This document shows, one piece after another, positions 1-64,000 of a stretch of 64,000 bases of DNA (within the stretch, counting starts at the first letter, position 1; each line of letters opens with the position of its first letter). The notes beneath the pieces are model-generated. The model saw only the letters and a program-made list of their open reading frames with translations. It was not told the origin of the DNA and made no database searches. The DNA comes from a virus (lineage: Duplodnaviria; Caudoviricetes). The stretch lies in the IMG/VR virus record IMGVR_UViG_3300010429_002123, one strand, 5' to 3'. Both the position numbers and the translations under genes were made by a program.

Positions 1-140
1 GAAAAAGAGGCGAGAGAAGAAAAACTTAGGGAACTGCAGGAGGAAAGAGCCAAAAGAAACACCATACGAAGAGAAAAAAAGTTATTGACCTACCTTGCCA
101 ATAAATACGGAATGGAAGAAAAAGACTTAATGTAAGAGGG

Positions 141-1055
141 GTGAGAAGAATGTTAGAGTTTTTAGTTGTGGATAACAAAGGGAAGTTTTATATTACAATA
201 CTGGACAAAGACAATTATGAGGAACGTATGAGCAATCTGCTCATCAACGGGCACCCCCCGGAGAAGACTTATAAAGAAGACTGGTATAAAATTAATAATT
301 TCCCGGAGTATGTGATGAAAAGAACCCCTGATAAGACAGTGCAGACTTTCTGGGAGTTAAAACCTGCCTACGCTACAAATACCTCTTTTCCTCAGACTGT
401 CTACTCTGAGGAGGACTTTGCCGAAGAACTTCTTGATGCGTGTTATGACATTAAACGGGTAGTTATTCCCGGCGAATACGTGGGGGTAGAGTTTACTGTA
501 AAAGAAACAATATTTGTAGACGGGGAGTTTAATGTGCAAAAAGCAAGAGGCAACTATCAGCACCACCTGATTGACCAGATACAGACCCACTCAGATTTGC
601 TCTATTTAAAAAAGTGCTTTATATCCCAGGAGGAGAGCTTTAAACGCATAACAAAATACTTCAAAGAGAACTTAGACTTTAAACAATGTGATGCTCTCTT
701 TTACGAAGCCTCCCTGTCAATTGTGGTTAGAAAAAAGCTATACTATTACTTGCCCGTTGAGTTCCGAGTCACGAGAAAAAAGGGAAGGAAATACAAGACA
801 GAATTGCAAATAAAAGACCACGAAGTTCGTGAGGTCTTTAGACTGGAAAAGGGAAACCTTTTCTCTTTCACGGGAGAAAACGAAGAGGACTTAGAAAAAA
901 ATATCAAGAATTATTGCAAAGAGATTGTGGACTTCTTAAATACCCCGGCGGAAGTCTGCACAAGTTGTGACGGTGTGGGTTACAGACTAAAAAAGATAAC
1001 CCCCGAAGGCAAGCAGGAAGACATAGTAAGAAATCATGACGTGTTTTATCATTAG
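141..1055 (+). CDS. hypothetical protein with C-terminal CxxCxGxG motif
   Basis: 304-aa ORF with GAGGGG RBS; CTSCDGVG near the C-terminus. Confidence 0.6.
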   Translation: MRRMLEFLVVDNKGKFYITILDKDNYEERMSNLLINGHPPEKTYKEDWYKINNFPEYVMKRTPDKTVQTFWELKPAYATNTSFPQTVYSEEDFAEELLDACYDIKRVVIPGEYVGVEFTVKETIFVDGEFNVQKARGNYQHHLIDQIQTHSDLLYLKKCFISQEESFKRITKYFKENLDFKQCDALFYEASLSIVVRKKLYYYLPVEFRVTRKKGRKYKTELQIKDHEVREVFRLEKGNLFSFTGENEEDLEKNIKNYCKEIVDFLNTPAEVCTSCDGVGYRLKKITPEGKQEDIVRNHDVFYH

Positions 1056-1072
1056 ACCATAAGAAAAGGAGC

Positions 1073-1846
1073 TTGGCTATGAAAAAAGATGCTATAGGAA
1101 CCCGAATGAAAGAAAACTATGAAGAAAGGTATAGGTTCAAATTACTCAGAAGAACCCCTGTCATTCTTCGACTTGACGGGAATGCCTTCCATACCCTCTT
1201 GAGAAAAAGTGTGAAACCCTTTGACGAGGGCTTTTCTCTGGTGATGGAAAAAACAGCTCACACTTTATGCCAGAAAATTCAAGGAGTAAAATGCTGTTAC
1301 GTACAGTCAGATGAGATGTCTTTTCTTCTGACTGATTATGACCGGTTAGAGACTTCGGCGTGGTTTGATTATAACGTCCAGAAGATGGTAAGCATTTCAT
1401 CAGGTATGGCCTCGGTTACGTTTTCTGCCCTGTTTGACAGGCCAGCAGTATTTGACGCCAGAGTTTTTAATCTTCCGAAAGAGGAGGTTAATAATTATTT
1501 TGTCTGGAGACAGAAAGATTGGATAAGAAACTCTATCTCTATGCTAGCCCGTGCTCATTACTCTGATAAACAGGTCTTTAAAAAGGGAAAAAAGGAACTT
1601 CTCGACATGCTGGGTGAAAAGAACATTCACTGGGAACTTCTCCTCGACCGGTGGAAGTATGGCGTGTTCGTAGAGAGAAAATCTTCTGTAGACCCCCTTA
1701 CGGGCTCTCCAGGAAGCCACTGGGAAACGCTTACACTTTGCCCTATTTTTACGGACAAGAAGGAGACTTTAGAAAAGTATCTTTCAGAAAAACCAGAGAA
1801 AGGAGAGGGTAGCAACCTACCTGAAAACCCAGATGAACATAACTGA
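1073..1846 (+). CDS. tRNA(His) guanylyltransferase Thg1-like protein (3'-5' polymerase)
   Basis: RLDGNAFH, YVQSDEMS, FDARVF and YFVWRQKD motifs of Thg1/TLP. Confidence 0.9.
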   Translation: MAMKKDAIGTRMKENYEERYRFKLLRRTPVILRLDGNAFHTLLRKSVKPFDEGFSLVMEKTAHTLCQKIQGVKCCYVQSDEMSFLLTDYDRLETSAWFDYNVQKMVSISSGMASVTFSALFDRPAVFDARVFNLPKEEVNNYFVWRQKDWIRNSISMLARAHYSDKQVFKKGKKELLDMLGEKNIHWELLLDRWKYGVFVERKSSVDPLTGSPGSHWETLTLCPIFTDKKETLEKYLSEKPEKGEGSNLPENPDEHN

Positions 1847-2423
1847 AATCGTAGCATATCAATGCGGGGTATGTAAAAACGGATTTGTTGTCAGGGCTGT
1901 GGCTGAAGAGTGCTGTAAAGAAAAACCTAAACCTTCCTGTCAACTTTGTGGTACGGAGGACGTGAGGCCACATTACTACATGTGTGACTCCTGTTCGGAA
2001 AAAAGAAGGTATGAAAAGTCAAAGAAAGTGTTTTTAAGGGATTACAAAGAAGAGTGCTTTTATGACGACAGAGCAGACAGATATTTTAAAGACATCGAAG
2101 ATTTTCTGGATTATTATGAATCAGAGGAGACGAAAACTCTTCCCGAATACTGCCTGGGTTGTGACAGAATTGACTTTGTCGTGGACATTGACCACGCATT
2201 AGAATCCGCCGAGGAGGAGATGGGAGAGGACTTTGATGACAGAGCACTTGTAGACAGGGAGGAACTAGAAAAGTTCGTTTCTTCCTGGAATGAGAAACAA
2301 ACAGCCCGTGCCTATTCTGTAAACTATAAAACAACAGTAATCCTTTCCGATGAACCTCTGTGGAAGGATTGGCAGAAGCAGTTGCAAAAAAGAAAGGAAC
2401 AGGGGCATGAGGAGAGACACTGA
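1833..2423 (+). CDS. hypothetical Cys-rich phage protein
   Basis: 196-aa ORF overlapping neighbours; several CxxC motifs. Confidence 0.6.
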   Translation: MNITEIVAYQCGVCKNGFVVRAVAEECCKEKPKPSCQLCGTEDVRPHYYMCDSCSEKRRYEKSKKVFLRDYKEECFYDDRADRYFKDIEDFLDYYESEETKTLPEYCLGCDRIDFVVDIDHALESAEEEMGEDFDDRALVDREELEKFVSSWNEKQTARAYSVNYKTTVILSDEPLWKDWQKQLQKRKEQGHEERH

Positions 2424-2821
2424 CGACGATTACTGTTTTGCCTGTGGCAGGTTTCTGGCACAACCCAACCCATTTAAAGGCGATTCCCAGAGGTGCTTTT
2501 CCTGTGGGGCGTTCGGAAAGACCGGAGGGGTATTCGGCTCAGTCTACGACCTTGAGGACACCCTCAGGTACTTAAGTCTGGAGGGAATTGAGAAAGTAAC
2601 TGTGCGTGATTACACCATAGATTACATGGAGTGGCGTAAACTTCTTCAGTATCAAAAGTATAGGCTGAGAAAAGGGGACATCATATGGGGACGCGGTATA
2701 GCAAGACCCTTCTCTCTGGTAATAGAAGAGGATTTGCCGGAACCGAAGGTGCCCTTACTTTACAGTGTGGAAGTAACTGAGTTAGAAAAAGGAACCTCTT
2801 CATCACAGTAAAGAAGGCGGT

Positions 2822-2860
2822 AAAAAGACCCGGTCTAAGCCCTGCTCTGACTGGGTCTTT
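2822..2860. terminator. bidirectional intrinsic terminator
   Basis: AAAAGACCCGGTC...GACTGGGTCTTTT hairpin with A and T tails. Confidence 0.7.
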
Positions 2861-3246
2861 ATTATTAGCAAAAGTAAGTTTAAAAATCCTGTGTTATAGA
2901 GAGTAAAAAGTCCTTCGAAAAGCCTTATACAGCAATCGTATTCACTCTAAATACAAATAAGTTCCAAAATACTGAACCGCAATAGTCCCGTTTTCGGAAA
3001 AAATGTCCTAAACAGTAAAATCGGTATTATTCGTAAAATCGGAAAAGCTCTTCTTGAGTAAGCATAGGCGATACCATACACAGTGTTCGCACTGTGTTTC
3101 CTGTGCCGATGAAAATCGGCGGCGTACCCATCTCGCTCTCGCTCGAACACGTTAGTGTGAGAGGGGGTAGGGGGAGAGCGAGAGAGTTACTCTCATCTTG
3201 TTAAGGGTTTCTGGTTAAATTGCTCTTGTTACATGATTCTAGTTCA

Positions 3247-3358
3247 TCTACTCCACAAGTAGAACCCTTTCTACTCCACAAGTAGAACCCTTTCTACTCC
3301 ACAAGTAGAACCCTTTCTACTCCACAAGTAGAACCCTTTCTACTCCACAAGTAGAACC
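3247..3358. repeat. five tandem 23-bp repeats (TCTACTCCACAAGTAGAACCCTT), candidate origin iterons
   Basis: Units start at 3247, 3270, 3293, 3316 and 3339; internal inverted repeat TCTACT/AGTAGA; non-coding, upstream of two HTH genes. Confidence 0.85.
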
Positions 3359-3416
3359 TCCTATTTATGCGGATTGCAGAGAAAAATGAAAATATAAAAA
3401 TTTAGTAGTGTGGCTA

Positions 3417-3445
3417 TTGACAAGGGAATGAATTACTGTTATACT
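3417..3445 (+). promoter_or_regulatory. sigma70/sigmaA-type promoter
   Basis: TTGACA-17-TATACT with TG extension. Confidence 0.8.
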
Positions 3446-3475
3446 TTTTGCACAAGGAGTCTTTTTTGGGGTAAT

Positions 3476-3521
3476 GAAAAAGGCATCTCTTTGGCGAGAA
3501 TGCCCTCTTTGTAATAGTTTA
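3476..3521 (-). ncRNA. putative ~45-nt antisense (counter-transcribed) RNA in the leader of the HTH/initiator operon
   Basis: Minus-strand promoter at 3528-3556; minus-strand terminator GGCATTCTCGCCAAAGAGATGCCTTTTT. Confidence 0.6.
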
Positions 3522-3527
3522 AGAGTA

Positions 3528-3556
3528 ATTATAGCAGGTTATATCTCGTATGTAAA
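3528..3556 (-). promoter_or_regulatory. antisense promoter
   Basis: Minus strand TTTACA-17-TATAAT with TG extension. Confidence 0.75.
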
Positions 3557-3575
3557 TAAAGAAAGGAAAAGCAAC

Positions 3576-3935
3576 ATGGTAAATAGCCCTATTTTTCACG
3601 GGATTCTACTCTCCCCTTCGTTTCTTTCTTCTCAAAATCTTTTGAGGGGAGCAGAACTAAAAGTTCTTCTAAGCATTCTTGAAACCTATGAATTTGCAGA
3701 AAAACTTTCCAGGATTGATTGCCGAGAGATAGGCCAACGAACAGGCTTCACCTTAAGGACGGTGATGAAAACCTTAAACTCTTTGGAGAACAAGGAGATT
3801 TTAACAATCCAGAGGGAGAAGGGAAAAGTAAACACTTATTCCTTTTCTCCTGGTTTTATATCACCCTTTGACGGGGAAGGAGGAGAGAACATTGGAAAAG
3901 TGGAAAAAATTTCTTGTTCCCTCGTCTCTTCTTGA
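3576..3935 (+). CDS. winged-HTH protein (initiator-like)
   Basis: ELKVLLSIL...REIGQRTGFTLRTVMKTLNSLENKEIL...GKVNTY; ATG 3576 follows AAGGA. Confidence 0.7.
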   Translation: MVNSPIFHGILLSPSFLSSQNLLRGAELKVLLSILETYEFAEKLSRIDCREIGQRTGFTLRTVMKTLNSLENKEILTIQREKGKVNTYSFSPGFISPFDGEGGENIGKVEKISCSLVSS

Positions 3936-4572
3936 GCGGGGTGAAAACCTCTCGGACGCTGAAGTTAGAGTGTTACTATCTCTTTTCTTTCATAGGAACT
4001 TGCAGAGTAACTGTTCTTACCCCGGTTATAAGCTAATACAGGAAGAAACAGGTAAAAGTCACTCCATGATACGGAAAGTAATCAGTTCACTTGAGCGAAA
4101 GGGAAAAATAAAAACGGAGAAAAAGAGAAGTAAAAACGGGTGGCACAATGTCTATGAGTTTGTGTGTGAGCAATGGGTTCAGGACTTAGAAGAAGCAGAA
4201 TACGAGGGGAAGAATGCGGTGGAGGACGAGAAGTCCGAAAAGCCCAAAGTGAGAACAAAAAACCGGGAGATACCTGAAGGCGAAAAGAGACCGGGCAAAG
4301 ACTATCCCCCCTTTGAGCCGTGGGAAGTAATTGAGTTTAAAAAGACTTTAAGGGCTACTCTAGAGAGAGCAGGAAATCATCGGAATATTGAGGATTGTTT
4401 CTCTCTTCTCTACCCGGACTTTCTGAAAGTGTTGGAGGGACTAAGAAAAGTAGGCAAACCAGTCGGAAATAGATATAGATATTTCCTGACGTTTCTAGAG
4501 AAAGACGACGTTATTACTCGTATTGAGGGACTGAAGGAAAAAAGGACAATAACGAATCTCGATGAGTTTTAA
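3868..4572 (+). CDS. phage replication-initiator-like wHTH protein
   Basis: LSDAEVRVLLSL...SYPGYKLIQEETGKSHSMIRKVISSLERKGKI...NVY; likely TTG start 3892 after AGGAGG. Confidence 0.75.
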   Translation: MTGKEERTLEKWKKFLVPSSLLERGENLSDAEVRVLLSLFFHRNLQSNCSYPGYKLIQEETGKSHSMIRKVISSLERKGKIKTEKKRSKNGWHNVYEFVCEQWVQDLEEAEYEGKNAVEDEKSEKPKVRTKNREIPEGEKRPGKDYPPFEPWEVIEFKKTLRATLERAGNHRNIEDCFSLLYPDFLKVLEGLRKVGKPVGNRYRYFLTFLEKDDVITRIEGLKEKRTITNLDEF

Positions 4573-4695
4573 AAACCCTGGGAGACACATGGGGCTTCAT
4601 ATACTCTCCCATAAAAAATGTGGGAGTGAAAGAAACAAGGCTTGAAAACGAGAAGAGACACCTGGGCAGGAGTCTCAAAAAAAATCTATGCTCTT

Positions 4696-4724
4696 ATTAT
4701 AGCAGAGAAACTCCTGACTGTAAA
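4696..4724 (-). promoter_or_regulatory. minus-strand promoter facing the initiator genes
   Basis: Minus strand TTTACA-17-TATAAT with TG extension. Confidence 0.7.
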
Positions 4725-4821
4725 GATATATTTTAAAGTTGGGAGGAGTGCTTTAATGAACAAGTAAAAAACCCTGATGTATTTTAGTTCTCTATCTGTT
4801 AACTCTTTTGTAAAAAAAGTA

Positions 4822-4850
4822 TTGACAAGTTATTTTCTCTGTGCTATACT
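4822..4850 (+). promoter_or_regulatory. strong early promoter
   Basis: TTGACA-17-TATACT with A/T UP tract. Confidence 0.85.
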
Positions 4851-4887
4851 CTATTAAGAAAGAACGAAAAAGAACGGAGGAAAAAAT

Positions 4888-5406
4888 ATGTATCAGATAA
4901 GCAGAGAGGACTTAGTCGAAAAACTTATGACAGGAGAGGTCACTGAGTTTTTCTTAGCACCAAGACTATCAGGTCTTTGCGACCCCAACACAGAGAAAGT
5001 CGCCCAGGATATAATTGGTCAGTGGAAAAAGTCCTGTGGGTTAGCAGAGGGACTCAAAAGTTTCATAAAAAACTATGAGTATCGCCACTGCAATACTTAC
5101 AGTGGAATGACAGCCTGTTTGTACGTAGACGAGCAGGGAGAGAAAGAAGTAACCCCGAAAGTCTACATACAGCCCGAAAAGACTGAAGAGCCTCCCACGG
5201 CTATGCAAAAAGCCGAAAAACACTATATCTTTATAGGAAAGGTTCAGGACAAGATATGGAAGTTGAAGAGTCTGAAAAACTCTAATATTATGTCTTTCGA
5301 CGAAACATATGCTCTGGAACTTCTGACAGAAGATTTCCTCCCACTGTTTTACGAGGATGAGAGCAGAGCTATAAAAGCTGTGTTAGACAGGTTCGTCATC
5401 AGATAG
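4888..5406 (+). CDS. hypothetical protein (N-terminus paralogous to 6358-6618)
   Basis: GGAGG RBS; shared RE.L..KL..GEV..F...P and Y..CN...G motifs. Confidence 0.65.
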   Translation: MYQISREDLVEKLMTGEVTEFFLAPRLSGLCDPNTEKVAQDIIGQWKKSCGLAEGLKSFIKNYEYRHCNTYSGMTACLYVDEQGEKEVTPKVYIQPEKTEEPPTAMQKAEKHYIFIGKVQDKIWKLKSLKNSNIMSFDETYALELLTEDFLPLFYEDESRAIKAVLDRFVIR

Positions 5407-5425
5407 CTCTTTTTTACAAAAAGAA

Positions 5426-5454
5426 TTGACAAGTTACGTTGTCCGTGCTATAAT
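5426..5454 (+). promoter_or_regulatory. strong early promoter
   Basis: TTGACA-17-TATAAT. Confidence 0.85.
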
Positions 5455-5518
5455 ACAAAATGTGAAAGAACTCAATTGTCCAGACACTGTCTGGATAATT
5501 TAAAAAGGAGAAAAGATT

Positions 5519-6364
5519 ATGATTAAGTTACTGTATAGTACCGAAAAAACTAACTCTTTCAGGCCAACCCCCTGGAAGATTACCCTCAGCCCGTTCAAGG
5601 CTTACAGAGGAGACAGTCATACCTATTCTGCTTTCCTGGCCGTAGGTTCTGCTTATGAGTTTAATCCGGTGGAAACTTCGGGAGAAGGCTTTCTCTTCGA
5701 CAGAAGCGACTATTCTTTCCAGAATACTATTCTTGACACTCAGTTCTCGAAGATAATAGAGACAAAAGCTAAAAAGACTCTTCTGGTTGTTCCCTGCTCG
5801 GAAAACGAAAATGAAAGAATTGTGCTCCTTACACTGAGAGGAGACTTCCGTGGCTCTTATAACCACTCTCCCTTTGATGAGACTAAAAATAAACATGGCT
5901 ACTATCTTTACGGCTGTGAAATTCTTTACTCCATGTCTGGAAGTAAGCATTGTTGTCCTACGGCTCACATGGTTTTGAGGTTCACTCTCCCAAACGGTTT
6001 TTTTGCAATTCATAACAGAGGAAGAAGGCTCGATGTTTATGAAAAAGTTTCCTGGGAAAAAGGTATTGAACTTATCGAGACCGAAGAGTTCAAGTTCTGG
6101 TATCACGAAGTGTTCTCTAAAGAGACGAATGAGCTCTCATTAGACAAAGTCCCTGCCATAACGGAGGTTAGTTCTGACTTTTCCCAGATGTGGGAAGAAA
6201 ACTCTCGATTGGTTGGCCGTCTTGAGAAGGCCATGAAGCAACTGAGCCCGGAAGACGAGAAAGAGACAGAAAGTTTACTTGTCAAATTAAAAAGCTCTTT
6301 GAGTTCCCTGAAGAAACTTATGGAAGAACAGAATGAGGAAAGGATTAAGGTGAATATATGTTAA
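5519..6364 (+). CDS. hypothetical protein with C-terminal coiled coil
   Basis: 281-aa ORF, AAGGAG RBS. Confidence 0.6.
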   Translation: MIKLLYSTEKTNSFRPTPWKITLSPFKAYRGDSHTYSAFLAVGSAYEFNPVETSGEGFLFDRSDYSFQNTILDTQFSKIIETKAKKTLLVVPCSENENERIVLLTLRGDFRGSYNHSPFDETKNKHGYYLYGCEILYSMSGSKHCCPTAHMVLRFTLPNGFFAIHNRGRRLDVYEKVSWEKGIELIETEEFKFWYHEVFSKETNELSLDKVPAITEVSSDFSQMWEENSRLVGRLEKAMKQLSPEDEKETESLLVKLKSSLSSLKKLMEEQNEERIKVNIC

Positions 6365-6618
6365 TAAAATTACGAGAAAACTCTTTGTTAAAAAAGCTGA
6401 AAAAGGGAGAAGTAAACTCTTTTATAGTGTGCCCCGGTAAGTGTAGCCCACGCTCGGAGTTTTCGGCTACCCAGACTTCCGAGGAGTTACAAAAAGACGG
6501 ACGTCTTGAAGACAACTTTAAAAATCTTGTGAATTCTTTTTTCTATTATTCCTGCAATGACGAGCTTGGAAATAACTTGCATTTTTTTGTGGAAAAGCCT
6601 GACGAAAAAGGGGGATAA
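6358..6618 (+). CDS. hypothetical protein
   Basis: Paralog of the 4888-5406 N-terminus. Confidence 0.6.
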   Translation: MLIKLRENSLLKKLKKGEVNSFIVCPGKCSPRSEFSATQTSEELQKDGRLEDNFKNLVNSFFYYSCNDELGNNLHFFVEKPDEKGG

Positions 6619-6620
6619 AA

Positions 6621-7265
6621 ATGAGTCTCGAAGATTACGCCGAAATGACGGGAAAACCTATAGACTCTGAGGGTAACCTTTACAAAGAGTGGATTAGATA
6701 CTCTTTAGAGGACGGTTGTGTGTCAGACCCTGTGCTGAGCGAATACAGGTGGGCTTCAGAAGACCCCTACAGCCCTTCAAGAAGAAGATATTATAGGCGT
6801 TTATTGCACAGAGAACTGGCCAAACAAAAACATCATCGGTATTCTTTATGGGCTAAAGAGTGGAATAAGAGCCTTCCCTTCAATTTCTATTTCCATAACG
6901 GTCTTTACCGAGTAGGTCTGGATATTCTTTCGGAAAATAACATAGGTGTCCCCGGCAAAGACATAAGATGCTCAACGACACACACTTTTGTTCAGGTTAT
7001 GCTCTTCTGGGCGTTGTGGGACATCCCCTTTTACACCATAAATGTGGAAAGTAAAAGTTTTTCCGAGAAGTACACATTACGTTCTACAGACATTTATTCT
7101 TATTTTAGCAACCGTGCGGAGACAGGGACAGAAAAAGGAACTGTTAACCTTAGACTCCTGGCCTACAAAGGTGACATTGAGATAAGAGACCCTTACTTTT
7201 TTAAGGAGATATTTCCCGAACTTAAACTCACCTCTTTGCAGTTGCAAGAAAAAGAAAAAATCTAA
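6621..7265 (+). CDS. hypothetical protein, paralog of 32102-32800
   Basis: Shared LY..W.R, PFY..N...K.F..Y and IE..DP.FF...FP.L blocks. Confidence 0.65.
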   Translation: MSLEDYAEMTGKPIDSEGNLYKEWIRYSLEDGCVSDPVLSEYRWASEDPYSPSRRRYYRRLLHRELAKQKHHRYSLWAKEWNKSLPFNFYFHNGLYRVGLDILSENNIGVPGKDIRCSTTHTFVQVMLFWALWDIPFYTINVESKSFSEKYTLRSTDIYSYFSNRAETGTEKGTVNLRLLAYKGDIEIRDPYFFKEIFPELKLTSLQLQEKEKI

Positions 7266-7678
7266 CCAGAAGAAAAAAATATCTTTTCGCAAAGGCGAAA
7301 TGAAGGTTAAAAATTATGCTGGGCTTTTTAAAAGAACTTTTTTCAGACATAGCGGGTGCTTCAGATACTACTTGTTACCCCCGGCAGAAAAGGGTTTCTG
7401 GTAACAGTAATTACTACGAATACATTTTTGACGGAGACCCTAAAAACTGTAACATAATGAAGTTAAGAGAAGTCCTTAATGGTTGTATCCCTATTTATAA
7501 CACCTATCCCGAAACCTTCAGGACAAAAGAAGAGTTTGATAATGCTTACTCTATAGCAATAAAGCAATACAGGCAAAGGGAAAGGTACCATCAGGAAAAA
7601 AGAGAGGCCGAAAGAAACATCAAGGACTGGCAAAAAGAAGCGGAAAAAAGGCATAATGTTGAGTAGGAGAGGATAACT

Positions 7679-8317
7679 ATGAGTAAGAATGAGTATAATC
7701 CCACATTTATATCTCCCCCCGGAGAAACCTTGCGTGAGGCTTTAAAAGAGAGAGAAATAACCCAGGCAGACCTGGAAAAAACTCTGAACCTCGATTTCCA
7801 CACCGTGGAAGGGCTGTTGCAAGGGGTTATCCCCCTGACAGAAGAAATCTCCGCCGGACTGGAAAGTGCTACAGGTATTCCGGCGAGTTTCTGGAAGAGT
7901 TCAGAGAAAAGATACAGAGAAAACCTGAGGAAAAATAAGGAGACCCTTAGAGAAAGTGTGGCCGAGTTCTGTTTTGAGCTTCGCAAGGAACACTTCAAAT
8001 TCGCCCTTAGGAGTGTTTATCGTACAGAGTTGAAAAACTACGAACTCACCTCTGATGGGTATGATTCTGTGTGGAGAAATCACTATTATAATATATTACC
8101 AGACGAGGATTGTGACTACCTCAGAAACTTGCTGAAGGTCTCTTATAAGACTCTCTCCGAAAAGGAGAAAGAAGCGGTTAGAAAAGAATCGGACAGACTT
8201 TTAGAGAACTTGAAATCTTATGCAGAAGAAGGCTTTACTGACTCGCTCTTCCTTTTGCTGAAAAGTCTGGAACACACCCGGACAGAGAATGAAAACTTGG
8301 AGAAAAAAGATAGTTAA
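7679..8317 (+). CDS. HigA-like HTH fused to RyR-like C-terminal region
   Basis: PPGETLREALKEREITQADL...TGIPASFW; YKTLSEKEKEAVRKE. Confidence 0.7.
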   Translation: MSKNEYNPTFISPPGETLREALKEREITQADLEKTLNLDFHTVEGLLQGVIPLTEEISAGLESATGIPASFWKSSEKRYRENLRKNKETLRESVAEFCFELRKEHFKFALRSVYRTELKNYELTSDGYDSVWRNHYYNILPDEDCDYLRNLLKVSYKTLSEKEKEAVRKESDRLLENLKSYAEEGFTDSLFLLLKSLEHTRTENENLEKKDS

Positions 8318-8405
8318 CTGTTTTTACAAAAAGGCTTGACAAGTGTAACAAAGAGATGATACTATACTAACAGTAACAACAAACTTACCACAAAGGAGAT
8401 GTCCT

Positions 8406-8834
8406 ATGAACGTAAGAGAAAGATTAGCCGAACTCTGTCACGAGCAGTGGAGCGGGTGGATGGAGTATTTGTTTAGTAAATGCGTGGAAAACAAAAAGAC
8501 CACGGAAATTGCTGGAAACACCTACGATTACACCTCTCTGACCATTCCAAGCTGGGCAGTAGAACGGTGGGGAAGACAGATGAAAACCCCCTATAAAGAC
8601 CTATCGGAGGAAGAAAAAGAATCAGACAGAAAAGAAGCAGATAAAATCCTGGCTCTCGGGAAAGAAATCTTTGACGAGGATTTAAAGACTCTTGTCATGG
8701 GGACGCTCCTCGAAACCCTAAAAGAGGAGTTCCCCGAAGACTTCCTTGATGACGGGGAAGAACCCTTCTGCATAGAGGAACTCCTTATGCCGGAAATAAG
8801 TGACCTTTTAGGTGAAGAAAAACCCAAAGAATAA
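8406..8834 (+). CDS. RyR-domain-like phage protein
   Basis: LAELCHEQW...PYKDLSEEEKESDRKEA. Confidence 0.7.
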   Translation: MNVRERLAELCHEQWSGWMEYLFSKCVENKKTTEIAGNTYDYTSLTIPSWAVERWGRQMKTPYKDLSEEEKESDRKEADKILALGKEIFDEDLKTLVMGTLLETLKEEFPEDFLDDGEEPFCIEELLMPEISDLLGEEKPKE

Positions 8835-8882
8835 GGGGTAAAGACCTTTAATTCTTTAGGCACGTGTGCTATAATTTAAAGA

Positions 8883-9169
8883 ACATTGATAAAAATAAAA
8901 TAAGTGATAAATCCAGTCACTGACTCGAAGTTAAGTCTTTCTTAAGACTTTTTGAGTCAAAGGCTTAGAAAACTTTCAGTTTAGAGAGAGTGAGTAATTA
9001 AGCCAATCTAGCGGAGTTTCTAGAGAAACATGATTAGTTGGAAAGTACACGCCTTTCTAAGGAAACATATTTAGATGGAAAGGATAGAGAGTTTCCTTTG
9101 AAGAAAAGTTTCTAAAGGAACATGATTAGATGGAAAGTTTTAAAGGAGTAATTATAGTTAGGTGGAAAG
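8883..9169 (+). CRISPR. cassette 1: structured scaffold plus mini-array
   Basis: Scaffold 8883-9015; repeats 9016-9045, 9053-9082, 9108-9137, degenerate 9137-9169; spacers 7 and 25 nt; TGCTATAAT at 8867-8875. Confidence 0.85.
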
Positions 9170-9201
9170 ATAAGAAAAGGTAGGAAAAGAGGAAACAATT
9201 T

Positions 9202-9864
9202 TTGAAAGAAAGAATAAAACTTGTTCCCTGTGGGGTAGGGACGATTATTACTCTCCCACAGGAGTTAGAATCTTATTTTTTGGACTCTGCAAGGGAAGTG
9301 CGGAAAAAAGGCAAAATAAAAATTAAATTCGAGTTAACACCCCAGGCCAAAATCTTAGACATATATAACCTGCTTTATTACTACAGGTCTAAGAAGCAAC
9401 CCCTGCTTTACACTTTAACCCTTTTTGATGAGCTGTTTCTTCTGAAAATAGAAGAATGCGAGTATGGTTTTGTGTTGAGGGGGTCACCCGTAACTCTCAT
9501 TGTCCGTGGGTTACTGGGAAGAGCAGAGACATTTGATGAGAAGGAGTGTGTTATGGAAAACTTTAGAGAGTTTTTACCTAAAGACCTGACTATTCAGGAA
9601 GTAGTCAGAGAATTTCAAGGAAGATGTAACGCTGTAAGTTTCAAACTGAATAGAGAGATTCCAGGTACCATCTCTGTATTGGAAGAAAGATTTTCTGTAG
9701 AAAAAGGCTTTGGTTTAAAAAGAACTTTCTTCACGGGCAGTAATGGGGACGCTCCCCCCAAGAAAAAACCTCTTTATACGATTTCTGTCACCGTTCGGGA
9801 ACTCGCTGGAGCAGAAGGGGTTCCGATTCCTGAGATTTGCATAGAGGGACTGTCTGCCGGTTAA
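9202..9864 (+). CDS. hypothetical protein between cassettes 1 and 2
   Basis: 220-aa ORF with GAGG RBS; no certain motif. Confidence 0.6.
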   Translation: MKERIKLVPCGVGTIITLPQELESYFLDSAREVRKKGKIKIKFELTPQAKILDIYNLLYYYRSKKQPLLYTLTLFDELFLLKIEECEYGFVLRGSPVTLIVRGLLGRAETFDEKECVMENFREFLPKDLTIQEVVREFQGRCNAVSFKLNREIPGTISVLEERFSVEKGFGLKRTFFTGSNGDAPPKKKPLYTISVTVRELAGAEGVPIPEICIEGLSAG

Positions 9865-9904
9865 AGAAAGTTTCACAGACCGTTAAAAAGTTTTAAAAAT
9901 TGGC

Positions 9905-9933
9905 TTGACAATCTTTACTATTCGTAGTATGAT
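9905..9933 (+). promoter_or_regulatory. promoter for cassette 2 and the TnpB/Cas12-like gene
   Basis: TTGACA-17-TATGAT. Confidence 0.8.
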
Positions 9934-9943
9934 TATTTAAAGA

Positions 9944-10144
9944 ACACCAACGAAAACAAAAATAACCGATAAGTCCAGTCGGTGACTCGAAGTTAAGTCT
10001 TTCTTAAGACTTTTTGAGTCAAAGGCTTGCAAAGTTCTCGGTTTATAGAGAACGAGTAATCAAGCCAATCTAACGGGTTTCTAAAGAAACATGGTTAGAT
10101 GGAAAGATTTCATAATTTCTTTAGAAACGTGGTTAGTTGGAAAG
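9944..10144 (+). CRISPR. cassette 2: scaffold plus mini-array
   Basis: Repeats 10077-10106 and 10115-10144; 8-nt spacer. Confidence 0.85.
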
Positions 10145-10254
10145 AATGAGGGTTTGTTGGAGTTTTCGGAGAAAAGACTTTAAAACCCGGTTTTTCGGAA
10201 AGATGGGAAAAGTTTTAAGGTTCAAAAGTGAAAGAATTAATAGGAGGGAACGAC

Positions 10255-12552
10255 ATGATAGTTAGAAAAAGGAGAAAACTGAAGGACACTACGGAGGCGA
10301 AAGCTAAGAGGTCAGCCTCTGCCAAAAGGGCGAAAAGATATTCGGGACCGAAGTTCGCCTTTACTTTACCGCTTAAGGCTTGCAAATGGGAGAAAGACAT
10401 GGTATTTAAAAAGATAAACGGATACAGGCAAATGTATAATCACACTACTTTTGTAATATCTAAGTTATATCACGCCATGTGCCTCTCTTTACTGGAAGAC
10501 CAGGGTACTACCATTACAGACTCTGTCTTAAAAAGTATGAAAGGGCAGTTTGACAAGGCAAAAAGAGACTGTATAGAGAAGTATAAAGGACAGACCTACA
10601 CAAAACAGGAGTTCGCTTCTCTGCTCGAGTCCGAAGGGTTTAATGCGAAAGAAATAGAAAAAGCCATTCTCTGTTTTGCAAAAGAGAAGTTCAAAGAGAA
10701 AAAACTTGAACTAATAAAAGCTCAGAAAAACTTAAATAAGAAAAGTGCCATTTCCAACAAAATGAGTAATAAAACTGGGGGGAGCATCCTGGAAAAAACC
10801 GAGGAAGAAGAAGAGTATGAAGAGTTTTTAGAAAGCCTCGAAGAAGATGAAGACCCCACTACAGACTCTGACCCCGACTTAAAAGAGGCTCTTTCTGAGC
10901 CCGACGTCTGGGTAACCACAGACAAAGTCTACACAGGGGCGGAGAAGAAAACAGCTAAAGAGAACGCCCGGAAGGCAAGGGAGGAGCTCCAGAGAATAAA
11001 AGATGATTATGTCACTTTTCTTAAGTCGCACGGTCTTCCCACAGGTAATAAAAATAGCATAAACACAACACCCCCGGCAGAATTCAGAATTAAACACCCC
11101 CATTTGTATTATAATCTGCCTGGAAATGTTGTAGACACCATACTGGCCAGGGTGGAGTGTGCTCAGAAAAAGGTCTTTTACCAGGATGGTATGAACTTTA
11201 ATTATTACAGAAAAGACTTACGTAAGTCTTACCCCGCCAGAAAAGGTTCAGACCTTGCCATAGAACGGGACGCAAAAAATCCTCAGAAGTTTGTGCTCAG
11301 TGTGAGATTCGGGCACCATATTTCAAAAGAAAGAGAAAAACAGGGAGAAAAACAGGAAGAGTTTTTGAAACTTCCAATCGTAGCAGTAACCCCCTACGAC
11401 TTTGAGGTGCTGAACAGGTTGGAAACAGGTGTTTTTCAAGAGCACAGAATTCTGCGTAAGCAGGTGGGAAAAGAACTGAAGCTGTTTGTGCAGGTGGTTG
11501 TAAACGGAGAACCGCCTAAAAAACCCCAAAAGCTCGGAAAAGGCGTTGTAGGCATAGATATAGGAACACAAACGACAGGCTTTCATAGTGACACGGTAAC
11601 AAGATTAGTGGAACTGGCAGACACTCTTTACCCACAGGAAAAAGAATTCGTCTTCATAAAAAGAGCCCTCGACAGGTCGAGAAGAATGACCAACGTGACT
11701 AACTATAAGCCGGATAAAGAAGGAAGAAAAGGAAGAGGAGACGTAGCTGACAGAAAAGACAGAAAAGGGTGGATAAAGTCGAGATATTACAGGGAACTGC
11801 AGAGACTCCTGAGAAGTAATGAGCGTAAAAGAGCGAGAAAAAGAGAGCTTGCTCACTTCCTTTTAGCAAAAGAAATTGTGGCTCTCGGAGATACCTTTGT
11901 AATAGAAAAAGTCAACTGGAAGGGACTTCAAAGACGGGCAAAAAAGACAGAAAAGAACTCCAAAGGGAAGTTTAAAAAGAAAAAAAGGTTCGGTAAGAGT
12001 CTGGGAGAAAAAGCCCCGGCAAGTTTCGAGCAAATCCTTAAGAGAAAAGTTGAACAGGCCGGAGGAAAGTTCATCTACGTAAACACTCAGGCATATAGAG
12101 CCTCCCAGTATAATCATGTGACAGATACTTACACAAAAAGAGACCTGAGTACCCGCTGGGTTAACATAGGAGGCCACGTCGTTCAAAGAGATATGTATTC
12201 AGCCTTTTTGTTAAAAAACTTCAAAAACGAAGTGTCTCCTGACAGGAAAAAGTGTGAAGAAGACTTTGATGACTTTCTCACACGTCACAATGCGGAAGTT
12301 ACGCGTCTGAACCAGCTTAAACTAACAAAGGTCTTAAAAAGCTCGATGGGCATGAACCACATACCTTCTGCTATGGAGCTTGAATTAGCCAGGTTAGAAG
12401 GGTCTGTGGAAGAAGAAGTCCTTGACCGGATAGAAAGCTCTCTGGCCAGAGCAGAAGAGACTTACGGAGAAGAAATCCCGGAAGAAGTCCTCGAAGAGAT
12501 TTTTAACCCAAAACTCTCTATAGAAGAAATCTCCGGGATAGCCGCAGACTGA
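10255..12552 (+). CDS. large TnpB/Cas12-like RNA-guided RuvC nuclease
   Basis: RuvC-I VGIDIG, RuvC-II FVIEK, RuvC-III QRDMYSA; ATG 10255 after AGGAGG; flanked on both sides by scaffold/array cassettes. Confidence 0.9.
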   Translation: MIVRKRRKLKDTTEAKAKRSASAKRAKRYSGPKFAFTLPLKACKWEKDMVFKKINGYRQMYNHTTFVISKLYHAMCLSLLEDQGTTITDSVLKSMKGQFDKAKRDCIEKYKGQTYTKQEFASLLESEGFNAKEIEKAILCFAKEKFKEKKLELIKAQKNLNKKSAISNKMSNKTGGSILEKTEEEEEYEEFLESLEEDEDPTTDSDPDLKEALSEPDVWVTTDKVYTGAEKKTAKENARKAREELQRIKDDYVTFLKSHGLPTGNKNSINTTPPAEFRIKHPHLYYNLPGNVVDTILARVECAQKKVFYQDGMNFNYYRKDLRKSYPARKGSDLAIERDAKNPQKFVLSVRFGHHISKEREKQGEKQEEFLKLPIVAVTPYDFEVLNRLETGVFQEHRILRKQVGKELKLFVQVVVNGEPPKKPQKLGKGVVGIDIGTQTTGFHSDTVTRLVELADTLYPQEKEFVFIKRALDRSRRMTNVTNYKPDKEGRKGRGDVADRKDRKGWIKSRYYRELQRLLRSNERKRARKRELAHFLLAKEIVALGDTFVIEKVNWKGLQRRAKKTEKNSKGKFKKKKRFGKSLGEKAPASFEQILKRKVEQAGGKFIYVNTQAYRASQYNHVTDTYTKRDLSTRWVNIGGHVVQRDMYSAFLLKNFKNEVSPDRKKCEEDFDDFLTRHNAEVTRLNQLKLTKVLKSSMGMNHIPSAMELELARLEGSVEEEVLDRIESSLARAEETYGEEIPEEVLEEIFNPKLSIEEISGIAAD

Positions 12553-12614
12553 TTACCAGTAACCCGTGACTGAGTTGCCAAGACCAAAGTCACGGGACTT
12601 ACTCTGGTTAAAAT
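12553..12614. mobile_element. IS200/IS605-end-like hairpin remnant
   Basis: CCCGTGACT...AGTCACGGG stem; near-copy at 39755-39804. Confidence 0.5.
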
Positions 12615-12827
12615 GTAGACAAAAGATTAAAATAAGTGACAAATCCAGTCACTACCTTGAAGCTAAGTCTTAGAAAAGACTTTTTAAGGTAAGGCTTGGA
12701 AAGTTCTCGGTTTATAGAGAATGGGTAATCAAGCCAAACTAACAGGGTTCTAAGGAATTACGGTTAGATGGAAAGCTCTAATCCTTCTCTTGAAAGTGTT
12801 TCTAAAGAAACATGGTTAGATGGAAAG
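12612..12827 (+). CRISPR. cassette 3: scaffold plus mini-array
   Basis: Repeats 12746-12775 and 12798-12827; 22-nt spacer. Confidence 0.85.
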
Positions 12828-12871
12828 ATGATAGATTTTAATGTAGAGAGTAGAAGTGAGGTGGAGTAAGA

Positions 12872-13321
12872 GTGGGAGAATCTAGTGAGAACTTTGGAAA
12901 TATGGTAAAACTATACAGGCTCGCTGAAGACGTGATGGAAAAAGCTGAGAAAAAACATGAAGAGATAAAAGAGAAAAGAAAAGCGAAAAGAGCTTTAAGA
13001 GGCGTGCAGAAAAAAGCGGAACCCAAAAAAACTTATAAAGACCTTTTAGAAACCTTTAATCAGATGGTTAAAGATAAGTTTCAGATTATTCCCCCTCTCT
13101 GCGGGAAAGACGCCAAGTTTTCTAAAGAGCTCATAGACCACTTCGGTTACGAGTTAACTGAAAGGGTTTTTTTATGGACTCTTAAAGAATGGAAAACCAT
13201 ACAGAGAAAGTTCAGGATAGAGGGTCTTCCCACAGTGGGAATTATTTACGGATTTAATAACTATTTGTTTTCTGAGGTACAGAAGCAGGAAAAACTCTCA
13301 GAAACAGAGAATGAATTTTAA
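12872..13321 (+). CDS. hypothetical protein
   Basis: 149-aa ORF with GGAG RBS, upstream of the loader/helicase genes. Confidence 0.6.
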   Translation: MGESSENFGNMVKLYRLAEDVMEKAEKKHEEIKEKRKAKRALRGVQKKAEPKKTYKDLLETFNQMVKDKFQIIPPLCGKDAKFSKELIDHFGYELTERVFLWTLKEWKTIQRKFRIEGLPTVGIIYGFNNYLFSEVQKQEKLSETENEF

Positions 13322-13676
13322 TAAAAAGAAAGCAGGAAAAGGAGGTGATTACAGTGGAAATAATGCTGAATAAGATGACAGACCAGGAAAAGACAGAGTT
13401 TTACAAAGAGAAAATTCTAGCCTGGGGCAAAAAGCACGGAGGAGTTTTCTCTATCCCCTACTGCTTGCGAAAGAAAGAAGACAGCGAGCTACACGAGACA
13501 TGGGTAACTTTTTTGACAGAAAACGCCCCCCGGATTGTAAAGACAAGACAGATGGAATTTACTCCGAGAGCCCTGAAAGAACTTCAAAAAACAAACAAAA
13601 TAAAAAAACTTCCGAGTTCAACAAGCTTTAGAAAGTATGCCCTTGTATAACCGGGGAAAATAACCAGAGAGGAGGC

Positions 13677-14336
13677 GTGGAGATACAAATAAAAAGTGGA
13701 AAAATTAAAATTCAAAGTAAAGACTTTCTGGTCAGAGCCAGAATTCCTGAGAGGTTCTGGAAAGTGAAACTGAACCTTATTCCAGAGTCCCCATATAAAG
13801 ATACTCTTAACAACTATATAGAAAACTTCGAGGACTTCTACACACGAGGTGTAGGTCTTTTTATATACTCGAAAGACAATTCCTGTGGAAAGACTTCTGC
13901 AGGGGTTATTCTGTTAAAAGCGGGTATAAGTAAGGGTTTAACCTGTCTTTTTGCTGGCTCTGATGAAGTCATGGACAGTAAAGTGAGAAAAATAAGATTT
14001 GACGAAGACGAAGACCTTATTTCTCGCATGCACAGAGTGAATATACTTCTTATTGACGACATCGACAAAGAATACAGAGGAACCAGCGGTTTTTCTGAAA
14101 ATCAACTCGAGGCTCTTATACGAAAAAGGTCACAACAGCTAAAAGTGACCATCGTAACCAGTAACAGAACACCTGCAGAAATAAAAGAAATCTACAGTTC
14201 TGCCCTTTCAGAACTTATGAAAGAGTGTATGTACCCACTCAAGATTCCGGGACAGAGTGAGGGAGGAAAAAACTGGAGAGCAGAAGAGGCTCGTTTTTTA
14301 GCAGAAAAACTTCGAGTTCCCCCTAAAGACTACTGA
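13677..14336 (+). CDS. DnaC/IstB-like ATPase (helicase loader)
   Basis: IPERF, Walker A NSCGKT, Walker B LLIDD, TIVTSN. Confidence 0.85.
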   Translation: MEIQIKSGKIKIQSKDFLVRARIPERFWKVKLNLIPESPYKDTLNNYIENFEDFYTRGVGLFIYSKDNSCGKTSAGVILLKAGISKGLTCLFAGSDEVMDSKVRKIRFDEDEDLISRMHRVNILLIDDIDKEYRGTSGFSENQLEALIRKRSQQLKVTIVTSNRTPAEIKEIYSSALSELMKECMYPLKIPGQSEGGKNWRAEEARFLAEKLRVPPKDY

Positions 14337-14712
14337 AAAGCTACTTAGTAAACTAGAGGAGGAAAACATTAAATGATGACTACAGTAAAACGCAAAATTG
14401 TCTCTCTCCGGGGAGCGAAAGCAGAACTTATAGAAGGCCGTGTGTACGACCTCAGACCCGGACAAATAAAATATGAAATTCGACACAGTAAACAAGACCC
14501 AACTGTTCCCAGCTCTCTTGAAATTCGAGTAAAAGGAAACTTCTACGGAACCCTCCTGACTTCTGTCCACATAGGTGGGGTTTACTCGGAACTCTCAGCA
14601 GAAGAACAAAAAATCCTCTCTTTTGATTAGCCCAGCGTTCTTAACTATTTAACTACTTTGGTCAGTTTGGGTGCCTCCGGCTGGCCTACTATAAGGGAAG
14701 GAACTGTCGTGC

Positions 14713-17193
14713 ATGAATGTAGAATTAAATTTAATAGCCAAGATACTTCTAAAAGGAAGTATGCTTGAAGTAATGGACAGGGGGATAACGGAAGAGTTTT
14801 TCTATGACTCTGAGTGTAAGAAACAGTTTAAGTGGCTGTTGGAATTCTATCAAACTTATTCTGCTGTACCTTCTGTGGATTTATTTGAACAGGAATTTAA
14901 GGGGGTAGACTTACACAACCCCTACCCCAAAGAGCCGGTAAATTATTATATTGACTGCTTGAAAGAGCAAAGCGTTAGAAACAGGCTCAGAGACCTGCTA
15001 CTCACCAAAATGACCTCTGTTTTGACTAACCCTCTCGACAGCCTCGATGATTTAAAAACAGGTATTCTAGGTATAGTCCTTGAAAATGAGGATAATGTAG
15101 ATGTAGATATGGCGAAGGACGGAAAGCAAAGAAAAGACCGCTACGAAAACATGGTAGGAGGGGTTGACGGCTTTCTTACTCCCTGGCCTATTCTGGACGA
15201 AGTCACAAGAGGGATTCACAACTCAGAATACTGGGCAATCACAGGAAGACCTTATTCGGGAAAAAGTTGGGTGCTAACCCTTTTTGGGGCGAAGTTAAAA
15301 GCCCAGCAAAAAGTTCTCTTAATATGCTCTCTTGAAATGGGCATAGCTCAGTTTGAAAGAAGATTCGACTGTCTGGAATTCGACCTTTCTCACGAGAGGT
15401 TTAGAAACGGGGTTCTTACAGACATAGAAAAAGACAGATACTTTAAAGGTCTGGCTGAAAAAGACCAGACTTCGGTTATTATAACAAACTCCAACACTCT
15501 TTCCGTCCTCGCTGAAAAGATAAAACAATACAAGGCAGACGTTCTTATGATAGACGGGGCTTACTTACTGGTAGACGAGGCGAAGGGGAAAGGGATATGG
15601 GAAAGGACTACAAATATCAGCAGGTCTATAAAACGTATGGCAAACGAACTCTGTATACCCATCATAACCGTATGGCAGTTAAAAAGAGATGCAGACGGTT
15701 CTGATGACCCCTCCCTCAGCGACATTAACCTGTCAGATGCGATAGGACAGGATTCCGTCCCTAATGAACTGATTTTTACTTCGAATGGACTAGAACAGAT
15801 TTGTGATTTAGAGGGAAAAGAGTTCTATATTAATGACCTCGAAAACTTAAAAAGAGCAACCTGCGTGAAGGTCGGGCAGAAACAGGTTATGGAAATAAGT
15901 TTCAGGGGGTTTAACTTTGAATGCTCAGAAAACCATAAAGTTTATGTGTATGATAACACGCAAGGAGCCTTTGTATGGAAACTTGCCAAAAACATCATAC
16001 CCGAGAATGATTACTTAATAAGAAACAGGTGCGCTCTAAAAGGCGGTAAAGAGAGCTTTTCCATAAATAGGGAAGAGTTAGATGCTAAATTACGCACCAC
16101 GTTTGCAAAAAGAGGAGAAATGCGCTACCCTAAAACTTGCTCAAGAGATTTAGGGAAGTTTTTTGGTGGTATCATTGGTGACGGAAGTATAAAGTCTTAT
16201 CAATCTTTAGCCAAAGTTCATTGTGGTTATGATGAAGACTATGCCCAGGAATTTTTACTCCTTGCCTCAAAACTCTTTGGTGTAGAGGGGAAGAAAATCT
16301 ACCAAAAAACTGTTTGTAGCAAAGGGGAACAATTAGCCATTCATTGGAATAGTCAAAAATTGAATACTTTTTTAAATTCTTTTCTGGAGGAAAATGACGA
16401 AAAAGCTCTCCCTCTCTACTTCCTGGAACTCTGTTATGATTTCCGGTTAGGACTTCTGGAAGGTTTACTGCAGTCAGACGGAGGGTTTAAAAAACAGGTA
16501 AGGTTTGTTACCTCCGTTAAAACTGTGGCAACTAACTTCTGTAAACTCTGCCACAGTCTGGGGGTAAGGACTTATACAACCTTCAGAGAGAATGGAAAAA
16601 AGGGAGGTTATAGAATCAACCTTAACACAAGAGACCTCCTGAGACTGGATTTAAACATAGTGGGAGAGAAGAAAAAAGACTTTGAAAATCTTCGTCCCAC
16701 AGCTACGGGAGACAGGTTACCTTCCTCGTACGTAAAGAGTGTGTGTAAAGACCTTTCTTTCAGGAGAGACCACCCCTACGGTTACCTTGTAGAAAAGGGA
16801 AAAAGACACGGGACTATGAGTGTAGAGTCTCTGGAAGAGATAGAGAGGTTAAAAGGGCTGGACTTTTCTTCTAAATACTGTTTTGCCCAGGTGGATAGCG
16901 TAACCCTGACAGACAGGTTTGAAGAGATGTATGACCCTGTTATCCTCGACTCTGAAGATAAGAGGATACTTACAGACTTTGTCGTAACCCACAACTCTGA
17001 TGTAGTATTCAGTGTTATAAATAATGACGACCTTGAGCTTCGCCGGGAAAGAAGAATAGTCATGATGAAGCACCGTGAGGGTGAACTCAAGAATTTCACT
17101 ATAGATTTTGACCCGAATACAGTCAGTTTTGGGGACAAGGAGGACGCCGACATAGACGTAAATGCCGATGATAATGAGGTTCTTGACTACTAG
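14713..17193 (+). CDS. dnaB: replicative DnaB-like helicase with intein
   Basis: GRPYSGKS, SLEM, IDG, QLKR, QD|SDVV and KHREG motifs. Confidence 0.9.
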   Translation: MNVELNLIAKILLKGSMLEVMDRGITEEFFYDSECKKQFKWLLEFYQTYSAVPSVDLFEQEFKGVDLHNPYPKEPVNYYIDCLKEQSVRNRLRDLLLTKMTSVLTNPLDSLDDLKTGILGIVLENEDNVDVDMAKDGKQRKDRYENMVGGVDGFLTPWPILDEVTRGIHNSEYWAITGRPYSGKSWVLTLFGAKLKAQQKVLLICSLEMGIAQFERRFDCLEFDLSHERFRNGVLTDIEKDRYFKGLAEKDQTSVIITNSNTLSVLAEKIKQYKADVLMIDGAYLLVDEAKGKGIWERTTNISRSIKRMANELCIPIITVWQLKRDADGSDDPSLSDINLSDAIGQDSVPNELIFTSNGLEQICDLEGKEFYINDLENLKRATCVKVGQKQVMEISFRGFNFECSENHKVYVYDNTQGAFVWKLAKNIIPENDYLIRNRCALKGGKESFSINREELDAKLRTTFAKRGEMRYPKTCSRDLGKFFGGIIGDGSIKSYQSLAKVHCGYDEDYAQEFLLLASKLFGVEGKKIYQKTVCSKGEQLAIHWNSQKLNTFLNSFLEENDEKALPLYFLELCYDFRLGLLEGLLQSDGGFKKQVRFVTSVKTVATNFCKLCHSLGVRTYTTFRENGKKGGYRINLNTRDLLRLDLNIVGEKKKDFENLRPTATGDRLPSSYVKSVCKDLSFRRDHPYGYLVEKGKRHGTMSVESLEEIERLKGLDFSSKYCFAQVDSVTLTDRFEEMYDPVILDSEDKRILTDFVVTHNSDVVFSVINNDDLELRRERRIVMMKHREGELKNFTIDFDPNTVSFGDKEDADIDVNADDNEVLDY
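15754..16995 (+). mobile_element. intein with LAGLIDADG endonuclease in DnaB (414 aa, Ser1)
   Basis: QD|SVPNE...CSENH...GIIGDG...LQSDG...VTHN|S. Confidence 0.85.
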
Positions 17194-17223
17194 AGAAAAG
17201 TTAGCCCTTTTTTAAAAAAAGGC

Positions 17224-17252
17224 TTGACATAATTGTTATACCGTGATAGTAT
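17224..17252 (+). promoter_or_regulatory. promoter
   Basis: TTGACA-17-TAGTAT. Confidence 0.7.
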
Positions 17253-17281
17253 GAAAAGAAAGATACAAAAGGAGACAGATA

Positions 17282-17752
17282 ATGGAAAGGTTAAAAGTTT
17301 TTATAGGAGAGGACAACTGTTCCTACCCTGTAACGGGAGTAACCTTCACTCCCAAAAAAGAGGCAGAAACAAAAGAAGAACTGATAGCTACAGTAAGCTA
17401 TCTGAAAGAAGGAAACGAAATCACCAGGGCAATTAATCCGAGAGTTGACAGTGTGAGGCTCGGAACAGGTGTTTGTGGTTCGGACGGCCAGGAAATTGCA
17501 GACGGAGACATAGTAAGGGTTGAAAAAACCTTAGATGGGAGAACTCTGGCCTCTCCTGAGTTTTATACTGTCACGTATTTTGCCCATAAGTTTCTTGCCC
17601 GTTCTGTAAAAACAGGACAGCACACCGTTTTTTCGGAGTGGTTACCTCAGGCAACTCACTCCCGGGTTGTGGGTTACGCCGGAAGAGTCTGTTCTAAATG
17701 CATGGCTTCTGAATTAACCTGCAGGTGTAGCAATAGCTACATGTTTAGATGA
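17282..17752 (+). CDS. YopX-like protein
   Basis: TGVCGSDGQEIADGDIV...VVG resembles YopX TG..D.NG.EIYEGDIV. Confidence 0.6.
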   Translation: MERLKVFIGEDNCSYPVTGVTFTPKKEAETKEELIATVSYLKEGNEITRAINPRVDSVRLGTGVCGSDGQEIADGDIVRVEKTLDGRTLASPEFYTVTYFAHKFLARSVKTGQHTVFSEWLPQATHSRVVGYAGRVCSKCMASELTCRCSNSYMFR

Positions 17753-17754
17753 TA

Positions 17755-18022
17755 ACATCGACAAAAGTTTACAATATGTGATAAATCCAGTCATAGTCCC
17801 GAAGTTAACTTCTTTTTAGAAGTTTTTAGGACAAGGCTTACAAAGTTTTCAGTTTATAGAAAACGAGTCAATAAGCCAAACTAACGGGTTTCTTGGAAAA
17901 CATGGTTAGATGGAAAGAAGAGCCTTGTTTCTGAAGAAGCATGGTTAGATGGAAAGAAATTACGGAGTCTTTGTTCATTTCGCTGATACACGGTTTCCGA
18001 GGAAACATGGTTAGATGGAAAG
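17755..18022 (+). CRISPR. cassette 4: scaffold plus mini-array
   Basis: Repeats 17888-17917, 17927-17956, 17993-18022; spacers 9 and 36 nt. Confidence 0.9.
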
Positions 18023-18222
18023 ATAATATTATGGGATGGAGAGATAGAAAGGAAGAGTGAGAGCATGGACGTACAGATAATAATAGATAAAGACGGAAAA
18101 GTTACTTTTACTACTTTGACAAAAAAGTTTCTTCCGGTTGCTGAGGCTCTTACCGGAAAAAAGTTCTTACAGGAAGAGAAAAAGCCTGAGAAGTCCGTGA
18201 ACTAGAGGAGGAAATCGAAGTT

Positions 18223-18636
18223 ATGTATATGCTTATAGAGCACTTAGAAACACTCTACGAGAACCAGAGGGCACACGAAACTGAGATGTTCCTCCACCCC
18301 CTGAGGGGGAAAATCGTAGGTAAAGAAGAAAAAGATGGGAAAAAAGTCTACCAGATAGACTTTTTTGATGTGGGAATTATAAATAAAACTCATGAAGAGA
18401 TAGAAGACGATATGATAATAGAATTTGAGGACTTCAGTCTCACCATCGACGAAGACTATGGGATAGGTGAGCACGTTCTGGGAGAAATAATCCGTGACTG
18501 TGGCTGTCCCCCGTCAAACGGGGAGACAAAAGGACAGTTTTATATTCAGGTGATAAGAATCGGAGGAAAACCTTCCGACGTAGAGGAAGAGGAGTTAAAA
18601 AGCTCAGTAGACATCGACGAAACTAAAAATAAGTGA
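18223..18636 (+). CDS. hypothetical protein (stop codon lies inside cassette 5)
   Basis: GAGGAGG RBS; 3' end overlaps the scaffold 5' motif. Confidence 0.6.
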   Translation: MYMLIEHLETLYENQRAHETEMFLHPLRGKIVGKEEKDGKKVYQIDFFDVGIINKTHEEIEDDMIIEFEDFSLTIDEDYGIGEHVLGEIIRDCGCPPSNGETKGQFYIQVIRIGGKPSDVEEEELKSSVDIDETKNK

Positions 18637-18938
18637 TAAATCCAGTCACCACCTCGGAGTTAACTTCTCTTTAGAAGTTTCTGAGGTAAGGCTTAGAAAG
18701 TTCTTGGTTTATAAAGAACGAGTAATCAAGCTAAGCTAACGGGTTTCTAAAGAAACATGGTTAGATGGAAAGTGAAATTCTATACTACCCTGAAGAATTC
18801 CTTTAGAAGTTTCTAAGGAAGCATGGTTAGATGGAAAGGTTTCTAAGAAAACATGGTTAGTTGGAAAGGCGATTGTGATAGAAGCGACGTGGTATGTGGT
18901 TAGTAAGGGTTTCTGAGGAAATGTGGGTGGAGAAAAAG
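18611..18938 (+). CRISPR. cassette 5: scaffold plus mini-array
   Basis: Repeats 18743-18772, 18809-18838, 18839-18868, degenerate 18909-18938; spacers 36, 0 and 40 nt. Confidence 0.9.
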
Positions 18939-18946
18939 CGTAAAAA

Positions 18947-19522
18947 GTGAAAGGAGAAAGACTCATGGGGAGAACGGCGAAAAGAGTTCCAATGGATTTC
19001 AACTGGCCTAAAGGGGTTGTATGGAAAGGGTATTTGAGTCCGTATGCTACTATAAAGTGTAGTTTCTGCAAAAAAACGGGCTATTCACAGGAGCTATTAA
19101 AAGAATTAAGCAATGTTCCCGAGTATACTCCGGGAGGGTATACAAAAAAAGAAAAGATTAGAAAAGACTTCGAAAAGTTACATGGAAAAGAGAAAGTGTA
19201 TTGTTTTCTGTGTGGGGGTGATGGTGAGTATTACTGCTCTGAAGAGATAAAATCTCTGGCGGAAAAGTGGGAGGGATTTGACCCTCCAGCGGGAGAGGGC
19301 TGGCAGTTATGGGAGACTACTTCCGAGGGTTCCCCTCAATCCCCTGTGTTTGCTACCCTCGATGACCTTTGTGCCTGGGCAGAAGAAAACGCCACAACTT
19401 TTGCTGCTTGCAAGGCCACTAAAGAACAATGGAAAGACATGTTAGAAAAAGATTTTGTGTGTGCCTCATTTATAGGTGTAAACAGGGTAACTGGAGAAAC
19501 CACGCAGATTCTAATGATGTAA
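18947..19522 (+). CDS. hypothetical phage protein
   Basis: W.WP...W.GY and WQLWETTSEGSP.SPVF motifs, CxxC. Confidence 0.65.
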   Translation: MKGERLMGRTAKRVPMDFNWPKGVVWKGYLSPYATIKCSFCKKTGYSQELLKELSNVPEYTPGGYTKKEKIRKDFEKLHGKEKVYCFLCGGDGEYYCSEEIKSLAEKWEGFDPPAGEGWQLWETTSEGSPQSPVFATLDDLCAWAEENATTFAACKATKEQWKDMLEKDFVCASFIGVNRVTGETTQILMM

Positions 19523-19535
19523 TGGAGGATACGTA

Positions 19536-20102
19536 GTGAACCCGCTTTTAGCCTACAAAAGAAAAGACTATAGTCTGACCAAAGAACTTCTAGCTACCGA
19601 GACAGTAAACATGGTGGACGGGGAAGGGCAAGCACTGATTCATTATCTCGCTATGAACGGAGATACTACTTTTTTAAATAAAGTTTTATTCTTTAATGGG
19701 AATGTAGATATAAAGTCTCATCATATTCCGAAGTGTTCTCCCCTGCATTTCGCGGTAGAGAAAGGGCACATTCCTTTTATAGAAGCTCTTTTATCTGCGG
19801 GGGCAGACCGGGAGAGTGAGAACTTCACAGAGGAGACCGCTCTGTGGAGAGTGTTTTCCCCATATGAGAACAGGGTTTCCCTGCTGTCTTTTCTTTTTGA
19901 TAATAAGTTTAACTTTCACCATCTTCGAAAAACTACAAAGTCTTCGTTTTTTCAATGGGCAGGTCTTGTGTGCATGTGGGAAGAAGAACTACTTTTTATA
20001 GCGGAGAAGTTTCCCGACTGTCTCGACACCGACCAGGCTCAGTGGAAAACACCCAGAGAACTTCATCGAATCGGAAAGGGGAGAGAACAATGGCTGTGGT
20101 AA
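19536..20102 (+). CDS. ankyrin-repeat protein
   Basis: GQALIHYLAMNG and SPLHFAVEKGH...LLSAGAD. Confidence 0.85.
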   Translation: MNPLLAYKRKDYSLTKELLATETVNMVDGEGQALIHYLAMNGDTTFLNKVLFFNGNVDIKSHHIPKCSPLHFAVEKGHIPFIEALLSAGADRESENFTEETALWRVFSPYENRVSLLSFLFDNKFNFHHLRKTTKSSFFQWAGLVCMWEEELLFIAEKFPDCLDTDQAQWKTPRELHRIGKGREQWLW

Positions 20103-21040
20103 TACAGGGAAGGGTAATAAAAGTCTACCGGAAAAAAGACGGGAATTTCTTCGACGTTTTGCTTGATGAAGACAGAGTCTTTGTGGGAGTCAGATGTCCT
20201 CAGGATACCGAACTTTTCGGGGGAGAACTAATCTTATTAAGACTGGTACCCATAGGAAACACAAAGTTTCCCATGTTTACCGGGGTGCTTGAAAAGGGGG
20301 AACAAATACGTGGCTGTAGTGCAATACTTTGAAGGACCTCTTCTTGAGTGTCCGGGGTGTAATTTCAGTTTGCTCGCCTTACATATGGGTTTTCAAGCTC
20401 TTTATCAGACGAGTAATCAGATTGTTAATGCGGGCTGTGACGTAACCTGTGAAAACTGCGGAAGCTATTTAAGTATCTCCTATGAGTTTTCTGCAGATGC
20501 CTGCCATCAGGTGACCTTACTGGAGAAAGGAGAAGAGAGACATGGAAAATCTTGTAATTTGTGAGGACTGTAAACTTTCTCGAGAACTTTGCTCCTGTAT
20601 GTTGCGGTTTATGTGCTGTGAATGTAATGAGCCTATGGAAGAGTGTCTCTGTGCCCTGAGAAAGTTTGGAAAACTGTGTTCTAAAAAATGGGATGAAACC
20701 CTAAGGAAAAAAGGACTTATCCCTCACTCTGGAAGAGGTAAGTGTCATGACTGCGGGGTAAAACCAGGGAAGGAACATATTCCCGGCTGTGATGCGGAAA
20801 TTTGTCCTTACTGTGGAGGCCAGCTTATCTCCTGCGGGTGTATGAAGGAGGTTCTACATGAAGAATTCGAAATAATAAGAAAAGAGCATCGAAAAAGGAG
20901 TGGATTCTTTTGTGCGGAAACCTAACGGGATATAGAGACAGCGAAACCGAAGACATGATAAAAGCTCTGATTTTAGAGGATGCCCAACAGAGTGAGAGCC
21001 CTTCAAGAGCAGTAGAGACAATAGTTAACTTACGAAAGAG

Positions 21041-21664
21041 GTGCTACCTGTGACCGAAAAAATAAACAGACTCGAAGTACATCACCCCCTGTGTGACAGC
21101 CACGAGGGGTTTCCCTGTAACTTCCCCAAAGAGTGTAGAGTAAATTTTACCCTCAAATGCTCCATATGTGGTAAAGAAGAACAGTTCTTTACAAAACTGA
21201 AAGATGAAGAGCTCTTTTCCAACAGGGAATGCAAGAGTTGTGCCGTGTCTCGAACAGTAAGTAATTTTGTGCAAAACTTGGACTTGGCAGACCTTACACT
21301 GCTTACAAGTCCCTCTATGGAGGCAACCTGCGAGGGTAATCTCATATCCCCTAAATTTCAAGCAATGATTGACCATCATCAGCACCTGGTTGATTTACAA
21401 AATTATTTCGAGGACAGAATTATTCGGGGCTTGTGCCTGTCCCAAAACGGGCAAAAAACCGTACGACCCAGTAGTCTGGCTCTCTTAAGACAGCAGGCAG
21501 AGTTGTTTGAAAAACATATTCAATTATCGTGGGTGAGACGAGCCACTTTAGCAAGCGGGGGAAACATACTGTCTCTCACTCATGAAGAGGTAGTAAAGCT
21601 GGAGTTAGAATCTCGTCTGAGGGCAGAAAAAGCCTGTATATTAGTGAAAGAAGAGGAAAGCTAA
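21041..21664 (+). CDS. Zn-ribbon protein with EKAC C-terminal motif
   Basis: CSICG/CKSC; ends RAEKACILVKEEES. Confidence 0.6.
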   Translation: MLPVTEKINRLEVHHPLCDSHEGFPCNFPKECRVNFTLKCSICGKEEQFFTKLKDEELFSNRECKSCAVSRTVSNFVQNLDLADLTLLTSPSMEATCEGNLISPKFQAMIDHHQHLVDLQNYFEDRIIRGLCLSQNGQKTVRPSSLALLRQQAELFEKHIQLSWVRRATLASGGNILSLTHEEVVKLELESRLRAEKACILVKEEES

Positions 21665-21935
21665 GGTGAAAGAAAAACCAGACACGGAAGTTCTGAAAGC
21701 TATAACCTACCTGTTAGAATTAGGAAGAACATCGGATTACTCATTAGAGGACGAACAGCAAAGTATTTTAGATACTCTTCTGTTAAACACTTACTATGCG
21801 GTAAAAGAACATGACGAACGCAAGGAAGAAGAGACCAGACTTTTCTGTGAAAAACTGGGTATTAACAAAACCTCTATAGTCATAGAAGAGAAACACGTAG
21901 GGGAAAACCACTGATTGTTTTTTGTAAAAAACGTC

Positions 21936-21964
21936 TTGACAAGTTTGGCGTCCCGTGTTACACT
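21936..21964 (+). promoter_or_regulatory. promoter
   Basis: TTGACA-17-TACACT. Confidence 0.75.
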
Positions 21965-22005
21965 GAGATAAAAGAGAATGCTTAAAAAGTAGAGAGGAGA
22001 CCTGA

Positions 22006-22371
22006 ATGATTGTGAGTATAGAGCCCACGATTGAAAGAGTATTAAATGTAAATACGTATCTCAACGAGAGGGAGAAAAAAGTTGTTTTAGACCTGGTAAA
22101 GCTGACAGAACCTGGTAAGTTTATCTACCCGGAAGCCTGCCAGCGGAAAGGTGTTCCCCTGCACGCCAGTTCCTACGCTCTGGACAGGTTAAAAGAGAAA
22201 AACTTTCTACAGAAACTGTATGTTCCTTACTGTCTGGACTGCCACAGGTTTGTAGGAGACTTCAACACAATCTTCGAGGCTATATATGAACTGCCTTCAG
22301 ACATGGAGTGCCCACACTGTGATTCGGTAAATGTGGTTCCGAAAATAGTTTATAAAAAGCTAAGTAATTGA
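22006..22371 (+). CDS. hypothetical wHTH/Zn-ribbon protein
   Basis: CLDC...CPHC; GAGGAG RBS. Confidence 0.6.
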   Translation: MIVSIEPTIERVLNVNTYLNEREKKVVLDLVKLTEPGKFIYPEACQRKGVPLHASSYALDRLKEKNFLQKLYVPYCLDCHRFVGDFNTIFEAIYELPSDMECPHCDSVNVVPKIVYKKLSN

Positions 22372-22434
22372 AGTAAATAAACCCTGTTCCCAAGACAGGG
22401 TTTAAGAACGCTTTTAATTAAAAATCTTTTCATA

Positions 22435-22675
22435 GCATCGACGGAAAGTTAAAAATAAACGACAAATCCAGTCGTAGTCCTGAAGTTAACTTCTTTTTAG
22501 AAGTTTTTAGGACAAGGCTTAGAAAGTTTTCAGTGTGTTAGTCACTTAAAGAAAACGAGTAATTAAGCCAGTCTAACGGGTTTCTAAAGAAACATGGTTA
22601 GTTGGAAAGGATGGTAAAAATTCAATAATTGAATCCACCTCATAAATTTCTAAAGAAACATGGTTAGTTGGAAAG
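22435..22675 (+). CRISPR. cassette 6: scaffold plus mini-array
   Basis: Repeats 22580-22609 and 22646-22675; 36-nt spacer. Confidence 0.9.
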
Positions 22676-23870
22676 GAGTGCTGTGTGTGTCAGCCAGTCG
22701 GTGGAAAGGACGGGGGAATGGAGTGTGTGTAAAGCGGAAAGAATGATGAAACAATCTTATATAGAAAAGCGATATAAAAAAGAAAAGAGGTTTATAAAAG
22801 TATGGCCAGGCGGAAAAAAAGTTTGAAAGAATGTAGTTTTTGTGGGGTTTGCTATCAGGGCAGAACCTGTAAAAACTGCATGGAGTTGCCCGACTTCTCT
22901 ACGGAGGCGGACACTATCTGGTTTACTAACGTAGCCCTACGAGCAGTAGACCAGTCGTTTGTTATGGGGATAGTAGATTCTGAAGAAACTTATGCGACAA
23001 AGTTTTTTACCCTCCACAAAAAGCCGGAAAAATCTTATATGTCCCTGACGGTTTACCCATCAGTACCTAAAAGAACGGAGTCTTTAGACAGTCTAACCTT
23101 GACTTACTGTCTTGGAAACACGCAATCTTGCACCAGGAAAAAGATACATAACAGAATTTTAAATATCTTTAAAACTCTGGCTGAAGAGGGTATTGTGCGG
23201 GAGGGAAAGTAGCATGTCCCGTCCTGTCAGTGAGAAAACTTATGCAAGAATGAAAATGTATAATAAAAGTAAATGTGATTCGTGCCATGTTCCTCTCCCG
23301 AGGTATCATACAGATGACGGGTATACTCTTTTAGAGATAGAACTTCCTACGACAATCCTGATTTTTTGTAACGAAAAATGTTATAAGAGATGGAGAACGT
23401 CTGAAAGAGGGAAAGAGGTCTGAGTAGAGTTATGCTTAAGGTCAAAGTCACAAACGGAGTAATTTCTGTGAAGGGAGAAACCTCTCATGGGCAATATGTT
23501 GTTATGCGTACCTACTGGGGTAAGAGGTTTCGTTTACTCTTTGATATAAAGGAAAACACTCCCGCCGAACTTTACCAGAGTATACAGACCTTTTTGGCCA
23601 TGACGAAAACTGACTATCCAGTAAGAATAACTGTAGGTGATTCTTTTATATTTTGCAGTGGAAAGCTCTGCTCCTGGGACATGAGTCCTTACCCCTCTGT
23701 TCCGTGGTGTCATTGCGAGATAGAACTCGATGTTAAAGAAGAAGGAAGAGCTTCTTTGGAAGAAAGAAGAGGAGAGATGACCCCTACAAGTTTAGTTATT
23801 ACCGAAAAAGACTAAGGACTTCTTAAGGGGCGTTCATGAGAAGTCAAAAGCACAGAAAGGAAGAAGAATA

Positions 23871-24683
23871 GTGTTTACTAAGGTTCTTAAAAAGTTTGGT
23901 TTTGGTATCTGGTATCAAAACTTAAATGAGTGTAAGCAGACTCATAAGAAAGGGTTTCCCTGGCATGGGAGAGGTAGTCTTTACGAACAAAGTTCCACGG
24001 GACAGAGAAAATCTTTAGGGTTGGAATGGAGCCTATTCAATAAAAAGATAGCTTTAGGAGTTAGCAACTCTTTTGATTTCTTAGATAATGAAATAAAGTT
24101 TGGATTCAGAATACCGGGGTTTAGCTTGTGGTTACGTGCAGAGAATTTTATGCCTAAATCGTGGCTGAGAAAATGGGAAGAGGCCAGCAGGGAAACTTCT
24201 ATTTCCCTGTTCTATGAAGAAGACTCGAAAGAATGGTTTTTTTCCTGGGAACTCTGGTCAGATGACCTGGGTTGGTCGCAACAAAAAAGAAGCTGGTGGA
24301 GAAAGCAGTTCATAGGCTTAAATTCCCTATTTTGGGGGGAGGAAAAAGTTAAAATGACAACTTATAAGTCCTGTGAATTTCCCATTCCTCTACCAGAAGG
24401 AAACTATCCCGCAAAGATAGAACTCAAGGAGCGGTTAGGGAAAAGAAAAAGGTGGCCTTTTTCTCAAAAACATTTTTCTGCAGATGTGAAGTTTTTAAAA
24501 CCTATCCCCATACCCGGAAAAGGAGAAAACTCCTGGGATTGTGGGGATGACGCTTATTATGGCATGGGTTTCCCATGTAAAAGCGTGGAAGAGGCTGTGG
24601 GGCACGTTGTAACTTCTGTGTATCGAACACGCCTACGATACGGAGGGGAAAGATGTCTTGATTGGAGTGTGGAACATAGTTGA
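23871..24683 (+). CDS. Trp-rich hypothetical phage protein
   Basis: 270 aa; PGKGENSWDCGDDA motif. Confidence 0.65.
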   Translation: MFTKVLKKFGFGIWYQNLNECKQTHKKGFPWHGRGSLYEQSSTGQRKSLGLEWSLFNKKIALGVSNSFDFLDNEIKFGFRIPGFSLWLRAENFMPKSWLRKWEEASRETSISLFYEEDSKEWFFSWELWSDDLGWSQQKRSWWRKQFIGLNSLFWGEEKVKMTTYKSCEFPIPLPEGNYPAKIELKERLGKRKRWPFSQKHFSADVKFLKPIPIPGKGENSWDCGDDAYYGMGFPCKSVEEAVGHVVTSVYRTRLRYGGERCLDWSVEHS

Positions 24684-25693
24684 GAAAAGACTTCACAGTG
24701 ATTGAGCTGTTTGCCGGAGCCGGGGGCTTAGCTCTCGGGCTTGAACACGCCGGATTTAAAACACTGGCTTTAAACGAAAAGAACAAGTGGTGCTGTTCCA
24801 CCCTGAGAAAAAACCGTCCTAATTGGAATATAATAGAGAAACCCGTGGAAGAGGTCGTGTCAGAGGGTATAAAAAAGTATTTTCCGTTTGACAGTGTGGA
24901 TACTCTTTCTGGAGGTTACCCCTGCCAGTCTTTTAGCACGGCTGGGAAAGGTCTGGGCTTTGAAGACATAAGAGGAACAATGCTTTTCTACTATCTTCAG
25001 GTGTTAGAAGAGCTAAAGCCTCGACTCTGTCTTTTAGAGAACGTAAGGGGTCTTCTCTCTCATGACAAAGGTGCTACTATGAAAGTTACTCTTGATATGT
25101 TAGAAAAAGCGGGGTATTTTGTCACCCATAGTCTTCTCAATGCTGTAGACTTTAACGTGGGGCAGAGGAGAGAACGTGTGGTTATTGTAGGAATTAGAAA
25201 AGACTTACCAAAAGACATTTTTACTTTCCCGAAAAAGAGCGACAGAAAGCTCTCCTTACGAGAGGTTTTAAAAGACGTTCCTTCTTCTCCCTGTGCCCGA
25301 TACTCGGCGAAAAGGGCGAGAGTTATGTCTCTGGTTCCTCCGGGGGGTTACTGGAAACATCTCCCCGATGACGTAGCCAGAGATTACATGGGGGCAAGTT
25401 ATTTTTCCGGGGGAGGAAGAACAGGTTTAGCCCGGAAATTATCATGGGATGAGCCTTCCCACACACTAATGTGTAGCCCTTCTCAAAAACTGACAGAGAG
25501 ATGCCACCCGGAAGAAGTGCGCCCTCTCTCTATCAGGGAATATGCCCGGGTACAGAGCTTTCCTGATGGGTGGGAATTTTGCGGTTCCATGCAGGAGCAA
25601 TACAGACAAATCGGTAATGCTGTCCCTGTTAATTTTGCGAGAGCACTTGGACAGGCTTTGCTCTCCTCTCTTGAGAAAATAAATAAAGGTTAA
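24680..25693 (+). CDS. DNA (cytosine-5) methyltransferase, orphan
   Basis: FAGAGG, GYPCQ, ENV, Q.RER, QSFP and GNAV motifs. Confidence 0.95.
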   Translation: MRKDFTVIELFAGAGGLALGLEHAGFKTLALNEKNKWCCSTLRKNRPNWNIIEKPVEEVVSEGIKKYFPFDSVDTLSGGYPCQSFSTAGKGLGFEDIRGTMLFYYLQVLEELKPRLCLLENVRGLLSHDKGATMKVTLDMLEKAGYFVTHSLLNAVDFNVGQRRERVVIVGIRKDLPKDIFTFPKKSDRKLSLREVLKDVPSSPCARYSAKRARVMSLVPPGGYWKHLPDDVARDYMGASYFSGGGRTGLARKLSWDEPSHTLMCSPSQKLTERCHPEEVRPLSIREYARVQSFPDGWEFCGSMQEQYRQIGNAVPVNFARALGQALLSSLEKINKG

Positions 25694-25700
25694 AAATGGC

Positions 25701-25729
25701 TTGACAATTTTTACTACATCTGATATACT
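25701..25729 (+). promoter_or_regulatory. promoter
   Basis: TTGACA-17-TATACT. Confidence 0.8.
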
Positions 25730-25767
25730 TAATGGAAAGCAGAAATAAAGTTGAAAGGAGAATAATT

Positions 25768-26178
25768 ATGAGTCACTTTTGCAGTGTGAAAACGAAAATC
25801 ATGGACGAGGTGTGCCTCAGAAAGGCAATAGAAGACTGCGGTTATAAAGTCATAGAAAACACCGAGGTAAAGAGTTATGAGGGAGAAAAACAGAAAGTAG
25901 ACTTCGCTCTTGACCTAAAAAGCAAATATGGCGTGGGTTTTAAACAGACCCAGGAAGGCTTTACCGTAGTAGCTGACTGGTGGGGCGTGGGCACGGAAAG
26001 GATAAAGGTTCCCACCAAAAAAGAAGAAAACATGAGGGAAAACACCTTTATGGAAGGCATAAACCAGAGGTACGCCTACAGAAAGACTCTCTCTGCCCTT
26101 GAAGAGCAGGGATTTACTCTCGCCGAAGAAACCCTCGGCGAAGAGCAGGAGATATGTCTTACTGTAAGACAGTGGTAA
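25768..26178 (+). CDS. DUF1257/Ycf35-like protein
   Basis: MSHFCSVKTKI...GF...VADWW...Q.YAY...GF. Confidence 0.75.
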   Translation: MSHFCSVKTKIMDEVCLRKAIEDCGYKVIENTEVKSYEGEKQKVDFALDLKSKYGVGFKQTQEGFTVVADWWGVGTERIKVPTKKEENMRENTFMEGINQRYAYRKTLSALEEQGFTLAEETLGEEQEICLTVRQW

Positions 26179-26664
26179 GACACCTGTAAGTCCGTGTGGG
26201 GAAGTATAAGAAGTCTCGACCAAGAAGAAGAGGTAGAAATAGAAATTCTAAATTGGAATCTACGAAAGGAAATACAGAGAACTCCTGGAGTAATGTCCAA
26301 CGTCACGCTTTCTCCTCCTCGTTTCGTCGAGACTTTGTTTATAGAGTTCTTTCTAGCGAAAGCAGGCCACTCTGCCAGTTTGTCTCTCTTGCACAGACAG
26401 GCTTACTACGAACAAAAAACCTTATGGGTTAGTCTTCTTAGTAAACAATTTTTTGAGGGCACGCTGACAAGTCACAGCGTGAGTATGGGAATGGGTAGAA
26501 CCCCCATCTACTCTTTTTCTCTCCTCGGAATGAATACTTCAGGGATTACAGGGTGGGATTACCAAGAAAAGCAACGACTGCTGGAAGAAAGATGTGTTTC
26601 CTTGGGCTTAAATCTAAACTCAGTATCTATAATAGAAATAGAAAGAAAAGAGGAATAATAAGAT

Positions 26665-27171
26665 ATGTATCACATAAAAATAGGTGAGCCCTATATTGAG
26701 AATCACAAAAATTGTTATAAGAAGCACGGAATTACTGAGTGCAGTATAAACGTAAAAACTATTAAGATGCGAGGCTCCCCTGTGTATGGATTTTTAGAAG
26801 CCTCTGAAGGTAATACCCGAAGTCCGGGGTATACTCAGATGAAAATCTTTGCCCAGGAAACGGGGCTGTTTGACTTCTTTTTTGACAGGGATAAAGGGCT
26901 CCTGAGAAGAATCCCCGGAGTCTTTCCCATCATGAAGGGACACTTGAAAAGCCTGACAAAGGCGAGAGAAAACTGGGAAAAGACTCACCCGGACTGTAAA
27001 AACCTTCTCCCCTCACCCAGCAAAACCCCTGAGGATTACCAGATGGACGACCCGCGTTATACAGAGCTTGAACAGAGTTTTGATTGGAACTACGCAAAAC
27101 TCCTCTGGTATGAATGGTGGTTTGAATGGGCTTTAGAGAACTGTCATATGCCCGTAATCTGTAATTATTAG
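26665..27171 (+). CDS. hypothetical phage protein
   Basis: N.RSPGY and L.W.EWW..WAL.NC..P motifs. Confidence 0.6.
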   Translation: MYHIKIGEPYIENHKNCYKKHGITECSINVKTIKMRGSPVYGFLEASEGNTRSPGYTQMKIFAQETGLFDFFFDRDKGLLRRIPGVFPIMKGHLKSLTKARENWEKTHPDCKNLLPSPSKTPEDYQMDDPRYTELEQSFDWNYAKLLWYEWWFEWALENCHMPVICNY

Positions 27172-28288
27172 AGTTCAGGAGGTTTGTAACTATGGGAATT
27201 AGTATCGAGTTGCCTTTATCAAAAGAAGCGTTTGAACTCCTAAAAACCTTACCCCCAACCCTTTTGACTTTAGAAAAGATATGCGAGGAAGAACGAAGAG
27301 ACTCTGACATCTTTTTTATAGAATATTTTCTTTACTCTTGTCTTAGCCCAGAGGAGGGTTGCTGGCATAGACCTCGATATGTCACGAACCCCTTACTTAC
27401 AAACACACATATGACAAATGAATTTCCCTCTCTCGACCAAGCCCGTAATGCTCTTTATTGCACGGAATGTCGAACAAAGTGGCCTTTTCGCGTGACGAAG
27501 TTTAAAAACAGCCAAGTGTCCTCTTACAATGGGGCGTTTTATTCCTCTATAGGGAAAAAGATTTCTTTTCCAGGAGAGATTGTTTATAGAAACTCTCAGC
27601 CTTTACCGGAAGGGGGTGTTGATTAATGGCCATGTTTTTACTCCGTCCCCCTGGCGAAGAAAAGACTGCGGAAAACGTGCAGTTCGAGCCTGATATTTAT
27701 ATCCCCATGTCACACAAAACGCGAGTAACTTCTATATACCCGACGTCGAGATGTGAAAGTTGCGGGGCTAAAGACTTTAAATTTGATAAAACTATAGGTG
27801 CGTATAGATGCGAATATTGTCAAAGTGTTATCCCTGTTCGATGTTAAAAATGAAAGGAGAGTGTAACATGCATTGCTCGTTATTAGATGAAAAGTAAAAA
27901 GTATCATACCTTTGCTGTGCTTACAGAAAATAATTGCTGGTATGAGCTTTTAGAGTCAGATATAGAAATCAAAAGAAACGAAGGAGAAGAAGCCTACAAA
28001 CGTCATAAGGACTTTCTGGAGCAGGAATGGCTAAACTTTTTCTATAAGACACTGGAAGAAGCCTCCCCGGATGACCTGTTGACTGTCGTAGACTACAAGG
28101 GGTAAGATGAAAAAGGAAATAGTAATTCAACAAGACCTGAATCTTCAGAAAACATATAATGAAGGTTTTTTTGCGGGAGCAAAATTTATGTTCCAAAAAT
28201 TCTATACTTTTATGAAAGACGGAGGAAATCTCGTGGAGTTCAGAGAAGACGCCATAATCCTGGGAGTAGAGAGGGGTGACGAAAACAA

Positions 28289-28888
28289 ATGAACATTTTT
28301 TTCACGGCTGACAGCCATTTTTTTCATAAAAACATTATTTCCTACTGTCAACGCCCTTTCAAATCAGTTGAAGAAATGCACAAAGTACTGATAGAAAACT
28401 GGAACAAAGTAGTAGGAAGAAATGACCTTGTCTACCACCTGGGGGATTTTGGCATGGGTAACATCTCTGATTTGCAAAAGCTAAGAGAGAAGCTCAACGG
28501 ACAGATAGTTCTTATCGCCGGAGGACATGATAAAGCTATAGTAGCCGACCTTATAGCAAGTGATTACATGTTCCTGAAAATAAGGCACCTGCTGACTCTT
28601 CAAACTTCCATAGGTAAAATTGTTCTTTGTCATTACCCCCTGAGGGTATGGGATTGTTCTCACTACAATAGCTACCACTTATTCGGCCATTGTCATGGCT
28701 CTCAAAAGACGTGGGGAAAGTCTTATGACGTCGGTGTAGATACTAATAACTTTACTCCTCTATCTCTCTCGGAGATAAGTAACATCATGAAAGACCTGCC
28801 GGATAACCCTAACCTTTGTAGGGGTCGGGAAGTGTCTGAAGTAATAGAAAGGCACAAGAATTATGCACAGACGACTCAACCTGCGTGA
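28289..28888 (+). CDS. calcineurin-like metallophosphoesterase
   Basis: ADSHF.H, HLGDF, GGHD, HYP, GHCH. Confidence 0.9.
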   Translation: MNIFFTADSHFFHKNIISYCQRPFKSVEEMHKVLIENWNKVVGRNDLVYHLGDFGMGNISDLQKLREKLNGQIVLIAGGHDKAIVADLIASDYMFLKIRHLLTLQTSIGKIVLCHYPLRVWDCSHYNSYHLFGHCHGSQKTWGKSYDVGVDTNNFTPLSLSEISNIMKDLPDNPNLCRGREVSEVIERHKNYAQTTQPA

Positions 28889-29776
28889 ACTGCAGGAAAT
28901 AGCAGAAGACGTAGGAATAGAAAACATTGAAATGCGTGTGGTTTCAGACCCGGAGAAAGACTGGGAGGCACATTTATTAAAACTTCCAGAGGTGATGCAG
29001 TGGCTTCTTCTCCGAGATAAAAGGTGGGCAAGATTTTTAAAAGAGGAATTTTTCTTCAAGTTCTTTCGCCCTGTGTTCTGGATACGAATAAAAGGGGAAG
29101 AAATGGAAAAGGAAGAGCTGGAAGCCTGGGAAAACCTGCCCCTTTACCGAAAGGAGAAAGAACATGAGGTGGAAGTGTAGATGTGACAAATGCGGGGAAC
29201 TTTTTACAACCTCATGCTGGACAAGAGAGAAGTGTAAGTGTCAGCAAGAAGAAGTAGAGACTCTTTCCGCAGAGGGGTTCGTGGAGGCGTTGAAAAACTT
29301 TCAGTTCCCCGAAGTAAAGAGAATAAAGCCCACCCTGCTTGCCGATGAACTTGTAGGCTGTAAGCCTCTTCAGGAACTTTCAGAGTTTAATCTTAAAAAG
29401 TCGAGAGAGGAGGTGTGACTCGTGAAAAAAGCCCAACCTTTTCGTCTTATATACCCTGAAGTCCTGTGCCCTATTTGTGGAAAACGGGCAGAAAGAGACC
29501 CGGGAGGAGAAATTGAGTTTCTTAAAGGAATCAGACTCAAATACAAATGCTGTGGGATAGTGATAAAAACAGAGTATGTGCTCTCCGACTGTGATACGGA
29601 CATTCCCAGATGGAGTTTTTCTAAACTCAGGGAAGGCAGTGAGGCGGAAAAAGCCGAAGCTACGTGGAAAAACCTGACACAAGCTATATTTAAAGCCGTT
29701 TTTTAAAAAGTATGAGGGAAAGACGCAAAGAAAAGAGAGGAAAAAGTGGAGGATAGAGAGGGGAAAGACACAAGAG

Positions 29777-30793
29777 GTGAATCGAAAAGACATTGAGTAC
29801 GTACTGGATTATCTTGGGTGTAAAGATACGATTGTAAGAGGAGACACTATTACATTTAGTTGTCTGCTGGCAAAGTATGAACCAGCACATTTTGGTTCAG
29901 ACAGAAGACCGAGTTGTAATGTAAAAATCACAGATGGGATAAGCCCGACTTACTGCTTTGCCTGTGGTAAGCACGGAGGACTCCTAAAATACATGTGGAA
30001 ATATTGTGGATATGCGGGGTATAGTCAGGCACAGATTCAGTATCTAAATGATTTTATTCTCTGTGCTGAAGACACTTTATTGCAAGACTTGCTGGGCAAG
30101 CCAATTAAGAGAGAGCCTGCAGTCGAAGAAAGGCTTCTCGATGCTCTCGGTAATTTCGAATACTGTTATGAGTTTAAGAAAAATGATGAGTTAAGGTTGC
30201 TTGGGAACGAGTCCTGGTGGGAATTTTGGCAAGTTGGAGGAAAGGACGGGAGAGTTCTGTTTCCTCTTATAGAAAAACGTTCGGGGGATATAAAGTTTGT
30301 GCAGGGAAGACTGATGAAAGACAACATGGAGGGACCAAAGTATAAAACCTACCCAAAAGGTGCCTCTATAAGTAAGTATCTCTTCGGGGAACATATGCAC
30401 ACCCCTCAAAAAACTACAGGAATAATAATGGAAGGTATAGTAGACACGATAAACACCAATTACCTTCTAGAAAAAGAGAAGTTTCATGACACTCTGGCCG
30501 TGGGACTGATGGGAAAAAACGCTTCGGACGCCCAGGTAACAAAGATAAAATCTTATTTCCAAAAGGTTATTCTTATGCTTGATAATGACCCTCCGGGAAG
30601 AACGGGGGCTTATACTCTGGAGCACAAACTTAAAAATTCCATGATAACATATGGTGTAACTTACCCGGAAGGTTTTAAAGACCCGGATGACTTATGTCAT
30701 TCAGACAGGCTGTTTGAGGTGCTTTCTACTAAGGAGACACACTTCGAAAGAACCTTGAAGGCTCTTGTTTCCCGGGCAGTTGCAAAAAGTTAA
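29777..30793 (+). CDS. DNA primase (Zn finger plus TOPRIM)
   Basis: CFACG, MEG..D, LDNDPPG, KDPDD. Confidence 0.85.
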   Translation: MNRKDIEYVLDYLGCKDTIVRGDTITFSCLLAKYEPAHFGSDRRPSCNVKITDGISPTYCFACGKHGGLLKYMWKYCGYAGYSQAQIQYLNDFILCAEDTLLQDLLGKPIKREPAVEERLLDALGNFEYCYEFKKNDELRLLGNESWWEFWQVGGKDGRVLFPLIEKRSGDIKFVQGRLMKDNMEGPKYKTYPKGASISKYLFGEHMHTPQKTTGIIMEGIVDTINTNYLLEKEKFHDTLAVGLMGKNASDAQVTKIKSYFQKVILMLDNDPPGRTGAYTLEHKLKNSMITYGVTYPEGFKDPDDLCHSDRLFEVLSTKETHFERTLKALVSRAVAKS

Positions 30794-30812
30794 CTTATTT
30801 TTACAAAAAGTA

Positions 30813-30841
30813 TTGACATTTATTTTCCTCCGTGTTACAAT
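30813..30841 (+). promoter_or_regulatory. promoter
   Basis: TTGACA-17-TACAAT. Confidence 0.8.
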
Positions 30842-31587
30842 GTTTTTAGTGAAAGAACTAAAAACGAAACGGAGGAAAAGAAAATGATGAAAAGTGAATT
30901 CGAGAGATTAATAGGGAAAGAAATTTCCCAAGAAAACTACAAAGTGGTGGAGACAGTATACGCCCACCACTCTCTTATTTCAGACGTGGAGGGCAAAAAA
31001 CAGGTAGAGAGCCTCTATAATCAGTTTGGTCTGGGTATATTCCACGATATGTTACCTCACGCCGAAGCACAGATGGAACTCGACAGGTCTATCAGAATGT
31101 TCAAAAATATGTTAGATGAAGAGACCCGTCACGAAACCCTTCAGGAAAACACTGTGAGGTTTCACGAGGAGCTTCGAAAAGAAGTTTCCCTTGAAAAGAG
31201 ACCGGAAATCACCAGAAAACTCGCTACAGCAGAAGAAGGTCTTCTCAAAGCTCAAAAAGAAAGAGCCCGACTTGAAACCCTTTTAAACGAGTGTGTAAAC
31301 CTTAAAAAGGCTCTTACCTCAAGAACAGCGGGAGCTTACGACGTGAAAAAGCACGCTATAGCCCTGAGACAGGCCGAAGTAGACCTCGGAACTATAAGGA
31401 AAGAATGTGCTTTCTAAAAACAAAAAGGAGGTTACTTATGGATAACTTATTCGTACACCTCTTGGTAAGAGAACATGCCCGTGAACAAATAAGGTGCACA
31501 ACTTTTCAAAGACCACCCACAGGACTGTTACTCAGAGTTCTCCTGTGGAATTTGCAAAAATAAATAGAGGAAAAAGGAGGATATAAC

Positions 31588-32130
31588 ATGAAGAGCACAG
31601 TAAGTGTGAAATCCCTGCAAGAAGAGATAAATGCCTGGGAAGAGACAAAAGAGAGGTTTTTCAGAGGAAAAGACCAGTTTATTGCTTCAATGGAGATAGC
31701 ACGTCTGGAGAAAGAAAAAGCTATACTACAGGAGATTAACCGTCTGAAAAAAGAGTTAAAAACTTCAGATGAGCGAACACCTATTACCTCAAACTGGAAG
31801 GGTTATGAGTATATAGAAAGAGCTATAAGAATAGCAGAAGAGGCCGGAGTAAGTGTGATAATACACGGTGTAAAAGACACTCCTGCTATACACTTGAGTC
31901 TGCCTCTCAAAAGAGAAAAAAAGTCATACCCTCTCGATACTTCCCTCTGCCCAGACGGGAGAAAACTTCTGGCCTTTGCCGAAGAAAAACTGAGTCTTAC
32001 AGAGGAAGATAAAAAGCACGTCCTTTCTCTTTCTGTAGCTATAGCAACTCTTTCGAGACACTCTAAAATAGAGTTAGAAGACCTGGCTGAAGCTATTCAG
32101 TATGAGAGTTATAAAAATGAGTATGTATGA
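31588..32130 (+). CDS. protein with ChlI/ComM-like C-terminal AAA lid
   Basis: IATL....I...DLAEAIQY; no intact Walker A. Confidence 0.5.
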   Translation: MKSTVSVKSLQEEINAWEETKERFFRGKDQFIASMEIARLEKEKAILQEINRLKKELKTSDERTPITSNWKGYEYIERAIRIAEEAGVSVIIHGVKDTPAIHLSLPLKREKKSYPLDTSLCPDGRKLLAFAEEKLSLTEEDKKHVLSLSVAIATLSRHSKIELEDLAEAIQYESYKNEYV

Positions 32131-32800
32131 CTATTCTGAACACGATAGACCAAGAACCCTCACACAATTTGAAGAGGCTATGACCTCTGATGGAAAGCTG
32201 TTTACGAGAGGAAATGACCTCTATTGTGCGTGGGTTCGTTGGTGTATTAAAAATGAAGAGGTAATTACATCAGACCTGGCAAGAGCTTCTCTTCACGAGA
32301 ATACCTCTCGGTTTTCTCTTTATTATGACGAGTTCAGAAGGAGAAAGGAGCACATAAAAAAAGAGGATTTTAAATCCGTATACGCTTTTTATAAGGATTT
32401 AGTAACCGCTTGGAAAGAAAAACAAGAAGAAAAGTTTTCTTTAGTCTTCCATAATGGGGACTTTCCCGCAGGTGTTTTGAACTCTTTTTTGCTCCCAGAG
32501 GAACCCCAGCAGATAAAAACACTACTCTTACAGGCAAGGATTCTCCTTTTGTGGCATGAGCTTCAATTTCCTTTTTATTTACTGAACCCGCTGGAAAAAA
32601 CGTTTAATAAATATAAGTTTACTTCTTTGGGGTTGGACGAACCTGCAGACGATGTTCTCACCCCTTTCACCGAAGAGGTGACTCTAAAGGGCATTTTTTC
32701 GCTCTGTGATGAGTTAATAGAGTTAGAAGACCCAAAGTTCTTTCTTAAGCTTTTTCCTGCTTTAGACATCAAATCTTGCGTGTTTTGCGGGAGGTTTTAA
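32102..32800 (+). CDS. hypothetical protein, paralog of 6621-7265
   Basis: Shared motif blocks. Confidence 0.65.
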   Translation: MRVIKMSMYDYSEHDRPRTLTQFEEAMTSDGKLFTRGNDLYCAWVRWCIKNEEVITSDLARASLHENTSRFSLYYDEFRRRKEHIKKEDFKSVYAFYKDLVTAWKEKQEEKFSLVFHNGDFPAGVLNSFLLPEEPQQIKTLLLQARILLLWHELQFPFYLLNPLEKTFNKYKFTSLGLDEPADDVLTPFTEEVTLKGIFSLCDELIELEDPKFFLKLFPALDIKSCVFCGRF

Positions 32801-33237
32801 AATGTATCACATAATTTACACAACAAGCTCTCTGGCTATCTTCCCCCATGTGTTCAGTGAAATAGTTATTATTCTTCCGGTCTTTCCTGTTGGGTATGAA
32901 AGCTATATGGCTGACAAACGCTTACGCATAGGCATAGAAATACAAACGTCTATATGGAAAAATGACCTTGCTGTCATTGATGTTTATGAGAGATGTTCAT
33001 GGTGCCTCTCAGCGGAAAACAAGGAGCAGAGTAACCCTCCCACCACGTCTATGTATGCTATCTATGTGGACTTAAAGTCAGGGGTGTGTGGTATGAACTC
33101 TGAAAAAGAAAGCCATACAAATTTATTCGGGGTATGCTCTTTTTGCGAGACCAATCACGCTTTAGAGAACTCTTTAGGACGAAGTATCACGCTGGAGGAG
33201 GTGAAAATAAATAGTTAACTATTTTTTACAAAATGGC

Positions 33238-33266
33238 TTGACATAGTGAGGGAACTATGTTATACT
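33238..33266 (+). promoter_or_regulatory. promoter
   Basis: TTGACA-17-TATACT. Confidence 0.8.
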
Positions 33267-33302
33267 TTAGGGAGTGAAAGAATTTTATAAGGAGGAGATA
33301 AG

Positions 33303-33815
33303 ATGTTAAATCAAAACGGAAAGCAGGCTGTGGAGGAAATAATAAGGATTTTAAGAGAGACTGGTGAGGGACTGGAGACCCCTCACCAACAGATACTCAT
33401 TAAGCAGGCCGAAAGACTCGAAACTATGCTCCCGGCCATGATAAGACCTATGCCCCCGCAAAAAGAGTTGCTTGCGAAGCGTTTTCCTGAGGCAGAACAC
33501 AAGACGAGAAAAGGTGCTCGTGGGAAACAGCTCACCTATGTAGAAACTGTAAATTACATAGACAGGTTAAATGAAATATTCGGCCTGCACTGGAGCTGGG
33601 AACTGACTGAGCAGGGTGCTGACGAAGTAGGTGTGTGGAGTCGTGGAAGGCTCACTATCGAGATAGACGGGAAAACGGTAGTTAAAGAGGCATACGGCGG
33701 GAACGACAAAAATGGAGAAATCGGGGACGCCCTGAAAGGTGCTTCTTCTGACGCCCTCAAAAAAGCCTGTTCACTGCTTGGTATGGGTCTTTACATGTAT
33801 AGAGATAAAAAGTAA
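33303..33815 (+). CDS. Rad52/Sak-like ssDNA annealing protein
   Basis: LTYV...IDRLNEIFG..W...KGASSDALKKA...GMGLYMY. Confidence 0.9.
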   Translation: MLNQNGKQAVEEIIRILRETGEGLETPHQQILIKQAERLETMLPAMIRPMPPQKELLAKRFPEAEHKTRKGARGKQLTYVETVNYIDRLNEIFGLHWSWELTEQGADEVGVWSRGRLTIEIDGKTVVKEAYGGNDKNGEIGDALKGASSDALKKACSLLGMGLYMYRDKK

Positions 33816-34706
33816 AGAGAGAGAGGAGAAAACACTATGGATACCCTGCAGGAAAAGTCTTTGGAAATAATCTCAGGTTACACAGAAGAAGACATAAGAG
33901 ACCTGTGGGAGGAGAAATATCAGACTGCCTCTGGTAAAATAATTAAGTCCGGGGGCGGTCTGATGAGAAGGCTTCAAAAAGCTACTCCTCCCGGTGCGAA
34001 AAAAGAGTTACTGAAGGTTGAAGCTCACTGGGCAGGATACACGGGAAAAAGGGCAAGACAAAAGGTGCTTACGGGCACCTCTTCAGGAAAGTGCTTCAGA
34101 GTTTTTAGAAACGTTCACTCTTATATTTATTATTATCTTGTTATACAGGAGTAAAAAAATGCTTACTATTATATACATAGGAATAACTAGCCCTCTGACC
34201 CTCGGAATAGTGGGTTTGGGTATAGTTACATATTTAATCGAAAAGTTCGTTCCCGCCAGAGGACAAAAAGAATAAGTGTTAACAAAAACCCTGAAAAGGG
34301 TTTTTAATCATGAGATAAAAAGGAGAAAAGCCATGTTAAGAGACTTAGAAGACCCTGGAATACGAATACCCTTAGAAGACAGACGAAAGTATGTGAGACC
34401 TCCGGGACACGATAAGATGCTGTCATGGTTCGGCTACTCCGTGGAGGAGAAAAACGGAAAAACTGCATATAAAAAGGCAAAAGGAACCAGAGCTATAACT
34501 ATCACCCGAAAAAATACTGAGGAAAAACCTCTCTCTACAATCGGTCAGATAGACGTGAGGTTTTATGAAAAAGAAAAACTTCTCTTTAAAAGGGATTACT
34601 TATCCCTCCGGGTGTATCTCGCTCAGAGTAAATTTATAGAGAAGTTTTTAGAAGACGGCCAGACCGATAAAAGTTTGTATCATGAGCAGTATGGGGAGGT
34701 TGAAGA

Positions 34707-35411
34707 GTGGTGACAGCCTCTGGAGTCCCTATTATGTTAGAAGGAACTCCCCTTCGACCCGTAATGACAGAAAACCCTCGGCCTGTCGTGAGGGAACGTA
34801 ATCTCACTGACTTTGTTTCCCGTTACTTAAAATTTCCAGAAGGCTTAACTTCCTGGCAAAAAACTGTAGAGGAGCAGACCTGCAAGCACATGGTAAGAAC
34901 CTCCGGCAGAGGGGGAAGTTTTTGCTTTTGTCAGGGGTCTTCCTCGGAAGAAGGAAAGACTACTTATCTTCTTATGAAAGCTCTTTTTTTCTGCGTACGT
35001 TTCGGAGACTTTCACGCCCTCTTTGTAGCTGAAGAACGCGACAATAAAGTTTTCTCAGAGTTCTTTAGCCTGTTAAAATTCACTCCCCTTATGTCCTATC
35101 TTAAATGTCTGGAAGGTTATAGTAGGAAACTTTTTTTCACTAACGGCTCTTCTTTTACGGAGACGTGCACTATGGCTACACAAGGAAACTTCTGGTATAG
35201 GTTCTTTCAAAAGCAGATGTCCTTTGAGGCTGAAAAACTCGAGCAGGAATTTTTCACTAAGCCCAACGACGGTTCCCCCGATGGTAAAGTTTACAGTTTT
35301 ATTTGTGTTGACAGAAACCCTCAGATAGCTTTTTATATTAGAAACCCCTTTTTGTTGGGCTTGGAAGACCCGTGCGTCATAACAGAGATAGAGAGGAGGG
35401 AATTATTATGA
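34707..35411 (+). CDS. truncated terminase-ATPase-like protein
   Basis: WQ motif, GKTT, LFFTNGS; no nuclease domain. Confidence 0.4.
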   Translation: MVTASGVPIMLEGTPLRPVMTENPRPVVRERNLTDFVSRYLKFPEGLTSWQKTVEEQTCKHMVRTSGRGGSFCFCQGSSSEEGKTTYLLMKALFFCVRFGDFHALFVAEERDNKVFSEFFSLLKFTPLMSYLKCLEGYSRKLFFTNGSSFTETCTMATQGNFWYRFFQKQMSFEAEKLEQEFFTKPNDGSPDGKVYSFICVDRNPQIAFYIRNPFLLGLEDPCVITEIERRELL

Positions 35412-36151
35412 CCCCGGGTGACTGCCCAGACTTTACGACGAGAACAGACACTTATGAAGAAAGGAAGGCTATGTTCAGACGTGACCTAATTTACGTAGAC
35501 GGTATACCTAAAACGTATGTCACCTTTCTCGGTCACCAGAAAATAACTCTTGATTCCTTTCCGGCTTATGTGGGAAACTATCTGTCTGCTACTTTTGGTT
35601 ACGGCCTAAACTTTTTTCAGAGAGAGTTAGATGCCCGCATTGAAGAAGCAAAAACTTTTCCTATTGTAATTTACGACAGAGAGTTAGACGTGAGTTATCT
35701 GGGACGCCCCGAAAGCCCGTGGGGGAAGACTGAATACATTGTTGCAAAATCTTTATTTTATTGTCTCACCAGCGAAAACCTCCGGGCAAGAATACTCGTT
35801 AACAGTGTATATTCAGATAGTTTTGATATTATCGAGACGGCTTACACCTTCCTTCTAAACTCCCCTCTGTTTCATCGGGTATCAAAAGTTAAAAAAACAA
35901 AAGACGTGTATCACCCCAGAACAGAGCCCTTTATTGTCTTTACTTCGAACTCCTCTCTGCACGCTTGTGAGGTTTGCTCTCATTCGTCAAGGTTTCTTGG
36001 GGGGTTTTCCGAGGGGTTACCTGAGCCTTTCCAAGAAGCACAGATAGACTTTTTTGTGCTGGTATCTCCTGACAAGACAGGAATATATAAGAGTCCGAAT
36101 ATTCTGCTAAGCGAAGAGAAAGCCTGTATCATCACGGGGCGTGACGAGTAA
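35372..36151 (+). CDS. truncated terminase-ATPase-like paralog
   Basis: FQ motif, GKTE..AKSLFYC, IVFTSNSS; ends EEKACII. Confidence 0.4.
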   Translation: MRHNRDREEGIIMTPGDCPDFTTRTDTYEERKAMFRRDLIYVDGIPKTYVTFLGHQKITLDSFPAYVGNYLSATFGYGLNFFQRELDARIEEAKTFPIVIYDRELDVSYLGRPESPWGKTEYIVAKSLFYCLTSENLRARILVNSVYSDSFDIIETAYTFLLNSPLFHRVSKVKKTKDVYHPRTEPFIVFTSNSSLHACEVCSHSSRFLGGFSEGLPEPFQEAQIDFFVLVSPDKTGIYKSPNILLSEEKACIITGRDE

Positions 36152-36258
36152 ATTTCCCCAAAAGGTAAGCAAATTTTTAAAAAAAGGCTTGCCACAATCC
36201 GAAAAATGTAGTACAATAGTACACGAAAGAACAACACTCATAGAACGGAGGTAATTTT

Positions 36259-36774
36259 ATGCTGTGCATGAGGGAAAAGAGAAGAAGACTCCTTAAATTG
36301 AGGCAAGAAAAAGCCTCACAAAAAGCGGAAATTTCCGCAAAGTCCGAAGCCCTTGAGACAACCCAGGTAGAGGCACAGAACAGAGAACAGAAGGTAGTAA
36401 GGTGGAGAACTTACTACCGGGATAAAGAAAACTTAGTGGTAAGCAGAAATCAGAAGGGTCATTATTACGTAGTCACAAACACCCTCACAGTAAGGTGTTA
36501 TAAAGTGACAAAAAAAGAAGGCACAAATAAAGGTTCGTGCACCTGTGAAGACTACGTAAAAAACACAGAAAAAGGTAAAGACGTGGTGTGTAAACATATG
36601 CTGGCTGTAAAAAGAGGAGATGAGAAGAGAAAAGCTGAAGAAAACGGGTTACCTTTCCTGGACATTCCCCCGGTAGACTTACTGGGAGACGAGCTTTTTG
36701 AAAAACAGATATTAAAAGAAGGCTTCAAAAGAAGTCAAAGCCTTGTGGATGGGTGGAAAACTCTGAAAAAATAA
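36259..36774 (+). CDS. SWIM zinc-finger protein
   Basis: CTCEDY...CKH. Confidence 0.8.
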   Translation: MLCMREKRRRLLKLRQEKASQKAEISAKSEALETTQVEAQNREQKVVRWRTYYRDKENLVVSRNQKGHYYVVTNTLTVRCYKVTKKEGTNKGSCTCEDYVKNTEKGKDVVCKHMLAVKRGDEKRKAEENGLPFLDIPPVDLLGDELFEKQILKEGFKRSQSLVDGWKTLKK

Positions 36775-36998
36775 TGTTTGCTAATTTTTACAAAACGTAT
36801 TGACAAGTAGGGTCAGGTGTGCTACACTAAAAGAAAAAGGAGGAAAAACTATGTTAGAACCAGTAGATAGATACCTAAGCACTCTGGAGGAAAGTTCCCC
36901 AGAGAAAGAAGAAAAAAGCCCCTCAGAAATGACTGAGGAAGAGTTTGTAAAATTTTTACTTACGGTTCCATTCTAGTTTTTCCAGATAGGAGGATATT

Positions 36999-37223
36999 AT
37001 GACCAGAGTTAAAAGACCCGGAAAGAGAATCGCCACAGTGGGCGAAAGAAGAAAAGATGATTTTATAGGAGTAAAAATGACTGAGGAACATAAGAGAGAA
37101 CTCAAAAAGAGAGCAAACTTGTTAGGACTCAGTCAGTCCGAGTATGTCGTGTGGAAAACCCTCGGACTTATGCCGGAAGACTACAATCGGGAGGTGCCTG
37201 GAAATGACCCCCAAGAAAGTTAA
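36999..37223 (+). CDS. ribbon-helix-helix protein
   Basis: IGVKMTEEHKRELKKRANLLGLSQSEYV. Confidence 0.7.
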   Translation: MTRVKRPGKRIATVGERRKDDFIGVKMTEEHKRELKKRANLLGLSQSEYVVWKTLGLMPEDYNREVPGNDPQES

Positions 37224-37674
37224 AGAGAAGAATAAGAAAGGTACTGTAGTGAAGGGAACTAGATTGCCTGCTCACTACGTTGAAGATATATTCCAGAGGG
37301 CGAAGGAAGAAAACATGACAGTGTCAGATTTTATCCTGTCAAGATGTATGCCAGATATTTTTCTGGACAAAGCAAAAAAGACAAGGAGAAACTTCAAGAC
37401 ACTTGAAGAGAGGAGTGAAGACGACATGGGAAGAACTAAGACAAAAATGCTTGCCATACGAGTGATGGAAGAGCACGCGAAGGAGATAAAAAAACGTGCA
37501 GAAGAAGTAGGACTTACTCAGGCAGACTTTATCTTAACTAGATGTCTCGATTTGAAGATAAAAACGAGACAAGAGCAAAAGAGCTACGCAAATACAATAA
37601 GAGGTAAAGACTACGGCCAGAGTAGAATAAGAATTATAAAAGAGTATGTCCGAGCAGACGAAGATGTAGAGTAA
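37204..37674 (+). CDS. tandem ribbon-helix-helix protein
   Basis: Two copies of R.....I..RA.E...T..DFIL.RC. Confidence 0.7.
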   Translation: MTPKKVKEKNKKGTVVKGTRLPAHYVEDIFQRAKEENMTVSDFILSRCMPDIFLDKAKKTRRNFKTLEERSEDDMGRTKTKMLAIRVMEEHAKEIKKRAEEVGLTQADFILTRCLDLKIKTRQEQKSYANTIRGKDYGQSRIRIIKEYVRADEDVE

Positions 37675-38496
37675 AGACTGAAAAAAGTGAAAGAGCTAAG
37701 ATAAAAGGAAAAGAAGAGAGCCAGGAACACAGACCGGAAATCCTGAGCTTGAACGTTCCGGTCGTTTCATTCCGAAAAAGAGGTGATTTTATGCCAAAAT
37801 CTTTGCCTATGTTACAGGTAGGGACTGTCGTTCACGTAAAGAGAGAAATAGCCTTCCGAGGAGGAGATGTCATAGGTCCTGTGTATACGGAACATCAGAG
37901 TCCAAGAACGGGAGTGATAGCTGGGTATACAGTAAAAAGAGCAGGAAGATTTGTTCAAAAAAAGCCACCGAAAGATGCTAAATTCCTCCATGAGATTCTC
38001 ACAGATAGACAAGTTTTCAAAGTTAGAGATACTTACAAAGTCTATATCATAAAATATGCCCTGTGGGCTAAAGACGTCTATGCAGAAGAAGATGACCTCA
38101 TTGTCCTATATCGCCCGAAATACTTCGTCACTGAGGGTGACTTCCAAAGAGAAGTCTATTTTTTACTGCCCAGGCAGAATAAAACTCGAGGAAAAAGAGA
38201 AGACTTATAATGACAGAAGAGCAGAGATTACGCATAATAACTGAAGCCGGAGACGAAGCGGTGAACCTTCTGTATACAGTAACCCTTCCCGGAAAAGAGA
38301 CCTTTCTAAAAGCCCACTTACGAAACGGAGACTTAATAGTCATGATGTCAAAAAGAGAAAATCCCAGGCTTTTCGACGCAATAATGCTCTGGTGGGAAAA
38401 AAGAGATGCGAAGAAAACAAGACTTCAGTTTAGAGGTAAGGCCACTGTAAAGGAATTGTTAGAAAAATTCGGAGAATTAAGAAGGAGGATAGACTA

Positions 38497-39090
38497 ATGT
38501 TTGATTTAGTAAAAACTTGTGAGATGACGAGGGATAACATAGTAAAGCTTGAATGCGTAAAAAACCAGATAAAAACCATGTCTACTTCTGAGCTGGCACA
38601 TGGCTTTCAAGTCATAAACCCCGTGGAGAAAGGGATAGAACAGATATGTGACTTAGTAAAAGAAGAGTTAAAACAAAGAATGCAGGCTGACCACACAGGA
38701 GCAATAACCCAGGACGAAAAAGGTCATCTATACTTTACCCTGAAGCAGGGAAAGTTAAAAGCGGAAAAAAGGGAGAAAAAAGACTTTGACACCGGAATGG
38801 CCACAACTATTCTGGAAAAGAAAGGCTTATTAAAAGCCTGCCAGAGTGTAAGTTATGAAATACTTGACCCCGACACTTTCGCCCAGACTCTCTCAGAAGT
38901 GTTGGCGATTCTTCCCGAAGCTGAAAAAAAGACCTATGAAGCTAAATTAATGCAGACTCTTCGAGAAAAAAGGAAGTTATCCGAGGCTCTGATAGAAAGT
39001 GCGGTTGAAAAAGGTCAACTTTCTCTCGACGAAGTAGAAGAGATGCACTCTGTCAGGAAAACATACGCTTTAAAAATTGTGAAAGGATAG
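38497..39090 (+). CDS. hypothetical protein
   Basis: 197-aa ORF coupled to the upstream gene (TAATG). Confidence 0.6.
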   Translation: MFDLVKTCEMTRDNIVKLECVKNQIKTMSTSELAHGFQVINPVEKGIEQICDLVKEELKQRMQADHTGAITQDEKGHLYFTLKQGKLKAEKREKKDFDTGMATTILEKKGLLKACQSVSYEILDPDTFAQTLSEVLAILPEAEKKTYEAKLMQTLREKRKLSEALIESAVEKGQLSLDEVEEMHSVRKTYALKIVKG

Positions 39091-39754
39091 TTAAATATTC
39101 TCTTGACAACACGGTCGTTGTATGTTATACTGCAAATAATGTAAAAAAGTCTTTATTGGAGAGGTTTTATGCTGATTGAACTCGAAGAAGGCGTGAAAAG
39201 AGCACAAAGTATATATTTCAGGGACTGGTATGATACTCATAAAGATTCCTGGAACTCTGAAAGAAAAGAGAAAAGACAGAACCCCTCTTTCAAAGAACAG
39301 GAGAGAAAGAGAAGGATTCGAATGAAGTGGGGAAATTATATTCCGCCGGGAGACATCGACCCTACCCCACAGATAGAGACTTTTAAAAATCACACTGTTA
39401 CACTTTCTCTACCTGTCTCCAGAACAGAAGCCATTGATTTCCTTTGTGTTCCTATGAAGATTGTGACGAACAGCCTGGGTGTGTGCCACAGGACTTACCT
39501 ATACTGGGTCAGCAAAGGTCTGATAACAAATACAATGTTTAAGCAGGGAACTGAAAACTTTATGCCCCTTGAAATTGCAGAAGCCTTCCTCTTTAATCTG
39601 AAGTATAAAAGCTACCCCTACAAAGACATAAGAAACTGGGTGTTTCTAAGAAAAGTTAAACTTGCACAGGAAGATTTTTTAAAAAAATTAAAACCCTTTG
39701 GCCTATCCCAGAAGGTCTTCCAAAGGAAGACAGAGAAAAAGAAATAAGAAGAAC

Positions 39755-39804
39755 TTACGTCAACAACCCACGACTGAAGTCACGGGAATTACCCTGGTTA
39801 AAAT
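39755..39804. mobile_element. solo IS200/IS605-end-like hairpin
   Basis: GTCAACAACCCACGACTGAAGTCACGGG; 3' 28 nt nearly identical to 12587-12614. Confidence 0.55.
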
Positions 39805-40201
39805 AAGATTTAAAATAAGATTTTGAACAAGAAGGAGTGGTAAGAGTGGACGAAACCGTCACAAAAGATACACAGACAGCTACGATGCAGACACGGGAAG
39901 GGTATAAAAAGGTTACTAAAATGTACACCTCAAAAGGCAAAGTCATCAGAGAAGACAGCCCCTTACAGGAGACTATCTTTGTTCGAGACTTCTTAGGAAC
40001 CTCAGGAAAAGTTTCCATTAACCTGGGAATGACTCTCTCCCTCGGAGAAGGCACCTATGAATTCGTAAGGGTTGACGTTGGGGTTGAACTTCCCTGTTAC
40101 CCGGAAGAACTAAAAGAAGCAAAAACCACCGCATACGAATTCGCAAAAAGTGAGTTATTTGCGAATGCTCAGGAAGTGAGAGAAAAAATACCAAAGTAAA
40201 G

Positions 40202-40510
40202 ACATCGACGGAAAGTTAAAATACGTGACAAATCCAGTCACTGTCTCGGAGTTAACTTCTTTTTAGAAGTTTCTGAGACAAGGCTTAGAAAGTTTTCAGT
40301 GAGTCAGCCACTTAAAGAAAACGAGTAATTAAGCCAATCTAGCTGGTTTCCGAGGAAACATGGTTAGAGGGAAAGACGATAGGGGTGTTTTTGTCAACTT
40401 TTCCGAAGCTCAGTTTCTTAGGGAACATGTTTAGATGGAAAGTACGCCTCATACCTTTCACCTCGACTTCTCTTGAAAGTGTTTCTAAGGAAACATGGTT
40501 AGTTGAAAAG
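40202..40510 (+). CRISPR. cassette 7: scaffold plus mini-array
   Basis: Repeats 40346-40375, 40413-40442, 40481-40510; spacers 37 and 38 nt. Confidence 0.9.
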
Positions 40511-40548
40511 GGAAAGGGAAAGCGTTCAGATGGAAAGGTGGAAAAGTA

Positions 40549-41088
40549 ATGAAAAGAGAAGAGAACGGAAAAATAAAGAAAAAACACGTGCCTGCTAAAG
40601 TATTCCCTCCAGGAGAGTTCCTTAAGGAAGAACTGGAAGAGAGAAACTGGACAAAGGAAGAACTCTCTCAAAAAACAGGGATACCCCAGCAGGTAATAGA
40701 AGACATATTAAATCACAAAGGTGAAGTGACAGAGGAAATAGCTTCTCTTCTCGCTAGAGCTCTGGACGAACCGGAAGATTACTGGGTATGTTTGAGCAGA
40801 AACTACTTCGAGAGAAAAAAAGTCATTGCCCTCGAAGAGTCAAATCCTTGTAGATGCGGGGGAAGGGTCAGACATACAGGAAAGGTATATTATACCGCCC
40901 CGGCTTATTATGAAATGAAGTGTGATGAGTGCGGGAGAATAAAAGACATAAAAGAGGCTCCCAGTATTCCTGTAATAGAGTGTACAGAGGAAGAACTCTT
41001 CAAAAGACATCCTGAGGTGAGAGAACTTTATGAGAAGTTTCCTCATTTACGAAGAAGTGAGTCCGAAAAGACATCGACGGAAAGTTAA
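40549..41088 (+). CDS. HigA-like HTH plus Zn ribbon
   Basis: VFPPGEFLKEELEERNWT...YW; CRCG...CDECG. Confidence 0.75.
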   Translation: MKREENGKIKKKHVPAKVFPPGEFLKEELEERNWTKEELSQKTGIPQQVIEDILNHKGEVTEEIASLLARALDEPEDYWVCLSRNYFERKKVIALEESNPCRCGGRVRHTGKVYYTAPAYYEMKCDECGRIKDIKEAPSIPVIECTEEELFKRHPEVRELYEKFPHLRRSESEKTSTES

Positions 41089-41347
41089 AATAAACGACAA
41101 ATCCAGTCGTAGACTCGAAGTTAACTTCTTTTTAGAGGTTTTTGAGTCGAGGGCTTAGAAATCTTTCAGTTTATAGAAAGCAAGTAATCAAGCCCGGCTA
41201 ACGGGTTTCTGAAGAAACATAGTTAGTTGGAAAGTTAATTGGAATACCCATTTCAGACAGTTTCGAGAGCACGGTTTCTGAAGAAACATGATTAGTTGGA
41301 AAGAAAAAGAAGGTCAAGGTTCTGAAGAAACATGATTAGTTGGAAAA
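41071..41347 (+). CRISPR. cassette 8: scaffold plus mini-array
   Basis: Repeats 41205-41234, 41274-41303, 41318-41347; spacers 39 and 14 nt. Confidence 0.9.
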
Positions 41348-41392
41348 TAAAGAGTTAATAGAGAAATTACATAATAAAAAAGGAGAGAGTGT

Positions 41393-44053
41393 ATGAGCAG
41401 AAAAAAAGTATCCCTGGAGGAAACTCTGGCCGCTATTAACAAGAAGTTTGGAAAAGGAACTATAATGCCTGTGAGTGAAGCAAAAAGCCTGAATTACATC
41501 AGAATTCCCACAGGTATTTTTAGTTTAGACGTTGCTGTAGGGGCTGGTTATGGTCTTCCGAGGGGAAGAGTTTCTCTTATAATAGGAGAAAAGTCCACAG
41601 GGAAAACGACTATATGCATGAAGACGATTGCTACCTGGCAGAAATACTGTAGATTCTGCAATACGGAGATAAAAGACCGTATAATAGAAATAGAACCGAA
41701 GGAAGAAATAAAACCCGAAGTAAAAGAAGAGGTAAAACCTGCAGTAAAGGGAGGAAAAAACACCCCTGAACCGGTAAAAGGGAAAAAACCTCCCGAGCCA
41801 CCAAAAGGAAAGAAACCTCCCGAACCTCCGAAAGAAGAGAAAAAGAAAGTTCAAAAAATTGTCACTAAGTGTGAATGTGGTAAAAACAAACGTATGGTCT
41901 GTGTGTATCTCGACGGAGAGGGAACTTATGACCCTCTATGGGCAAGTCATCATGGCGTAGACAATACCTCAGTAATAATGTTACAGCCTGAGTTTGCGGA
42001 ACAGTGTGCTGACGTTGTAGAAGAGCTGATACGCACTGGGGATGTTGACTTAATCATCGTTGACAGTATCGCAGCCCTCGTACCTGCCTCTGAAATAGAA
42101 GCTAGTGCAGAAGACCAGCAAATGGGAACCCACGCGAAAATGGTGAATAGAATGTGCCTGGAAGGAAACCAAAGGGTAATAAACGAGCTTACTGGAGAAC
42201 TTATCCGAGTTAAAGACTTAAAGGCTGGAGTTACGCTTACTTCCGTGGGAGAAGACAATAAAATAAGAAAGAACGTGGTTACAGAAGTGTTTAAAACAGG
42301 TAGAAAAGACTGCCTGAGGATAAACAACACACTGGTTCTCACAAAAGACCACTTAGTTTTTACAGACTCTGGCTGGGTAGAGGCTGGTAAACTCACCCGT
42401 AATCATCTTATCGCAAGACCAAAAAACCTTCCAGTTTTTACCACAGGAACCTCGGACTTTTTTAATGTGGAAGCCCGTCTCCTCGGTTATGCCCTCTCTG
42501 CCGAAGGTAACCCGGAAGCCTGGAAACGCGGGGGTAAGCACGAAGTAGAAGATAAAAGAAGAGCCATAGAGTTCTTTGGAGAAAGACTTCCTCTTCTGAC
42601 CTTTGAAGACTACAGTCAAATACTTTCTTTAGACCTGGGAAAAGCTCCGCATTTGAGAAGGTATAGAGACTTGTTTATAAAACATAACCTGAGTAAAGAG
42701 ACTCTCGGGATTATTCCTAAGGCCATCTTTGGGGGAGATATAACCCAGATAAAAAACTTTATAGAAGCCATGTGGACAGGAGGAGGTCTGGTCAACCCCA
42801 CAGAAAAAACGTTGACTTACTTAACCGTTTCTGAGACCCTGGCTTATCAGTTAAGACATCTCTTATTAAGGTTTGGAGTATGGGCGTCACTCGGTGTAAG
42901 CGAGTTCTCCTCAAGGTCTTACCCCTATGGGAAAAGATACCTTCTTACCGTAGCGGGTAAACAAAATGTGAAGAGATTTTATGAAGCCTTCTCTCTCTTA
43001 GACGAGAAGCAAGACAGGTTAAAAAGAATAGTAGAAAGATGGAAAAATCAATCTGAATTACCTATTCCCGCACAGGAGCAATGCACTAAAAAAGAGGTGG
43101 AAACCTTAATAGCTCTCTTAAAGAAGAAGAAAATATCTGGAACAGATGTTTGTTGCTTCATAGGTCTTTGCCGGAATGCTTACCCGGAGCACAAGGTCTA
43201 CACCTATGAGATATTAAAAAACCTCGTAGTTAAGTTTGGTCTTCAGGAGTTAATTCCTATGCTTGAATCTGACCTCTGGTACGAGCCTATTATAAATATA
43301 GAAGAATATGGGACTGAAGAGGTCTATGACATTTCCATGAAAAATGAAGAAAACTTCCTGTGCGAAGAGTATGTGGTGCATAACTGCAGGGCTCTCAGTT
43401 CCTCTATGAACAGTCTTGGGATAGAGTGCGAGACAAAACCCCATGTAATTCTGATTAACCAGAAGAGAGACAAGCTGGGCTTTTTTGGAGGTACTACCAT
43501 ACCAGGTGGAAAAGGCCAGTGGTACACAGCAGGCATAATAGTAGACATGAGAACCCCCCATAAAATCGGAGAAAACGGAAAGTTAGACCCAAAACAAGAC
43601 AGCAGTGACTATTACAAGACCGTAGAAACAGTAGGCTCCCTTCATAACTTTGAGGTTGTGAAAAACAAGACTTATATCCCTTTTAAACGTGGGTCTTTCC
43701 GCATCTACGGCCAGACTTGTAATAATGAAAGCCTTTCTGTCAGAAAGGGAGAAATAAACACGGAAGAACAAATATTACGTGTAGGTTTAAATACTGGAGC
43801 TATTTTGCTGAGAGGAACCTCCTATGTATTTCAAGACGTTATCTTTGGGATAGGAAAAGAGAAGGCTCTACAGGCGTTAAAAAGTAACCCGGAGTTACAG
43901 GAGAAAATAAAGGTTGTTATTCTGGAAAATATAAAAAGTGAGCTGGCTTCAAGCAGGGATTTATTTGAGGCTAACCAGGACATGCCCGACGGAATAGACT
44001 CCCTGTCTTTTGAACTTATGTCTGAAGAGCCCACAGAAGACAGTGGAGAGTGA
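41393..44053 (+). CDS. recA: RecA-family recombinase with intein
   Basis: IPTG..SLD.A.G, GEKSTGKTT, VDSIAALVP..E, INQ.R, PGG, KNK. Confidence 0.92.
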   Translation: MSRKKVSLEETLAAINKKFGKGTIMPVSEAKSLNYIRIPTGIFSLDVAVGAGYGLPRGRVSLIIGEKSTGKTTICMKTIATWQKYCRFCNTEIKDRIIEIEPKEEIKPEVKEEVKPAVKGGKNTPEPVKGKKPPEPPKGKKPPEPPKEEKKKVQKIVTKCECGKNKRMVCVYLDGEGTYDPLWASHHGVDNTSVIMLQPEFAEQCADVVEELIRTGDVDLIIVDSIAALVPASEIEASAEDQQMGTHAKMVNRMCLEGNQRVINELTGELIRVKDLKAGVTLTSVGEDNKIRKNVVTEVFKTGRKDCLRINNTLVLTKDHLVFTDSGWVEAGKLTRNHLIARPKNLPVFTTGTSDFFNVEARLLGYALSAEGNPEAWKRGGKHEVEDKRRAIEFFGERLPLLTFEDYSQILSLDLGKAPHLRRYRDLFIKHNLSKETLGIIPKAIFGGDITQIKNFIEAMWTGGGLVNPTEKTLTYLTVSETLAYQLRHLLLRFGVWASLGVSEFSSRSYPYGKRYLLTVAGKQNVKRFYEAFSLLDEKQDRLKRIVERWKNQSELPIPAQEQCTKKEVETLIALLKKKKISGTDVCCFIGLCRNAYPEHKVYTYEILKNLVVKFGLQELIPMLESDLWYEPIINIEEYGTEEVYDISMKNEENFLCEEYVVHNCRALSSSMNSLGIECETKPHVILINQKRDKLGFFGGTTIPGGKGQWYTAGIIVDMRTPHKIGENGKLDPKQDSSDYYKTVETVGSLHNFEVVKNKTYIPFKRGSFRIYGQTCNNESLSVRKGEINTEEQILRVGLNTGAILLRGTSYVFQDVIFGIGKEKALQALKSNPELQEKIKVVILENIKSELASSRDLFEANQDMPDGIDSLSFELMSEEPTEDSGE
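42155..43384 (+). mobile_element. intein in RecA (410 aa, degenerate LAGLIDADG)
   Basis: M|CLEGN...TKDH...VYDI...VVHN|C. Confidence 0.9.
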
Positions 44054-44539
44054 AGGGGGTAACTAAATGGAAATAGTAAACTTTAAACGTGTGAGAATAA
44101 AAGAAGAGGGAAGAGACAAGCCTAAATACATAGGTTTTATTTGTGACTCTTACTTTATCTCATCACGAATAGTGGAAAAACATATGTACCGAGGTGGAGT
44201 AGGAACCATAGAAGAATGCAGAGAAGAAGGTTTGGCAAGCTGGGGATTAGACAGAAAAGTAGCCGAAGGTCTTGAGGTCAATGGTGTGAAAGAAATTCTT
44301 TTAGTCACAGACAAAGGCTACTTTAAAATAGGTGTAGACACTTTTCTTGACGAAAGTTTTTCAAAAACCTTTCATAACTTTCGAGAGCAGTTCTTCGCCC
44401 GAGAAAAGTTTTTCTCAAAAGCAGAGGGGGACGAGACTTCTGAACAGTTTGTAGCTCTGTTTAGACCCGAAAGAAAAGACTTGGAACTTCTCCTTGACCG
44501 TATAAAAGAGCTATCCTTCAGAGGACAGGAGGACTTGTC

Positions 44540-45070
44540 TTGAAAACAGAAGGACAAAAATTGAGTAAAAAGCAGGAGAAGCAAACAGAAAAAGCTCTAA
44601 AAAAACACGGTTTTGTTAACCCTACCAGAACTCCCGGAAGTGGGAACAAATCTTTAAAGGGAGACGTCATTACAGACACACTGATGATAGAGTGTAAAAT
44701 CACGTCTAAAGAGCAGATAGGAATAAAGAGGGATTACATAACGAAACTCATAGAGGAGAGTATAGAAGCAGAAAAAGAGCCTGTTTTTGAGTTCGGCTTT
44801 TCCGGTATTAGTAATTTTGTGGACTTTACATGGATGGCTGTCCCAAAAAGCCGTATGGAAGAGCTTTTTAAAGAAGAAAAGACTACCCCCTTTGTAGTAA
44901 AGGGCAGAGGAACTAAACAGGTATCTATAAAGTATGAGGTGTTAAAAACCCTCCTTACGCAAGCACAGGAGCCATTGTTAGAGTTCACTTTTTCCGGTCT
45001 AGAACCCTGGTGGGCAGTTCCGAGAGAGCAACTATTAAAACTCTTATTCTCAGAAAGGGGGGAGCGGTAA
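44540..45070 (+). CDS. PD-(D/E)XK Holliday-junction-resolvase-like nuclease
   Basis: E...PGSG...GDV...IECK. Confidence 0.75.
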   Translation: MKTEGQKLSKKQEKQTEKALKKHGFVNPTRTPGSGNKSLKGDVITDTLMIECKITSKEQIGIKRDYITKLIEESIEAEKEPVFEFGFSGISNFVDFTWMAVPKSRMEELFKEEKTTPFVVKGRGTKQVSIKYEVLKTLLTQAQEPLLEFTFSGLEPWWAVPREQLLKLLFSERGER

Positions 45071-45557
45071 GTGGAAGACCTCTATGACAACTCCCTCTCT
45101 CTGGGGGAAAAGGTTCTTTACTTCTCTCTGGGAGTAATAACCTGTTGTATATCTGTAAGTATAGTCAAACGGTTGTATAAGGTGACAAAAAAGAGGAAGA
45201 TATATGGGGCTTATCGTTAGAGAAGACCTGGTTCAGGACTTAAAAAACACAGAACAGTTATTGGACAAGACCCTTTCTTTAGCCCGAACGCTTATACATA
45301 AGTATGAACAACCGGGTATGGGGCTGGGGGAAGAACTCCCTTACGAGTTCTGGAACTTGCTCAAAGAAGTAGACTGGACAACGACGTGGTTTCTTGAACA
45401 CGCCTTTGACAAAGAGGAAACCCCTCTTTACACAGACGGCTTACTTCTTTTTGAATCCTGTTGTCTGGGACTGGAAAAACATATGAGAGATACGAAAAAA
45501 CTCTGTGGGATATTTAAGATGATGGCCACACTCTTTCGAGATAAGACCTTAACTATA

Positions 45558-45955
45558 ACATCGACAGAAAGTTAAAATAAGCGACAAATCCAGTCGCAGT
45601 CCTGAAGTTAAGTCTTTTTTAAGACTTTTTGGGACAGGGCTTAGAAAACTTTCAGTTTATAGAAAGTGAGTAATCAAGCCAAACTAACGGGTTTCTAAAG
45701 GAACATGGTTAGATGGAAAGTATGTGGAGACCGTGCACTACATCGACCGGCTTAACGTTTCTAAAGAAACATGGTTAGATGGAAAGCATGGGCAACTTAC
45801 ATTAGTAGCTTCATTGGCAACAAGGTTTCTAAAGAAACATGGTTAGATGGAAAGGTTACTATGTTTCTAAGGAAACATGGTTAGTTGGAAAGATTCGAAA
45901 TAGTCTATATCTACTTTTTTATTGTGTTTTTGAATAAACATGGTTAGTTGGAAAG
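45558..45955 (+). CRISPR. cassette 9: scaffold plus five-repeat array
   Basis: Repeats start at 45691, 45757, 45825, 45863 and 45926; spacers 36, 38, 8 and 33 nt. Confidence 0.93.
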
Positions 45956-46929
45956 TGGTTATATAAAAAGATTAAAGGAGGAAAATTTATGAAAAAGATT
46001 ATGTGTGAAACTTGTAAATTACAGATGGTACCAGACCGGTCTGTATGCTACACGAGTAACCCACCACAGTATGACTATAAGTGCTTTAAGTGTGGGCAGG
46101 TAAAGTTGGTGGCTGACGACCTCCCGTTAGAGGGGGAAGCCCTCTTTAGAAAGATAAACAACTTAGATGAAGGTATCACGCAGTTAAACGAGAGAAAAAG
46201 CGTGTGGCTGTCCGAAACAATGGACGGTATGGGAACTGAAAACTCAATCTTTTTGGAGGATTAACAATGCAACTGATGAATAAACTATGCAAGACATGTG
46301 GGGAAAGAATCATAGGGGTTCGCCCGCAAAACAGTAACCGCATAGATAAGAAGACAGGGAAGTTTACTGACGGAGATTATCCCATGTGGGTATGTCCTAC
46401 CCTGATGGCTCAATGTGCCTGCACGGCAAAAGGAAAGAACCCCGTTGTAGCAGATTCTTATCAGGCACTCTGCAATATAAGAGTAGCTTACGAATTTTCT
46501 GCCCGTAACAAGTCTGTTTGTATGGGCTGTTATTACCCCGAAGATGACTGGGAAATAGTCGAATACGGGAACACTCTCGAAGAACTCGCGGACAAAGTAG
46601 CGAAAAAACTGGTAGAAACAGAGATAGAGATAGAAAATCCAGAACTGTCTAAAGTGAGACTTCTGACTTATGAAGACCAGGAGTTCAAACTGGGTTGGGA
46701 ATCTTTCGCGGAAGTAGAAACGGAACCCTTCATTCAGAGCGTAAAAGAATCAGAAACTTACAAAAACCTTATAGAAGCAAAGAGAGTAGAGGCAGAAAAA
46801 GAAAAAAAGGAAAAAGAAGAGCAGGCAAAAAAAGCTCTGGAAGAACGAGAAAGAGCCGAGTATGCGAGGTTAAAAGCAACATACGAGCTCATAGAAAGAG
46901 AAAATCAGGAAGAATAAAGGAGTAAACTA

Positions 46930-47535
46930 ATGATTGCGGAAACATGCGAGATAATTGTCTTAGAGGGTATAGATGGCTCCGGGAAAACTACACAGGCCAA
47001 ACGGGTAAAAAAAGAGCTGGAAACAAAAGGTTACAGAGTGCACATGATAGCATTCCCCAACGAGGGGACTGATTACGGGTTTAAGCTGAGGTCATGGTTA
47101 CAGGGGGCAAGAAAATTAAGTCCACAAGCCCTGCAGTTACTCTTTGAATTGGATAAATACGTTTCTTTAAGCAATTTTGCTCAGGAGAGCCTTTATTATG
47201 ATATTTTACTGCTTGACCGCTACTGGCTCTCCGGGGTTGTTTACGGAGTAGCAAGGGGGCTTGACCTCGAATGGTGCAGAGCTCTGGTACAATACCTACC
47301 GAAAGAGAGCATGGGTTTTTTATTTGCACTGTCATTGGAGAAAAGCACAAAAAGAGCCCAGTTTGACCGAACAAGTAAAAAGGAGTTACAGGAAAAAGTT
47401 CATGAGTTTTACGCTTCTCTTACTCCCCCGTCCTACATAAGAATAAGTGCAGAGACTGCTGAGATAGAGGAAACAAGTTCTCTAATTGTCGAAAAGATAA
47501 CAGAAAGGTTTCCTTTACAGAGAAGAGCCTTTTGA
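46930..47535 (+). CDS. tmk: thymidylate kinase
   Basis: EGIDGSGKTTQ, FP, LLDRY..S..Y. Confidence 0.9.
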   Translation: MIAETCEIIVLEGIDGSGKTTQAKRVKKELETKGYRVHMIAFPNEGTDYGFKLRSWLQGARKLSPQALQLLFELDKYVSLSNFAQESLYYDILLLDRYWLSGVVYGVARGLDLEWCRALVQYLPKESMGFLFALSLEKSTKRAQFDRTSKKELQEKVHEFYASLTPPSYIRISAETAEIEETSSLIVEKITERFPLQRRAF

Positions 47536-48129
47536 GTAAGTGAGAAAGGATAGACTGATATGAGTAACAAGGAGTCAAAAAACTACACAAGCAGTGGCAG
47601 AATCCCTAAGTGCACTAAACACGACTGCTTAATGATTGTCACCAGAATAAATGTGGCATGGGCGGGTTTTGTTGACTTCAAATGCCCTCTCTGCTCTCAG
47701 GAAAAACACGTTTATATCGAATCCAATAAAGACCCTGAAAGCTACATGTTAAGGCTTTACAACAGACTTGTAAAAAGAGCAAATGCTATAAAAACCATAG
47801 CATTAGAAAGCCCTCTGTGCATCACAGAGAACTTAAATACCCAAAATGCGGAGGAATAGATAACATGCCGAAAACTCTTTCAACAAGACAAATAGAGTGT
47901 CTTATAGCCTACCATTTAGGTATTGTACCCCTTACTATACAAAAAAGATTTGAGGGGGCACAAGAAATCTGTTCAATCGAGGTAGAGGAAAGAGACTTGA
48001 ACTTCTTAGACAAAACTAAGTTAGCCTGGTTTGAAGACGAGTTTTTCAGCCCTGTAAAAATAGAATTTTTTTATCTGAGCCCTGATACCGCTCAGACTTA
48101 AGGCGAAAAAGAAAGGACCGATAAAAAAG

Positions 48130-48633
48130 ATGACGTTAGACGGCTTAGTAAAAAAGCTAGAGAGAAACACAGAAAGAACGTGTATTATCTCTGCTATCAC
48201 TGTTAAATTAAAGTTACTAGAAAACTACCCCAAAGACATTCCTCTTCCTGTGTATAGTGCGGGAAACAGCGGTTTTGACCTGAGGGCTGTAGAGCCCGCA
48301 AAAATCCTCCCTTATGACAGGCGGGTAATAAAAACGGGTCTTGCCGTTGAAATACCTACCGGTTACGAAATACAAATAAGGCCACGTTCGGGTTTGGCTT
48401 TAAAACACGGAATTACAGTTTTGAACACCCCAGGAACTGCCGACGCTTCTTACAGAGGGGAGATACAAGTAATTCTCTTTAATACTTCCCGAGAACCTTT
48501 CCTTGTAAACATAGGTGACCGAATAGCTCAGGGTGTTCTGTCTAAAGTAGAATACCCAAGTTTTGAAATAGTAGAAGAACTTTCTGAAACCAAAAGAGGT
48601 GAGGGGGGTTTTGGCTCTACGGGGCTTTCCTAA
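48130..48633 (+). CDS. dut: trimeric dUTPase
   Basis: GFDL, PRSGLA, GT.D..YRGE, RIAQ, RGEGGFGSTG. Confidence 0.95.
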   Translation: MTLDGLVKKLERNTERTCIISAITVKLKLLENYPKDIPLPVYSAGNSGFDLRAVEPAKILPYDRRVIKTGLAVEIPTGYEIQIRPRSGLALKHGITVLNTPGTADASYRGEIQVILFNTSREPFLVNIGDRIAQGVLSKVEYPSFEIVEELSETKRGEGGFGSTGLS

Positions 48634-48863
48634 GACCAAGATTGTCTCACTATACCGTAAGAAAGAAGGGTGAAAAAACTATGTCTATTACAGAGATAGC
48701 CATAAAGAACCGAAATGAGGCGAAAAACTTTCTCGATAACCTCCACATTAAACACAGAGAGACTCTTGTAAAAGAGGGGGCTCTCCGGGAGAACGAGAAG
48801 TTCTGGGGGTGTGATGAGTGTGGCTGTTATCTAAGAGAATTTCGCCCCGAAGAAAAAACAGAC

Positions 48864-48917
48864 CAGTATACTCAGGATACTCAGGATACTCAGGATACTC
48901 AGTATACTCAGTATACT
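48864..48917 (+). repeat. six 9-bp coding tandem repeats (CAGKATACT)
   Basis: Encodes QYT/QDT x6 in ORF 48642-48992. Confidence 0.85.
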
Positions 48918-49549
48918 GCGGAAAAACACTATATAATTATACCAGAAAACGGAACCAGATTTTTTCACGAGAAAATCGCCTGCTTTATCTGACAGGAAAG
49001 AAGGGTAAGAAATGCCAGCAGACACTCAAAGTTCGGCTACATTAAGTCTGGGTGAGGGGACAGTGAGTTTTAACGGGCGTAGCATAGGCTACATTCAGGG
49101 TGAACTCACTGTGTCTTACCCCCCGTCCCCAAAAAACCGGGTGAGACTAGACTTTACCTGCCACGTGTGTGGGAAGTCTGTAAGGTGTAAGGGAGGACGG
49201 TACGCCCACGAAGGCGAAATAGTTACAACATATTGCCCAAACTGCAAGCGAACAACTCGGGGGAGACTCACCATAGTTTATTTTATGTCCGGGTCACCTC
49301 TGGGTAAGTTAAAAAGCAGTTATTATCTTGCGAAGCTCTCACCTATCGAGGAGAACCTTTCTCAGAAAAGTTCTTGCACGATAGAAGAGATAGAAAGAAC
49401 ATGATTTTTTCTTTATAAATTAGGGTTCTACATCAGGAAAAGAGTTGACTCAACCCCTACCTGTATGTTACAATAAACATGTGATGAAAAGTCACAAGCC
49501 TCTGAAAGAGGCGAGGGATTAGAAGTCCCACATTAAAAGAAGGAGTGAT

Positions 49550-50242
49550 ATGATTATGTCATGGTTGGATGGCAAAAGAGGTTACGACGTAGCCGAAAAA
49601 ATCGAAAAACAAAAGGAAGAACAGAAGGCCAGTTATGTGCCGAGGTTCTGGTTAAAAGAAGGTACAACAACCCAGGTTATCTTCCTTGATGACAACCCCC
49701 CGGTGTTCCCCGAACATCAGCTAAAAATCAACGGAGACTGGAAAAACTGGTTTACATGCTCAACGGTTATAGGGGAAAACTGCTCCCACTGTCAGGCCGA
49801 CGATAAACCCGCTGTTACAGGATTTTATACTATTGTTGACTGCACAAGATGGGAAGACAAGAAAAAGAATGTCCACGTCAATGAGAAGAAAATTCTCGCT
49901 GCGAAGATGACCACACTAAAGAAGCTCAAAAGAGCCAGCCAAAAAGCGAAGGCGAGGGGATTGGCAAATGGTTTGGTCGGGTGTAAGTTTGAAGTGTGCA
50001 GAACCTCACAGGAAGCTCCGAACACAGGAGATGACTGGGAATTCATCGAACAGGTACCCGAAGAGGTTTTAAGAAGCATCGTAGCTAAAGGGGATATAGA
50101 GCCTTACGATTACGACAAACTCCTTAAACCTAAATCTCTTGAGACTATGGCAGAAGCTATAGCCAAAAATGAGAAAGACCGTGTGCCCATAGGAAAAGAA
50201 GAAGCTGAGGCTGTCTTCAAAGATAATGACATAGAATTCTAA
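49550..50242 (+). CDS. gp32-like ssDNA-binding protein
   Basis: RFWLK, H...C...C..C Zn site, acidic-aromatic tail DNDIEF. Confidence 0.7.
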   Translation: MIMSWLDGKRGYDVAEKIEKQKEEQKASYVPRFWLKEGTTTQVIFLDDNPPVFPEHQLKINGDWKNWFTCSTVIGENCSHCQADDKPAVTGFYTIVDCTRWEDKKKNVHVNEKKILAAKMTTLKKLKRASQKAKARGLANGLVGCKFEVCRTSQEAPNTGDDWEFIEQVPEEVLRSIVAKGDIEPYDYDKLLKPKSLETMAEAIAKNEKDRVPIGKEEAEAVFKDNDIEF

Positions 50243-50249
50243 AAGAAAA

Positions 50250-50278
50250 AGAAGCCTGGGAGTTTCCCGGGCTTCTTA
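50250..50278 (+). terminator. intrinsic terminator-like hairpin
   Basis: AAGAAGCCTGGG..CCCGGGCTTCTT. Confidence 0.55.
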
Positions 50279-50998
50279 CCTTGCGGGAGGAAAAGAAAAA
50301 GAGATGAGTCTATATAATAAGTTTGAAGAGATTATTACCCTATTAGAAACAGAAATTGAGTCTTTACGGAAAGAAATACAGGAAAGAGACACTGTTATTC
50401 AGAGACTGAAAGCCCACAAGAACACGTGCCAGAAGTGTGAGTGTAAACTTCTTGAGGAGAAAATAGACTTCCTTTTAAAAGTCTGGGATAAGAGTAACCC
50501 GGAAACAGAAGCATGGAGAAGTTTCTGGAGGGAAAGACAACCCTGGCACCCCTATGAGTCATATGAGGAGTTTAAAAAAGCCTGGGAAGATGAAGAAACC
50601 GGGGAGACACAAGAACCTTCGGAGATTTCTGCGGAGTCCGCCCTAGAAAAAGCGGAGAAACGCTGGGTTCAAATTCGAGAAAACATCGAAAGAGTCTTCG
50701 AAAAAGAAAAGTAGCACTTATAAACTTTGGTAGAATGAAAAACAGACAGTTTCGTGGGCTGTCTGTTTATTGTTGAACTTTTAAACTAATAGTTAACTTT
50801 TTTGTAAGCCTATTCTACCAAAGTTTAGAGGAAAAGTCAAGCCTTTAAGACAGGGTGAGAAAAAGTGTAGTAAAAAATGGCTTGACATACACTCACCCTT
50901 TTTGCTATACTTTAAAAAGAGTTTACCTAACTTAATTTTTACTGGAGAGGGGTTGATTTTTTATTATAATACGTACAGAGCGAGAGCTCGAACAAGTT

Positions 50999-53900
50999 GT
51001 GCAGATATTACAGACAAGACAGGTCATAGCATTTGATACAGAATACGTAGACCGTGACTTTCCTAACGTTGATGTAGTAGGAATGTCTCTTGCATGGAAA
51101 GAGAACGGCCACGTAGACGGTTGTTACATACCTGTTGGGCACACAACGGGGGAGTCACAGTTACCTATAGAACTCGTTGCCGGGGCTATGAAACCCATAC
51201 TAGAAGACCCCGAAAAATTGATAGTCATGCACAACATGAAAGCTGACATAAAAGCGTCCTGGCTTATGGGTATTTACATAGCGGACGCTCCTTACTGGAA
51301 CGCCCTTCTGAACGAGGGGATTACTATTCCTTACAAAAAAGCCATAAGAGAAACCCACTTATGGGACACCATGCTTGCCTCCTGGATACTCGAACCGGAA
51401 AGAGAAATTTCTCATAAGTTAAAAAAGCTTGTAAAAGAACTTCTCGGGTATGAGATGCAGGAGCTGACAGACTTTGCTCCCAGAGAAAAAGCCTTGTTTA
51501 CAAAAACAGGAAAACCAGTTAAGTTAAAAGCTAACGAAGTTGCCCCTGATGAAACGAAGGTTCAGATATTAAAAAAGAGCAAAAAAGCTCTTCTGAGAGT
51601 AGATAAAGTCCCCATAGCCTCCCTCGGCAGGTACGCCTGGGACGACGCCGTGTGGACTTATAAACTGTATGAATACTTCAAAAACATCATAGAAACCTCA
51701 AATGCGGGGAAGGATAACAAGATTTTCTATGAAGTTCAACTCCCCTTTGCTGTAGTGCTTACGGAAATGGAAATCATAGGCTCTCCCATAGACGTCGCTT
51801 TACTGAAAGACATGGAAACAAGAGCAAAAGCAGAACTGGTAACGATAGAGAATAGGATTTACGAGTTGGCAGGAAAAACCTTTAACATAAAGAGCACAAA
51901 ACAGTTAAATGAGGTGCTTTTTGACACTCTCGGCTTAAAGCCTGAGGGTGACATGAACAAAAAAGGGGAATACTGCACAGACAAAGACGTAATGAGAAAA
52001 TATAAGAGAGAGTATGATGCCTTTAAGGCAGGTCTGCAGAAAAAGGGGGCTGAATGTGAAATAGCCTACTGGATGCTAAAACAGAGAGAGCTTACTAAAC
52101 TCATCGGGACATATCTGGAAGGTCTCGTCCTGTTTGCCAAAAACGGCAGAATTCATACCAGTTTCAACCAGCTTTCAAAAGATGAGAGAACCGGAACAAA
52201 AACCGGGAGGTTGAGTTGCGTGGCTAAAGATACGTTACTCTATGTAAAGACCGGAAGAGGCCGGGGAAAACTTCAGGAAGTTGAAATATCCAAACTTGAC
52301 TTGACCATACCCACGAGAATTATGACATGTGAGGGAAGATATAAACCCATAAACAAACTGATTTTCAAGGGTGAGGACGACCTCTACGAAATAACCACAA
52401 CTGCCGGGTGGAGACTGGTATGCACAAAAGAGCATCAAATCCTAACCCCTCACGGATGGTGGGTATCTGTTGGAGGCTTATTCGTAGGGCAAGAGGTCTA
52501 CGGAAACAAGCATAGGTGCACTCCTACAAACTGCACAGGTTACAAAAGAAGCTTCATAACCGCTATACGTCCCTTTGGAAGAGGGGAAGTATGGGACATA
52601 GAGGTAGCAGAAGACCAGTCTTACTACGCCGGAGGCTTTTTAAACCATAACAGTTCGAATCCTCAAATGGGGCTACTTTCCGGTGACGGAAAGTTAGAAT
52701 CTCTGTTAACTCGGTGGAATCTAAGTTTCTCTCCAGAGGAATATGACAATACCGAGCCGAGCTTCGCAGGAATGCGAAGAAGGTGTAACGACTACCTTGA
52801 TGTAATCTAGAACAGATAGAAAAGGCACGAACACAGAGTATCTTAGGTTGATTACCAAGATTGACAAAATATTTCTCCCGTCTATAATAAGAGCGAGGTG
52901 AAGAAAAATGAGAAATGATTGGACTAAGTCTGAAATAGCGTGGTTCAGAGAAAACTACCCAAAACACGGGTTGCATTACTGTTCTGATATTTTAAAAAGA
53001 ACCACAAGTGCCATTCTAATGAAGGCACATTTATTAGGTTTAAAAAGACGAGGAAAAGGAAGAAAAGACAGGGTGTATACATACGACGGTTACATTACTG
53101 TTTCCTCTGAGGGTGATAGATACCAAGTGCACAGAAGAGTAATGGAAAACCATATAGGAAGGAAACTGTCAACAAAAGAGTTAGTTCATCACAAAGACGG
53201 AAACAGAAAAAACAATTCCATTGAAAACCTAGAAATTTTGTCAAGAAGTGAACACATGAAAATTCACTACCCGCAGAGAATGAGAAATTCAAAAGGTCAG
53301 TTCGCCTAAGATAAAGATATAGTCTGAACTTGCGGGAAACCGCAAGAATTTCAGGATAAAGAGCCTGAAAGGTAACAAAATGAATTTGCAGAACATCTCA
53401 CATAAGTCAGACTATAAGGTAAGGAAAGCCTTTAGTTCTTCCGGGGAAGAGGGCTGGAAATGGCTGAGACTGGATTACTCACAACTGGAGTTAAGAGTGG
53501 GAACTCACTTCAGCAAAGACCCGGAGATGATGAAAGTCTACATGAACGATGGAGACATTCACAGCACCACGGCAAAAGGAAGTTTTAATCTAGACTGTGA
53601 GGCCAGCGAAGTCAAGGCAAAATATCCCGGTTTTCGGGACAAAGCAAAAGTCGTCAACTTCGGTATGGTAAAAAATGCCGAAGCGGGGGAAGATGTAATC
53701 CCCATTAAACCTGCTCAAAACGGGGGAATCCGAAACATAGGCCAAAATCAGCTAAGTTGTGGGCTATCCCGTGCTACTCTTAAGGACAAGCGTAGTGTAT
53801 CGACTTTGCTTACTCGGTGTAGGGTAAGCATAAATAAACCGTCTGTTCTCTACTAATTAGAGAATAAATCAATCGAGTTTATTTACACGGCAGGCAAAAT

Positions 53901-56900
53901 GTGCTAAAGTTAATATAAAGGAGTGGTATGGATGACTGACGGACAGAAACTTTGTAAAAAATGTAAACTACCTTTTATACTAACAGGAAATAATCAACAA
54001 TATTGTCTTTTTTGCAAAGAGGACAGAGCAAGGGAGAGAGGGAGACTTCGTTACAAAAATACCCGCGTAACCCCCGTAAAAAAGGAAAGATTGGTTGGGA
54101 AAAATCACCCGGGGTTTAAAACGGGCGTAGGTCGTAGTTACTATTGTAAACTCGCCTTCTCAACATATGGGAAAATTTGCTGTCTCTGTGGGGGGTTACA
54201 GAACTTATGTGTTCACCACAAAGACGAAAACAGGTTTAATAATGAGGTTGAGAACTTAGAGGTTATCTGCAGAAGATGTCATGCTAAAAAGCACAATCTT
54301 CATAAGTCTTTACCAAAAGGGAATCGGTTGTCAGAGTGCAAAAAAGAGCAAGTAAAAACTTTTAAGAGGGACGAAAACGGAAAATTTATTAAAAAGCACA
54401 TTTAAAGGTATAGTCACACTGTATAGAAATTTACAGAAAAAGGATTTTTTACGGAATGGGACCAAGTTCTCTTGCAGAAACCATAAACAAAGAACTTGAC
54501 GACCCAAGAGACTTTTTAACGGAGGAAGAAGCTAAAAAAGCTATTTCAAACTTTATGGCTACTTACAAAGGCGTTTCACGTTATATTGAAAAATATAAAG
54601 ACATAGCCAGAGAAGTCGGGGTTGTAAAAACCCTGACAGGAAGAGCTCGCCCCTTACCCGCAGCGATGGTTAAGGCTCCCTGGAAAATAGCCGACCCGAA
54701 GGAGAGAAAAAAAGCTATTGAGGAAAAAGGACACGCCGAAAGGGCTGCGGTAAACTGCTTCGACGAAGAAACAGAGGTGCTTTCCCAAAGAGGCTGGCTT
54801 TCTTACAAGAACTTAACTGCCTCAGATGTGTTAGCCACAATAACGGGGGAAGGTGTTTTAGAATGGGACACTCTAATAGCTGTCAGTATGTTCCCGGGCT
54901 ATGATGAACCATGCATAGAGTTCTCTCACCCGGAAATAAGTGCCCTTACAACCAAAAATCACAGGTGGCTTGTATATGACAGAGTAGAAGCCAAAAACTT
55001 TTTTGTAACTACTGAAAATCTTTGTGCCCGGCACGAGATATTAAAAACTGCTACAAACCCACAGAAAGAAGCAGGTATTTCAGACATGGAACTTCTGAAA
55101 CACCCCCTTTCTCTGGAGTTTCTACTAAATCTGTCCCAAAGACAGTGCAGACTTCTTTTAGAAACCCTGATAGGAACAGGGTCTACTTCAATAAGCCCTG
55201 ACCTCTACCAGATACTGTGCTTTTTATCTGGGAAGAGCTATGAACTCTCCTTTAGAAACCTGTCTTCATACGCTGGATACACTCCCGGAAAGGACAGAGT
55301 TTATCTCCTCCCTGAGCACAAAAAAGAGAAAACAGTCTCTTTTGTCTGGTGCCCTACTGTAAAAAACGGGACGGTTGTGGTCAGAAGAAAGGGCACGGTT
55401 TATATCACCGGTCAAAGCCCCATTCAGGGGTGTCTCCCATCTTCCGCTCGAATTCTAACCCTTGAGGGATACAAGACTATAGACAACTTGATAAAGAGTT
55501 ATCCCGGAGAGAGACTGCAGGTATGGACGGGTTTTAACTGGAAACCAGCAAAAGTTCTCCCTATGGGTAAGGCTCCACTCATGAAAGTGACTTTTAAAAA
55601 CGGCTATAGTGTAAAGTGTGACAACCGTCACAACTTTAAAGTCCTTTCCGACAAACTGGAGTGGAAAAATATCTTGTCTCTTAAAGAGGGGGATATGGTC
55701 GCCACTCCTTACGGAGAGCAACACTTCGGGCAATACAACGCGAGAAACCTGGACATCTACAGGGGTAGAAATATTTGTGAACGGAGGTTTGACTATAATC
55801 TTCTCTTTTACCTCTCAGGTTTTCTGCTTTCGAGGGGAGAAATCATAGATGAGGGTGAGAAAACTCACATAAAGATTAGATTTACAACTTCTCTTCTTTC
55901 TAGTCGGGTCATAACCCTTGAAGAAAAAGTAAGAAACGTGCTTGTTAAATCTCTCTTAGAGAATGGAATCCTCTTTACCTGTGAGAGCAGGCGAAGAGAC
56001 GTGGGGACATCCCCCCATTCAGTTGTTGACCTTATAATAACTGACCAGCAGTTGCTTAAAGTTTTCTTAAGAGAGTTTGACGTCAGGAGTGGAAAAGTCC
56101 CTGAGCACATTTATAAGAGTGTCCACCCCTTACGCAGGCTGTTCTTAAAAGGTCTCGTGGAGGGAGGAGGACAACTCGACGGGAATAAAGTAATTCTTAC
56201 TTTTTCTGAACGTAATCTGGCTGAAGAGATAGCCTTTCTCTTAACCTCCGGGGGTTTTGTCTTCGAGGTAAAGAACTCTCCTAAGCTATCTCTATACCAG
56301 ATAACAATACAGCACAAACACGCCTTCCTGGCCTGGATTGGAATTTTCTCCGGCTCTTTCTACAACAGGACGAAGAAAAAATGTCCCGATGTATACATAA
56401 AAGAGTTTTTTGAAAAATTCACCCGAAACGCCAGAGGAAGGGTTACTCCCGGAATAACCCGCCAGTCCTACAGATACAAAGAACTGTTAGAGAAAAGACC
56501 AGAAAAATGCCATTTACATTTCCTGTACAAAATGGCAAGAGATTTCGGAATTGTCTTTGACGAAAAGTATGACTACCTTATAGTAGATAAAATTGAGTAT
56601 CTCGGTGAGGAACAGGAGATGTACACCCTTTCTGTTGACGACGACTTACATCAATTCGTAGCAGACGGGGTAATAGCCAAGAATAGTGCCGCCGACATAG
56701 TCTCAATAGCTATGAGAAACATTCGCCTGAAGCTCATGGAGACCGGAGACTGGTGGAAAAATTGCCAGCTCTTAATCCAGGTGCACGATGAGCTCAATTT
56801 TTTGATAAAGGAAACAGAGATAGAAAGGTTAGTTCCTCTCATAAAAAGTGAGATGGAAAGTGCGGTTAAGCTAAGAATACCCCTGGTGGTGGATTACCTT

Positions 56901-56930
56901 GTTGGGGTGAACTGGTTTGAGTGCAAGTAG
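50999..56930 (+). CDS. polA: family A DNA polymerase; exons ~50999-52663, 53383-53664 and 54444-56930; three inteins
   Basis: AFDTE exonuclease motif; spliced TGRLSSSNPNLQNI, DYSQLELR, AKVVNFGIFYGMG, NSPIQGSAADI, QVHDEL. Confidence 0.93.
52217..52651 (+). mobile_element. mini-intein 1 in Pol (145 aa)
   Basis: LS|CVAKD...TKEH...VWDIEV...NHN|S. Confidence 0.9.
52664..53382 (+). ncRNA. group I intron 1 in Pol
   Basis: Exon ends in U (CCT), intron ends in G; AAGATATAGTC element; splicing restores SNP-NLQNI. Confidence 0.9.
52908..53309 (+). CDS. intron-encoded HNH homing endonuclease
   Basis: HR.VME...VHHKDGNRKNN..ENL; internal promoter TTGACA-16-TATAAT at 52861. Confidence 0.9.
   Translation: MRNDWTKSEIAWFRENYPKHGLHYCSDILKRTTSAILMKAHLLGLKRRGKGRKDRVYTYDGYITVSSEGDRYQVHRRVMENHIGRKLSTKELVHHKDGNRKNNSIENLEILSRSEHMKIHYPQRMRNSKGQFA
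53665..54443 (+). ncRNA. group I intron 2 in Pol
   Basis: P1 CTTCGGT.AT/ATGCCGAAG with U-G pair; AAGGTATAGTC element; terminal G; splicing restores NFG-IFYGMG. Confidence 0.9.
53923..54405 (+). CDS. intron-encoded HNH endonuclease
   Basis: CCLCG...VHHKDENRFNN..ENL...C..CH. Confidence 0.9.
   Translation: MVWMTDGQKLCKKCKLPFILTGNNQQYCLFCKEDRARERGRLRYKNTRVTPVKKERLVGKNHPGFKTGVGRSYYCKLAFSTYGKICCLCGGLQNLCVHHKDENRFNNEVENLEVICRRCHAKKHNLHKSLPKGNRLSECKKEQVKTFKRDENGKFIKKHI
54756..55415 (+). mobile_element. intein 2 in Pol (220 aa, ends Gly-Gln)
   Basis: N|CFDEETEVL...TKNHR...VWCPTV...ITGQ|S. Confidence 0.85.
55431..56684 (+). mobile_element. intein 3 in Pol (418 aa, ends Lys-Asn)
   Basis: QG|CLPSS...MYTLSV...IAKN|S. 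Confidence 0.88.
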
Positions 56931-57866
56931 GGAAAACAATTATCCCGTCGAAACCGGCGGGATAATCTTCCCGTAAAAAGAAAGGAAAAAAGTATGTTAA
57001 TGAAAGCTAAAATATTAGGTGTGGACACACCCCCTGGAACAGTAACTTACGGGGTGAGGTGTACAGAGTGTGAAAAAGGACATGAGATTTCAGTCCCGAA
57101 AGAAGAGGGTTTTCCAGCAAAACTTGGAGATACTTTTGATAAAAGCGAGATACTGCAACACCCAAAAGGAAAAATAATCTGGCCTGTCAGGGAGCTGTGT
57201 CGCTCTTGCTTTAAGGCGAAAACAAGATGGTGTTATGACTGTGAGAAAAAGATGGAATTTGAGAAAAGTTACCCTGTGATGATAGAAAAAGAGTTAGTAA
57301 TTTTATGCGAAACGTGCAAAAAAGCGAGGGAAGACTGGAAAGAAAAAGGGGAAACCTGCCACCATTGTAAGGAACCCTTAAAGTATATGGACTATTGGAA
57401 AGTAGTAGAGGACATAACTAATACTGGTAAACCTTTTGAGCCTTATTTCCTCTGCAATGAGTGTAGAGACAGACAAGAAGAGGAGATTTTATCAAAATGC
57501 TGATGAAAGAGGTAGTCAAACTCCAGTCCGTTTCTTTTGTAGCAAAAGGAAGAGTAATTTGTGTGGGTGACGCTCCCGGAGCTTATAAAATTCAAATACT
57601 ACCTCCCCCACTGAATATACTCAGAGCACTGGGCAACATGTTTTTCAGTGCGGGGGGAATAAACATGTGGCCTTACATGCCAATACCCTTTCTCTTTTGT
57701 GAACTTCTGGGTTTTCCTAGAGAGCATCTGAAGTTACTGCACGCCGGTCTCGCCAGAGAAAAAGCCTGTGTCCTTACGGGAGACACTGAAAAGGATTTTC
57801 GTTATCACGAAAAGGAGTCTCGTTGCCACGAAAAGGATTTTCGTGATAACGAAAAGGAGGAGAACT

Positions 57867-58388
57867 ATGTTTTCAGAACTTGAAGGGGCACTTTCAGAAC
57901 TTGAATTTTACTCGGAAGAAGGCAAAATAAAAGGCTCAGCTTTAAAGGCGGGGAGAATCAATGCCAATAATAGAATCTACCCGGAAGAAGTAGTAAGGGA
58001 GGCTGTTAACAAGGCCAGAGAAAAGGGGGGTATCCCTGTGGTCTTTGCTGATTCTTCAATTGAAATTCCCACACCCATATCTTCTTTCTGTGGGGTAGTC
58101 ACAGACCTATCCATAGACGAGGGGTCTAACCTTATATTCGAGGCGAGCATTTTAGACTCTCCAAAAGGTCACCTACTGGCTGAGTCTTTACGAAGTGGTA
58201 TGTCTTTCACTGCATCTGTAAGCGGTTATGGTAGGGTTGAAGACCTCGATGGCCTAGTTCTTGTATCCGAGGGGTATGAACTAGAAGCCGTGCACCTTAC
58301 TCCCACGCGAGGGACACAGGTGCGAAAGCTGACAGAATTAGAAAAGAAACTGCTGGAAGAAAAAGCCTGTTTGTTCTACAGCGAGTAA
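57867..58388 (+). CDS. prohead core protease-like protein (T4 gp21 type), possibly inactive
   Basis: N.N.RIYP, ILD.PKG, SVSGYG; ends EEKACLF. Confidence 0.6.
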   Translation: MFSELEGALSELEFYSEEGKIKGSALKAGRINANNRIYPEEVVREAVNKAREKGGIPVVFADSSIEIPTPISSFCGVVTDLSIDEGSNLIFEASILDSPKGHLLAESLRSGMSFTASVSGYGRVEDLDGLVLVSEGYELEAVHLTPTRGTQVRKLTELEKKLLEEKACLFYSE

Positions 58389-59387
58389 AAGGCTTGACAA
58401 TTTATACAACTTTATGATAGAATTTTAGAAAAAGAGAGGAGTTTAGCAATGACTTTATCTTTATGGGTGCTGTCCGTCTCTGGTCTGATTCTTTTCACTC
58501 TCGGTGTAACCGTGGGAAGTGTGGCCATGCTGGCTTATATTTTTGTACAGGTTGGCTTAAGGGATAAAAAACCCGCACCGAGAGTTACCCCCAGACCCAA
58601 AGTAGACAAAGACCTGGAGGAACTGTTATGACACTTAAAAGACATTTTCAGAAGTTTATTTATGAGCATTTAAAACAGCGAACAAAAACAGACGAGGAAA
58701 GAACCCAACTAAGGGTCGCTCTTCGTGTGTTAGACACGGCTTCTACAATAGCCTTAGGTGCTCAACTAAATAGATTTCTAACCGGAGATGAGAACCAGCA
58801 CAAAAAAGCAAAAGAAACGGGGATATAATCATATGGATAAACCATATTGGTGTCATGTCTGTGAAGAGACATTTTTACCGGAACATTCCACGGCACAAAA
58901 CAATGAAGAATTCTGCTCAGGGGCGTGTGAACTGGTAATATTTCAAATGAATGTAGTTAAACAGTGTGAGCATTGTTGGCAAGACTACTGCACTTGTTGT
59001 TCTAAGGCCGAAAAAGCATTTGTATACTGCAGTAAAGAATGTGAGGACAAAGATAACCCAAGAAGCGAGCGGGGATTACAAATACAGACTGACTCTGTTA
59101 TCAGAAGAAACGGAGAAAAAAGATGATTGCTCTGTGTGACTGGTTCAGCAACTCCACCTCTTGTGCGAGTCTAACAGGACTTAATACCACCTTTACTACG
59201 AATACTGTCCATAATCTAGGTGATAACACTGTACCAAGTTGTTTTTCTGCCCGTGCTCTGCAGGTAATGTATCCTTCATGTCACTTAGACTCCGGCGATT
59301 ACGGGCGAAATATGCGAAAAAATGAAAAACGAAAAGTTACCTTCGTAAAGAAGCTAAAAATAAAAGAAACTAAGGAGAGAACTAACT

Positions 59388-62300
59388 ATGCAAGTAAACG
59401 GATATTTCAGATTAAAGAAGGACCACCCCCTCGTCCCAGAATTCAAAAAAGACTGTGTCCTTCCAAACCCTGAGTATTTAAACAACTTAAAGATGGGAAT
59501 ATCTACAAAGGGTCTTTCCCCCACAGACTTACTCTACGAGCAGGAAGGAGACGAAATTCTCTTTCCCAGAGGAATGGCCAACCGGCTAAAAGGAACAGAA
59601 GACATCAGGGACTCCATGTCTTACGGTAAGGCCGTAAACTTCAAAGAAAGAATAACCCTTCGACCAGGTCAAAAATCTTTTTATGAAAAGTTTGTAAAGG
59701 GTGTTACTGACCTTTATGGTGCCAGTGCTCAGGCCGGGTGCGGACAAGGAAAATGTCAGACACTTTCTACTCCTGTCCTTACGCCAGAGGGGTTCAAAAC
59801 TCTTGGAAACATTCTTCCCGGTGACATGGTAATAGGCCGGGACGGAAAACCCACGAGGGTGTTGCAGACTTTCAGAAACGGAGAAAAAGACTGCTTCAGA
59901 GTAACCTTTAGTGACGGAAGTTTCGTAGACTGTGATGATGACCAGCTATTTCAGCTAAAGAATTCGGAAGCTCCTGTCACTCTTAAGAAAATACGGAACA
60001 GTCCCCCGGAAAAATTGGAAGTCCCTTTGTGTGAACCTGTAGACTTACCGGAAAAAGAGCAGGTGTTCTCTCCTTACTTACTTGGACTTTTGCTCTCAGG
60101 AGGGGCTTTTAAAGAGGGAAAACTCTATCTGTATGACAAGAATGAGCAAGCTAAAAACACGGCAAAAAGTGCCCTTTTAAAAACCCACAAATTAACAGGT
60201 CTTCCGCTGGGAAACAGCAGAACTTTGATATTTGAAAGATTAAAAAATGTTTCGGAGGAACTTGACAAACTCCTCCAAGATTCCCTGTCTTCGCCGGAGC
60301 AACTCAAGAGTGTAGGAGGCTCTTCTTCTAAAATACCTTACAATTACTTATTCGGGAGTAAAAGCCAGAGAAAAGCTCTTCTTCAGGGTGCTCTCGACAT
60401 GGGAGGAAGGGGAAAAGCAAATGTCTGGGACTTCAAAACACAGTCAAGAACCCTGGCAAGAGGGTTAACCTTTCTGGTAAGCTCTCTCGGTGGTACTTGC
60501 ACAAGTTTTTCCAGAGAAAAAACCTACCATCTCAGAATTGTCCTTCCTGAGGACTTCTCCTCCCCGGAAGGCTGCGGGGAAACTCCCCATAAAAAAATAA
60601 AAACAATAGAGCCCATAGGAAAGAAAGAAGTAGGATGTCTATTGGTAGACAATAAAGACCATCTTTATTTAGTAACTGAAACCTGTACAGTAATACACAA
60701 TACAGTGGTGTGTCTAAAAGTAATAGCGTCCCTGCAGAAAACAGCTCTGGTAATTGTGCATAAGACCTTTCTTGTAAACCAGTGGATAGAACGCATACAG
60801 GAATTCTATAATATAGAAGATAAAGACATAGGAATACTCTCAGGAGATGACATAGACTGGGCAGACAAAAAGATAAGTGTGGCCTTAGTACAAACACTCC
60901 TGGCTAAAGACCTCCCAAAAGAGTTCTATAACTACTATGGAACAATCTGTGTTGACGAGGAGCACAGGTTCGGGGCAGGAACCTTCAGAACAGTGATATG
61001 GAGATTTCCCGCAAGATACCGCCTGGGGGTCACGGCAACGCCCACCAGAAACGACTGTCAGGAAAAGGTATTCTTTACACACATAGGAAAAATAGTCTCT
61101 GTAATGTCTGACAGCAGAAAACAGCAGGTGGACGTCCACATGGTAAAAACAAATATTCCTCCCATTACTAACGAGAGACCCTTCTATGACTTCAGAAAAA
61201 AGATAAATCTCACTAAGGTTGTATCCTTCTTAATAGAATGCGAGTCTCGAAACCTTCAAATACTCAACTACCTCGTCAAGGCTGCGGAGAAAGGCCGAAA
61301 AATATTAGTATTAAGTGATAGAAGAGGACATCTGGAAACATTATCTTCTTTATTAAAAGCCTATTGTAAAGCAAATGAACACAAAAACATAAACATTTCT
61401 CAAGGGTATTACATGGGAGGAATGAAGCAGGAAGACTTAGACATTTCTACAACAAAAGACGTGATATTCGGCACTTTTGCAATGGCCTGTATAAGCGAAG
61501 AACAGGACTTTATTGACTACGTGACAGGGGAAACACAGAAATTTAAAAACCTTGTCGGAAAAAGCGTAAACTGCATTACCCATTCAGGAAAGATAACACA
61601 GTCGGGAAAAGTCATTTCTTCAGGTAAAAAAGAGTGCTTTAAACTGACACATTCCTTTGGGGACGTCTTAGCTACGGCAGACCACAAAGTCTTAACCGAA
61701 AAAGGCTGGGAAGAAGTCGCTAAGCTATCTTTACAGAGCCATCTGAGCCTCCCCAAAAAATTGGAAATAGAACAGGTCATAGACACTCCTATAAAAACCA
61801 GCGAACTCTGGCTATTAGGCTGTTTCATAGGTGACGGAAGCATGAGCCAGTATAAAAAAGGGGTCTTGTCGTTCATTTCCGCAGACGAAGACGTCCTAAG
61901 AAACGTGAAAAGCATTTTAGAAACACATAACATGACCCTTAAAAAAGTGCGAAAATACCGTTACAGAGTCTGTGGGGAGGGAAAAAACGGAAAGGGAGTA
62001 AAAACATGGTTAAGACATCAGATAGAAAACCTCGGACTCGGGGTCACGGCACGCAGTAAAGAAATCCCTCAGCCCTTTCTACTTCTCCCGGAACAGAAAA
62101 TAGGAAGTCTGCTCGCTGGACTGTTCGACACAGACGGGTGCGTAACTAAAAGAGGAGAGATACTTTTCTCTTCATCTTCTCAAAAATTAGTAACACAAAT
62201 TAAGTTTTTACTCTGGAGGCTGGGTATTTTTTCAACCCTCTACCCGTCGGCGGAGAATATGATGTTTGTCCTAAGCATCTCCCGGAATTTTAGCGAGCAG

Positions 62301-62915
62301 TTTTTAAAAACTGTCCCGTTAAAACTAAGAAGAAGAAAACAAAGAATAGAAGACTCTATGAGTAAAGGAAGAAGAGTCACAAAAAGCCCTACCAACTATA
62401 TCCCAACGTATTTTACAAAACTTCTTTTTTCTGAACTGAAAAGAAGAAAAATCCGAAAAACGGACATAGTGAGCCTGCTGAAAGAACAAAAAATGTCCTT
62501 TTCATGGGTTAACCACAACAAGGCAGCGGAAAAACAGAGCTTTAGCTTTCTTATTAACTTCTTTCAAATACCGGAGTTAGCAAAAGCCTTAGACTATATC
62601 TGGGCAAAAGTACAAAGCATTGAAAACATGGGGGAACAAAAAGTAGTAGATATGTCAGTGCCTGCTGATAACTCTTTTTTAGCGGGCGAAGCTCTCGTAC
62701 ATAACTGTGAGGGCTTAGATATACCCTCTATAGATACGGTAATCCTCGCCACACCTAAGGGAAGTGTCCAGCAGGCAGTCGGGAGAATAGTCCGGGAAAA
62801 AGCAGATAAAAAAGTATCTAAGGTAGTAGACATGATAGATGAGATAAGTATCTGTAAAGCCCTTTCTTTTAAGAGACTGAAGGAGTATAAAAAGCTAAAG
62901 TATGACATACACTAA
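59388..62915 (+). CDS. SF2 helicase with two inteins
   Basis: GQGK|T, DEEH, TATP.R.D, EGLDIP, QAVGRI.R. Confidence 0.9.
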   Translation: MQVNGYFRLKKDHPLVPEFKKDCVLPNPEYLNNLKMGISTKGLSPTDLLYEQEGDEILFPRGMANRLKGTEDIRDSMSYGKAVNFKERITLRPGQKSFYEKFVKGVTDLYGASAQAGCGQGKCQTLSTPVLTPEGFKTLGNILPGDMVIGRDGKPTRVLQTFRNGEKDCFRVTFSDGSFVDCDDDQLFQLKNSEAPVTLKKIRNSPPEKLEVPLCEPVDLPEKEQVFSPYLLGLLLSGGAFKEGKLYLYDKNEQAKNTAKSALLKTHKLTGLPLGNSRTLIFERLKNVSEELDKLLQDSLSSPEQLKSVGGSSSKIPYNYLFGSKSQRKALLQGALDMGGRGKANVWDFKTQSRTLARGLTFLVSSLGGTCTSFSREKTYHLRIVLPEDFSSPEGCGETPHKKIKTIEPIGKKEVGCLLVDNKDHLYLVTETCTVIHNTVVCLKVIASLQKTALVIVHKTFLVNQWIERIQEFYNIEDKDIGILSGDDIDWADKKISVALVQTLLAKDLPKEFYNYYGTICVDEEHRFGAGTFRTVIWRFPARYRLGVTATPTRNDCQEKVFFTHIGKIVSVMSDSRKQQVDVHMVKTNIPPITNERPFYDFRKKINLTKVVSFLIECESRNLQILNYLVKAAEKGRKILVLSDRRGHLETLSSLLKAYCKANEHKNINISQGYYMGGMKQEDLDISTTKDVIFGTFAMACISEEQDFIDYVTGETQKFKNLVGKSVNCITHSGKITQSGKVISSGKKECFKLTHSFGDVLATADHKVLTEKGWEEVAKLSLQSHLSLPKKLEIEQVIDTPIKTSELWLLGCFIGDGSMSQYKKGVLSFISADEDVLRNVKSILETHNMTLKKVRKYRYRVCGEGKNGKGVKTWLRHQIENLGLGVTARSKEIPQPFLLLPEQKIGSLLAGLFDTDGCVTKRGEILFSSSSQKLVTQIKFLLWRLGIFSTLYPSAENMMFVLSISRNFSEQFLKTVPLKLRRRKQRIEDSMSKGRRVTKSPTNYIPTYFTKLLFSELKRRKIRKTDIVSLLKEQKMSFSWVNHNKAAEKQSFSFLINFFQIPELAKALDYIWAKVQSIENMGEQKVVDMSVPADNSFLAGEALVHNCEGLDIPSIDTVILATPKGSVQQAVGRIVREKADKKVSKVVDMIDEISICKALSFKRLKEYKKLKYDIH
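59754..60701 (+). mobile_element. intein in the helicase P-loop (316 aa)
   Basis: GK|CQTLS...VIHN|T. Confidence 0.88.
61488..62705 (+). mobile_element. LAGLIDADG intein in helicase (406 aa)
   Basis: A|CISEE...FIGDG...FDTDG...LVHN|C. Confidence 0.9.
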
Positions 62916-62965
62916 TCCTGAGGAAACAATCTTGACATGCCACATTAAATATGCTACTATATAAA

Positions 62966-63046
62966 TACGTTCTCTTCTTCGTTCAGGACAGGGGTAACGA
63001 GTAGAGTTCTTTCACTAAAAACGACCTTTCTCCGAGGTCGTTTTTG
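62966..63046 (+). ncRNA. putative ~80-nt small RNA
   Basis: Promoter TTGACA-17-TACTAT (62932-62960), no ORF, terminator AAAAACGACCT..AGGTCGTTTTT. Confidence 0.6.
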
Positions 63047-63059
63047 CATTTTCTCCCAT

Positions 63060-63111
63060 AAAAAGAAGGGAAAAAGAAGGGAAAAAGAAGGGAAAAAGAA
63101 GGGAAAAAGAA
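63060..63111. repeat. 11-bp tandem repeat AAAAAGAAGGG x4.7
   Basis: Seen directly, just upstream of the promoter at 63137. Confidence 0.85.
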
Positions 63112-63136
63112 AGTTAAATAATTTTTACAAAAAGTA

Positions 63137-63165
63137 TTGACAACTATCTTCACCCGTGCTATAAT
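63137..63165 (+). promoter_or_regulatory. strong promoter
   Basis: TTGACA-17-TATAAT. Confidence 0.85.
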
Positions 63166-63258
63166 AATTTTAGTGAAAGAACCAAACAGACGAAAATGCT
63201 ACCACGAAAAAGATTTTCGTTACCACGAACTGTTATCGCAAAAAGGAGGAAAAATAAC

Positions 63259-63579
63259 ATGAAAATGAATATAGACCCAAGAACGAAAGAAAAACTTATG
63301 GAGGAATATTCCTCCATGTCCATAGTAAACATAGAGGGTGAGACTGGAAGCCTCACCTACTCCGTGTCTAATTATAACTCCTGGAATGGAGACAGGTTTA
63401 ATACCTACAGGATAAAGAAAAATCAGGAAGGCCATATCACCTGTGACTGCCCTCACTACGAAAAACGGCTCAGTGTAAGGAATCAGGGCAAAGAAGCAGA
63501 CAGTGCCTATGTTTGTAAGCACGGCGGATATGTCATTATGAGAATGACAGAGATAATAAGAAAAAAGGGAAAAAATTAA
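63259..63579 (+). CDS. SWIM zinc-finger protein
   Basis: CDCPHY...CKH; AGGAGG RBS. Confidence 0.75.
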   Translation: MKMNIDPRTKEKLMEEYSSMSIVNIEGETGSLTYSVSNYNSWNGDRFNTYRIKKNQEGHITCDCPHYEKRLSVRNQGKEADSAYVCKHGGYVIMRMTEIIRKKGKN

Positions 63580-64000
63580 AATAACGCAAAAAAATAAGGT
63601 AGTTCCCAGATTGTGCAATTTGGACTAAGAGGACAAAAGTGCCCAATTACGAGAAGCCCTACAGGTCGTGTTCTCCGCATAGTTTGAAAGGGTCCAAACT
63701 TCCCAAAAACTGAAGAACACGACAGGGCTTGACTCCCAGCGAATTTTGTGGTAGTATAGATTGTATAGCCATTTTCTGCTTATTTTGACACGGCATGCAG
63801 GATAGGTTGATAACTTTAGTAGACTTTTCCGACTTTTGGTAAAAGTAGCCCATTTTTGAAGAGCCAGGACTGGTGGGCGTTTTACGATTTTTGGATTTTT
63901 CAGACCTTGAGTTTGTCATGGAGGGAAACGCACTTTTAGAGAAAGTCAAAAAAGGTGATGTTGACAACTTTAGTCAACTAGAAAAATGGCCTCTCGGAAA

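Follow-up and report, generated by a model that had tools for sequence, protein, structure and literature searches.

A phage-borne TnpB-like nuclease gene accompanied by dispersed scaffold-plus-array cassettes: a probable RNA-guided system of the TranC or early type V kind

The evolution of Cas12 from TnpB is explained by a splitting of the omegaRNA into a tracrRNA and a crRNA, and the natural examples known to us so far contain one scaffold gene and one array. Transposon-CRISPR intermediates were described as TranC (Jin et al., Cell 2025, as summarised in PMC13565253 and PMC13639567), further TranC clades include the phage-borne CauTranC9 (10.64898/2026.03.27.714800), and the size of TranC effectors is quoted as ~300-600 aa (10.1101/2025.09.28.678669). 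Cas12p works with a 185-nt tracrRNA, a 37-nt repeat and a thioredoxin cofactor (10.1101/2025.01.20.633832). Here, a stretch of 64,000 nucleotides (the window) from the virus record IMGVR_UViG_3300010429_002123 (Duplodnaviria; Caudoviricetes) was analyzed. With a probability of roughly 70%, it carries a phage-borne, TnpB-derived RNA-guided nuclease system of the TranC or early type V kind, the guide-RNA genes of which were multiplied and scattered.

Cassettes were located with a covariance model of the scaffold (R1). Each of the nine cassettes that the initial annotation had placed on the + strand was recovered there with a start within 3 nt of the earlier one (175-200 bits, all matches in the window on the + strand). 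The homologous element in front of the repeats, described earlier as ~130-145 nt long, measures about 135 nt, and 146 nt in cassettes 6 and 7. It is followed by a 30-nt repeat with the consensus GTTTCTAAAGAAACATGGTTAGATGGAAAG, the copies of which carry 0-5 mismatches in 30; the 2-5 copies per cassette reported before are borne out by counts of 3, 2, 2, 3, 3 (+1 degenerate), 2, 3, 3, and 5 in cassettes 1-9. Cassette 1 (8880-9137; scaffold 8880-9015; repeats at 9016, 9053, and 9108; R1 174.9 bits) contains spacers of 7 and 25 nt, a degenerate repeat tail near 9150-9170, and, as judged by eye, an extended -10 promoter of its own (TGCTATAAT, about 8868-8876). Cassette 2 (9941-10144; scaffold 9941-10076; repeats at 10077 and 10115; spacer 8 nt; 188.3 bits) lies within the 5' leader of the effector gene, and a sigma-70-like promoter at 9905-9933 (TTGACA-17-TATGAT, 11/12) has its predicted start at the 5' end of the scaffold. 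Cassette 3 (12610-12827; scaffold 12610-12745; repeats at 12746 and 12798; spacer 22 nt; 181.9 bits) begins 58 nt past the effector stop codon, the position also occupied by the scaffold of the sister locus described below and by TnpB omegaRNAs.

The other six cassettes of the window are located further downstream. Cassette 4 (17752-18022; repeats at 17888, 17927, and 17993; spacers 9 and 36 nt; 184.1 bits) is preceded by a degenerate repeat at ~17727-17756 that overlaps the end of the ORF 17282-17752. Cassette 5 (18608-18938; repeats at 18743, 18809, and 18839 and a degenerate one at 18909; 188.7 bits) has spacers of 36, 0, and 40 nt. The scaffold of cassette 6 (22432-22675; repeats at 22580 and 22646; spacer 36 nt; 185.6 bits) carries an 11-nt insertion in the loop of stem 3 that is shared by cassette 7 (40199-40510; repeats at 40346, 40413, and 40481; spacers 37 and 38 nt; 187.1 bits), which has no promoter of its own and lies downstream of a promoter at 39103-39131. 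Cassette 8 (41068-41347; repeats at 41205, 41274, and 41318; spacers 39 and 14 nt; 185.9 bits) is found between an HTH gene and an intein-containing recA, and its scaffold 5' end provides the stop codon of the ORF 40549-41088, as that of cassette 9 (45555-45955; repeats at 45691, 45757, 45825, 45863, and 45926; spacers 36, 38, 8, and 33 nt; 199.8 bits) does for the ORF 45204-45575. Overall, the whole record contains 13 full scaffolds, one of them on the opposite strand, and one fragment, spread over more than 150 kb. Several of the cassettes appear decayed. The guide-less copy next to a tRNA-Glu gene was considered as an intact tracrRNA gene and rejected, being a truncated fragment without the anti-repeat.

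The element in front of the arrays is a covarying structured RNA. The covariance model, one of the checks proposed in the initial annotation, resolves six helices with 43 pairs across the 13 paralogs (98.4% of cells paired, compared with 34-51% in slid controls). Compensatory changes on both sides were present in 16 pairs, values that none of 500 shuffles reached (0/500). The homology boundaries are sharp, at about ACATCGAC on the 5' side and at the last repeat on the 3' side, and no Rfam family matches the scaffold. The 3'-terminal CTAAC of the scaffold pairs with GTTAG in the 3' half of the adjoining repeat, and the resulting anti-repeat:repeat duplex is capped by the repeat's own 5' hairpin (nt 1-14), which leaves a 16-nt tail. 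This cis duplex is short (five contiguous pairs plus two), varies little within the phage, and draws its support mainly from the contigs L013 and L032. Also considered, by eye, was a pseudoknot joining the AAAUCCA loop to UGGA in the repeat tail; every position involved is invariant, which puts it beyond the reach of covariation.

The effector gene (10255-12552, + strand) encodes 765 aa from the ATG at 10255 or 774 aa from a GTG at 10228. Its product is a RuvC nuclease of TnpB/Cas12 fold that belongs to the zinc-finger-less IS200/IS605 TnpB lineage. The D-E-D triad is intact (D435/E551/D646, invariant in a 50-sequence alignment), and the motifs GIDIG, IEKVN, and QRDMYSAF can be read in the translation. 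The protein matches NCBIfam NF040570 (guided_TnpB) with E = 1.9e-14 and 53.8 bits, which is significant but under the 100-bit cutoff, and phrog_506 (transposase) with E = 5e-27; neither Pfam OrfB_IS605 nor OrfB_Zn_ribbon matched it. An AF2 model (pLDDT 78.6, pTM 0.70) shows the bilobed WED/REC and RuvC/TNB fold, and its best Foldseek matches are Cas12f, ISFba1 TnpB, Cas12m, Cas12p, LaTranC, and ISDra2 TnpB, with a probability of 1.00 for Cas12f, ISFba1 TnpB (TM score 0.68, normalised to the target), ISDra2 TnpB, LaTranC, and Cas12p. Fold and triad agree with the earlier designation as a TnpB/Cas12-like nuclease. Particular to the protein are a helical, K/E-rich insertion of ~150 aa (about residues 76-223) and an acidic C-terminal tail, and Zn-ribbon cysteines are missing from it and from its entire subfamily. 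No direct match to PDB sequences was found, and at 50% identity the effector is a singleton among 1.84e9 representatives. HMMER returned 1,534 matches, all TnpB-like and about 500 aa long among the matches listed; the nearest relatives are TnpBs of ~500 aa, one of which adjoins a Y1 transposase. In the quick tree, in which P0002 lies on a long branch, the effector and its sister protein P0077 are nested inside the zinc-finger-less IS200/IS605 TnpB family, which answers the suggestion that the protein be placed in a TnpB/Cas12 tree.

The sister protein P0077 (34% identity over ~500 aa; SH-aLRT 96) is encoded in an independent phage-like contig (L013). A region that overlaps the 3' end of its gene is matched end to end by R1 (E about 0.005), and this scaffold runs into a related repeat (GTTTCCGAGGAAACTAGGATGAGTGGAAAG, spacing 68 nt) with which the anti-repeat:repeat duplex is kept by different sequences (CGUCUUAGU:ACUAGGAUG). 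The co-occurrence of a sister protein with a homologous scaffold and array ties effector and cassette together. Arrays also accompany the homologs P0093 (7x32 nt) and P0071 (3x30 nt), and the 4x37-nt array of a further homolog, P0066, has a 10-bp anti-repeat that lies 5 nt ahead of its first repeat. At the loci of bacterial TnpB relatives R1 gave no match with default filters and, with filters off, only a local match to stem 2: its GUUAA hairpin recurs close behind the bacterial tnpB of L007 (local E = 0.0046) and can be made out in L010. Given these weak results, a homology of scaffold and omegaRNA is weakly supported.

The repeat intervals of the window measure 7, 25, 8, 22, 9, 36, 36, 0, 40, 36, 37, 38, 39, 14, 36, 38, 8, and 33 nt. 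About 12 of them keep a CRISPR-like length of 33-40 nt and are unique in sequence, and for these the earlier description of unique spacers stands; it does not hold throughout, as many are cut to 0-25 nt and cassettes 3 and 7 have a 14-nt spacer tail in common. About 7 of the 18 intervals are 0-14 nt long, too short to guide, and part of the set may be decayed or serve another role. The first spacers of the three effector-adjacent cassettes are only 7, 8, and 22 nt long. A traceable origin was identified for 2 of 17 full-length spacers (about 12 of them in the window), and only one of the two matches a real virus. This is the first spacer of cassette 8 (41235-41273, + strand), the repeat-proximal 20 nt of which are exact in two IMG/VR viruses (L058, 10880-10899; L059, 293-312). 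The other 19 nt are homologous at the protein level only, in the same reading frame (VLSKLSEMGIPI vs. VYSEIFEMGIPI, residues 109-120 of a 184-aa ORF near an Erf-like gene). The match extends over 20 of 39 nt, with an estimate of about 0.2 chance matches per such query, and GCTTT precedes the protospacer.

The first spacer of cassette 9 (45721-45756, + strand) encodes YVETVHYIDRLN, and the phage's own Rad52/Rad22-family gene (33303-33815, + strand; PF04098, E = 4.3e-13) encodes YVETVNYIDRLN at 33537-33572. The two share 25 of 36 nt (shuffle maximum 23) and reach a BLOSUM score of 58 (shuffle maximum 35). Judged by these sequences, the spacer is taken from a gene orthologous to the phage's Rad52 and not from its own copy, which is not a target because of 11 mismatches. 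Since the spacer is sense-strand, it could pair with DNA and not with mRNA. Spacer searches gave no near-identical match within the phage itself, no match better than E = 0.3 in GenBank phages and, in IMG/VR, none for the codon-degenerate Rad52 pattern or for three of four 20-nt spacer seeds. Rival phages and the host had both been named as possible targets; two spacers from phage genes speak for the former, and no support was obtained for the host.

The record comprises 183,650 bp (183.6 kb) and is about 78% complete; the phage genome measures ~220-230 kb. The source of this large phage is digester or sludge metagenomes. Another assembly of this phage (L015) agrees at 100% identity over 19 kb that include cassettes 1-5, so that spacer turnover is not readable from it, and the region showed no DNA similarity to GenBank phages. 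It was also found in contigs of a metatranscriptomic library (presence only). The higher word depth in run X2 (136 vs. about 5-12) comes from bins and one joint contig with cassette sequence; it was not counted as evidence of cassette expression or processing because contig depth is no guide to the ranking of expression where the sequence is repeated, and DNA may have been carried over. The absence of cas1, cas2, cas6, and tnpA, first noted for the window, extends to the whole 183.6-kb record for cas1, cas2, and cas6 and for Y1 tnpA (no PF01797 match anywhere), where the cas1/cas2 result applies to ~78% of the genome and such genes may lie on the missing part. An IscB-type query had a single match in the record, a weak HNH-type one inside the window. 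The effector gene, in its 774-aa form, is the only TnpB-family match within the window, but the claim that it is the only RuvC effector gene does not hold for the record: a 207-aa TnpB consisting of RuvC and Zn-ribbon only is encoded outside the window, 1.1 kb from the upstream cassette cluster, and may be a partner of the cassettes.

The repeat itself was not found as an array elsewhere. Neither the exact consensus nor the pattern shared with L013 matched IMG/VR, and a scan with the pattern GTTTCNNNNGAAACNNGGNNNNNTGGAAAG returned no match at all from IMG/VR and no array from 185,579 species genomes or from JGI metagenomes (an exact match to a 19-base pattern, by which a diverged host repeat would be missed). 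Eight isolated single matches in the 185,579 GTDB species genomes compare with an estimated four or so expected by chance, and these and the JGI single matches were dismissed as chance. A repeat match in L031, with a weak model score and inside a tail-fibre-like ORF, was likewise rejected.

In the mechanism proposed for this system, scaffold, repeat 1, and first spacer would be read together as a natural single guide resembling an omegaRNA, with the guide portion lying 3'. A duplicated copy of the terminal module of the omegaRNA would make up the 30-nt repeat, from which it would follow that the downstream repeat-spacer units serve as crRNAs and depend in trans on a scaffold from one of the many copies; such scaffolds would have to release the anti-repeat from the repeat 1 that adjoins it. 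Transcription of cassettes 1 and 2, and probably 3, would begin at promoters of their own, and the remaining ones would be cut out of polycistronic early or replication-gene transcripts, perhaps at the conserved CATCGAC 5' boundary. The effector is expected from its sequence and fold to bind RNA and cleave DNA, and the ribonucleoprotein would cut the DNA of competing phages beside a putative 5' TAM. Copying of whole cassettes would enlarge the guide set of a system without its own adaptation genes. The view that whole scaffold-plus-array units are multiplied as guide modules held in each step open to computation, with the function of the effector presumed. A more specific idea, possible but doubtful, is a 'half-split' modular stage in which every array keeps an omegaRNA scaffold in cis, the first guide serves as a native single-guide RNA, later guides draw in trans on a pool of scaffolds from a dozen dispersed copies, differently timed operons spread the supply of guides and scaffolds across the infection cycle, and new modules come from duplication and recombination of cassettes and not from Cas1-Cas2.

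Three other readings of the cassettes compete with an RNA-guided system. That they are mainly cis-regulatory or RNA-processing elements of phage operons, with the scaffold as a protein-binding leader (e.g., for autoregulation of the nuclease via cassette 2 or for segmentation of polycistronic mRNA) and with repeats and spacers as decaying remnants of little or no guide function, is unlikely. In the window, all cassettes are co-oriented with the genes and placed between ORFs, with no terminator behind them. Promoters of their own are missing from cassettes 4-9, cassette 2 separates the effector start codon from its promoter, and the many truncated spacers (0-25 nt) would fit as well. However, a decaying remnant would hardly keep about 12 unique intervals at 33-40 nt or repeats this conserved (0-5 mismatches in 30), two spacers come from foreign phage genes, and the sister system shows the classical gene-scaffold-array layout. 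It is quite improbable that the cassettes are non-autonomous mobile elements derived from IS200/IS605 (right-end/omegaRNA modules) that owe their number to selfish spread, either through a transposase acting in trans or through homing assisted by TnpB. The record has no Y1 transposase, neither a left-end counterpart nor a target-site motif is visible, and all copies but one are co-oriented with transcription. Sharp homology boundaries, positions at gene ends where a cassette sometimes provides the stop codon, the active IS605 elements in the effector family, and the scaffold fragment among tRNA genes point toward mobility, but compensatory differences between copies preserve the structure and imply selection on the RNA in every copy. 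Mobility would explain dispersal and not function, and it is compatible with an RNA-guided system.

The arrays could instead serve a host CRISPR system as viral mini-arrays or RNA anti-CRISPR decoys, with the repeat loaded by host Cas6/Cascade or Csm/Cmr, spacers added by host Cas1-Cas2, and the TnpB-like gene as a passenger. There is precedent for viral mini-arrays that turn host Cas proteins on related viruses (PMC11656645), adaptation genes are missing from the phage record, and the geometry of 30 + 36 nt, the repeat end GGAAAG, and the resemblance of the 3' end AUGGAAAG to the handle AUUGAAAG are class 1-like. This reading is nevertheless very improbable: an exact-pattern scan of 185,579 prokaryotic species genomes returned no array of this repeat, a hairpin at nt 1-14 with a 16-nt tail differs from the hairpin substrates of Cas6, pairing between the repeat tail and a covarying scaffold survives sequence change in L013, and scaffold plus repeat co-occur with the nuclease family in independent contigs. 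Host Cas1-Cas2 may be used for adaptation alone.

An RNA-guided system of this build would be a different solution from the splitting of the omegaRNA, one in which the scaffold stays joined to repeat 1, the terminal module is duplicated into a mini-array, and the unit is copied at least 13 times. If functional, it would offer a test bed for the coexistence of cis (omegaRNA-like) and trans (tracr-like) guide use, show how a guide set can be widened without adaptation genes, and yield a native single-guide format for a nuclease that is new and branches deeply. It would add a case of RNA-guided warfare between phages with replication and recombination genes as targets and, should the 'half-split' stage be real, a distinct viral way to build and grow an RNA-guided arsenal against competitors.

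Compared with a canonical type V locus, Cas1 and Cas2 are missing from the ~78% complete record and the arrays are dispersed instead of one lying beside the effector. The miniature, tracrRNA-dependent type V effectors Cas12f and Cas12p are among the best structural matches (Foldseek E 1e-12 to 1e-9) and share an anti-repeat:repeat duplex beside the guide, and Cas12p ('Cas12 hacker', 10.1101/2025.01.20.633832, PDB 9JFS) is, like the effector, of phage origin; sequence identity is only 12-16%, and those systems use one tracrRNA and one array. With IS200/IS605 TnpB (ISDra2, PDB 8H1J/8EXA; ISFba1, PDB 8IAZ) the locus shares the fold, the RuvC triad, and a scaffold followed by a 3' guide; the scaffold of the sister locus overlaps the gene 3' end, and the closest homologs include a tnpA-adjacent TnpB. 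It differs by the lack of Y1 tnpA in the record, the ~150-aa insertion, and the missing Zn-ribbon cysteines, by a scaffold that is unlinked from the gene and multiplied, and by guides that are mostly foreign spacers between repeats and not flanking DNA. A single omegaRNA with a flank-fixed guide does not describe it, as cassette 3 has repeats and spacers and 12 further full copies lie elsewhere. Virus-borne mini-arrays and solitary repeat units are likewise short viral arrays with spacers from related viruses, which suggests inter-virus competition (PMC11656645). Those mini-arrays copy a host repeat and need host Cas, whereas the present cassettes showed no host repeat counterpart in the scans and have a dedicated scaffold and a candidate effector of their own.

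The resemblance to TranC includes an effector nested among transposon TnpBs and not within an established Cas12 subtype, short CRISPR arrays (TranC medians 4.5-5 repeats) with no dedicated adaptation genes nearby, and, probably, a guide RNA derived from an omegaRNA/reRNA, and some TranC members are phage-encoded and target phages. The profile similarity of the effector to LaTranC, the only PDB representative of TranC, is marginal (E = 0.016); the effector is larger (765 aa vs. ~300-600 aa) and has no relative above 50% identity. A TranC-type dual use can be envisaged, in which the cis-fused first guide and the internal repeat-spacer units would offer both the reRNA and the split form. An intermediate between TnpB and type V, as the initial annotation called the system, fits the evidence, but the idea is not new and was published as TranC. 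In place of one tracrRNA gene and one array, at least 13 scaffolds are each fused in cis to a mini-array and lie in operons over more than 150 kb, and what is new here is that units of scaffold and array, fused in cis, were multiplied and dispersed within the operons of a phage.

A total of 25 copies of a 30-nt unit (consensus GTTTCTAAAGAAACATGGTTAGATGGAAAG) were identified at nine sites in a repeat search of the window, and at each site the repeats are preceded by a homologous element of ~135 nt. An alignment of the nine upstream elements displayed ~69% mean column identity and evident paired substitutions. A covariance model built from these nine scaffolds (R1) scored 175-200 bits at positions 8880, 9941, 12610, 17752, 18608, 22432, 40199, 41068 and 45555, all on the plus strand, with no comparable match elsewhere in the window. 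Repeat search and R1 agree with the coordinates, the strand and the two to five repeat copies that the initial annotation had assigned to the nine cassettes (scaffold plus own mini-array, numbered 1-9 along the window). Its description of the spacers as unique needs narrowing: 11 out of 18 intervals resemble CRISPR spacers of normal length, and the other seven are stubs (7, 25, 8, 22, 9, 36, 36, 0, 40, 36, 37, 38, 39, 14, 36, 38, 8 and 33 nt). Spacers of cassette 3 (12776-12797) and cassette 7 (40443-40480) share their final 14 nt (CTTCTCTTGAAAGT), indicating exchange or duplication through recombination between cassettes.

The window corresponds to bases 23699-87698, minus strand, in a 183,650-bp IMG/VR record that is an estimated 78% complete. 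Contigs of other assemblies, 216,837 bp and 233,925 bp in length, encode a protein identical to the effector, the TnpB/Cas12-like RuvC nuclease, and the phage genome is therefore probably ~220-230 kb in size. The whole record contains 13 full-length scaffolds and one fragment based on R1; the four full copies outside the window carry one to four repeats each, and one of them is on the opposite strand. The fragment consists of stems 1-3 only, without anti-repeat or repeat, and is located between a tRNA-like 3' end and tRNA-Glu inside a cluster of eight tRNA genes outside the window (Leu, Met, Leu, Ala, Glu, Leu, Ser, Asp; G000:C1:162408-165578, minus strand; L045) that is interleaved with cassettes. 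Directly upstream of scaffold 4, a degenerate 30-nt repeat (GTAGCAATAGCTACATGTTTAGATGATAAC, 17727-17756) overlaps the end of ORF 17282-17752, and the conserved scaffold 5' end (ACATCGAC-GGAAAG) is similar to a shortened repeat tail; both observations hint that the cassettes may have multiplied by recombination at repeats.

Further features were noted along the window. The first two genes (141-1846, plus strand) encode a Gad1-like protein (PF25705) and a Thg1-like protein (PF04446, tRNA-His guanylyltransferase family) according to precomputed Pfam annotation of L015, a second assembly of the same phage, placing genes of an anti-defence and a tRNA-repair type together in this early region. The copy number of a perfect 23-nt tandem repeat (TCTACTCCACAAGTAGAACCCTT, ~5 copies, 3247-3361) differs between this record and the otherwise identical L015. 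A 9-nt tandem repeat (CAGGATACT/CAGTATACT, ~8 copies) is found at 48855-48933, and three 21-nt GAAAAGGATTTTCGTTATCAC-like repeats at 57788-57859 are followed by a fourth copy at 63206. The RecA gene directly downstream of cassette 8 (41393-44053, plus strand) is split by an intein with a LAGLIDADG homing endonuclease (Pfam RecA, Intein_splicing, LAGLIDADG_3).

RNAalifold predicted six helices over the 13 paralogous scaffolds. Pairing is retained in 98.4% of 559 cells and double-sided changes occur in 16 out of 43 pairs (67 cells) among the 13 paralogs. None of 500 column shuffles reached these pairing and double-change values, and sliding the 3' partners by 1-3 columns reduced the pairing to 34-51% and the double changes to 0-4 pairs. 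These results strongly support selection on the scaffold RNA structure in every copy. In the sixth helix, CTAAC at the 3' end of the scaffold pairs with GTTAG in the 3' half of the first repeat and surrounds the repeat's own GTTTC-NNNN-GAAAC hairpin, a layout that corresponds to a loop-capped anti-repeat:repeat duplex, that is, a predicted natural single guide with the spacer at its 3' side. The helix is near-invariant within the phage, and covariation among the paralogs thus lends it little support. The scaffold matched no Rfam family.

The effector is encoded by ORF 10228-12552 (plus strand), with the called start ATG 10255 resulting in a protein of 765 aa. A direct sequence search returned neither a Pfam nor a PDB match; the protein matches NCBIfam guided_TnpB (E=1.9e-14, under the curated cutoff) and a PHROG transposase family (E=5e-27), and a PDB-sequence profile search gave distant matches only (9J09, E=3e-8; LaTranC, 0.016; ISDra2 TnpB, 0.02). 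HMMER, run exhaustively against 1.84 billion representatives, identified 1,534 TnpB-like relatives, none with >50% identity; among the matches listed, most are ~450-570 aa in length (range 242-658 aa) and 33-47% identical, most of them over residues ~380-710. Alignment with 49 of the relatives showed no variation at residues D435, E551 and D646. The effector and its relatives share an N-terminal FxLTLPL strand, which assigns the added length of the effector to an internal helical K/E-rich insertion and an acidic tail, and the Zn-ribbon cysteines are absent from its subfamily. An AlphaFold2 model (pLDDT 78.6) matched Cas12f, ISFba1 TnpB, Cas12m, Cas12p, LaTranC and ISDra2 TnpB with a Foldseek probability of 1.00 at 12-16% identity. 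The effector constitutes a deep branch that is unique so far.

The effector had been taken for the only RuvC effector gene, which holds for the window but not for the genome. A 207-aa ORF (G000:C1:158583-159206, minus strand; L017 1456-2079, minus strand), located ~71 kb before the window start and 1.1 kb downstream of the upstream cassette cluster, corresponds to just one half of a canonical TnpB, comprising RuvC and Zn-ribbon (NF040570 positions 197-387, 125 bits; motifs GIDLG, AIEHL, CSRCG...CEKCG and DRDLNASINL) and is preceded by a 158-aa multi-CxxC ORF. Since this protein lacks the RNA-/DNA-binding lobe, it is unlikely to make use of the cassettes.

Cassette 2 is located within the effector leader and cassette 3 starts 58 nt past the effector stop codon. 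Proximity alone is weak evidence for a functional link, and relatives of the effector were therefore compared. Some of the homologs belong to ordinary bacterial insertion sequences, including one located beside a Y1 transposase. The tree sister of the effector (P0077, SH-aLRT 96) can be aligned along most of its length (34% identity across ~500 aa) and is encoded on an independent phage-like contig (L013) beside dNK, Thy1 and PolA exonuclease genes. R1 aligned end to end with a region of L013 after the P0077 gene (E about 0.005), overlapping the last 22 nt of the gene, and this scaffold-like region leads into two copies of GTTTCCGAGGAAACTAGGATGAGTGGAAAG with 68-nt spacing at the contig end, supporting the co-occurrence of scaffold and nuclease. 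The L013 repeat has the architecture of the phage repeat with a changed tail (ACUAGGAUG), and CGUCUUAGU just upstream of the repeat is complementary to this changed tail, so that the predicted anti-repeat:repeat duplex is kept through two-sided changes between the phage and L013. Three more relatives from the same tree region carry arrays after the gene: P0093 (seven repeats of ~32 nt), P0071 (three repeats of 30 nt) and P0066 (four 37-nt repeats; a 10-bp anti-repeat inside the ORF 3' end precedes the first of them by 5 nt). The GUUAA-internal-loop hairpin of stem 2 in the scaffold is seen again immediately 3' of bacterial tnpB genes from this family, a hint that the scaffold may descend from their omegaRNA. 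The effector system is inferred to act through RNA binding and processing, a TAM, cleavage and the use of scaffolds in trans.

Cassettes 1 and 2 are preceded by an extended -10 element (identified by eye) and by TTGACA-17-TATGAT, respectively, with the predicted transcription start falling on the first conserved base of the scaffold in both. Neither a dedicated promoter nor a downstream terminator accompanies cassettes 4-9, which are located inside units driven by a conserved phage promoter family (e.g., 17224, 21936 and 39103). This family, which marks the transcription units holding most cassettes, consists of an A/T-rich UP-like TTTTTACAAAAAG, then TATTGACA, 17 nt and (G)TGCTATAAT, with highly similar plus-strand members at 4795, 5399, 8329, 17197, 21903, 30786, 33211, 36161, 36767, 58387 and 63110. 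The 5' boundaries of cassettes 4-9 and of three out of four full copies outside the window carry an exact CATCGA(C/T), which is absent from the promoter-bearing cassettes 1-3 and may act as a processing signal. A metatranscriptomic library contained 94% of the sampled words from an early 10-kb stretch, in contig form only, which reveals neither RNA ends nor RNA levels.

None of the spacers closely matches the DNA of the phage itself. The cassette 9 spacer at 45721-45756 encodes YVETVHYIDRLN, and the phage's own Rad52-family gene (PF04098) encodes YVETVNYIDRLN at 33537; the two share 25 out of 36 nt and their peptides a BLOSUM score of 58 (shuffle maximum 35). The spacer was evidently taken from a Rad52 ortholog in a related phage, as judged from this similarity, and its sense orientation means that the guide could pair with DNA and not with mRNA. 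In the cassette 8 spacer at 41235-41273, the repeat-proximal 20 nt are identical to two IMG/VR viral contigs (L058 and L059), and the other 19 nt differ while encoding VLSKLSE in frame with VYSEIFE in the target. The target in L058 is a 184-aa ORF without assigned function (10687-11241, minus strand) near an Erf-like recombinase/annealing-protein gene; the 5' flank of the protospacer is GCTTT, and the virus is otherwise almost unrelated to the phage (one short tblastx region). About 0.2 chance 20-mer matches per query are estimated for a collection of such size, and it is therefore the in-frame extension that makes homology of the spacer to this viral gene likely. TnpB and Cas12f read 16-20 nt of guide, and an L058/L059-type virus would be a perfect target if the same is true for the effector. 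All remaining spacer searches, including GenBank phage and IMG/VR, were negative.

Mimicry of a host CRISPR by the cassettes is disfavoured: no array of the 19-base pattern (both repeat variants) was found in 185,579 species genomes, IMG/VR and JGI metagenomes, and a dedicated scaffold pairs with the tail of the repeat. Profile searches extended the absence of cas1, cas2, a recognisable cas6 and Y1 tnpA from the window to the whole record. Given this lack of cas1, cas2 and cas6 and a uniform spacer length near 36 nt, host Cas1-Cas2 may serve spacer uptake. The cassettes might instead be purely regulatory or decayed, an explanation that fits the shortened spacers and the operon positions but not the conserved repeats and the foreign-derived spacers. 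The dispersal could be accounted for by cassettes spreading selfishly as omegaRNA-bearing mini-elements. The record encodes no Y1 transposase, and such spread is compatible with a guide function.

The proposal of an intermediate between TnpB and type V systems fits TranC, the published transposon-CRISPR intermediate, and as an idea is accordingly not new. TranC was described in 2025, with several origins from IS605 and IS607 TnpBs (PMC13565253, PMC13639567), and further TranC clades include a phage-borne clade with a phage-targeting array (preprint 10.64898/2026.03.27.714800). A further near analogue is Cas12p, which is also phage-encoded (10.1101/2025.01.20.633832). A literature search returned no description of multiplied, genome-dispersed scaffold-array units. 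The fusion of the scaffold to repeat 1 is common to this phage and a few relatives, and the distinctive feature of the system is the thirteen-fold dispersal of its cassettes into operons.

Follow-up and report, generated by a model that had tools for sequence, protein, structure and literature searches.

In bacteriophage T4, Gol—the most conserved part of the coat protein gp23—binds domains II–III of EF-Tu and, via EF-Tu, activates the e14 Lit abortive-infection protease (PMC3014915). A prohead protease of the T1 type, as well as capsid proteins and tail proteins, are reported in a recent review to trigger CBASS, CapRel, Avs and DSR2 (PMC13728456).

Two small genes from T4-like phages provide the foremost precedents for the locus described here, because they are free-standing copies of the N-terminus of the phage's own coat protein in the same slot beside the primase gene. 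T4 gene 61.1 lies directly upstream of the primase gene 61, and its product (54 aa) matches gp23 residues 57–93 with 46% identity (E 8e-10). CPXG_00033 (125 aa) from the cyanophage P-RSM6, auto-annotated as ‘major head protein’, lies two genes upstream of the primase and matches residues 57–81 of its own major capsid protein (MCP) with 80% identity (z 16). Both copies cover the maturation site and N-fist and carry a Lys-rich tail at the end. T4 gene 40, which is located between uvsX and 41 and specifies a chaperone of head vertex assembly, provides a further parallel as a head-assembly helper inside a replication cluster; however, it has no sequence relationship to the proteins described here, whose own role is one that we infer.

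The stretch of DNA analysed (64,000 nucleotides; hereafter the window) is a phage replication region driven by promoters of the host type. The phage, which is uncultured, has T4-like head genes and a genome of 184 kb or more. Seven ORFs had been singled out in a preliminary description as virion-protein look-alikes lying away from any structural operon. All seven are present on the + strand, outside the structural module, which sits 35–70 kb upstream of the window. Each was compared with the phage's own virion genes and shuffle z-scores were computed. The claimed resemblance holds for three ORFs (starting at 57867, 29164 and 49012), each of which matches one of the phage's own structural genes, and fails for the rest: profile searches found structural-protein homology for three of the seven and none for four, so that what is left of the set is one dead protease plus two zinc-ribbon miniproteins that carry a motif. 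Three genes from outside the structural region partially copy virion proteins that the phage itself encodes. Searches by sequence found no relatives of these three beyond this phage lineage. The three belong to tight operons on the + strand, among which strong TTGACA-17-TAtAcT promoters are interspersed, and each has a plausible ribosome-binding site. Zinc ribbons (CxxC...CxxC or CxCxxC...CxC), also mentioned in the earlier account, were seen in the ORFs starting at 29164, 49012 and 21041.

The gene at 57867–58388 (+ strand) encodes a protein of 173 aa that is paralogous to the gp21/S77 prohead protease of this phage. It matches phrog_207 (E 7e-11), the phage's own prohead protease (E 2.5e-7, shuffle z 16.9) and 96 phage proteases, bearing out the proposed likeness; its match to Pfam Peptidase_S77 (PF03420) has an E-value of 1.6e-4 and, at 21.7 bits, falls under the 27-bit cut-off. 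An AF2 model (pLDDT 84) has T4 gp21 (5JBL) as its best PDB match (Foldseek E 1e-8, TM about 0.6). As previously claimed, the protein lacks the catalytic His and reads SVSG instead of S[ST]RG: Thr69 (58071–58073) aligns with the near-invariant catalytic His of the G-E-x-x-H-P motif, and Ser117 (58215–58217) is retained in a surrounding motif, S-V-S-G, from which the arginine of S-[ST]-R-G has gone. The C-terminal DPSAP block is missing; the C-terminus consists of an amphipathic helix followed by the tail ..EEKACLFYSE. Judged by these residues, the gene product is a full-domain prohead protease paralogue that cannot be a Ser/His protease. Nevertheless, it retains the family-invariant N..N.R.YP, E66, P70, S117, G120 and G122, and its N-terminus has F-S-E at the position of the I-S-E self-cleavage site of true proteases, so that it has the look of a protein made to associate with the real protease or with the substrates of that protease. 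Set against T4 gp21, it shares fold and family and keeps N.N.R.YP, E-x-x-x-P, S..G.G and the N-terminal hydrophobic-S-E site, but has Thr for His and lacks the SxRG arginine, the DPSAP block and the C-terminal part.

Such a gene is rare. Among 2620 phage records carrying an S77 protease there were at most 14 extra S77 matches in total, and the His and S[ST]RG are kept in all 79 of the 79 nearest IMG/VR relatives, with His loss unique to the pseudo-protease. A homologue search returned only the phage's own proteins. The gene sits between those for DNA polymerase and helicase rather than beside portal and scaffold; a separate, intact prohead protease is encoded by the phage, fused to a scaffold-like tail. 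The pseudo-protease gene is preceded by a structured leader (57786–57866, + strand) composed of units of about 21 nt, ACGAAAAGGATTTTCGTnAnC, which fold into one 18-bp hairpin immediately 5′ of the Shine-Dalgarno sequence AAGGAGGAG. The longer ORF start chosen in the preliminary description (57768) runs through this leader.

The ORF at 29164–29418 (+ strand; Shine-Dalgarno AAAGGAG 9 nt 5′ of the ATG) encodes an 84-aa protein in which an N-terminal zinc ribbon (C5, C7, C10, C18, C24, C26) is followed by a copy of the coat protein N-arm or ‘Gol’ block (residues 29–69, nt 29248–29370: ..FQFPEVKRIKPTLLADELVGCKPL). As a motif match, its capsid likeness is upheld: the block aligns with residues 50–90 of the phage's own MCP (pairwise E 6e-7, shuffle z 9.6). 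When the MCP was searched against the six-frame window, this mini-copy scored E 6.7e-4, with the next best match at 0.3; a profile of the MCP block from related phages, with the phage's own MCP left out, gave E 2e-4, with the next best at 0.79. Among 989 ORFs, the mini-copy was the sole non-MCP protein matched by this profile, which covers the N-arm/Gol block (FP.irR.fP.LIA.ELV..QP). The copied segment is the most conserved N-terminal block of the coat protein, with about 10 of 22 core positions equal to the family consensus.

Only 41 residues of the mini-copy align with the MCP, and the full HK97-type capsid domain is absent; matches for both miniproteins are short (26–41 residues). The mini-copy has no match in Pfam, including Gp23 (PF07068), and no further MCP similarity was found in any frame. 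A homologue search returned only the phage's own proteins and tblastn against 50,697 phage records yielded nothing significant; among the top, chance-level tblastn matches the only two capsid genes were from two records of Agrobacterium phage Atu_ph04, with the same motif. Complex prediction with the coat protein gave a score of 0.00, with the partner fold uncertain, and speaks neither for nor against binding. The zinc ribbon weakly resembles those of HNH endonucleases (E 0.028). The block aligns with V99–M117 of T4 gp23, VRRAIPNLIAFDICGVQPM; this match is contained in the Gol peptide, which we take to be gp23 residues 93–122. Unlike in gp23, the block is carried here by a separate protein of 84 aa.

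The mini-copy lies two genes upstream of, and on the same strand as, the gene for the DNA primase (Toprim; 29777–30793, + strand). [quoted passage not shown] It differs from them in carrying the adjacent next segment, the N-arm/Gol region (own MCP 50–90), and in having a zinc ribbon at its start, in the place of a CTS-like leader. No direct similarity was detected among the mini-copy, gp61.1 and the P-RSM6 ORF, and the mini-copy has no PHROG match (gp61.1 belongs to phrog_1823). As the segment copied is adjacent but different, and a zinc ribbon stands against a Lys-rich tail, we regard this as a likeness of slot and not as proven common descent. In Agrobacterium phage Atu_ph04, the region preceding the primase yielded no ORF of this kind.

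In the third copy (49012–49404, + strand; 130 aa), residues 6–37 (nt 49027–49122) correspond to a motif, LG.G.l.fNGr.iGY..G..tV, found at the N-terminus of each of two neighbouring proteins of the tail module; next come a CxxC...CxxC zinc ribbon and the tail ..SSCTIEEIERT. The suggestion that this protein is tail-tube-like survives for residues 6–37 only (z 6.7 and 4.4 against the two tail-module proteins), with no match beyond them, and in a search of the whole window the similarity was borderline (tblastn E 0.014). The two reference proteins were assigned to the tail by position and one PHROG match (phrog_807) only, and no usable relatives of them were found. A second ORF claimed to be tube-like (26194–26658, + strand; ending ..VSIIEIERKEE) has no detectable tail-protein similarity (z 0.6 and 1.6; no profile or pairwise match to tail proteins).

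The remaining proposals did not withstand comparison. The ORFs at 34707–35411 and 35372–36151, read as terminase ATPase halves, showed no profile, pairwise or profile-profile similarity to terminase. The latter probably starts at ATG 35408 (35408–36151, + strand; 247 aa in public assemblies) and is a tandem paralogue of the former (34707–35411, + strand), which has GKT and NGSS micro-motifs. By these comparisons, the two belong to an orphan family of three paralogues with no detectable terminase homology; a word-indexed search of 5.8 billion proteins and an exhaustive profile search of 1.84 billion representatives recovered nothing but proteins of the phage itself, and AF2 on the three-sequence alignment reached pLDDT 34, too low for the fold to be judged. 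Like T4 gp17, they have co-linear GKTT and NGSS motifs, the second about 63 residues after the first (64 in gp17), but, unlike terminase large subunits, their P-loop varies in length among paralogues, is never the canonical GxxxxGK[ST] and is accompanied by no nuclease. The phage's true TerS and intein-bearing TerL are encoded elsewhere; they were located when public contigs were walked for a diverged relative, a walk that met only rearranged versions of the same phage. The ORF at 21041–21664 (+ strand), described as portal-like, encodes a zinc-ribbon protein ending ..AEKACILVKEEES, with no profile or pairwise similarity to T4-type portals (PF07230), the phage's own gp20-type portal included, and a shuffle z of 0.7. 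The four ORFs whose proposed likeness failed are unrelated small proteins or orphans.

Several other candidates were discarded. Searches of the six frames by tblastn with coat, portal, protease, tail and TerL revealed no more fragments around the three matches, as would mark pseudogene relics; TerL matches in the window were inteins only. Split inteins were considered as an origin of the common C-terminal Cys-aliphatic tails, and intein profiles matched only RecA, polymerase and helicase. A fourth match from the all-against-all comparison (window-equivalent 77388–77759) was a low-complexity artefact. The region is rich in orphans, inteins and mobile endonuclease-type genes, and the window also encodes a homologue of the anti-Gabija protein Gad1.

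The best explanation, which we hold tentatively and at somewhat less than even confidence, is that the partial copies act as non-catalytic, non-polymerising stand-ins: accessory factors in morphogenesis or minor head components. Each would bind whatever the copied surface normally binds. For the dead protease, the partners would be L/I-x-E-type substrates, the scaffold or the protease oligomer, none of which it would cut. The N-arm copy would sit where the N-arm of the coat protein docks, or on the host partner EF-Tu, and the tail-motif copy would cap or chaperone the N-termini of tail proteins. That the coat-protein mini-copy occupies a slot beside the primase that is conserved in T4 and a cyanophage points to an ancient function in housekeeping or assembly and not to counter-defence confined to one lineage. 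An accessory role in assembly would be the likeliest for all three copies, with antagonism of host sensors, of the Lit/Gol type, a possible one.

Functionless evolutionary debris—fragments of structural genes that entered the plastic early region through illegitimate recombination and became fused to common zinc-ribbon modules, among four plain orphans—seems to us somewhat unlikely. The crowding of the region with orphans, inteins and mobile genes fits such an origin, as do the HNH-like ribbon of the mini-copy and the failure to find homologues outside the lineage. Yet what survives of the coat gene is exactly its most conserved block, in frame and preceded by a good ribosome-binding site, and the other frames show no decayed remainder; the protease copy has an intact, confidently modelled fold and the invariant non-catalytic residues; and equivalent mini-copies recur in T4 and P-RSM6. 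Still less probable, in our estimation, are poison subunits that jam capsid, protease or tail assembly in a co-infecting rival while sparing the phage's own, a reading that we consider very unlikely. Being incomplete, the copies could bind and yet fail to propagate assembly, and the mini-copy has LLADELV, nearer at one position to the related-phage consensus LIANELV than the phage's own coat LISNELV; an argument from one residue carries no weight, however, and because the best match of each copy is to the phage's own proteins, the phage would need timing or degradation to escape poisoning itself.

Counter-defence, one of two speculative readings in the preliminary description (the other being dominant-negative inhibition of competing phages), is an unlikely, though arguable, account. 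The copies would then be antagonists, made from host-type promoters ahead of the real virion proteins, that occupy host sensors or factors without activating them: a Gol-like peptide might vie with a Lit-type protease for EF-Tu, and the dead protease might in turn compete for a sensor of prohead proteases. The copied coat block is the region of gp23 that binds EF-Tu and licenses Lit cleavage (PMC3014915), prohead protease, capsid and tail proteins have been reported as defence triggers (PMC13728456), the genes belong to operons served by host-type promoters, and the Gad1 homologue indicates that the phage invests in counter-defence. Against this, a copy true to an activating ligand ought to set the sensor off, unless its divergence happened to be of the right kind; Avs and DSR2-type sensors read whole folds, which motifs of 26–40 residues cannot reproduce; and the primase slot is common to T4 and a cyanophage, which differ in hosts and defences. 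A broader version, which we rate as distinctly unlikely, is that T4-like phages share an undescribed strategy in which free-standing ‘display’ copies of the most conserved surfaces of their own virion proteins pre-occupy host factors or sensors before the late proteins appear. If so, the coat N-terminus by the primase, the dead prohead protease and the tail-protein N-terminus would be such copies, and by taking up EF-Tu/Lit-type, capsid or protease sensors they would hide the synthesis of late proteins.

A second prohead protease that is catalytically dead is so rare that it offers a ready-made probe of the binding partners of the protease. The block on the mini-copy is the one by which the classical Lit system senses T4, so the 84-aa protein would allow a direct test of whether phages modulate EF-Tu/Lit-type sensing by means of free peptides. 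Finally, the mini-copy ties an uncultured phage to a cyanophage ORF and to T4 gene 61.1, itself unstudied; that each gene in this slot tracks the N-terminus of its own coat protein points to a conserved, uncharacterised function that is approachable in T4.

Three of the seven ORFs flagged in the preliminary description as virion-protein look-alikes resemble the phage's own structural proteins. Each of the seven was compared with Pfam, PHROGs and every genome ORF, with shuffle controls (expressed as z-scores), and structural proteins were searched against the six-frame window. As background, all 139 non-structural ORFs were run against all 89 structural-region ORFs; the noise tail started at 8.8 bits, and the only matches above it were these three (protease 27 bits, coat 13 bits, tail 13 bits) and a fourth at 12 bits, rejected as a low-complexity artefact.

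Within a single-contig virus record of 183,650 bp, in which genes run almost uniformly one way, the window spans bases 23699-87698 on the minus strand; fuller public assemblies of this phage extend to 217-234 kb, and a segment of ~17 kb after window-equivalent 70096 varies between assemblies. For replication and recombination the window encodes a DnaB-type helicase, a primase, two ORFs of a family-A polymerase, and intein-bearing RecA and helicase; further genes specify a C5 methylase, a TnpB-like nuclease and a homologue of the Gabija anti-defence protein Gad1 (141-1055; 304 aa; PF25705, E 6.5e-35). Strong promoters (TTGACA-17-TAtAcT, extended -10) are interspersed among them. The polymerase ORFs (50999-52810 and 54456-56930) each contain intein-type segments and flank three small ORFs (52908-54405), two of them mutually paralogous. 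The 170-aa ORF at 33303-33815 ends in SDALKKACSLLGMGLYMY, by eye like a Rad52/Sak-type single-strand annealing protein signature. Structural genes form a module 35-70 kb upstream of the window. Among its products are a portal of the gp20 type (PF07230, E 7e-65), a 711-aa protein joining a gp21/S77 protease to a long scaffold-like tail, a coat protein of the gp23 type (MCP; PF07068, E 9e-64), and a major tail protein of 254 aa (phrog_807, E 8e-12) with a 359-aa neighbour; a further ORF, of 2675 aa, is tape-measure-sized.

The ORF at 57867-58388 had been described as prohead-protease-like, with SVSG and no obvious catalytic His, and this description held. It matched phrog_207 (E 7e-11) and the phage's own protease (E 2.5e-7, z 16.9), and its homology to S77 is secure; 96 deposited phages were matched, in each solely through the annotated head protease. 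An AF2 model (pLDDT 84), built on 55 relatives and dependent on the alignment of gp21 relatives, gave three T4 gp21 chains as top PDB matches (E 1e-8, TM 0.57-0.61), followed by herpesvirus proteases. Alignments place E66 and P70 at the E and P of G-E-x-x-H-P, with Thr69 for His; Ser117 is retained, within S-V-S-G against the family's S-[ST]-R-G; an N-terminal F-S-E is kept where true proteases have I-S-E; and one helix stands in place of the D-P-S-A-P block and all downstream of it. Both catalytic motifs are present in 79/79 nearest IMG/VR relatives, and the 2620 phage records that contain the family yield just 14 extra S77 matches in total. Given these motif losses, the intact relatives and the scarcity of extra matches, we take the protein to be a rare, non-catalytic S77 paralogue (hereafter the pseudo-protease).

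Its true start is ATG 57867; the longer ORF, from 57768, runs through a leader built of repeats (57786-57866). Such ~21-nt tandem units, ACGAAAAGGATTTTCGTnAnC, lie between promoter and Shine-Dalgarno of at least four genes, including, outside the window, ORFs at window-equivalent 71682, 82902 and -10572. Individual units are short inverted repeats centred on GGA, and those of the pseudo-protease leader form a single 18-bp hairpin (-25.9 kcal/mol, z -3.8). The repeats may provide these genes with a common leader that controls translation in the manner of GGA-hairpin (CsrA-like) elements.

The capsid-like motif reported in the 84-aa ORF at 29164-29418 was also borne out: residues 29-69, behind a Cys-rich ribbon, align with residues 50-90 of the phage's own MCP (pairwise E 6e-7, z 9.6). 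Searched against the six-frame window, that MCP found this mini-copy at E 6.7e-4 (runner-up 0.3). A profile of the block from related phages (MCPs 26-49% identical to the phage's own, which was left out) lifted the score to 17 bits, as expected of real relatedness, and among 989 ORFs matched the MCP and mini-copy only (E 2e-4, next 0.79). The copied block aligns with T4 gp23 V99-M117, which lies within the Gol peptide (residues 93-122). In review literature, Gol is given as the most conserved part of gp23 and is reported to bind EF-Tu domains II-III and to license cleavage of EF-Tu by Lit protease (PMC3014915; PMC8829019).

The mini-copy lies two genes upstream of the primase (29777-30793, plus strand). 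In T4, gene 61.1, a 54-aa ORF immediately upstream of primase gene 61, copies gp23 residues 57-93 (46% identity, E 8e-10); we found no paper on gp61.1 function in a literature search. Cyanophage P-RSM6 has, two genes before its primase, an ORF of 125 aa (NC_020855.1 20492-20869; L127:1993-2370:-) whose beginning is 80% identical to residues 57-81 of that phage's MCP (z 16). The RefSeq label 'major head protein' on this ORF is misleading, since only 25 residues copy the mature MCP N-terminus and the remainder consists of a Lys-rich stretch and an unrelated domain. With coat mini-copies upstream of the primase in all three phages, both slot and principle recur; the copied piece is the N-arm here and the N-fist in T4 61.1 and P-RSM6, and the added domain is a zinc ribbon here and a Lys-rich tail there. 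No coat mini-copy ORF was found in the primase slot of Agrobacterium phage Atu_ph04.

For the 130-aa miniprotein at 49012-49404, described as tube-like, the resemblance is confined to residues 6-37 and is weaker on sequence evidence than that of the pseudo-protease and coat mini-copy. These residues match the N-termini of the 359-aa (z 6.7, tblastn E 0.014) and 254-aa (z 4.4, tblastn E 0.78) tail-module proteins in a three-way pattern, L-G...G...G-Y..G, at equal distance from each N-terminus, and a CxxC...CxxC ribbon follows. Searches for relatives or solved homologues of the two tail proteins found none usable.

The remaining resemblances were not supported. The portal-like (21041-21664) and second tube-like (26194-26658) ORFs scored at chance level in shuffle controls. 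The supposed terminase ATPase halves (34707-35411 and 35408-36151) are paralogues arranged in tandem, and a third member of the family is found 33 kb downstream; GKTT and NGSS occur at gp17-like spacing, but P-loop length differs among the paralogues. Nothing else similar was found in Pfam, PHROGs, PDB, 5.8 billion indexed proteins or 1.84 billion representatives, and a terminase identity gained no support when profiles were compared with those of the phage's TerL and T4 gp17 (probabilities 0.14-0.21) or from Smith-Waterman z of -1.6 to 2.2. No Terminase_6N or 6C signal occurs anywhere in the 183,650-bp record; the true TerS (14662-15279; phrog_309, E 4e-38) and intein-bearing TerL (15321-17528; phrog_2, E 5e-15) were located by walking public contigs past its end, on NODE_212 (L019), where a radical-SAM gene and a ParB-like gene lie ahead of them.

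Similar tails, ..E-K-A-C-[ILV]-[ILF].. or ..C/S-x-I-x-E-I-E-R.., end six of the seven flagged ORFs and several neighbours (21629-21664, 26620-26658, 35375-35411, 36119-36151, 49375-49404, 57761-57790, 58362-58388 and others). A Cys followed by two aliphatics falls inside the last 14 residues in 12/39 non-structural ORF cases (expected 2.9, p 2e-5) and 1/20 structural ORFs, and 'KAC' is encoded by AAAGCCTGT in all four occurrences. The charged end is an in-frame reading of the next gene's Shine-Dalgarno; the Cys-aliphatic part is possibly an address peptide, recombination joint or RNA element, an intein junction having been ruled out.

As to what the three copies do, evolutionary debris seems a doubtful explanation and poison subunits directed against rival phages an improbable one. 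Prohead protease, capsid and tail proteins are reported triggers of host sensing (PMC13728456), and the Gol-Lit precedent makes antagonism of such sensing concrete; however, a ligand mimic would be expected to activate, and we regard antagonism as unlikely. We tentatively rank first a role for the copies as assembly accessories or minor head components, on three grounds: the slot is conserved, T4 is in the habit of placing genes for head helpers amid those for replication, and the pseudo-protease has kept its non-catalytic features.

Follow-up and report, generated by a model that had tools for sequence, protein, structure and literature searches.

Introduction

Papers citing Jin et al. 2025 (PMC13565253, PMC13639567; bioRxiv 10.64898/2026.03.27.714800) describe the tracrRNA and crRNA of TranC systems and of the compact type V systems Cas12f and Cas12n as products of a functional split of the reRNA. 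Phage-encoded type V is exemplified by Cas12r of the Thermus Lalka phages (bioRxiv 10.64898/2026.04.20.719267), and archaeal viruses carry mini-CRISPR arrays that have neither an effector nor a scaffold of their own and use host Cas proteins (PMC6858448). A natural single-guide RNA, tracr-L, has been described for Cas9 of Streptococcus pyogenes (bioRxiv 10.1101/2020.05.21.102756).

The 183.6-kb phage record analysed here (78% complete) contains at least 13 full copies, plus fragments, of an element adjoining arrays of repeats; nine copies lie in the 64-kb window, by which is meant the whole stretch of DNA presented. The first-pass annotation had proposed that this element is an omegaRNA- or tracr-like scaffold fused to repeat 1 and not a DNA leader, a proposal borne out by strand-specific covariation, by homology to omegaRNAs and by an adjoining TnpB-derived nuclease. 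A TnpB-like effector was found together with arrays of direct repeats and unique spacers, the combination that characterizes type V and TranC, and the system looks like a TnpB-derived type V system of the TranC kind and like a naturally occurring intermediate form linking transposon guide RNAs to CRISPR arrays.

Results

Organization of the cassettes

Each copy is a three-stem element of ~110 nt directly continuous with a 30-nt repeat, the scaffold being contiguous with repeat 1 in all of the full copies (13/13). The focal cassette (cassette 9, + strand) comprises the scaffold and repeat 1 at 45558-45720 and an array that continues to 45955. Its parts are as follows.

45558..45580, + strand: 5' leader ACATCGAC..GTTAAAATAA, ahead of stem 1; overlaps the stop codon of ORF 45204-45575
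45581..45597, + strand: stem 1, GCGAC/GTCGC with the near-invariant 7-nt loop AAATCCA (TCCA at 45589-45592)
45599..45635, + strand: stem 2, outer 8 bp (45599-45606/45628-45635) and inner 7 bp (45610-45616/45621-45627)
45638..45680, + strand: stem 3, long-range GGCTT(AG)/..AAGCC closing an inner hairpin (45648-45653/45662-45667) with a variable apex
45684..45688, + strand: anti-repeat CTAAC, paired with GTTAG (45708-45712) of repeat 1 in the MFE and consensus folds
45691..45720, + strand: repeat 1, 30 nt, with hairpin GTTTCT..GGAAC, ATG, GTTAG and the tail ATGGAAAG (TGGA at 45714-45717)
45721..45756, + strand: spacer 1, joined in cis to the scaffold as its guide; encodes YVETVHYIDRLN
45757..45955, + strand: remaining array, repeats 2-5 with spacers of 38, 8 and 33 nt

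The 5' leader is kept upstream of most copies and falls on the A/T-rich 5' flank when aligned to the omegaRNA model described below; it may be what is left of a tnpB 3' end. The last focal repeat is degenerate, and the RBS of ORF 45989-46264 comes after it. The other cassettes in the window are listed below.

8904..9169, + strand: cassette 1, scaffold and 4 repeats; spacers of 7, 25 and 2 nt
9966..10144, + strand: cassette 2, scaffold and 2 repeats; spacer of 8 nt
12636..12827, + strand: cassette 3, scaffold and 2 repeats; spacer of 22 nt; stem 1 at 12636
17778..18022, + strand: cassette 4, scaffold and 3 repeats; spacers of 9 and 36 nt
18633..18868, + strand: cassette 5, scaffold and 3 repeats; spacers of 36 and 0 nt
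22459..22675, + strand: cassette 6, scaffold with an apical AGTG/CACT hairpin and 2 repeats; spacer of 36 nt
40225..40510, + strand: cassette 7, scaffold and 3 repeats; spacers of 37 and 38 nt
41094..41347, + strand: cassette 8, scaffold and 3 repeats; spacers of 39 and 14 nt

Repeat 1 of the nine window copies ends at 9045, 10106, 12775, 17917, 18772, 22609, 40375, 41234 and 45720. Outside the window, the same phage record holds four full copies, one repeat-less copy in which the anti-repeat is missing and stem 3 is broken, and one stem-1 fragment wedged between tRNA genes. The cassettes are dispersed across >120 kb, and all are intergenic and in the sense orientation. The 13 cassettes contain 38 repeat units, among which TTAG and the terminal AAG never vary and TGGA hardly does. 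Sixteen spacers are full-length (33-39 nt) and many others are short (0, 2, 7, 8, 9 or 14 nt); spacers of 0-25 nt occur in 7 of the 13 cassettes, and the short spacer is the one fused in cis in cassettes 1, 2 and 4. The arrays of cassettes 3 and 7 have a 14-nt spacer end in common, which points to recombination or decay.

Covariation of the scaffold

The compensatory variants listed in the first-pass annotation were all found: GTGA/TCAC, CCGA/TCGG, ACGA/TCGT and GCGA/TCGC around the AAATCCA loop of stem 1; the outer variants of stem 2 together with the inner AAGTCTT/AAGACTT versus AACTTCT/AGAAGTT; and the GGCTT/AAGCC helix of stem 3 with its inner variants. The AGTG/CACT extension is present in copies 6 and 7, as had been noted, and a different hairpin (AGCTC-GAAA-GAGCT) is inserted at the same site in one copy outside the window. 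An extra apical hairpin occurs on stem 3 in three copies, with differing sequences.

A covarying structured RNA had been claimed, and RNAalifold applied to the nine aligned copies returned 44 pairs, of which 16 are compensatory. In a 14-copy MAFFT alignment, 95.1% of the cells were paired, compared with 33-50% when the partners were slid, and 17 pairs had changed on both sides (1-4 in the slid controls), where all copies are paralogues in one genome and the changes are not fully independent events. The observed pairing values were reached by none of 500 shuffles of the 14-copy alignment. By helix in that alignment, compensatory changes were present in 2 of the 5 pairs of stem 1 and in 4 of the 6 pairs of the inner hairpin of stem 3; in stem 2, double-sided changes were present in 5 of 8 outer and 3 of 7 inner pairs, with 99-100% of cells paired.

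The + strand of the focal element folds with -42.3 kcal/mol (z -4.2) and the - strand with -31.9 kcal/mol (z -3.0). When the scaffold copies are read on the + strand, G.U cells outnumber A.C cells by 70 to 10, indicating that the element is a + strand RNA and not a DNA leader. No Rfam 15 family matched at its gathering score anywhere in the window.

Two longer-range pairings had also been proposed. Covariation between the scaffold 3' end, (A)TCTAAC/ACTAAC, and GTTAGAT/GTTAGTT of the repeat was not upheld: the 5-bp core CTAAC/GTTAG is invariant and the next position pairs in 36% of copies, as expected by chance. The potential of loop TCCA to pair with repeat TGGA was confirmed as complementarity in 12-13 of 14 copies. 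This pairing never varies among the copies and therefore argues neither for nor against a pseudoknot.

Homology to omegaRNAs and probable descent

A covariance model (R2) was built exclusively from seven omegaRNAs located 3' of ISCbt1-like tnpB genes of unrelated IS605 elements (45 pairs, 26 compensatory). This is the TnpB clade closest to the neighbouring effector, and its omegaRNAs are found in Clostridium phage c-st, Geobacillus virus E3 and C. difficile phages. The top nine hits of R2 in the 64-kb window are the nine scaffolds, all on the + strand, in one register and most of them full-length, with E-values from 2e-5 to 1.2; the best is cassette 6 (32.2 bits, E 2e-5). Downstream of five further tnpB genes the model also detects bona fide omegaRNAs, with scores of 116 to 18 bits; the scores of these true omegaRNAs, which include divergent ones, bracket those of the scaffolds. 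The reverse search with the scaffold model (R1) gave weak hits directly 3' of tnpB, such that the covariance models find each other both ways. An alignment by R1 of an internal UUGGAAG of the TnpB loci to the repeat tail was dropped; the omegaRNA 3' end follows the right-end hairpin. The results indicate that the scaffold descends from the omegaRNA of an IS605 (ISCbt1-like) TnpB element.

The two RNAs share the order of helices (stem 1, a two-part stem 2 with a GUUAA internal loop, stem 3), the long-range nature of stem 3 with AAGxCUUAG as its 5' strand, a terminal hairpin followed by a short tail and the guide, and the covalent joining of scaffold to guide. The cmsearch match of cassette 3 starts 73 nt past the stop codon of the effector, the position of the omegaRNA in an IS605 element; whereas the IS605 omegaRNA lies at the tnpB 3' end and terminates at a transposon right end recognized by TnpA, cassette 3 is the one copy in the phage found just 3' of the nuclease gene. 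The terminal hairpins differ. The omegaRNA has the right-end hairpin CCCCAC..GUGGGAG, which the phage element lacks together with the AAGAACCCC motif; in its place the phage has a GUUUC/GAAAC hairpin enclosed by a CUAAC/GUUAG helix. In the phage, unlike the omegaRNA loci, the 3' module is tandemly repeated with unique spacers and there are 13 copies per nuclease. Neither a TnpA/Y1 transposase nor transposon ends were found in the phage record.

The homologous omegaRNAs contain a covarying pseudoknot between the stem-1 loop (GAnAC) and the guide-adjacent tail (GUnUC) that is 97% paired and compensatory at 2 of its 5 pairs, and such a loop-tail pseudoknot has been reported for the ISDra2 omegaRNA (PMC13639567). 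Since the same stem-1 loop and guide-adjacent tail are the partners there, a guide-adjacent UCCA/UGGA pseudoknot is plausible in the phage RNA.

Candidate effector

Cassettes 1-3 flank a gene for a nuclease of the TnpB type.

10228..12552, + strand: candidate effector, 774-aa TnpB-derived RuvC nuclease

The true start is likely the ATG at 10255 (765 aa), which is preceded by AGGAGG. The protein scored 53.8 bits (E 1.9e-14) against the NCBIfam guided_TnpB profile, for which the curated cut-off is 100 bits. By tblastn it is 39% identical to IS605 TnpBs (E 1e-42), phmmer matches reach E 6.7e-65, and further matches were to PHROG 506 (E 5e-27) and to Cas12u4/Cas12f of PADLOC (E ~1e-8). Alignment with 14 TnpB homologues placed D444 (GIDIG), E560 and D655 (QRD) in invariant columns, so that the RuvC D-E-D triad is intact. 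Among solved relatives, the closest by profile is Cas12n (9J09, E 6.5e-4), in which the same RuvC motifs align. The effector is collinear with TnpBs of 480-520 aa and, with large insertions, ~280 aa longer than its relatives. No cysteine pairs forming a CxxC..CxxC zinc ribbon were found in the corresponding region; the whole ISCbt1-like clade has SQYNH..Y.K..LS.RW there, indicating that the absence is a trait of the clade and not a defect of the effector.

The N-terminal 400 aa returned no sequence homologue other than the protein itself among 1.84 billion representatives, and a search for related loci returned ordinary TnpBs only, matching the C-terminal half. A single-sequence AlphaFold (AF2) model was poor (pLDDT 40). 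The effector protein is identical in three independent data sets. An ENA contig (216.8 kb) and Logan contigs encoding the identical protein represent this same phage (100% identity) and are thus uninformative on array turnover. Elsewhere in the phage genome is a second, truncated TnpB-like ORF. The 774-aa protein is the likely partner of the scaffold RNA, which would be stable and bound by it, and DNA cleavage would be its predicted activity.

Promoters and possible transcription

Cassette 2 shares the promoter of the effector.

9904..9932, + strand: sigma-70-like promoter TTGACA-17-TATGAT ahead of cassette 2, as read from the sequence

The position of this promoter places cassette 2 within the 5' UTR of the effector mRNA. 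The same arrangement is found ahead of two cassettes outside the window, and most cassettes have no recognizable promoter. One cassette outside the window, consisting of the scaffold, one repeat and flank with its own promoter, has the form of a pure single guide. The same sequence occurs in a metatranscriptome assembly where contig depths are uneven (flat in the DNA run), which gives a hint of cassette transcription, the contigs providing no RNA ends and their depth being a poor measure. Contigs of the RNA library bridge gene, cassette and gene, and their breaks at repeats are assembly artefacts.

Spacers and targets

Spacer 1 of the focal array matches a segment of the phage's own Rad52-family gene at 11 of 12 residues and 25 of 36 bases; the other 15 full-length spacers gave background values only (6-7 of 12 residues).

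33537..33572, + strand: segment homologous to spacer 1 within the Rad52-family gene 33303-33815 (Pfam Rad52_Rad22, E 4.3e-13)

Of the 11 diverged bases among the 36, 10 are synonymous. Since the residues are so much better conserved than the bases, spacer 1 was probably taken from the Rad52-family gene of a related phage.

With regard to self-targeting or autoregulation, no guide matched elsewhere in the phage with ≤2 mismatches in 18 nt. In a blastn search of the arrays for protospacers against GenBank phages nothing credible was found, the single hit at E 0.03 being on repeats, and the back-translated spacer-1 pattern had no match in IMG/VR, near relatives of the window possibly having been left out of these searches. 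Cas1 is absent from the phage record, at its 78% completeness.

Search for relatives

Exact patterns of the scaffold and repeat gave no match in two scans of IMG/VR, and the focal cassette had no blastn match among GenBank phages. A scan of JGI metagenomes with the repeat pattern yielded nine single matches, none accompanied by a scaffold by covariance model and none in an array. Three single chance matches to the repeat, and no array, were obtained in GTDB (one genome for each of 185,579 species). Records of this genome or of its very near neighbours were possibly left out of all these searches, and the apparent lack of close relatives is accordingly not firm.

Discussion

Comparison with described systems

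In common with TranC, the phage locus has a TnpB-derived nuclease beside short CRISPR arrays without adaptation genes nearby, the repeat corresponds to the 3' end of an ancestral reRNA and the scaffold to the remainder, and some TranC members are described as phage-borne (CauTranC9). The main contrast, drawn from the descriptions in papers citing Jin et al., is that the TranC guide RNA is split, whereas the phage RNA is unsplit in every copy. In addition, the phage has an anti-repeat of just 5 nt, its scaffold-array unit occurs in many dispersed copies, and the effector has 774 aa compared with ~300-600 aa for the TranCs reported in those descriptions. As far as these sources describe the loci, a Cas1/Cas2 module is missing from reported TranC and Cas12r loci as well, and its absence is therefore no disqualifier.

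With tracr-L the phage RNA shares the joining of scaffold and guide for a class 2 effector in one natural RNA; tracr-L, however, belongs to type II with unrelated RNA and protein, and its guide is intrinsic to the tracrRNA and autoregulatory, while the phage guides are array spacers, none of which closely matches its own genome. Cas12r likewise involves a phage with a TnpB-derived effector, short degenerate arrays and no adaptation genes, but operates with crRNA alone, without a tracrRNA or scaffold, from a single array beside the gene. The spacers of the phage resemble those of Cas12r and of viral mini-arrays in suggesting conflicts among mobile elements or related viruses.

Alternative explanations

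An unlikely alternative is that the cassettes are decaying relics, namely right-end remnants of an IS605-like element (the tnpB 3' end, the omegaRNA and duplicated terminal hairpins) that were scattered by recombination and guide nothing, with the arrays being junk. Decay of this kind would account for the truncated spacers (0-25 nt) found in 7 of the 13 cassettes, the spacer fragment common to cassettes 3 and 7, the repeat-less copy and stem-1 stub among tRNA genes, the lack of TnpA and Cas1 in the record, and the failure of every search to find relatives. It does not account for the 13 copies, which hold every helix by compensatory changes and in which loop, anti-repeat and tail are invariant, results indicating selection on the RNA. 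Moreover, the effector ORF is intact, catalytic triad included, and identical in the three data sets, three cassettes have their own promoters, and one spacer clearly comes from the gene of a relative and not from flanking DNA.

Somewhat less probable still is a cis-acting mRNA element, in which an intergenic fold would process, stabilize or attenuate polycistronic transcripts independently of the nuclease, with the repeats serving as RNase sites. The location of all cassettes between genes in the sense orientation, the lack of a recognizable promoter for most of them, the presence of cassette 2 in the effector 5' UTR and the RNA-library contigs that bridge gene, cassette and gene are consistent with such a role, which leaves unexplained the homology to omegaRNA, the unique spacers of 35-39 nt, one of them from a foreign Rad52 gene, and the clustering around a TnpB-type gene.

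Least probable, and improbable in its own right, is imitation of a host class 1 repeat (30 nt, spacers of ~36 nt, ..GGAAAG end) for borrowing host Cas proteins or as an RNA anti-CRISPR decoy with the upstream element as leader: the repeat and spacer geometry, which resembles that of type I-B/III arrays, and a phage record in which a search for Cas1 found no adaptation module would agree with it, but what lies upstream is an RNA structure, specific to one strand and homologous to omegaRNA, the repeat pattern is in no array of the 185,579 species (one genome each) or the JGI metagenomes, and the phage encodes its own matching nuclease.

Proposed function

The explanation preferred with good confidence assigns the element to an RNA-guided nuclease system that the phage encodes and that derives from a TnpB transposon; the element would supply the RNA scaffold of this system. 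The RNA would consist, in order, of the leader, stem 1 with its AAAUCCA loop, the two-part stem 2, the long-range stem 3 and the 5-nt anti-repeat CUAAC, which would close on GUUAG of the first repeat and enclose the hairpin of the repeat itself. The composite terminal hairpin so formed would occupy the place of the ancestral omegaRNA right-end hairpin, and the 8-nt tail AUGGAAAG would lead from it into the guide. Scaffold, repeat 1 and spacer 1 would be transcribed as one RNA, such that spacer 1 would be delivered to the 774-aa nuclease as a natural single guide. The likely role would be cutting the DNA of related competing phages, and the phage's own Rad52-family copy would be spared by its synonymous differences from spacer 1.

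The later repeat-spacer units would be further copies, in tandem, of the 3' module, which comprises hairpin, GUUAG, tail and guide. A trans action of the scaffold on these later repeats had been suggested; this is questionable because the anti-repeat has only 5 nt and the record contains no free-standing intact scaffold. Favored over free trans action is alternative pairing in cis, in which the single anti-repeat would engage the GUUAG of repeat 2, repeat 3 or a later one within its own transcript.

More tentatively, and with less than even probability, the phage may preserve the step from omegaRNA to CRISPR array that precedes the splitting of the RNA, with a fused scaffold, tandem 3' modules, a choice of guide made when the 5-nt anti-repeat pairs in cis with any downstream GUUAG, and at least 13 sites whose early, middle and late transcription arms one nuclease against competing phages. 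As part of the same tentative proposal, the native flank after each last repeat possibly guides cleavage of cassette-free alleles in related phages, which would make the cassettes RNA-guided homing elements.

If an array exists while the RNA is unsplit, multiplication of the repeat can precede the split, and the order of these events would be testable in a single phage locus. For genome editing, the locus would offer a natural single guide (~150 nt of scaffold and repeat) and a nuclease with an unexplored recognition lobe. One effector served by at least 13 dispersed guide cassettes, with at least one guide from the recombination gene of a relative, would if true amount to a clear case of RNA-guided warfare between related phages. 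The system may also be an RNA-guided counterpart of homing endonucleases, which are common in T4-like phages.

A structured RNA fused to repeat 1

The focal element is one of nine copies in the window of a unit of ~150 nt that ends in a 30-nt repeat. The nine copies were made into a covariance model, and a search of the rest of the record with it returned four additional full copies, one copy without the repeat and one stub of stem 1.

45558-45720, + strand: focal element, three-stem scaffold running into repeat 1 (cassette 9)
L007:5358-6738, in a stretch outside the window, - strand: cluster of eight tRNA genes

Every stem variant listed in the first-pass annotation was found among the copies, and RNAalifold predicted 44 pairs for the nine copies, 16 of them with compensatory changes. 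Standard pairs filled 95.1% of the pair cells in an independent 14-copy MAFFT alignment compared with 33-50% when the 3' partners were slid by 1-3 columns, and both partners were changed in 17 pairs, whereas the slid controls had 1-4 such pairs. In 500 shuffles the observed pairing and covariation values were never reached. Stems 1 and 2, the latter in both its parts, and inner stem 3 held most of the covariation. Cells with G.U numbered 70 versus 10 with A.C, and the fold of the + strand was the more stable by 10 kcal/mol (z of -4.2, versus -3.0 for the - strand), results indicating that the structure is that of a + strand RNA and not a DNA feature. Together with the covariation, these results agree with the earlier proposal that the pre-array element is a structured RNA rather than a DNA leader. 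The covariation also claimed between the scaffold end (ATCTAAC/ACTAAC) and the repeat was not borne out, as the CTAAC/GTTAG helix is invariant and the adjoining position is paired in 36% of copies.

The copy without a repeat (L007:5881-6009) begins directly after the CCA end of a tRNA, and the stem-1 stub lies between tRNA-Leu and tRNA-Ser of the tRNA cluster. Scaffold ends may be set by tRNA processing, or tRNA genes may have inserted into old cassettes.

Homology to omegaRNA

10228-12552, + strand: candidate effector, TnpB-derived nuclease of 774 aa (765 aa if started at ATG 10255, which has AGGAGG ahead)

The TnpBs nearest to the effector reside in IS605 elements of the ordinary kind, which include a TnpA gene. 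Alignment of ~160-190 nt located 3' of seven such tnpB genes revealed a common structure of 45 pairs, 26 of which are compensatory. In order, it has stem 1, a stem 2 built of two parts and a GUUAA internal loop, stem 3 as a long-range helix starting AAGUCUUAG, an inner hairpin, a right-end hairpin and a short tail. The window was scanned without filters using a covariance model made from these seven sequences alone. The nine best matches were the nine scaffolds (E of 2e-5 to 1.2), all on the + strand in one register and mostly aligned at full length. The model also detected 3' omegaRNAs at five additional tnpB genes with 116 to 18 bits, a range overlapping the 32 to 11 bits of the scaffolds. 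The top-ranking matches and overlapping scores argue that the scaffold is homologous to, though diverged from, the omegaRNA of the effector's own clade. The position of the right-end hairpin is taken in the alignment by a composite hairpin of CUAAC, GUUUC/GAAAC and GUUAG, and the 30-nt repeat corresponds to the tail plus the 3' part of this terminal module.

The stem-1 loop of the seven omegaRNAs (GAAAC, GAUAU, GACAU or GAACC) pairs with the tail ahead of the 3' end (GUUUC, GUAUC, GUGUC or GGUUC); this pairing is 97% intact with compensatory changes in two of five pairs. A functionally important pseudoknot is reported for the ISDra2 omegaRNA (PMC13639567). Since the UCCA loop and UGGA tail of the phage occupy the positions of the omegaRNA loop-tail pseudoknot, the guide-adjacent TCCA/TGGA pseudoknot proposed earlier is plausible by homology, although the pairing is invariant among the phage copies.

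Properties of the candidate effector

The effector ORF has three cassettes around it. The TTGACA-17-TATGAT promoter is common to cassette 2 and the ORF, which places cassette 2 in the 5' UTR, and cassette 3 starts 73 nt past the stop codon. The protein matched the NCBIfam guided_TnpB model with an E of 1.9e-14, under the curated cut-off, and IS605 OrfB genes of Clostridium, Clostridioides and Geobacillus phages with 39% identity (E 1e-42); identity to TnpBs of 480-520 aa reached 48%. PHROG 506 was matched as well, and the PADLOC Cas12u4/Cas12f models gave weak hits. Among solved structures, the profile comparison pointed to a single relative, Cas12n 9J09 (E 6.5e-4). The effector aligned collinearly with 14 relatives with invariant RuvC residues D444, E560 and D655. 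In addition, its N terminus is extended by a basic stretch, well above 100 aa are inserted behind the first strand, and the C terminus ends in an acidic tail. No sequence relative of the N-terminal 400 aa was found among 1.84 billion representatives; in an ESM Atlas model of this region the nearest folds were TnpB N-terminal folds (TM 0.31-0.47). Neither Cas1 nor a Y1 transposase was found in the 78% complete record.

L021:1456-2079 (stretch outside the window; G000:C1:158583-159206 in contig coordinates), - strand: second TnpB-like ORF, 207 aa, ~1.1 kb downstream of an out-of-window cassette

This ORF, of another clade than the 774-aa protein, retains the RuvC D-E-D triad and CxxC zinc ribbon and is missing the WED/REC half (guided_TnpB, 124.9 bits; PADLOC Cas12u4, E 4e-29). 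It would be either a truncated relic or a mini-nuclease.

Arrays and guides

Each of the 38 repeat units in the record has TTAG and ends in AAG, and TGGA hardly varies. By length the spacers form a long class (16 spacers, 33-39 nt) and a short class with many members (0-25 nt); the cis-fused spacer is just 7-9 nt in cassettes 1, 2 and 4. In one out-of-window cassette a promoter of its own and the scaffold are followed by just one repeat and then native flank, the architecture of an omegaRNA. Cassettes 3 and 7, 27 kb apart, have in common the 14 terminal bases CTTCTCTTGAAAGT of one spacer each, the 22-nt spacer in the former (12784-12797) and spacer 2 in the latter (40467-40480), which suggests inter-cassette recombination or common origin. 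A degenerate repeat-like unit directly upstream of cassette 4 (17727-17756, in the end of ORF 17282-17752) shows a compensatory hairpin change, GTAGC..GCTAC replacing GTTTC..GAAAC.

Spacer 1 of the focal cassette translates as YVETVHYIDRLN, and positions 33537-33572, within the Rad52-family gene of the phage itself (Pfam E 4e-13), give YVETVNYIDRLN. The two are the same at 25 of 36 bases and ten differences are synonymous; the remaining spacers gave only background scores. Since the match is diverged mostly synonymously, the guide probably comes from the Rad52-family orthologue in a related phage and would spare the phage's own copy. No near matches to the guides were found in the rest of the phage genome, and no protospacers in public phage collections.

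The phage genome and its possible transcription

The IMG/VR record is 183,650 bp (CheckV completeness 78%), and its bases 23699-87698, read on the reverse strand, form the window. The record encodes a T4-type portal and prohead protease, DnaB, primase, a RecA-like protein, a split family-A polymerase and several inteins; all window genes are on the + strand.

41393-44053; 50999-52810 with 54456-56930; 59388-62915: intein/LAGLIDADG-bearing genes
4795-4871, 5399-5475, 17197-17273, 30786-30862, 33211-33287, 36767-36830, 63110-63186: promoter-like repeats

These genes encode, in the order given, the RecA-like protein, the DNA polymerase of family A (two ORFs) and a SNF2/ResIII helicase, all with intein and LAGLIDADG domains, so homing elements are abundant in this phage. 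The conserved promoter-like repeats (TTTTTACAAAAAG, TTGACA, then a TATAAT-like box) precede gene blocks and are probably early promoters. A 9-nt tandem repeat, CAGGATACT / CAGTATACT, is located at 48855-48933 within ORF 48642-48992, and a 23-nt tandem repeat at 3224-3361.

The same phage recurs, at 100% identity, as a 216.8-kb contig of an ENA assembly and as one Logan contig; runs containing it were from anaerobic-digester and activated-sludge samples. The sole difference of the ENA assembly over 22 kb is the 23-nt repeat, shorter by three copies (69 nt). The focal region was present without differences in a 2018 activated-sludge metatranscriptome assembly, contigs of which span gene-cassette-gene. 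Contig depth across 40000-45720 was uneven (31.6, 6.8 and 13.9) versus flat in a DNA run (57.9), and the deepest contigs of the library were those specific to other cassettes. Since contigs show neither ends nor strand and depth is a poor measure, the unevenness is only a hint of cassette transcription.

Proposed mechanism

The scaffold, repeat 1 and spacer 1 would be transcribed as one RNA, either from a promoter of the cassette itself (as at cassette 2 and two out-of-window cassettes) or by read-through. The RNA would fold like an omegaRNA and, once loaded, provide the TnpB-derived nuclease with a natural single guide, spacer 1. Free action of the scaffold in trans on later repeats seems unlikely, because the anti-repeat is just 5 nt and an intact free scaffold is absent from the record. 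For later guides we favour pairing in cis, in which CUAAC would pair intramolecularly with GUUAG of a downstream repeat and the units between would loop out at the tip of the terminal hairpin. The targets are likely related phages.

Comparison with known systems

In the literature other than the original 2025 TranC study, we found no array-bearing system with the scaffold fused to repeat 1, no such fused unit in at least 13 dispersed cassettes per effector and no effector with an orphan, enlarged N-terminal half. A natural single guide, tracr-L, is known for Cas9 (bioRxiv 10.1101/2020.05.21.102756). Known TnpB-derived CRISPR-associated nucleases include the TranC clades, Cas12f/n, phage Cas12r and CauTranC9, and in the accepted model tracrRNA and crRNA arose by splitting of the reRNA (PMC13565253, PMC13639567, bioRxiv 10.64898/2026.03.27.714800, 10.64898/2026.04.20.719267). 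In contrast to the split reRNA of that TranC/Cas12 model, the scaffold of the phage is still fused to the first repeat despite the presence of arrays.

Follow-up and report, generated by a model that had tools for sequence, protein, structure and literature searches.

A short repeat-spacer array at positions 45691–45955 of a 64,000-nt stretch of phage DNA (the window) belongs to a set of 13 or more dispersed guide-RNA cassettes whose user is most likely a TnpB-derived, type V-like nuclease encoded by the phage itself. Each cassette appears to be a domesticated omegaRNA, the last 30 nt of which would have turned into a CRISPR-type repeat. This explanation, taken as a whole (guide cassettes for a TnpB nuclease, a repeat derived from omegaRNA and spacers added in trans), accounts best for the observations, and we give it a probability of about 0.5. 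The array is probably not one that was built to feed a class 1 system of the host. The window is taken from a virus record of 183,650 bp with an estimated completeness of 78%, in which it occupies G000:C1:23699-87698 on the minus strand.

The array consists of five plus-strand copies of a 30-nt repeat, which differ from the consensus GTTTCTAAAGAAACATGGTTAGATGGAAAG at 1, 0, 0, 2 and 4 positions and follow the pattern GTTTC...ATGGAAAG, separated by spacers of 36, 38, 8 and 33 nt (Table 1). A ribosome-binding site and then the start of the next gene, at 45989, follow repeat 5. The 30-nt repeat, the 33–39-nt spacers, the GTTTC start, the GGAAAG end and the degenerate distal repeat are all class-1-like traits, and the geometry, including a GTTTC...ATTGAAA(G/C)-like pattern, is that of the type I-B/III repeat class, as a sequence-only reading of this DNA had recognised. 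The 3′ end of the repeat, ATGGAAAG or TTGGAAAG, agrees with AUUGAAAG at 7/8 or 6/8 positions; we take AUUGAAAG to be the canonical class 1 repeat tag, from which the phage end ATGGAAAG is one base off. Fused directly to repeat 1, and outside the coordinates annotated in that reading, lies a scaffold of ~135 nt.

Table 1. Array at 45691–45955, its sister cassettes and related genes, in positions of the window.
Feature	Coordinates	Strand	Remarks
Sister cassette	8877..9137	+	Scaffold and 3 repeats; spacers of 7 and 25 nt
Sister cassette	9939..10144	+	Directly upstream of nuclease gene; 2 repeats; 8-nt spacer
TnpB-family, Cas12-like nuclease	10228..12552	+	774 aa; presumed guide user
Sister cassette	12609..12827	+	Directly downstream of nuclease gene (omegaRNA position); 2 repeats; 22-nt spacer
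Sister cassette	17751..18022	+	3 repeats; spacers of 9 and 36 nt
Sister cassette	18606..18868	+	3 repeats; spacers of 36 and 0 nt
Sister cassette	22432..22675	+	2 repeats; 36-nt spacer; additional hairpin in scaffold stem 3
Phage's own Rad52-family gene	33303..33815	+	Pfam Rad52_Rad22, E = 4e-13
Sister cassette	40198..40510	+	3 repeats; spacers of 37 and 38 nt
Sister cassette	41067..41347	+	3 repeats; spacers of 39 and 14 nt
Scaffold of array 45691–45955	45554..45690	+	Probably omegaRNA-derived; three covarying hairpins and CTAAC (5′ strand of terminal helix)
Repeat 1	45691..45720	+	5′ mini-hairpin GTTTC-TAAA-GGAAC, terminal-helix 3′ strand GTTAG, then ATGGAAAG
Spacer 1	45721..45756	+	36 nt, 53% GC; sense-strand fragment of a foreign Rad52-family gene; encodes YVETVHYIDRLN
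Repeat 2	45757..45786	+	Identical to consensus
Spacer 2	45787..45824	+	38 nt; no target found
Repeat 3	45825..45854	+	Identical to consensus
Pseudo-spacer	45855..45862	+	8 nt, GTTACTAT; too short for guiding
Repeat 4	45863..45892	+	2 mismatches; T at position 23
Spacer 4	45893..45925	+	33 nt, AT-rich; no target found
Repeat 5	45926..45955	+	Degenerate terminal repeat; 4 mismatches

With up to 3 mismatches allowed, a search of the window with the repeat yielded 18 matches where shuffled sequences predict 0; with up to 8 allowed, it yielded 26 copies, which fall into nine mini-arrays, all on the plus strand; the array described in the sequence-only reading is just one of these nine. The 183,650-bp record as a whole holds 37 repeat copies in 13 arrays, each preceded by a conserved element of ~135 nt, and in every array the duplicated unit is 30 nt. 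Over all arrays the full-length spacers (n = 16) measure 33–39 nt with a median of 36, 15 of the 16 being 35–39 nt, and they are unique apart from one pair. The range of 33–40 nt given in the sequence-only reading therefore stands at its lower end and needs trimming at its upper end, as no 40-nt spacer occurs anywhere in the genome, and that reading had also omitted the 8-nt pseudo-spacer. Eight further spacers, one third of the total, are short (0, 7, 8, 8, 9, 14, 22 and 25 nt), repeat-like debris lies inside some spacers, and two spacers in different cassettes, 12776–12797 and 40443–40480, have a 14-nt 3′ end in common. The phage also carries a separate IscB array, the spacers of which have the same length.

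Two of the cassettes, with arrays at 10077 and 12746, flank the nuclease gene on either side. The nuclease matched phrog_506 (E = 5e-27), and its sole NCBIfam match was the general TnpB model NF040570 (guided_TnpB; E = 1.9e-14, under the model cut-off); a search by sequence returned no match to a solved structure. The RuvC motifs GIDIG, IEKVN and QRDMYSA are intact in the translation, with the D/E/D residues readable, and the zinc-finger cysteines are missing. Its nearest relatives are TnpBs of ~490 aa from Firmicutes and Fusobacteria, 37–48% identical over the core, of which P0003, at 48% identity, is the closest; one TnpB relative adjoins a Y1 transposase. Searches of IMG/VR returned only ordinary TnpB loci without arrays as relatives of P0001 and no relatives of P0003. 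A single RuvC effector of TnpB ancestry, predicted to be catalytic, thus stands beside a repeat-spacer array, which is a trait of type V (Cas12) systems. That the cassettes are linked to this 774-aa protein is highly probable in our judgement, and the TnpB-like nuclease would be the user of the guides, with DNA as its target.

The scaffold adopts a conserved fold into which the repeat itself is built. An alignment of 13 scaffold copies (A1) revealed three hairpins and a terminal helix with 43 pairs, 16 of them with compensatory changes. In the terminal helix the CTAAC of the scaffold pairs with the GTTAG of repeat 1 and encloses the repeat's own 5′ mini-hairpin, GTTTC-TAAA-GAAAC, so that repeat 1 belongs to a folded RNA and does not stand alone as a CRISPR repeat would. 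A covariance model built from the phage scaffold copies only (R1) scored 198.8 bits over 45554–45720 and recovered all scaffold copies together with two diverged, array-less ones (L015:2885-2998 and L110:15514-15645). Scans of the window assigned the scaffold element to no known RNA family in Rfam and detected no tRNA, and a scan for promoters and terminators gave a single promoter-like site, located where the scaffold begins, which does not exceed chance expectation.

Beyond the phage, the best R1 matches were L020:10967-11103 (E = 0.07) and L022:1123-1257 (E = 0.97), both lying directly 3′ of related tnpB genes, on the correct strand and over the full length of the model. In these two loci a hairpin TATATC-loop-GATATA followed by TTGGAAG aligns to the phage CTAAC-hairpin-GTTAG-ATGGAAAG, the loop of the phage terminal hairpin being ~15 nt longer; read as RNA, their terminal hairpin and UUGGAAG line up with CTAAC...GTTAG-AUGGAAAG. 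In the reciprocal search, a model built from the omegaRNAs of six relatives only (R2) picked out four of the phage scaffolds, each exactly where it lies and on the right strand (best E = 0.04), and in addition the scaffold of L115, the nearest relative (E = 2e-7). The blocks AAAG-CTT-GAAAA and the helix plus GGAAG are common to the phage scaffold and the relatives' omegaRNAs; in the repeat, the 3′ half (GGTTAG-ATGGAAAG) has its counterpart in the terminal helix of the omegaRNA and the ensuing (U)GGAAG motif. The cross-family E-values are individually weak (0.04 to 1), but chance is an unlikely explanation because position, strand and reciprocity agree. On these three grounds we regard the phage scaffold as a homologue of the omegaRNA that accompanies TnpB in IS605-type elements, and an omegaRNA origin of the repeat's 3′ half is highly probable.

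With this half of the repeat aligned to the omegaRNA tail, what looks like a class 1 handle is probably inherited and not an imitation. Among the relatives, the omegaRNA continues for ~45 nt beyond GGAAG to the transposon end (AAGAACCCCAC...GGGAGTNTCAG), a tail that is absent from the phage cassettes, and the guide junction is thus not strictly equivalent to that of the relatives' omegaRNA. The locus of P0003, the nearest protein relative, has an omegaRNA-like scaffold, a 15-nt anti-repeat, a 37-nt repeat ending in ATTGAAAG and a spacer of ~36 nt; this repeat end indicates that a GAAAG-type end recurs in this clade of TnpBs and is not a class 1 mark.

Taking these observations together, we propose that the 30 nt that became the repeat are made up of three parts, namely a hairpin at the apex, the terminal-helix 3′ strand and, next to the guide, the purine-rich ATGGAAAG, and that the transcript of a cassette would supply RNAs of scaffold or repeat plus spacer, directing DNA cleavage in competing mobile elements. 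Each addition in place would have duplicated exactly 30 bp and inserted 35–39 bp, which is the signature of a Cas1-Cas2-type integrase, and this integrase would be supplied by the host or by a co-resident element. The class-1-like look of the array would then be in part inheritance, in the 3′ half of the repeat, and in part probably the footprint of the integrase's ruler, the short spacers being presumable decay products.

The repeats themselves record how the arrays grew. Repeats are more alike within arrays than between them (26.3 vs 25.2 of 30 positions), a likeness reached in 0 of 5000 permutations, and private variants are shared within arrays, such as CG at positions 6–7 throughout a three-repeat array and G11 together with G27 in another one, showing that units multiplied in place once the cassettes had spread. 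The repeat farthest from the scaffold is in several arrays the most degenerate one and has T at position 23, where proximal repeats have A, a polarity that copying of the first repeat into new units would produce. An exact unit of 30 nt and spacers of a narrow size range fit an integrase with a ruler, and we put insertion of the spacers by Cas1-Cas2 in trans at slightly less than an even chance. Deletion and exchange between cassettes also occur, as indicated by the shared 14-nt spacer end and the shortened spacers. The short spacers, which are not integrase products, count against the explanation that we prefer.

The phage appears to bring no adaptation genes of its own. Profiles for cas1, cas2, cas4 and cas6, to which control genomes responded, gave no match in the 183.65-kb record, and phmmer searches in any frame with Cas1, Cas2 and Cas4 proteins from three class 1 loci, which found each other, found none in ~240 kb, made up of the record and 56 kb beyond its start along an ENA contig (overlap 99.99% identical). 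Precomputed Pfam domain lists for the 56-kb extension likewise contained no cas adaptation gene; the search for cas6 covered the 183.65-kb record only, and the phage genome is not closed, so that cas genes may lie in a small remainder. The link to cas6 and to adaptation or effector genes of class 1 that marks type I-B/III arrays was thus not seen. With no cas1 or cas2 detected in the phage, any integrase-type acquisition must come in trans.

Comparison of assemblies bears on whether acquisition continues. Two other assemblies, ERZ795055 and JGI 3300019210, span the array and agree with it at every base, contigs from SRR5007150 and SRR6960540 are identical until they end at or before repeat 1, and a fifth assembly is identical over 1–22 kb of the window except for one tandem-repeat count. 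Inspection of the spacers in the other assemblies for polarised gain revealed no differences; as all of these assemblies appear to be one strain, the absence of spacer turnover says little. The suggestion of the sequence-only reading that the spacers may be acquired by host Cas1-Cas2 gains from the lack of cas1 and cas2 genes within the ~240 kb examined, inside the window and beyond it, and from the duplication in place, but draws no support from the two spanning assemblies, seemingly of one strain, in which no turnover is seen. In a bolder version, which strikes us as doubtful, this phage genome without an integrase of its own would show a transposon guide RNA in transition to a CRISPR array: a class 1-type Cas1-Cas2 of the host would have taken over the final 30 nt of a TnpB omegaRNA for its repeat and then repeatedly inserted ~36-bp foreign fragments at a dozen dispersed copies, perhaps in the IscB array too, creating a multi-locus adaptive system owned by the phage.

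Alternatively, no Cas1-Cas2 may have acted at all, and the arrays may be fossils of an ancestral complete CRISPR-TnpB locus, or the outcome of reshuffling only by phage recombination (Rad52, RecA/UvsX, resolvases), slippage and gene conversion between cassettes, now decaying. The identity of the array in other assemblies is in keeping with such a history, as are the shortening of one third of the spacers, the repeat-like debris in some of them, the 14-nt end held in common by two cassettes, the many degenerate repeats and the phage's wealth of recombination genes. By contrast, the private variants within arrays speak for duplication after dispersal of the cassettes, general recombination would hardly produce an exact 30-nt unit with 35–39 nt in 15 of 16 full spacers, and these full-length spacers are unique except for one pair, making an origin of this kind unlikely.

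Spacer 1 provides a view of where the inserted DNA came from. Read in frame it encodes YVETVHYIDRLN, and the peptide encoded at 33537–33572 in the phage's own Rad52-family gene is YVETVNYIDRLN; at the nucleotide level the two agree at 25/36 positions, with the 11 mismatches mostly at third codon positions. This gene was the best translated match of spacer 1, with a score of 58 vs a maximum of 46 in 150 shuffles. The spacer 1 peptide is conserved across this Rad52 family, and in the homologues P0128 and P0123, which come from sister samples, the peptide is present as such or with one residue changed, each agreeing with spacer 1 at only 26/36 nt. Spacer 1 differs at third codon positions from all three sampled Rad52 genes. 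A search of IMG/VR with a degenerate codon pattern returned no source. Spacer 1 is a fragment of a foreign Rad52-family gene and not of the phage's own, and its mismatches to all sampled genes, together with its 53% GC, point to an unsampled, more GC-rich member of the family as the source. The donor need not be a close relative of this phage, and the stronger claim that it was one was dropped, the source lying outside the genes sampled.

Through spacer 1, the locus shares with viral mini-arrays that exploit a host class 1 system the trait of spacers taken from other viruses or mobile elements. Spacer 1 has the sense-strand orientation, and a guide RNA made from it would therefore pair with DNA and not with mRNA. 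Spacers 2 and 4 had no significant match among cultured phages or plasmids and none in IMG/VR, and the other spacers, compared with the phage's own proteome and the 56-kb extension, gave nothing above background. No protospacer was found for the guides, hence no PAM or TAM.

In the sequence-only reading, the 3′ end of the scaffold was thought to mimic a host repeat and so to borrow the host's adaptation and perhaps its processing machinery. In its full form, the array would be a copy of a type I-B/III repeat, to which host Cas1-Cas2 adds spacers, which host Cas6 cuts to leave an 8-nt handle and the guides of which are used by host class 1 effectors, in the manner of the mini-arrays of archaeal and bacterial viruses. 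Consistent with this are the 30-nt repeat, its GTTTC start and ATGGAAAG end, the 33–39-nt spacers and the phage's lack of cas1 and cas2; known viral mini-arrays have host-identical repeats and target related viruses (PMC11656645). We scanned 185,579 species, one genome each, with a two-repeat pattern (30-nt units with a GTTTC start and a TGGAAAG end) and obtained seven loci, among which real arrays of 30-nt GTTTC...ATGGAAAG repeats occur in one Thermotogota and one WOR-3 genome, both of which encode Cas1. However, these repeats are identical to the phage repeat at only 20/30 and 16/30 positions, 12 of which were fixed by the pattern, and none of 151 Thermotogota genomes contained a match to the phage repeat within 3 mismatches. 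The short loci around the Thermotogota and WOR-3 arrays contained no cas genes.

A scan of JGI metagenomes with a looser pattern (the last 12 nt, twice) yielded 47 loci, none above 20/30, and in IMG/VR neither the core of the repeat nor a scaffold motif nor a loosened pattern of two repeats gave more than chance matches. One further candidate, L044 (Treponemataceae), read as 30-nt repeats with 8-nt gaps, was rejected as a plain 38-nt tandem repeat. The collections scanned (species genomes, JGI metagenomes and IMG/VR) thus contain no similar host repeat, with the proviso that the scans demanded exact ends, that arrays assemble poorly and that the host of the phage is not identified.

The idea of a mimicked host repeat is not supported, given this result and the omegaRNA-like 3′ half of the repeat; the lack of a similar host repeat is an outcome that the sequence-only reading had itself named as refuting, whereas the other such outcome, cas1/cas2 genes of the phage outside the window, was not observed in the ~240 kb. 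Borrowing of host processing by Cas6 becomes unnecessary as well, the cassettes being apparent omegaRNA derivatives, two of which flank the phage's own nuclease gene. The embedding of the repeat in an omegaRNA-type scaffold, the sharing of its 3′ half with transposon omegaRNAs and the presence of a cassette-flanked nuclease all weigh against mimicry, and the sense-strand spacer 1 would give a crRNA unable to pair with mRNA as type III needs; we consider mimicry of a host repeat quite improbable. Still less credible is the view that the repeats are chiefly RNA anti-CRISPR decoys, binding up the host's Cas proteins, and not guides: units with 0–9-nt spacers do resemble viral solitary repeat units (PMC11656645) and copies are many genome-wide, but a decoy needs a host repeat to imitate, of which none was found in the collections scanned, and has no need of a conserved omegaRNA scaffold or of 16 full-length spacers, all but one pair unique.

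By analogy, the locus, read as guide cassettes for the phage's own nuclease, appears closest to the published transposon-CRISPR intermediates (TranC). As far as these are described in PMC13565253 (Jin et al., Cell 2025), the resemblance lies in an effector closer to IS605 TnpB than to the named Cas12 types, in a guide RNA that arose from omegaRNA, the 3′ part of which turned into the crRNA repeat, and in a protein elongated relative to TnpB. In the phage, the scaffold is likewise homologous, by covariance-model matches with weak E-values, to the omegaRNA of related TnpBs, the repeat being its 3′ module. Going by the same account, the phage locus differs from TranC in that the first repeat is fused in cis to the scaffold, leaving the RNA unsplit, and in that the cassettes have multiplied and are scattered through the phage genome.

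Cas12r-CRISPR of Thermus Lalka phages also has no adaptation genes, and its authors tentatively propose adaptation by the host type I-E system because the two systems agree in the lengths of repeats and spacers and in part of the repeat sequence (Trofimova et al., bioRxiv 10.64898/2026.04.20.719267). Both are phage-borne and combine a TnpB-derived nuclease with short arrays of degenerate repeats of ~29–30 nt, no adaptation genes and spacers aimed at other mobile elements. Unlike Cas12r, which has one array beside its gene, uses crRNA alone and places the guide 5′ of the repeat part, the phage described here has at least 13 dispersed arrays, an omegaRNA-type scaffold fused to each array and the guide 3′ of the repeat. 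In addition, its protein comes from a different branch of TnpB, and no host repeat of shared sequence was found for it in the collections scanned.

Viral mini-arrays (PMC11656645) similarly hold one to four spacers in viruses without adaptation genes, with at least one spacer from a gene of another mobile element. They have host-identical repeats and use host effectors, whereas the cassettes here come with a scaffold and an effector of the phage's own, the TnpB-family nuclease, and a host-identical repeat was not seen in the genomes, JGI metagenomes and IMG/VR data scanned. As far as PMC11656645 covers them, plasmid-borne type IV-A3 CRISPR systems acquire spacers in trans through the host's type I-E Cas1-Cas2, which was demonstrated experimentally (Benz et al. 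2024), and they resemble the present locus as a CRISPR system on a mobile element without an adaptation module. The borrowing of a host integrase by a cas1-less mobile element is well precedented, in type IV-A3 plasmids and, as its authors propose, in Cas12r. For type IV-A3 a compatible host system is known, according to that source, whereas for the phage both acquisition in trans and reliance on a co-resident integrase are what we infer.

How the guide RNAs of TnpB and IscB gained arrays, and who fills the arrays of phages and plasmids without cas1, are open questions in the field. A class-1-like repeat end (GAAAG) alone does not indicate class 1 machinery. The locus offers a concrete substrate for these questions, with a repeat that may be traced base by base to an omegaRNA tail, arrays that grew after the cassettes spread and no integrase in ~240 kb. 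Should a host Cas1-Cas2 prove to act where the scaffold meets repeat 1, bench experiments could directly address how a type V array arises from the RNA of a transposon; without such an integrase, spacers of ~36 bp would have to be captured by some new route.

The nearest relative of the 774-aa TnpB-family nuclease of the phage is P0003, a protein of 521 aa with 48% identity to it, and the region downstream of the P0003 gene (L115) contains three parts. One is a scaffold resembling an omegaRNA, another is an anti-repeat of 15 nt (CAATCCCTTTGTATA), and the third is a pair of 37-nt repeats that end in ATTGAAAG and flank a spacer of ~36 nt. This layout is that of a split tracrRNA/crRNA.

The phage has a second cas1-less array, located past the start of the virus record. 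There, seven 37-nt repeats (GTTTCAGTAATCAG...CTATGAAAC), separated by spacers of 32-39 nt, follow the gene for a 534-aa protein of IscB type that has RRXRR and HNH domains. Compared with the TnpB-type cassettes, this array has equal spacer length but differs in repeat length. A second TnpB-family ORF, located ~1.1 kb from another cassette, encodes only 207 aa spanning the C-terminal RuvC half and may represent a truncated or split gene. A diverged scaffold copy lacking repeats, detected with model R1 (the covariance model built from phage copies), directly follows a tRNA-like gene and continues into what resembles the T-arm and acceptor end of a tRNA.

Coordinates of the features described in this part
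Feature	Location	Details
Genes with intein/LAGLIDADG domains	window 41393-44053, 50999-52810, 54456-56930, 59388-62915	recombinase, split polymerase, helicase
P0003 downstream RNA region	L115:1737-2056	JGI 3300077563, 2-kb contig
IscB-type protein gene and array	L109:17231-19320	ENA ERZ795055 NODE_212; same phage, ~35 kb past virus record start
Second TnpB-family ORF	L017:1456-2079 (-) = G000:C1:158583-159206	guided_TnpB match, E 1.7e-36
Diverged scaffold copy without repeats	L110:15420-15690	44 bits, model R1
Mobile element with Rad52 homologue	L119:1-9268	ENA ERZ27257490, sister sample
Perfect 23-nt tandem repeat	window 3247-3358	4.9 copies
Repeated non-coding unit (...AATCCATAAAAAAACGACTTTTTTGTATAAAG)	L016:13480-13650	period ~68 nt

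Intein and LAGLIDADG domains were present in the RecA/UvsX-like recombinase, the split family A DNA polymerase and the helicase of the phage. Beyond the virus record, the ribonucleotide reductase is likewise intein-bearing, as is a cytosine methylase. The 23-nt tandem repeat was the sole difference between the record and ENA assembly ERZ27257480 over the 22 kb compared. The repeated non-coding unit lies at the end of the virus record and extends past its edge.

An element distinct from the phage (L119) encodes a Rad52 homologue with the exact peptide of spacer 1, together with serine recombinases, Prim-Pol and DUF669, and the DNA of this homologue matches spacer 1 at only 26 of 36 positions. 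Mobile elements of this type are a candidate class of target for spacer 1. Within the cassettes, two spacers from different cassettes (window 12776-12797 and 40443-40480) have their final 14 nt (CTTCTCTTGAAAGT) in common, and the 25-nt spacer at window 9083-9107 contains a repeat-like fragment (GTTTCCTTTGAAGAAA), so that the short spacers look like products of deletion or recombination.
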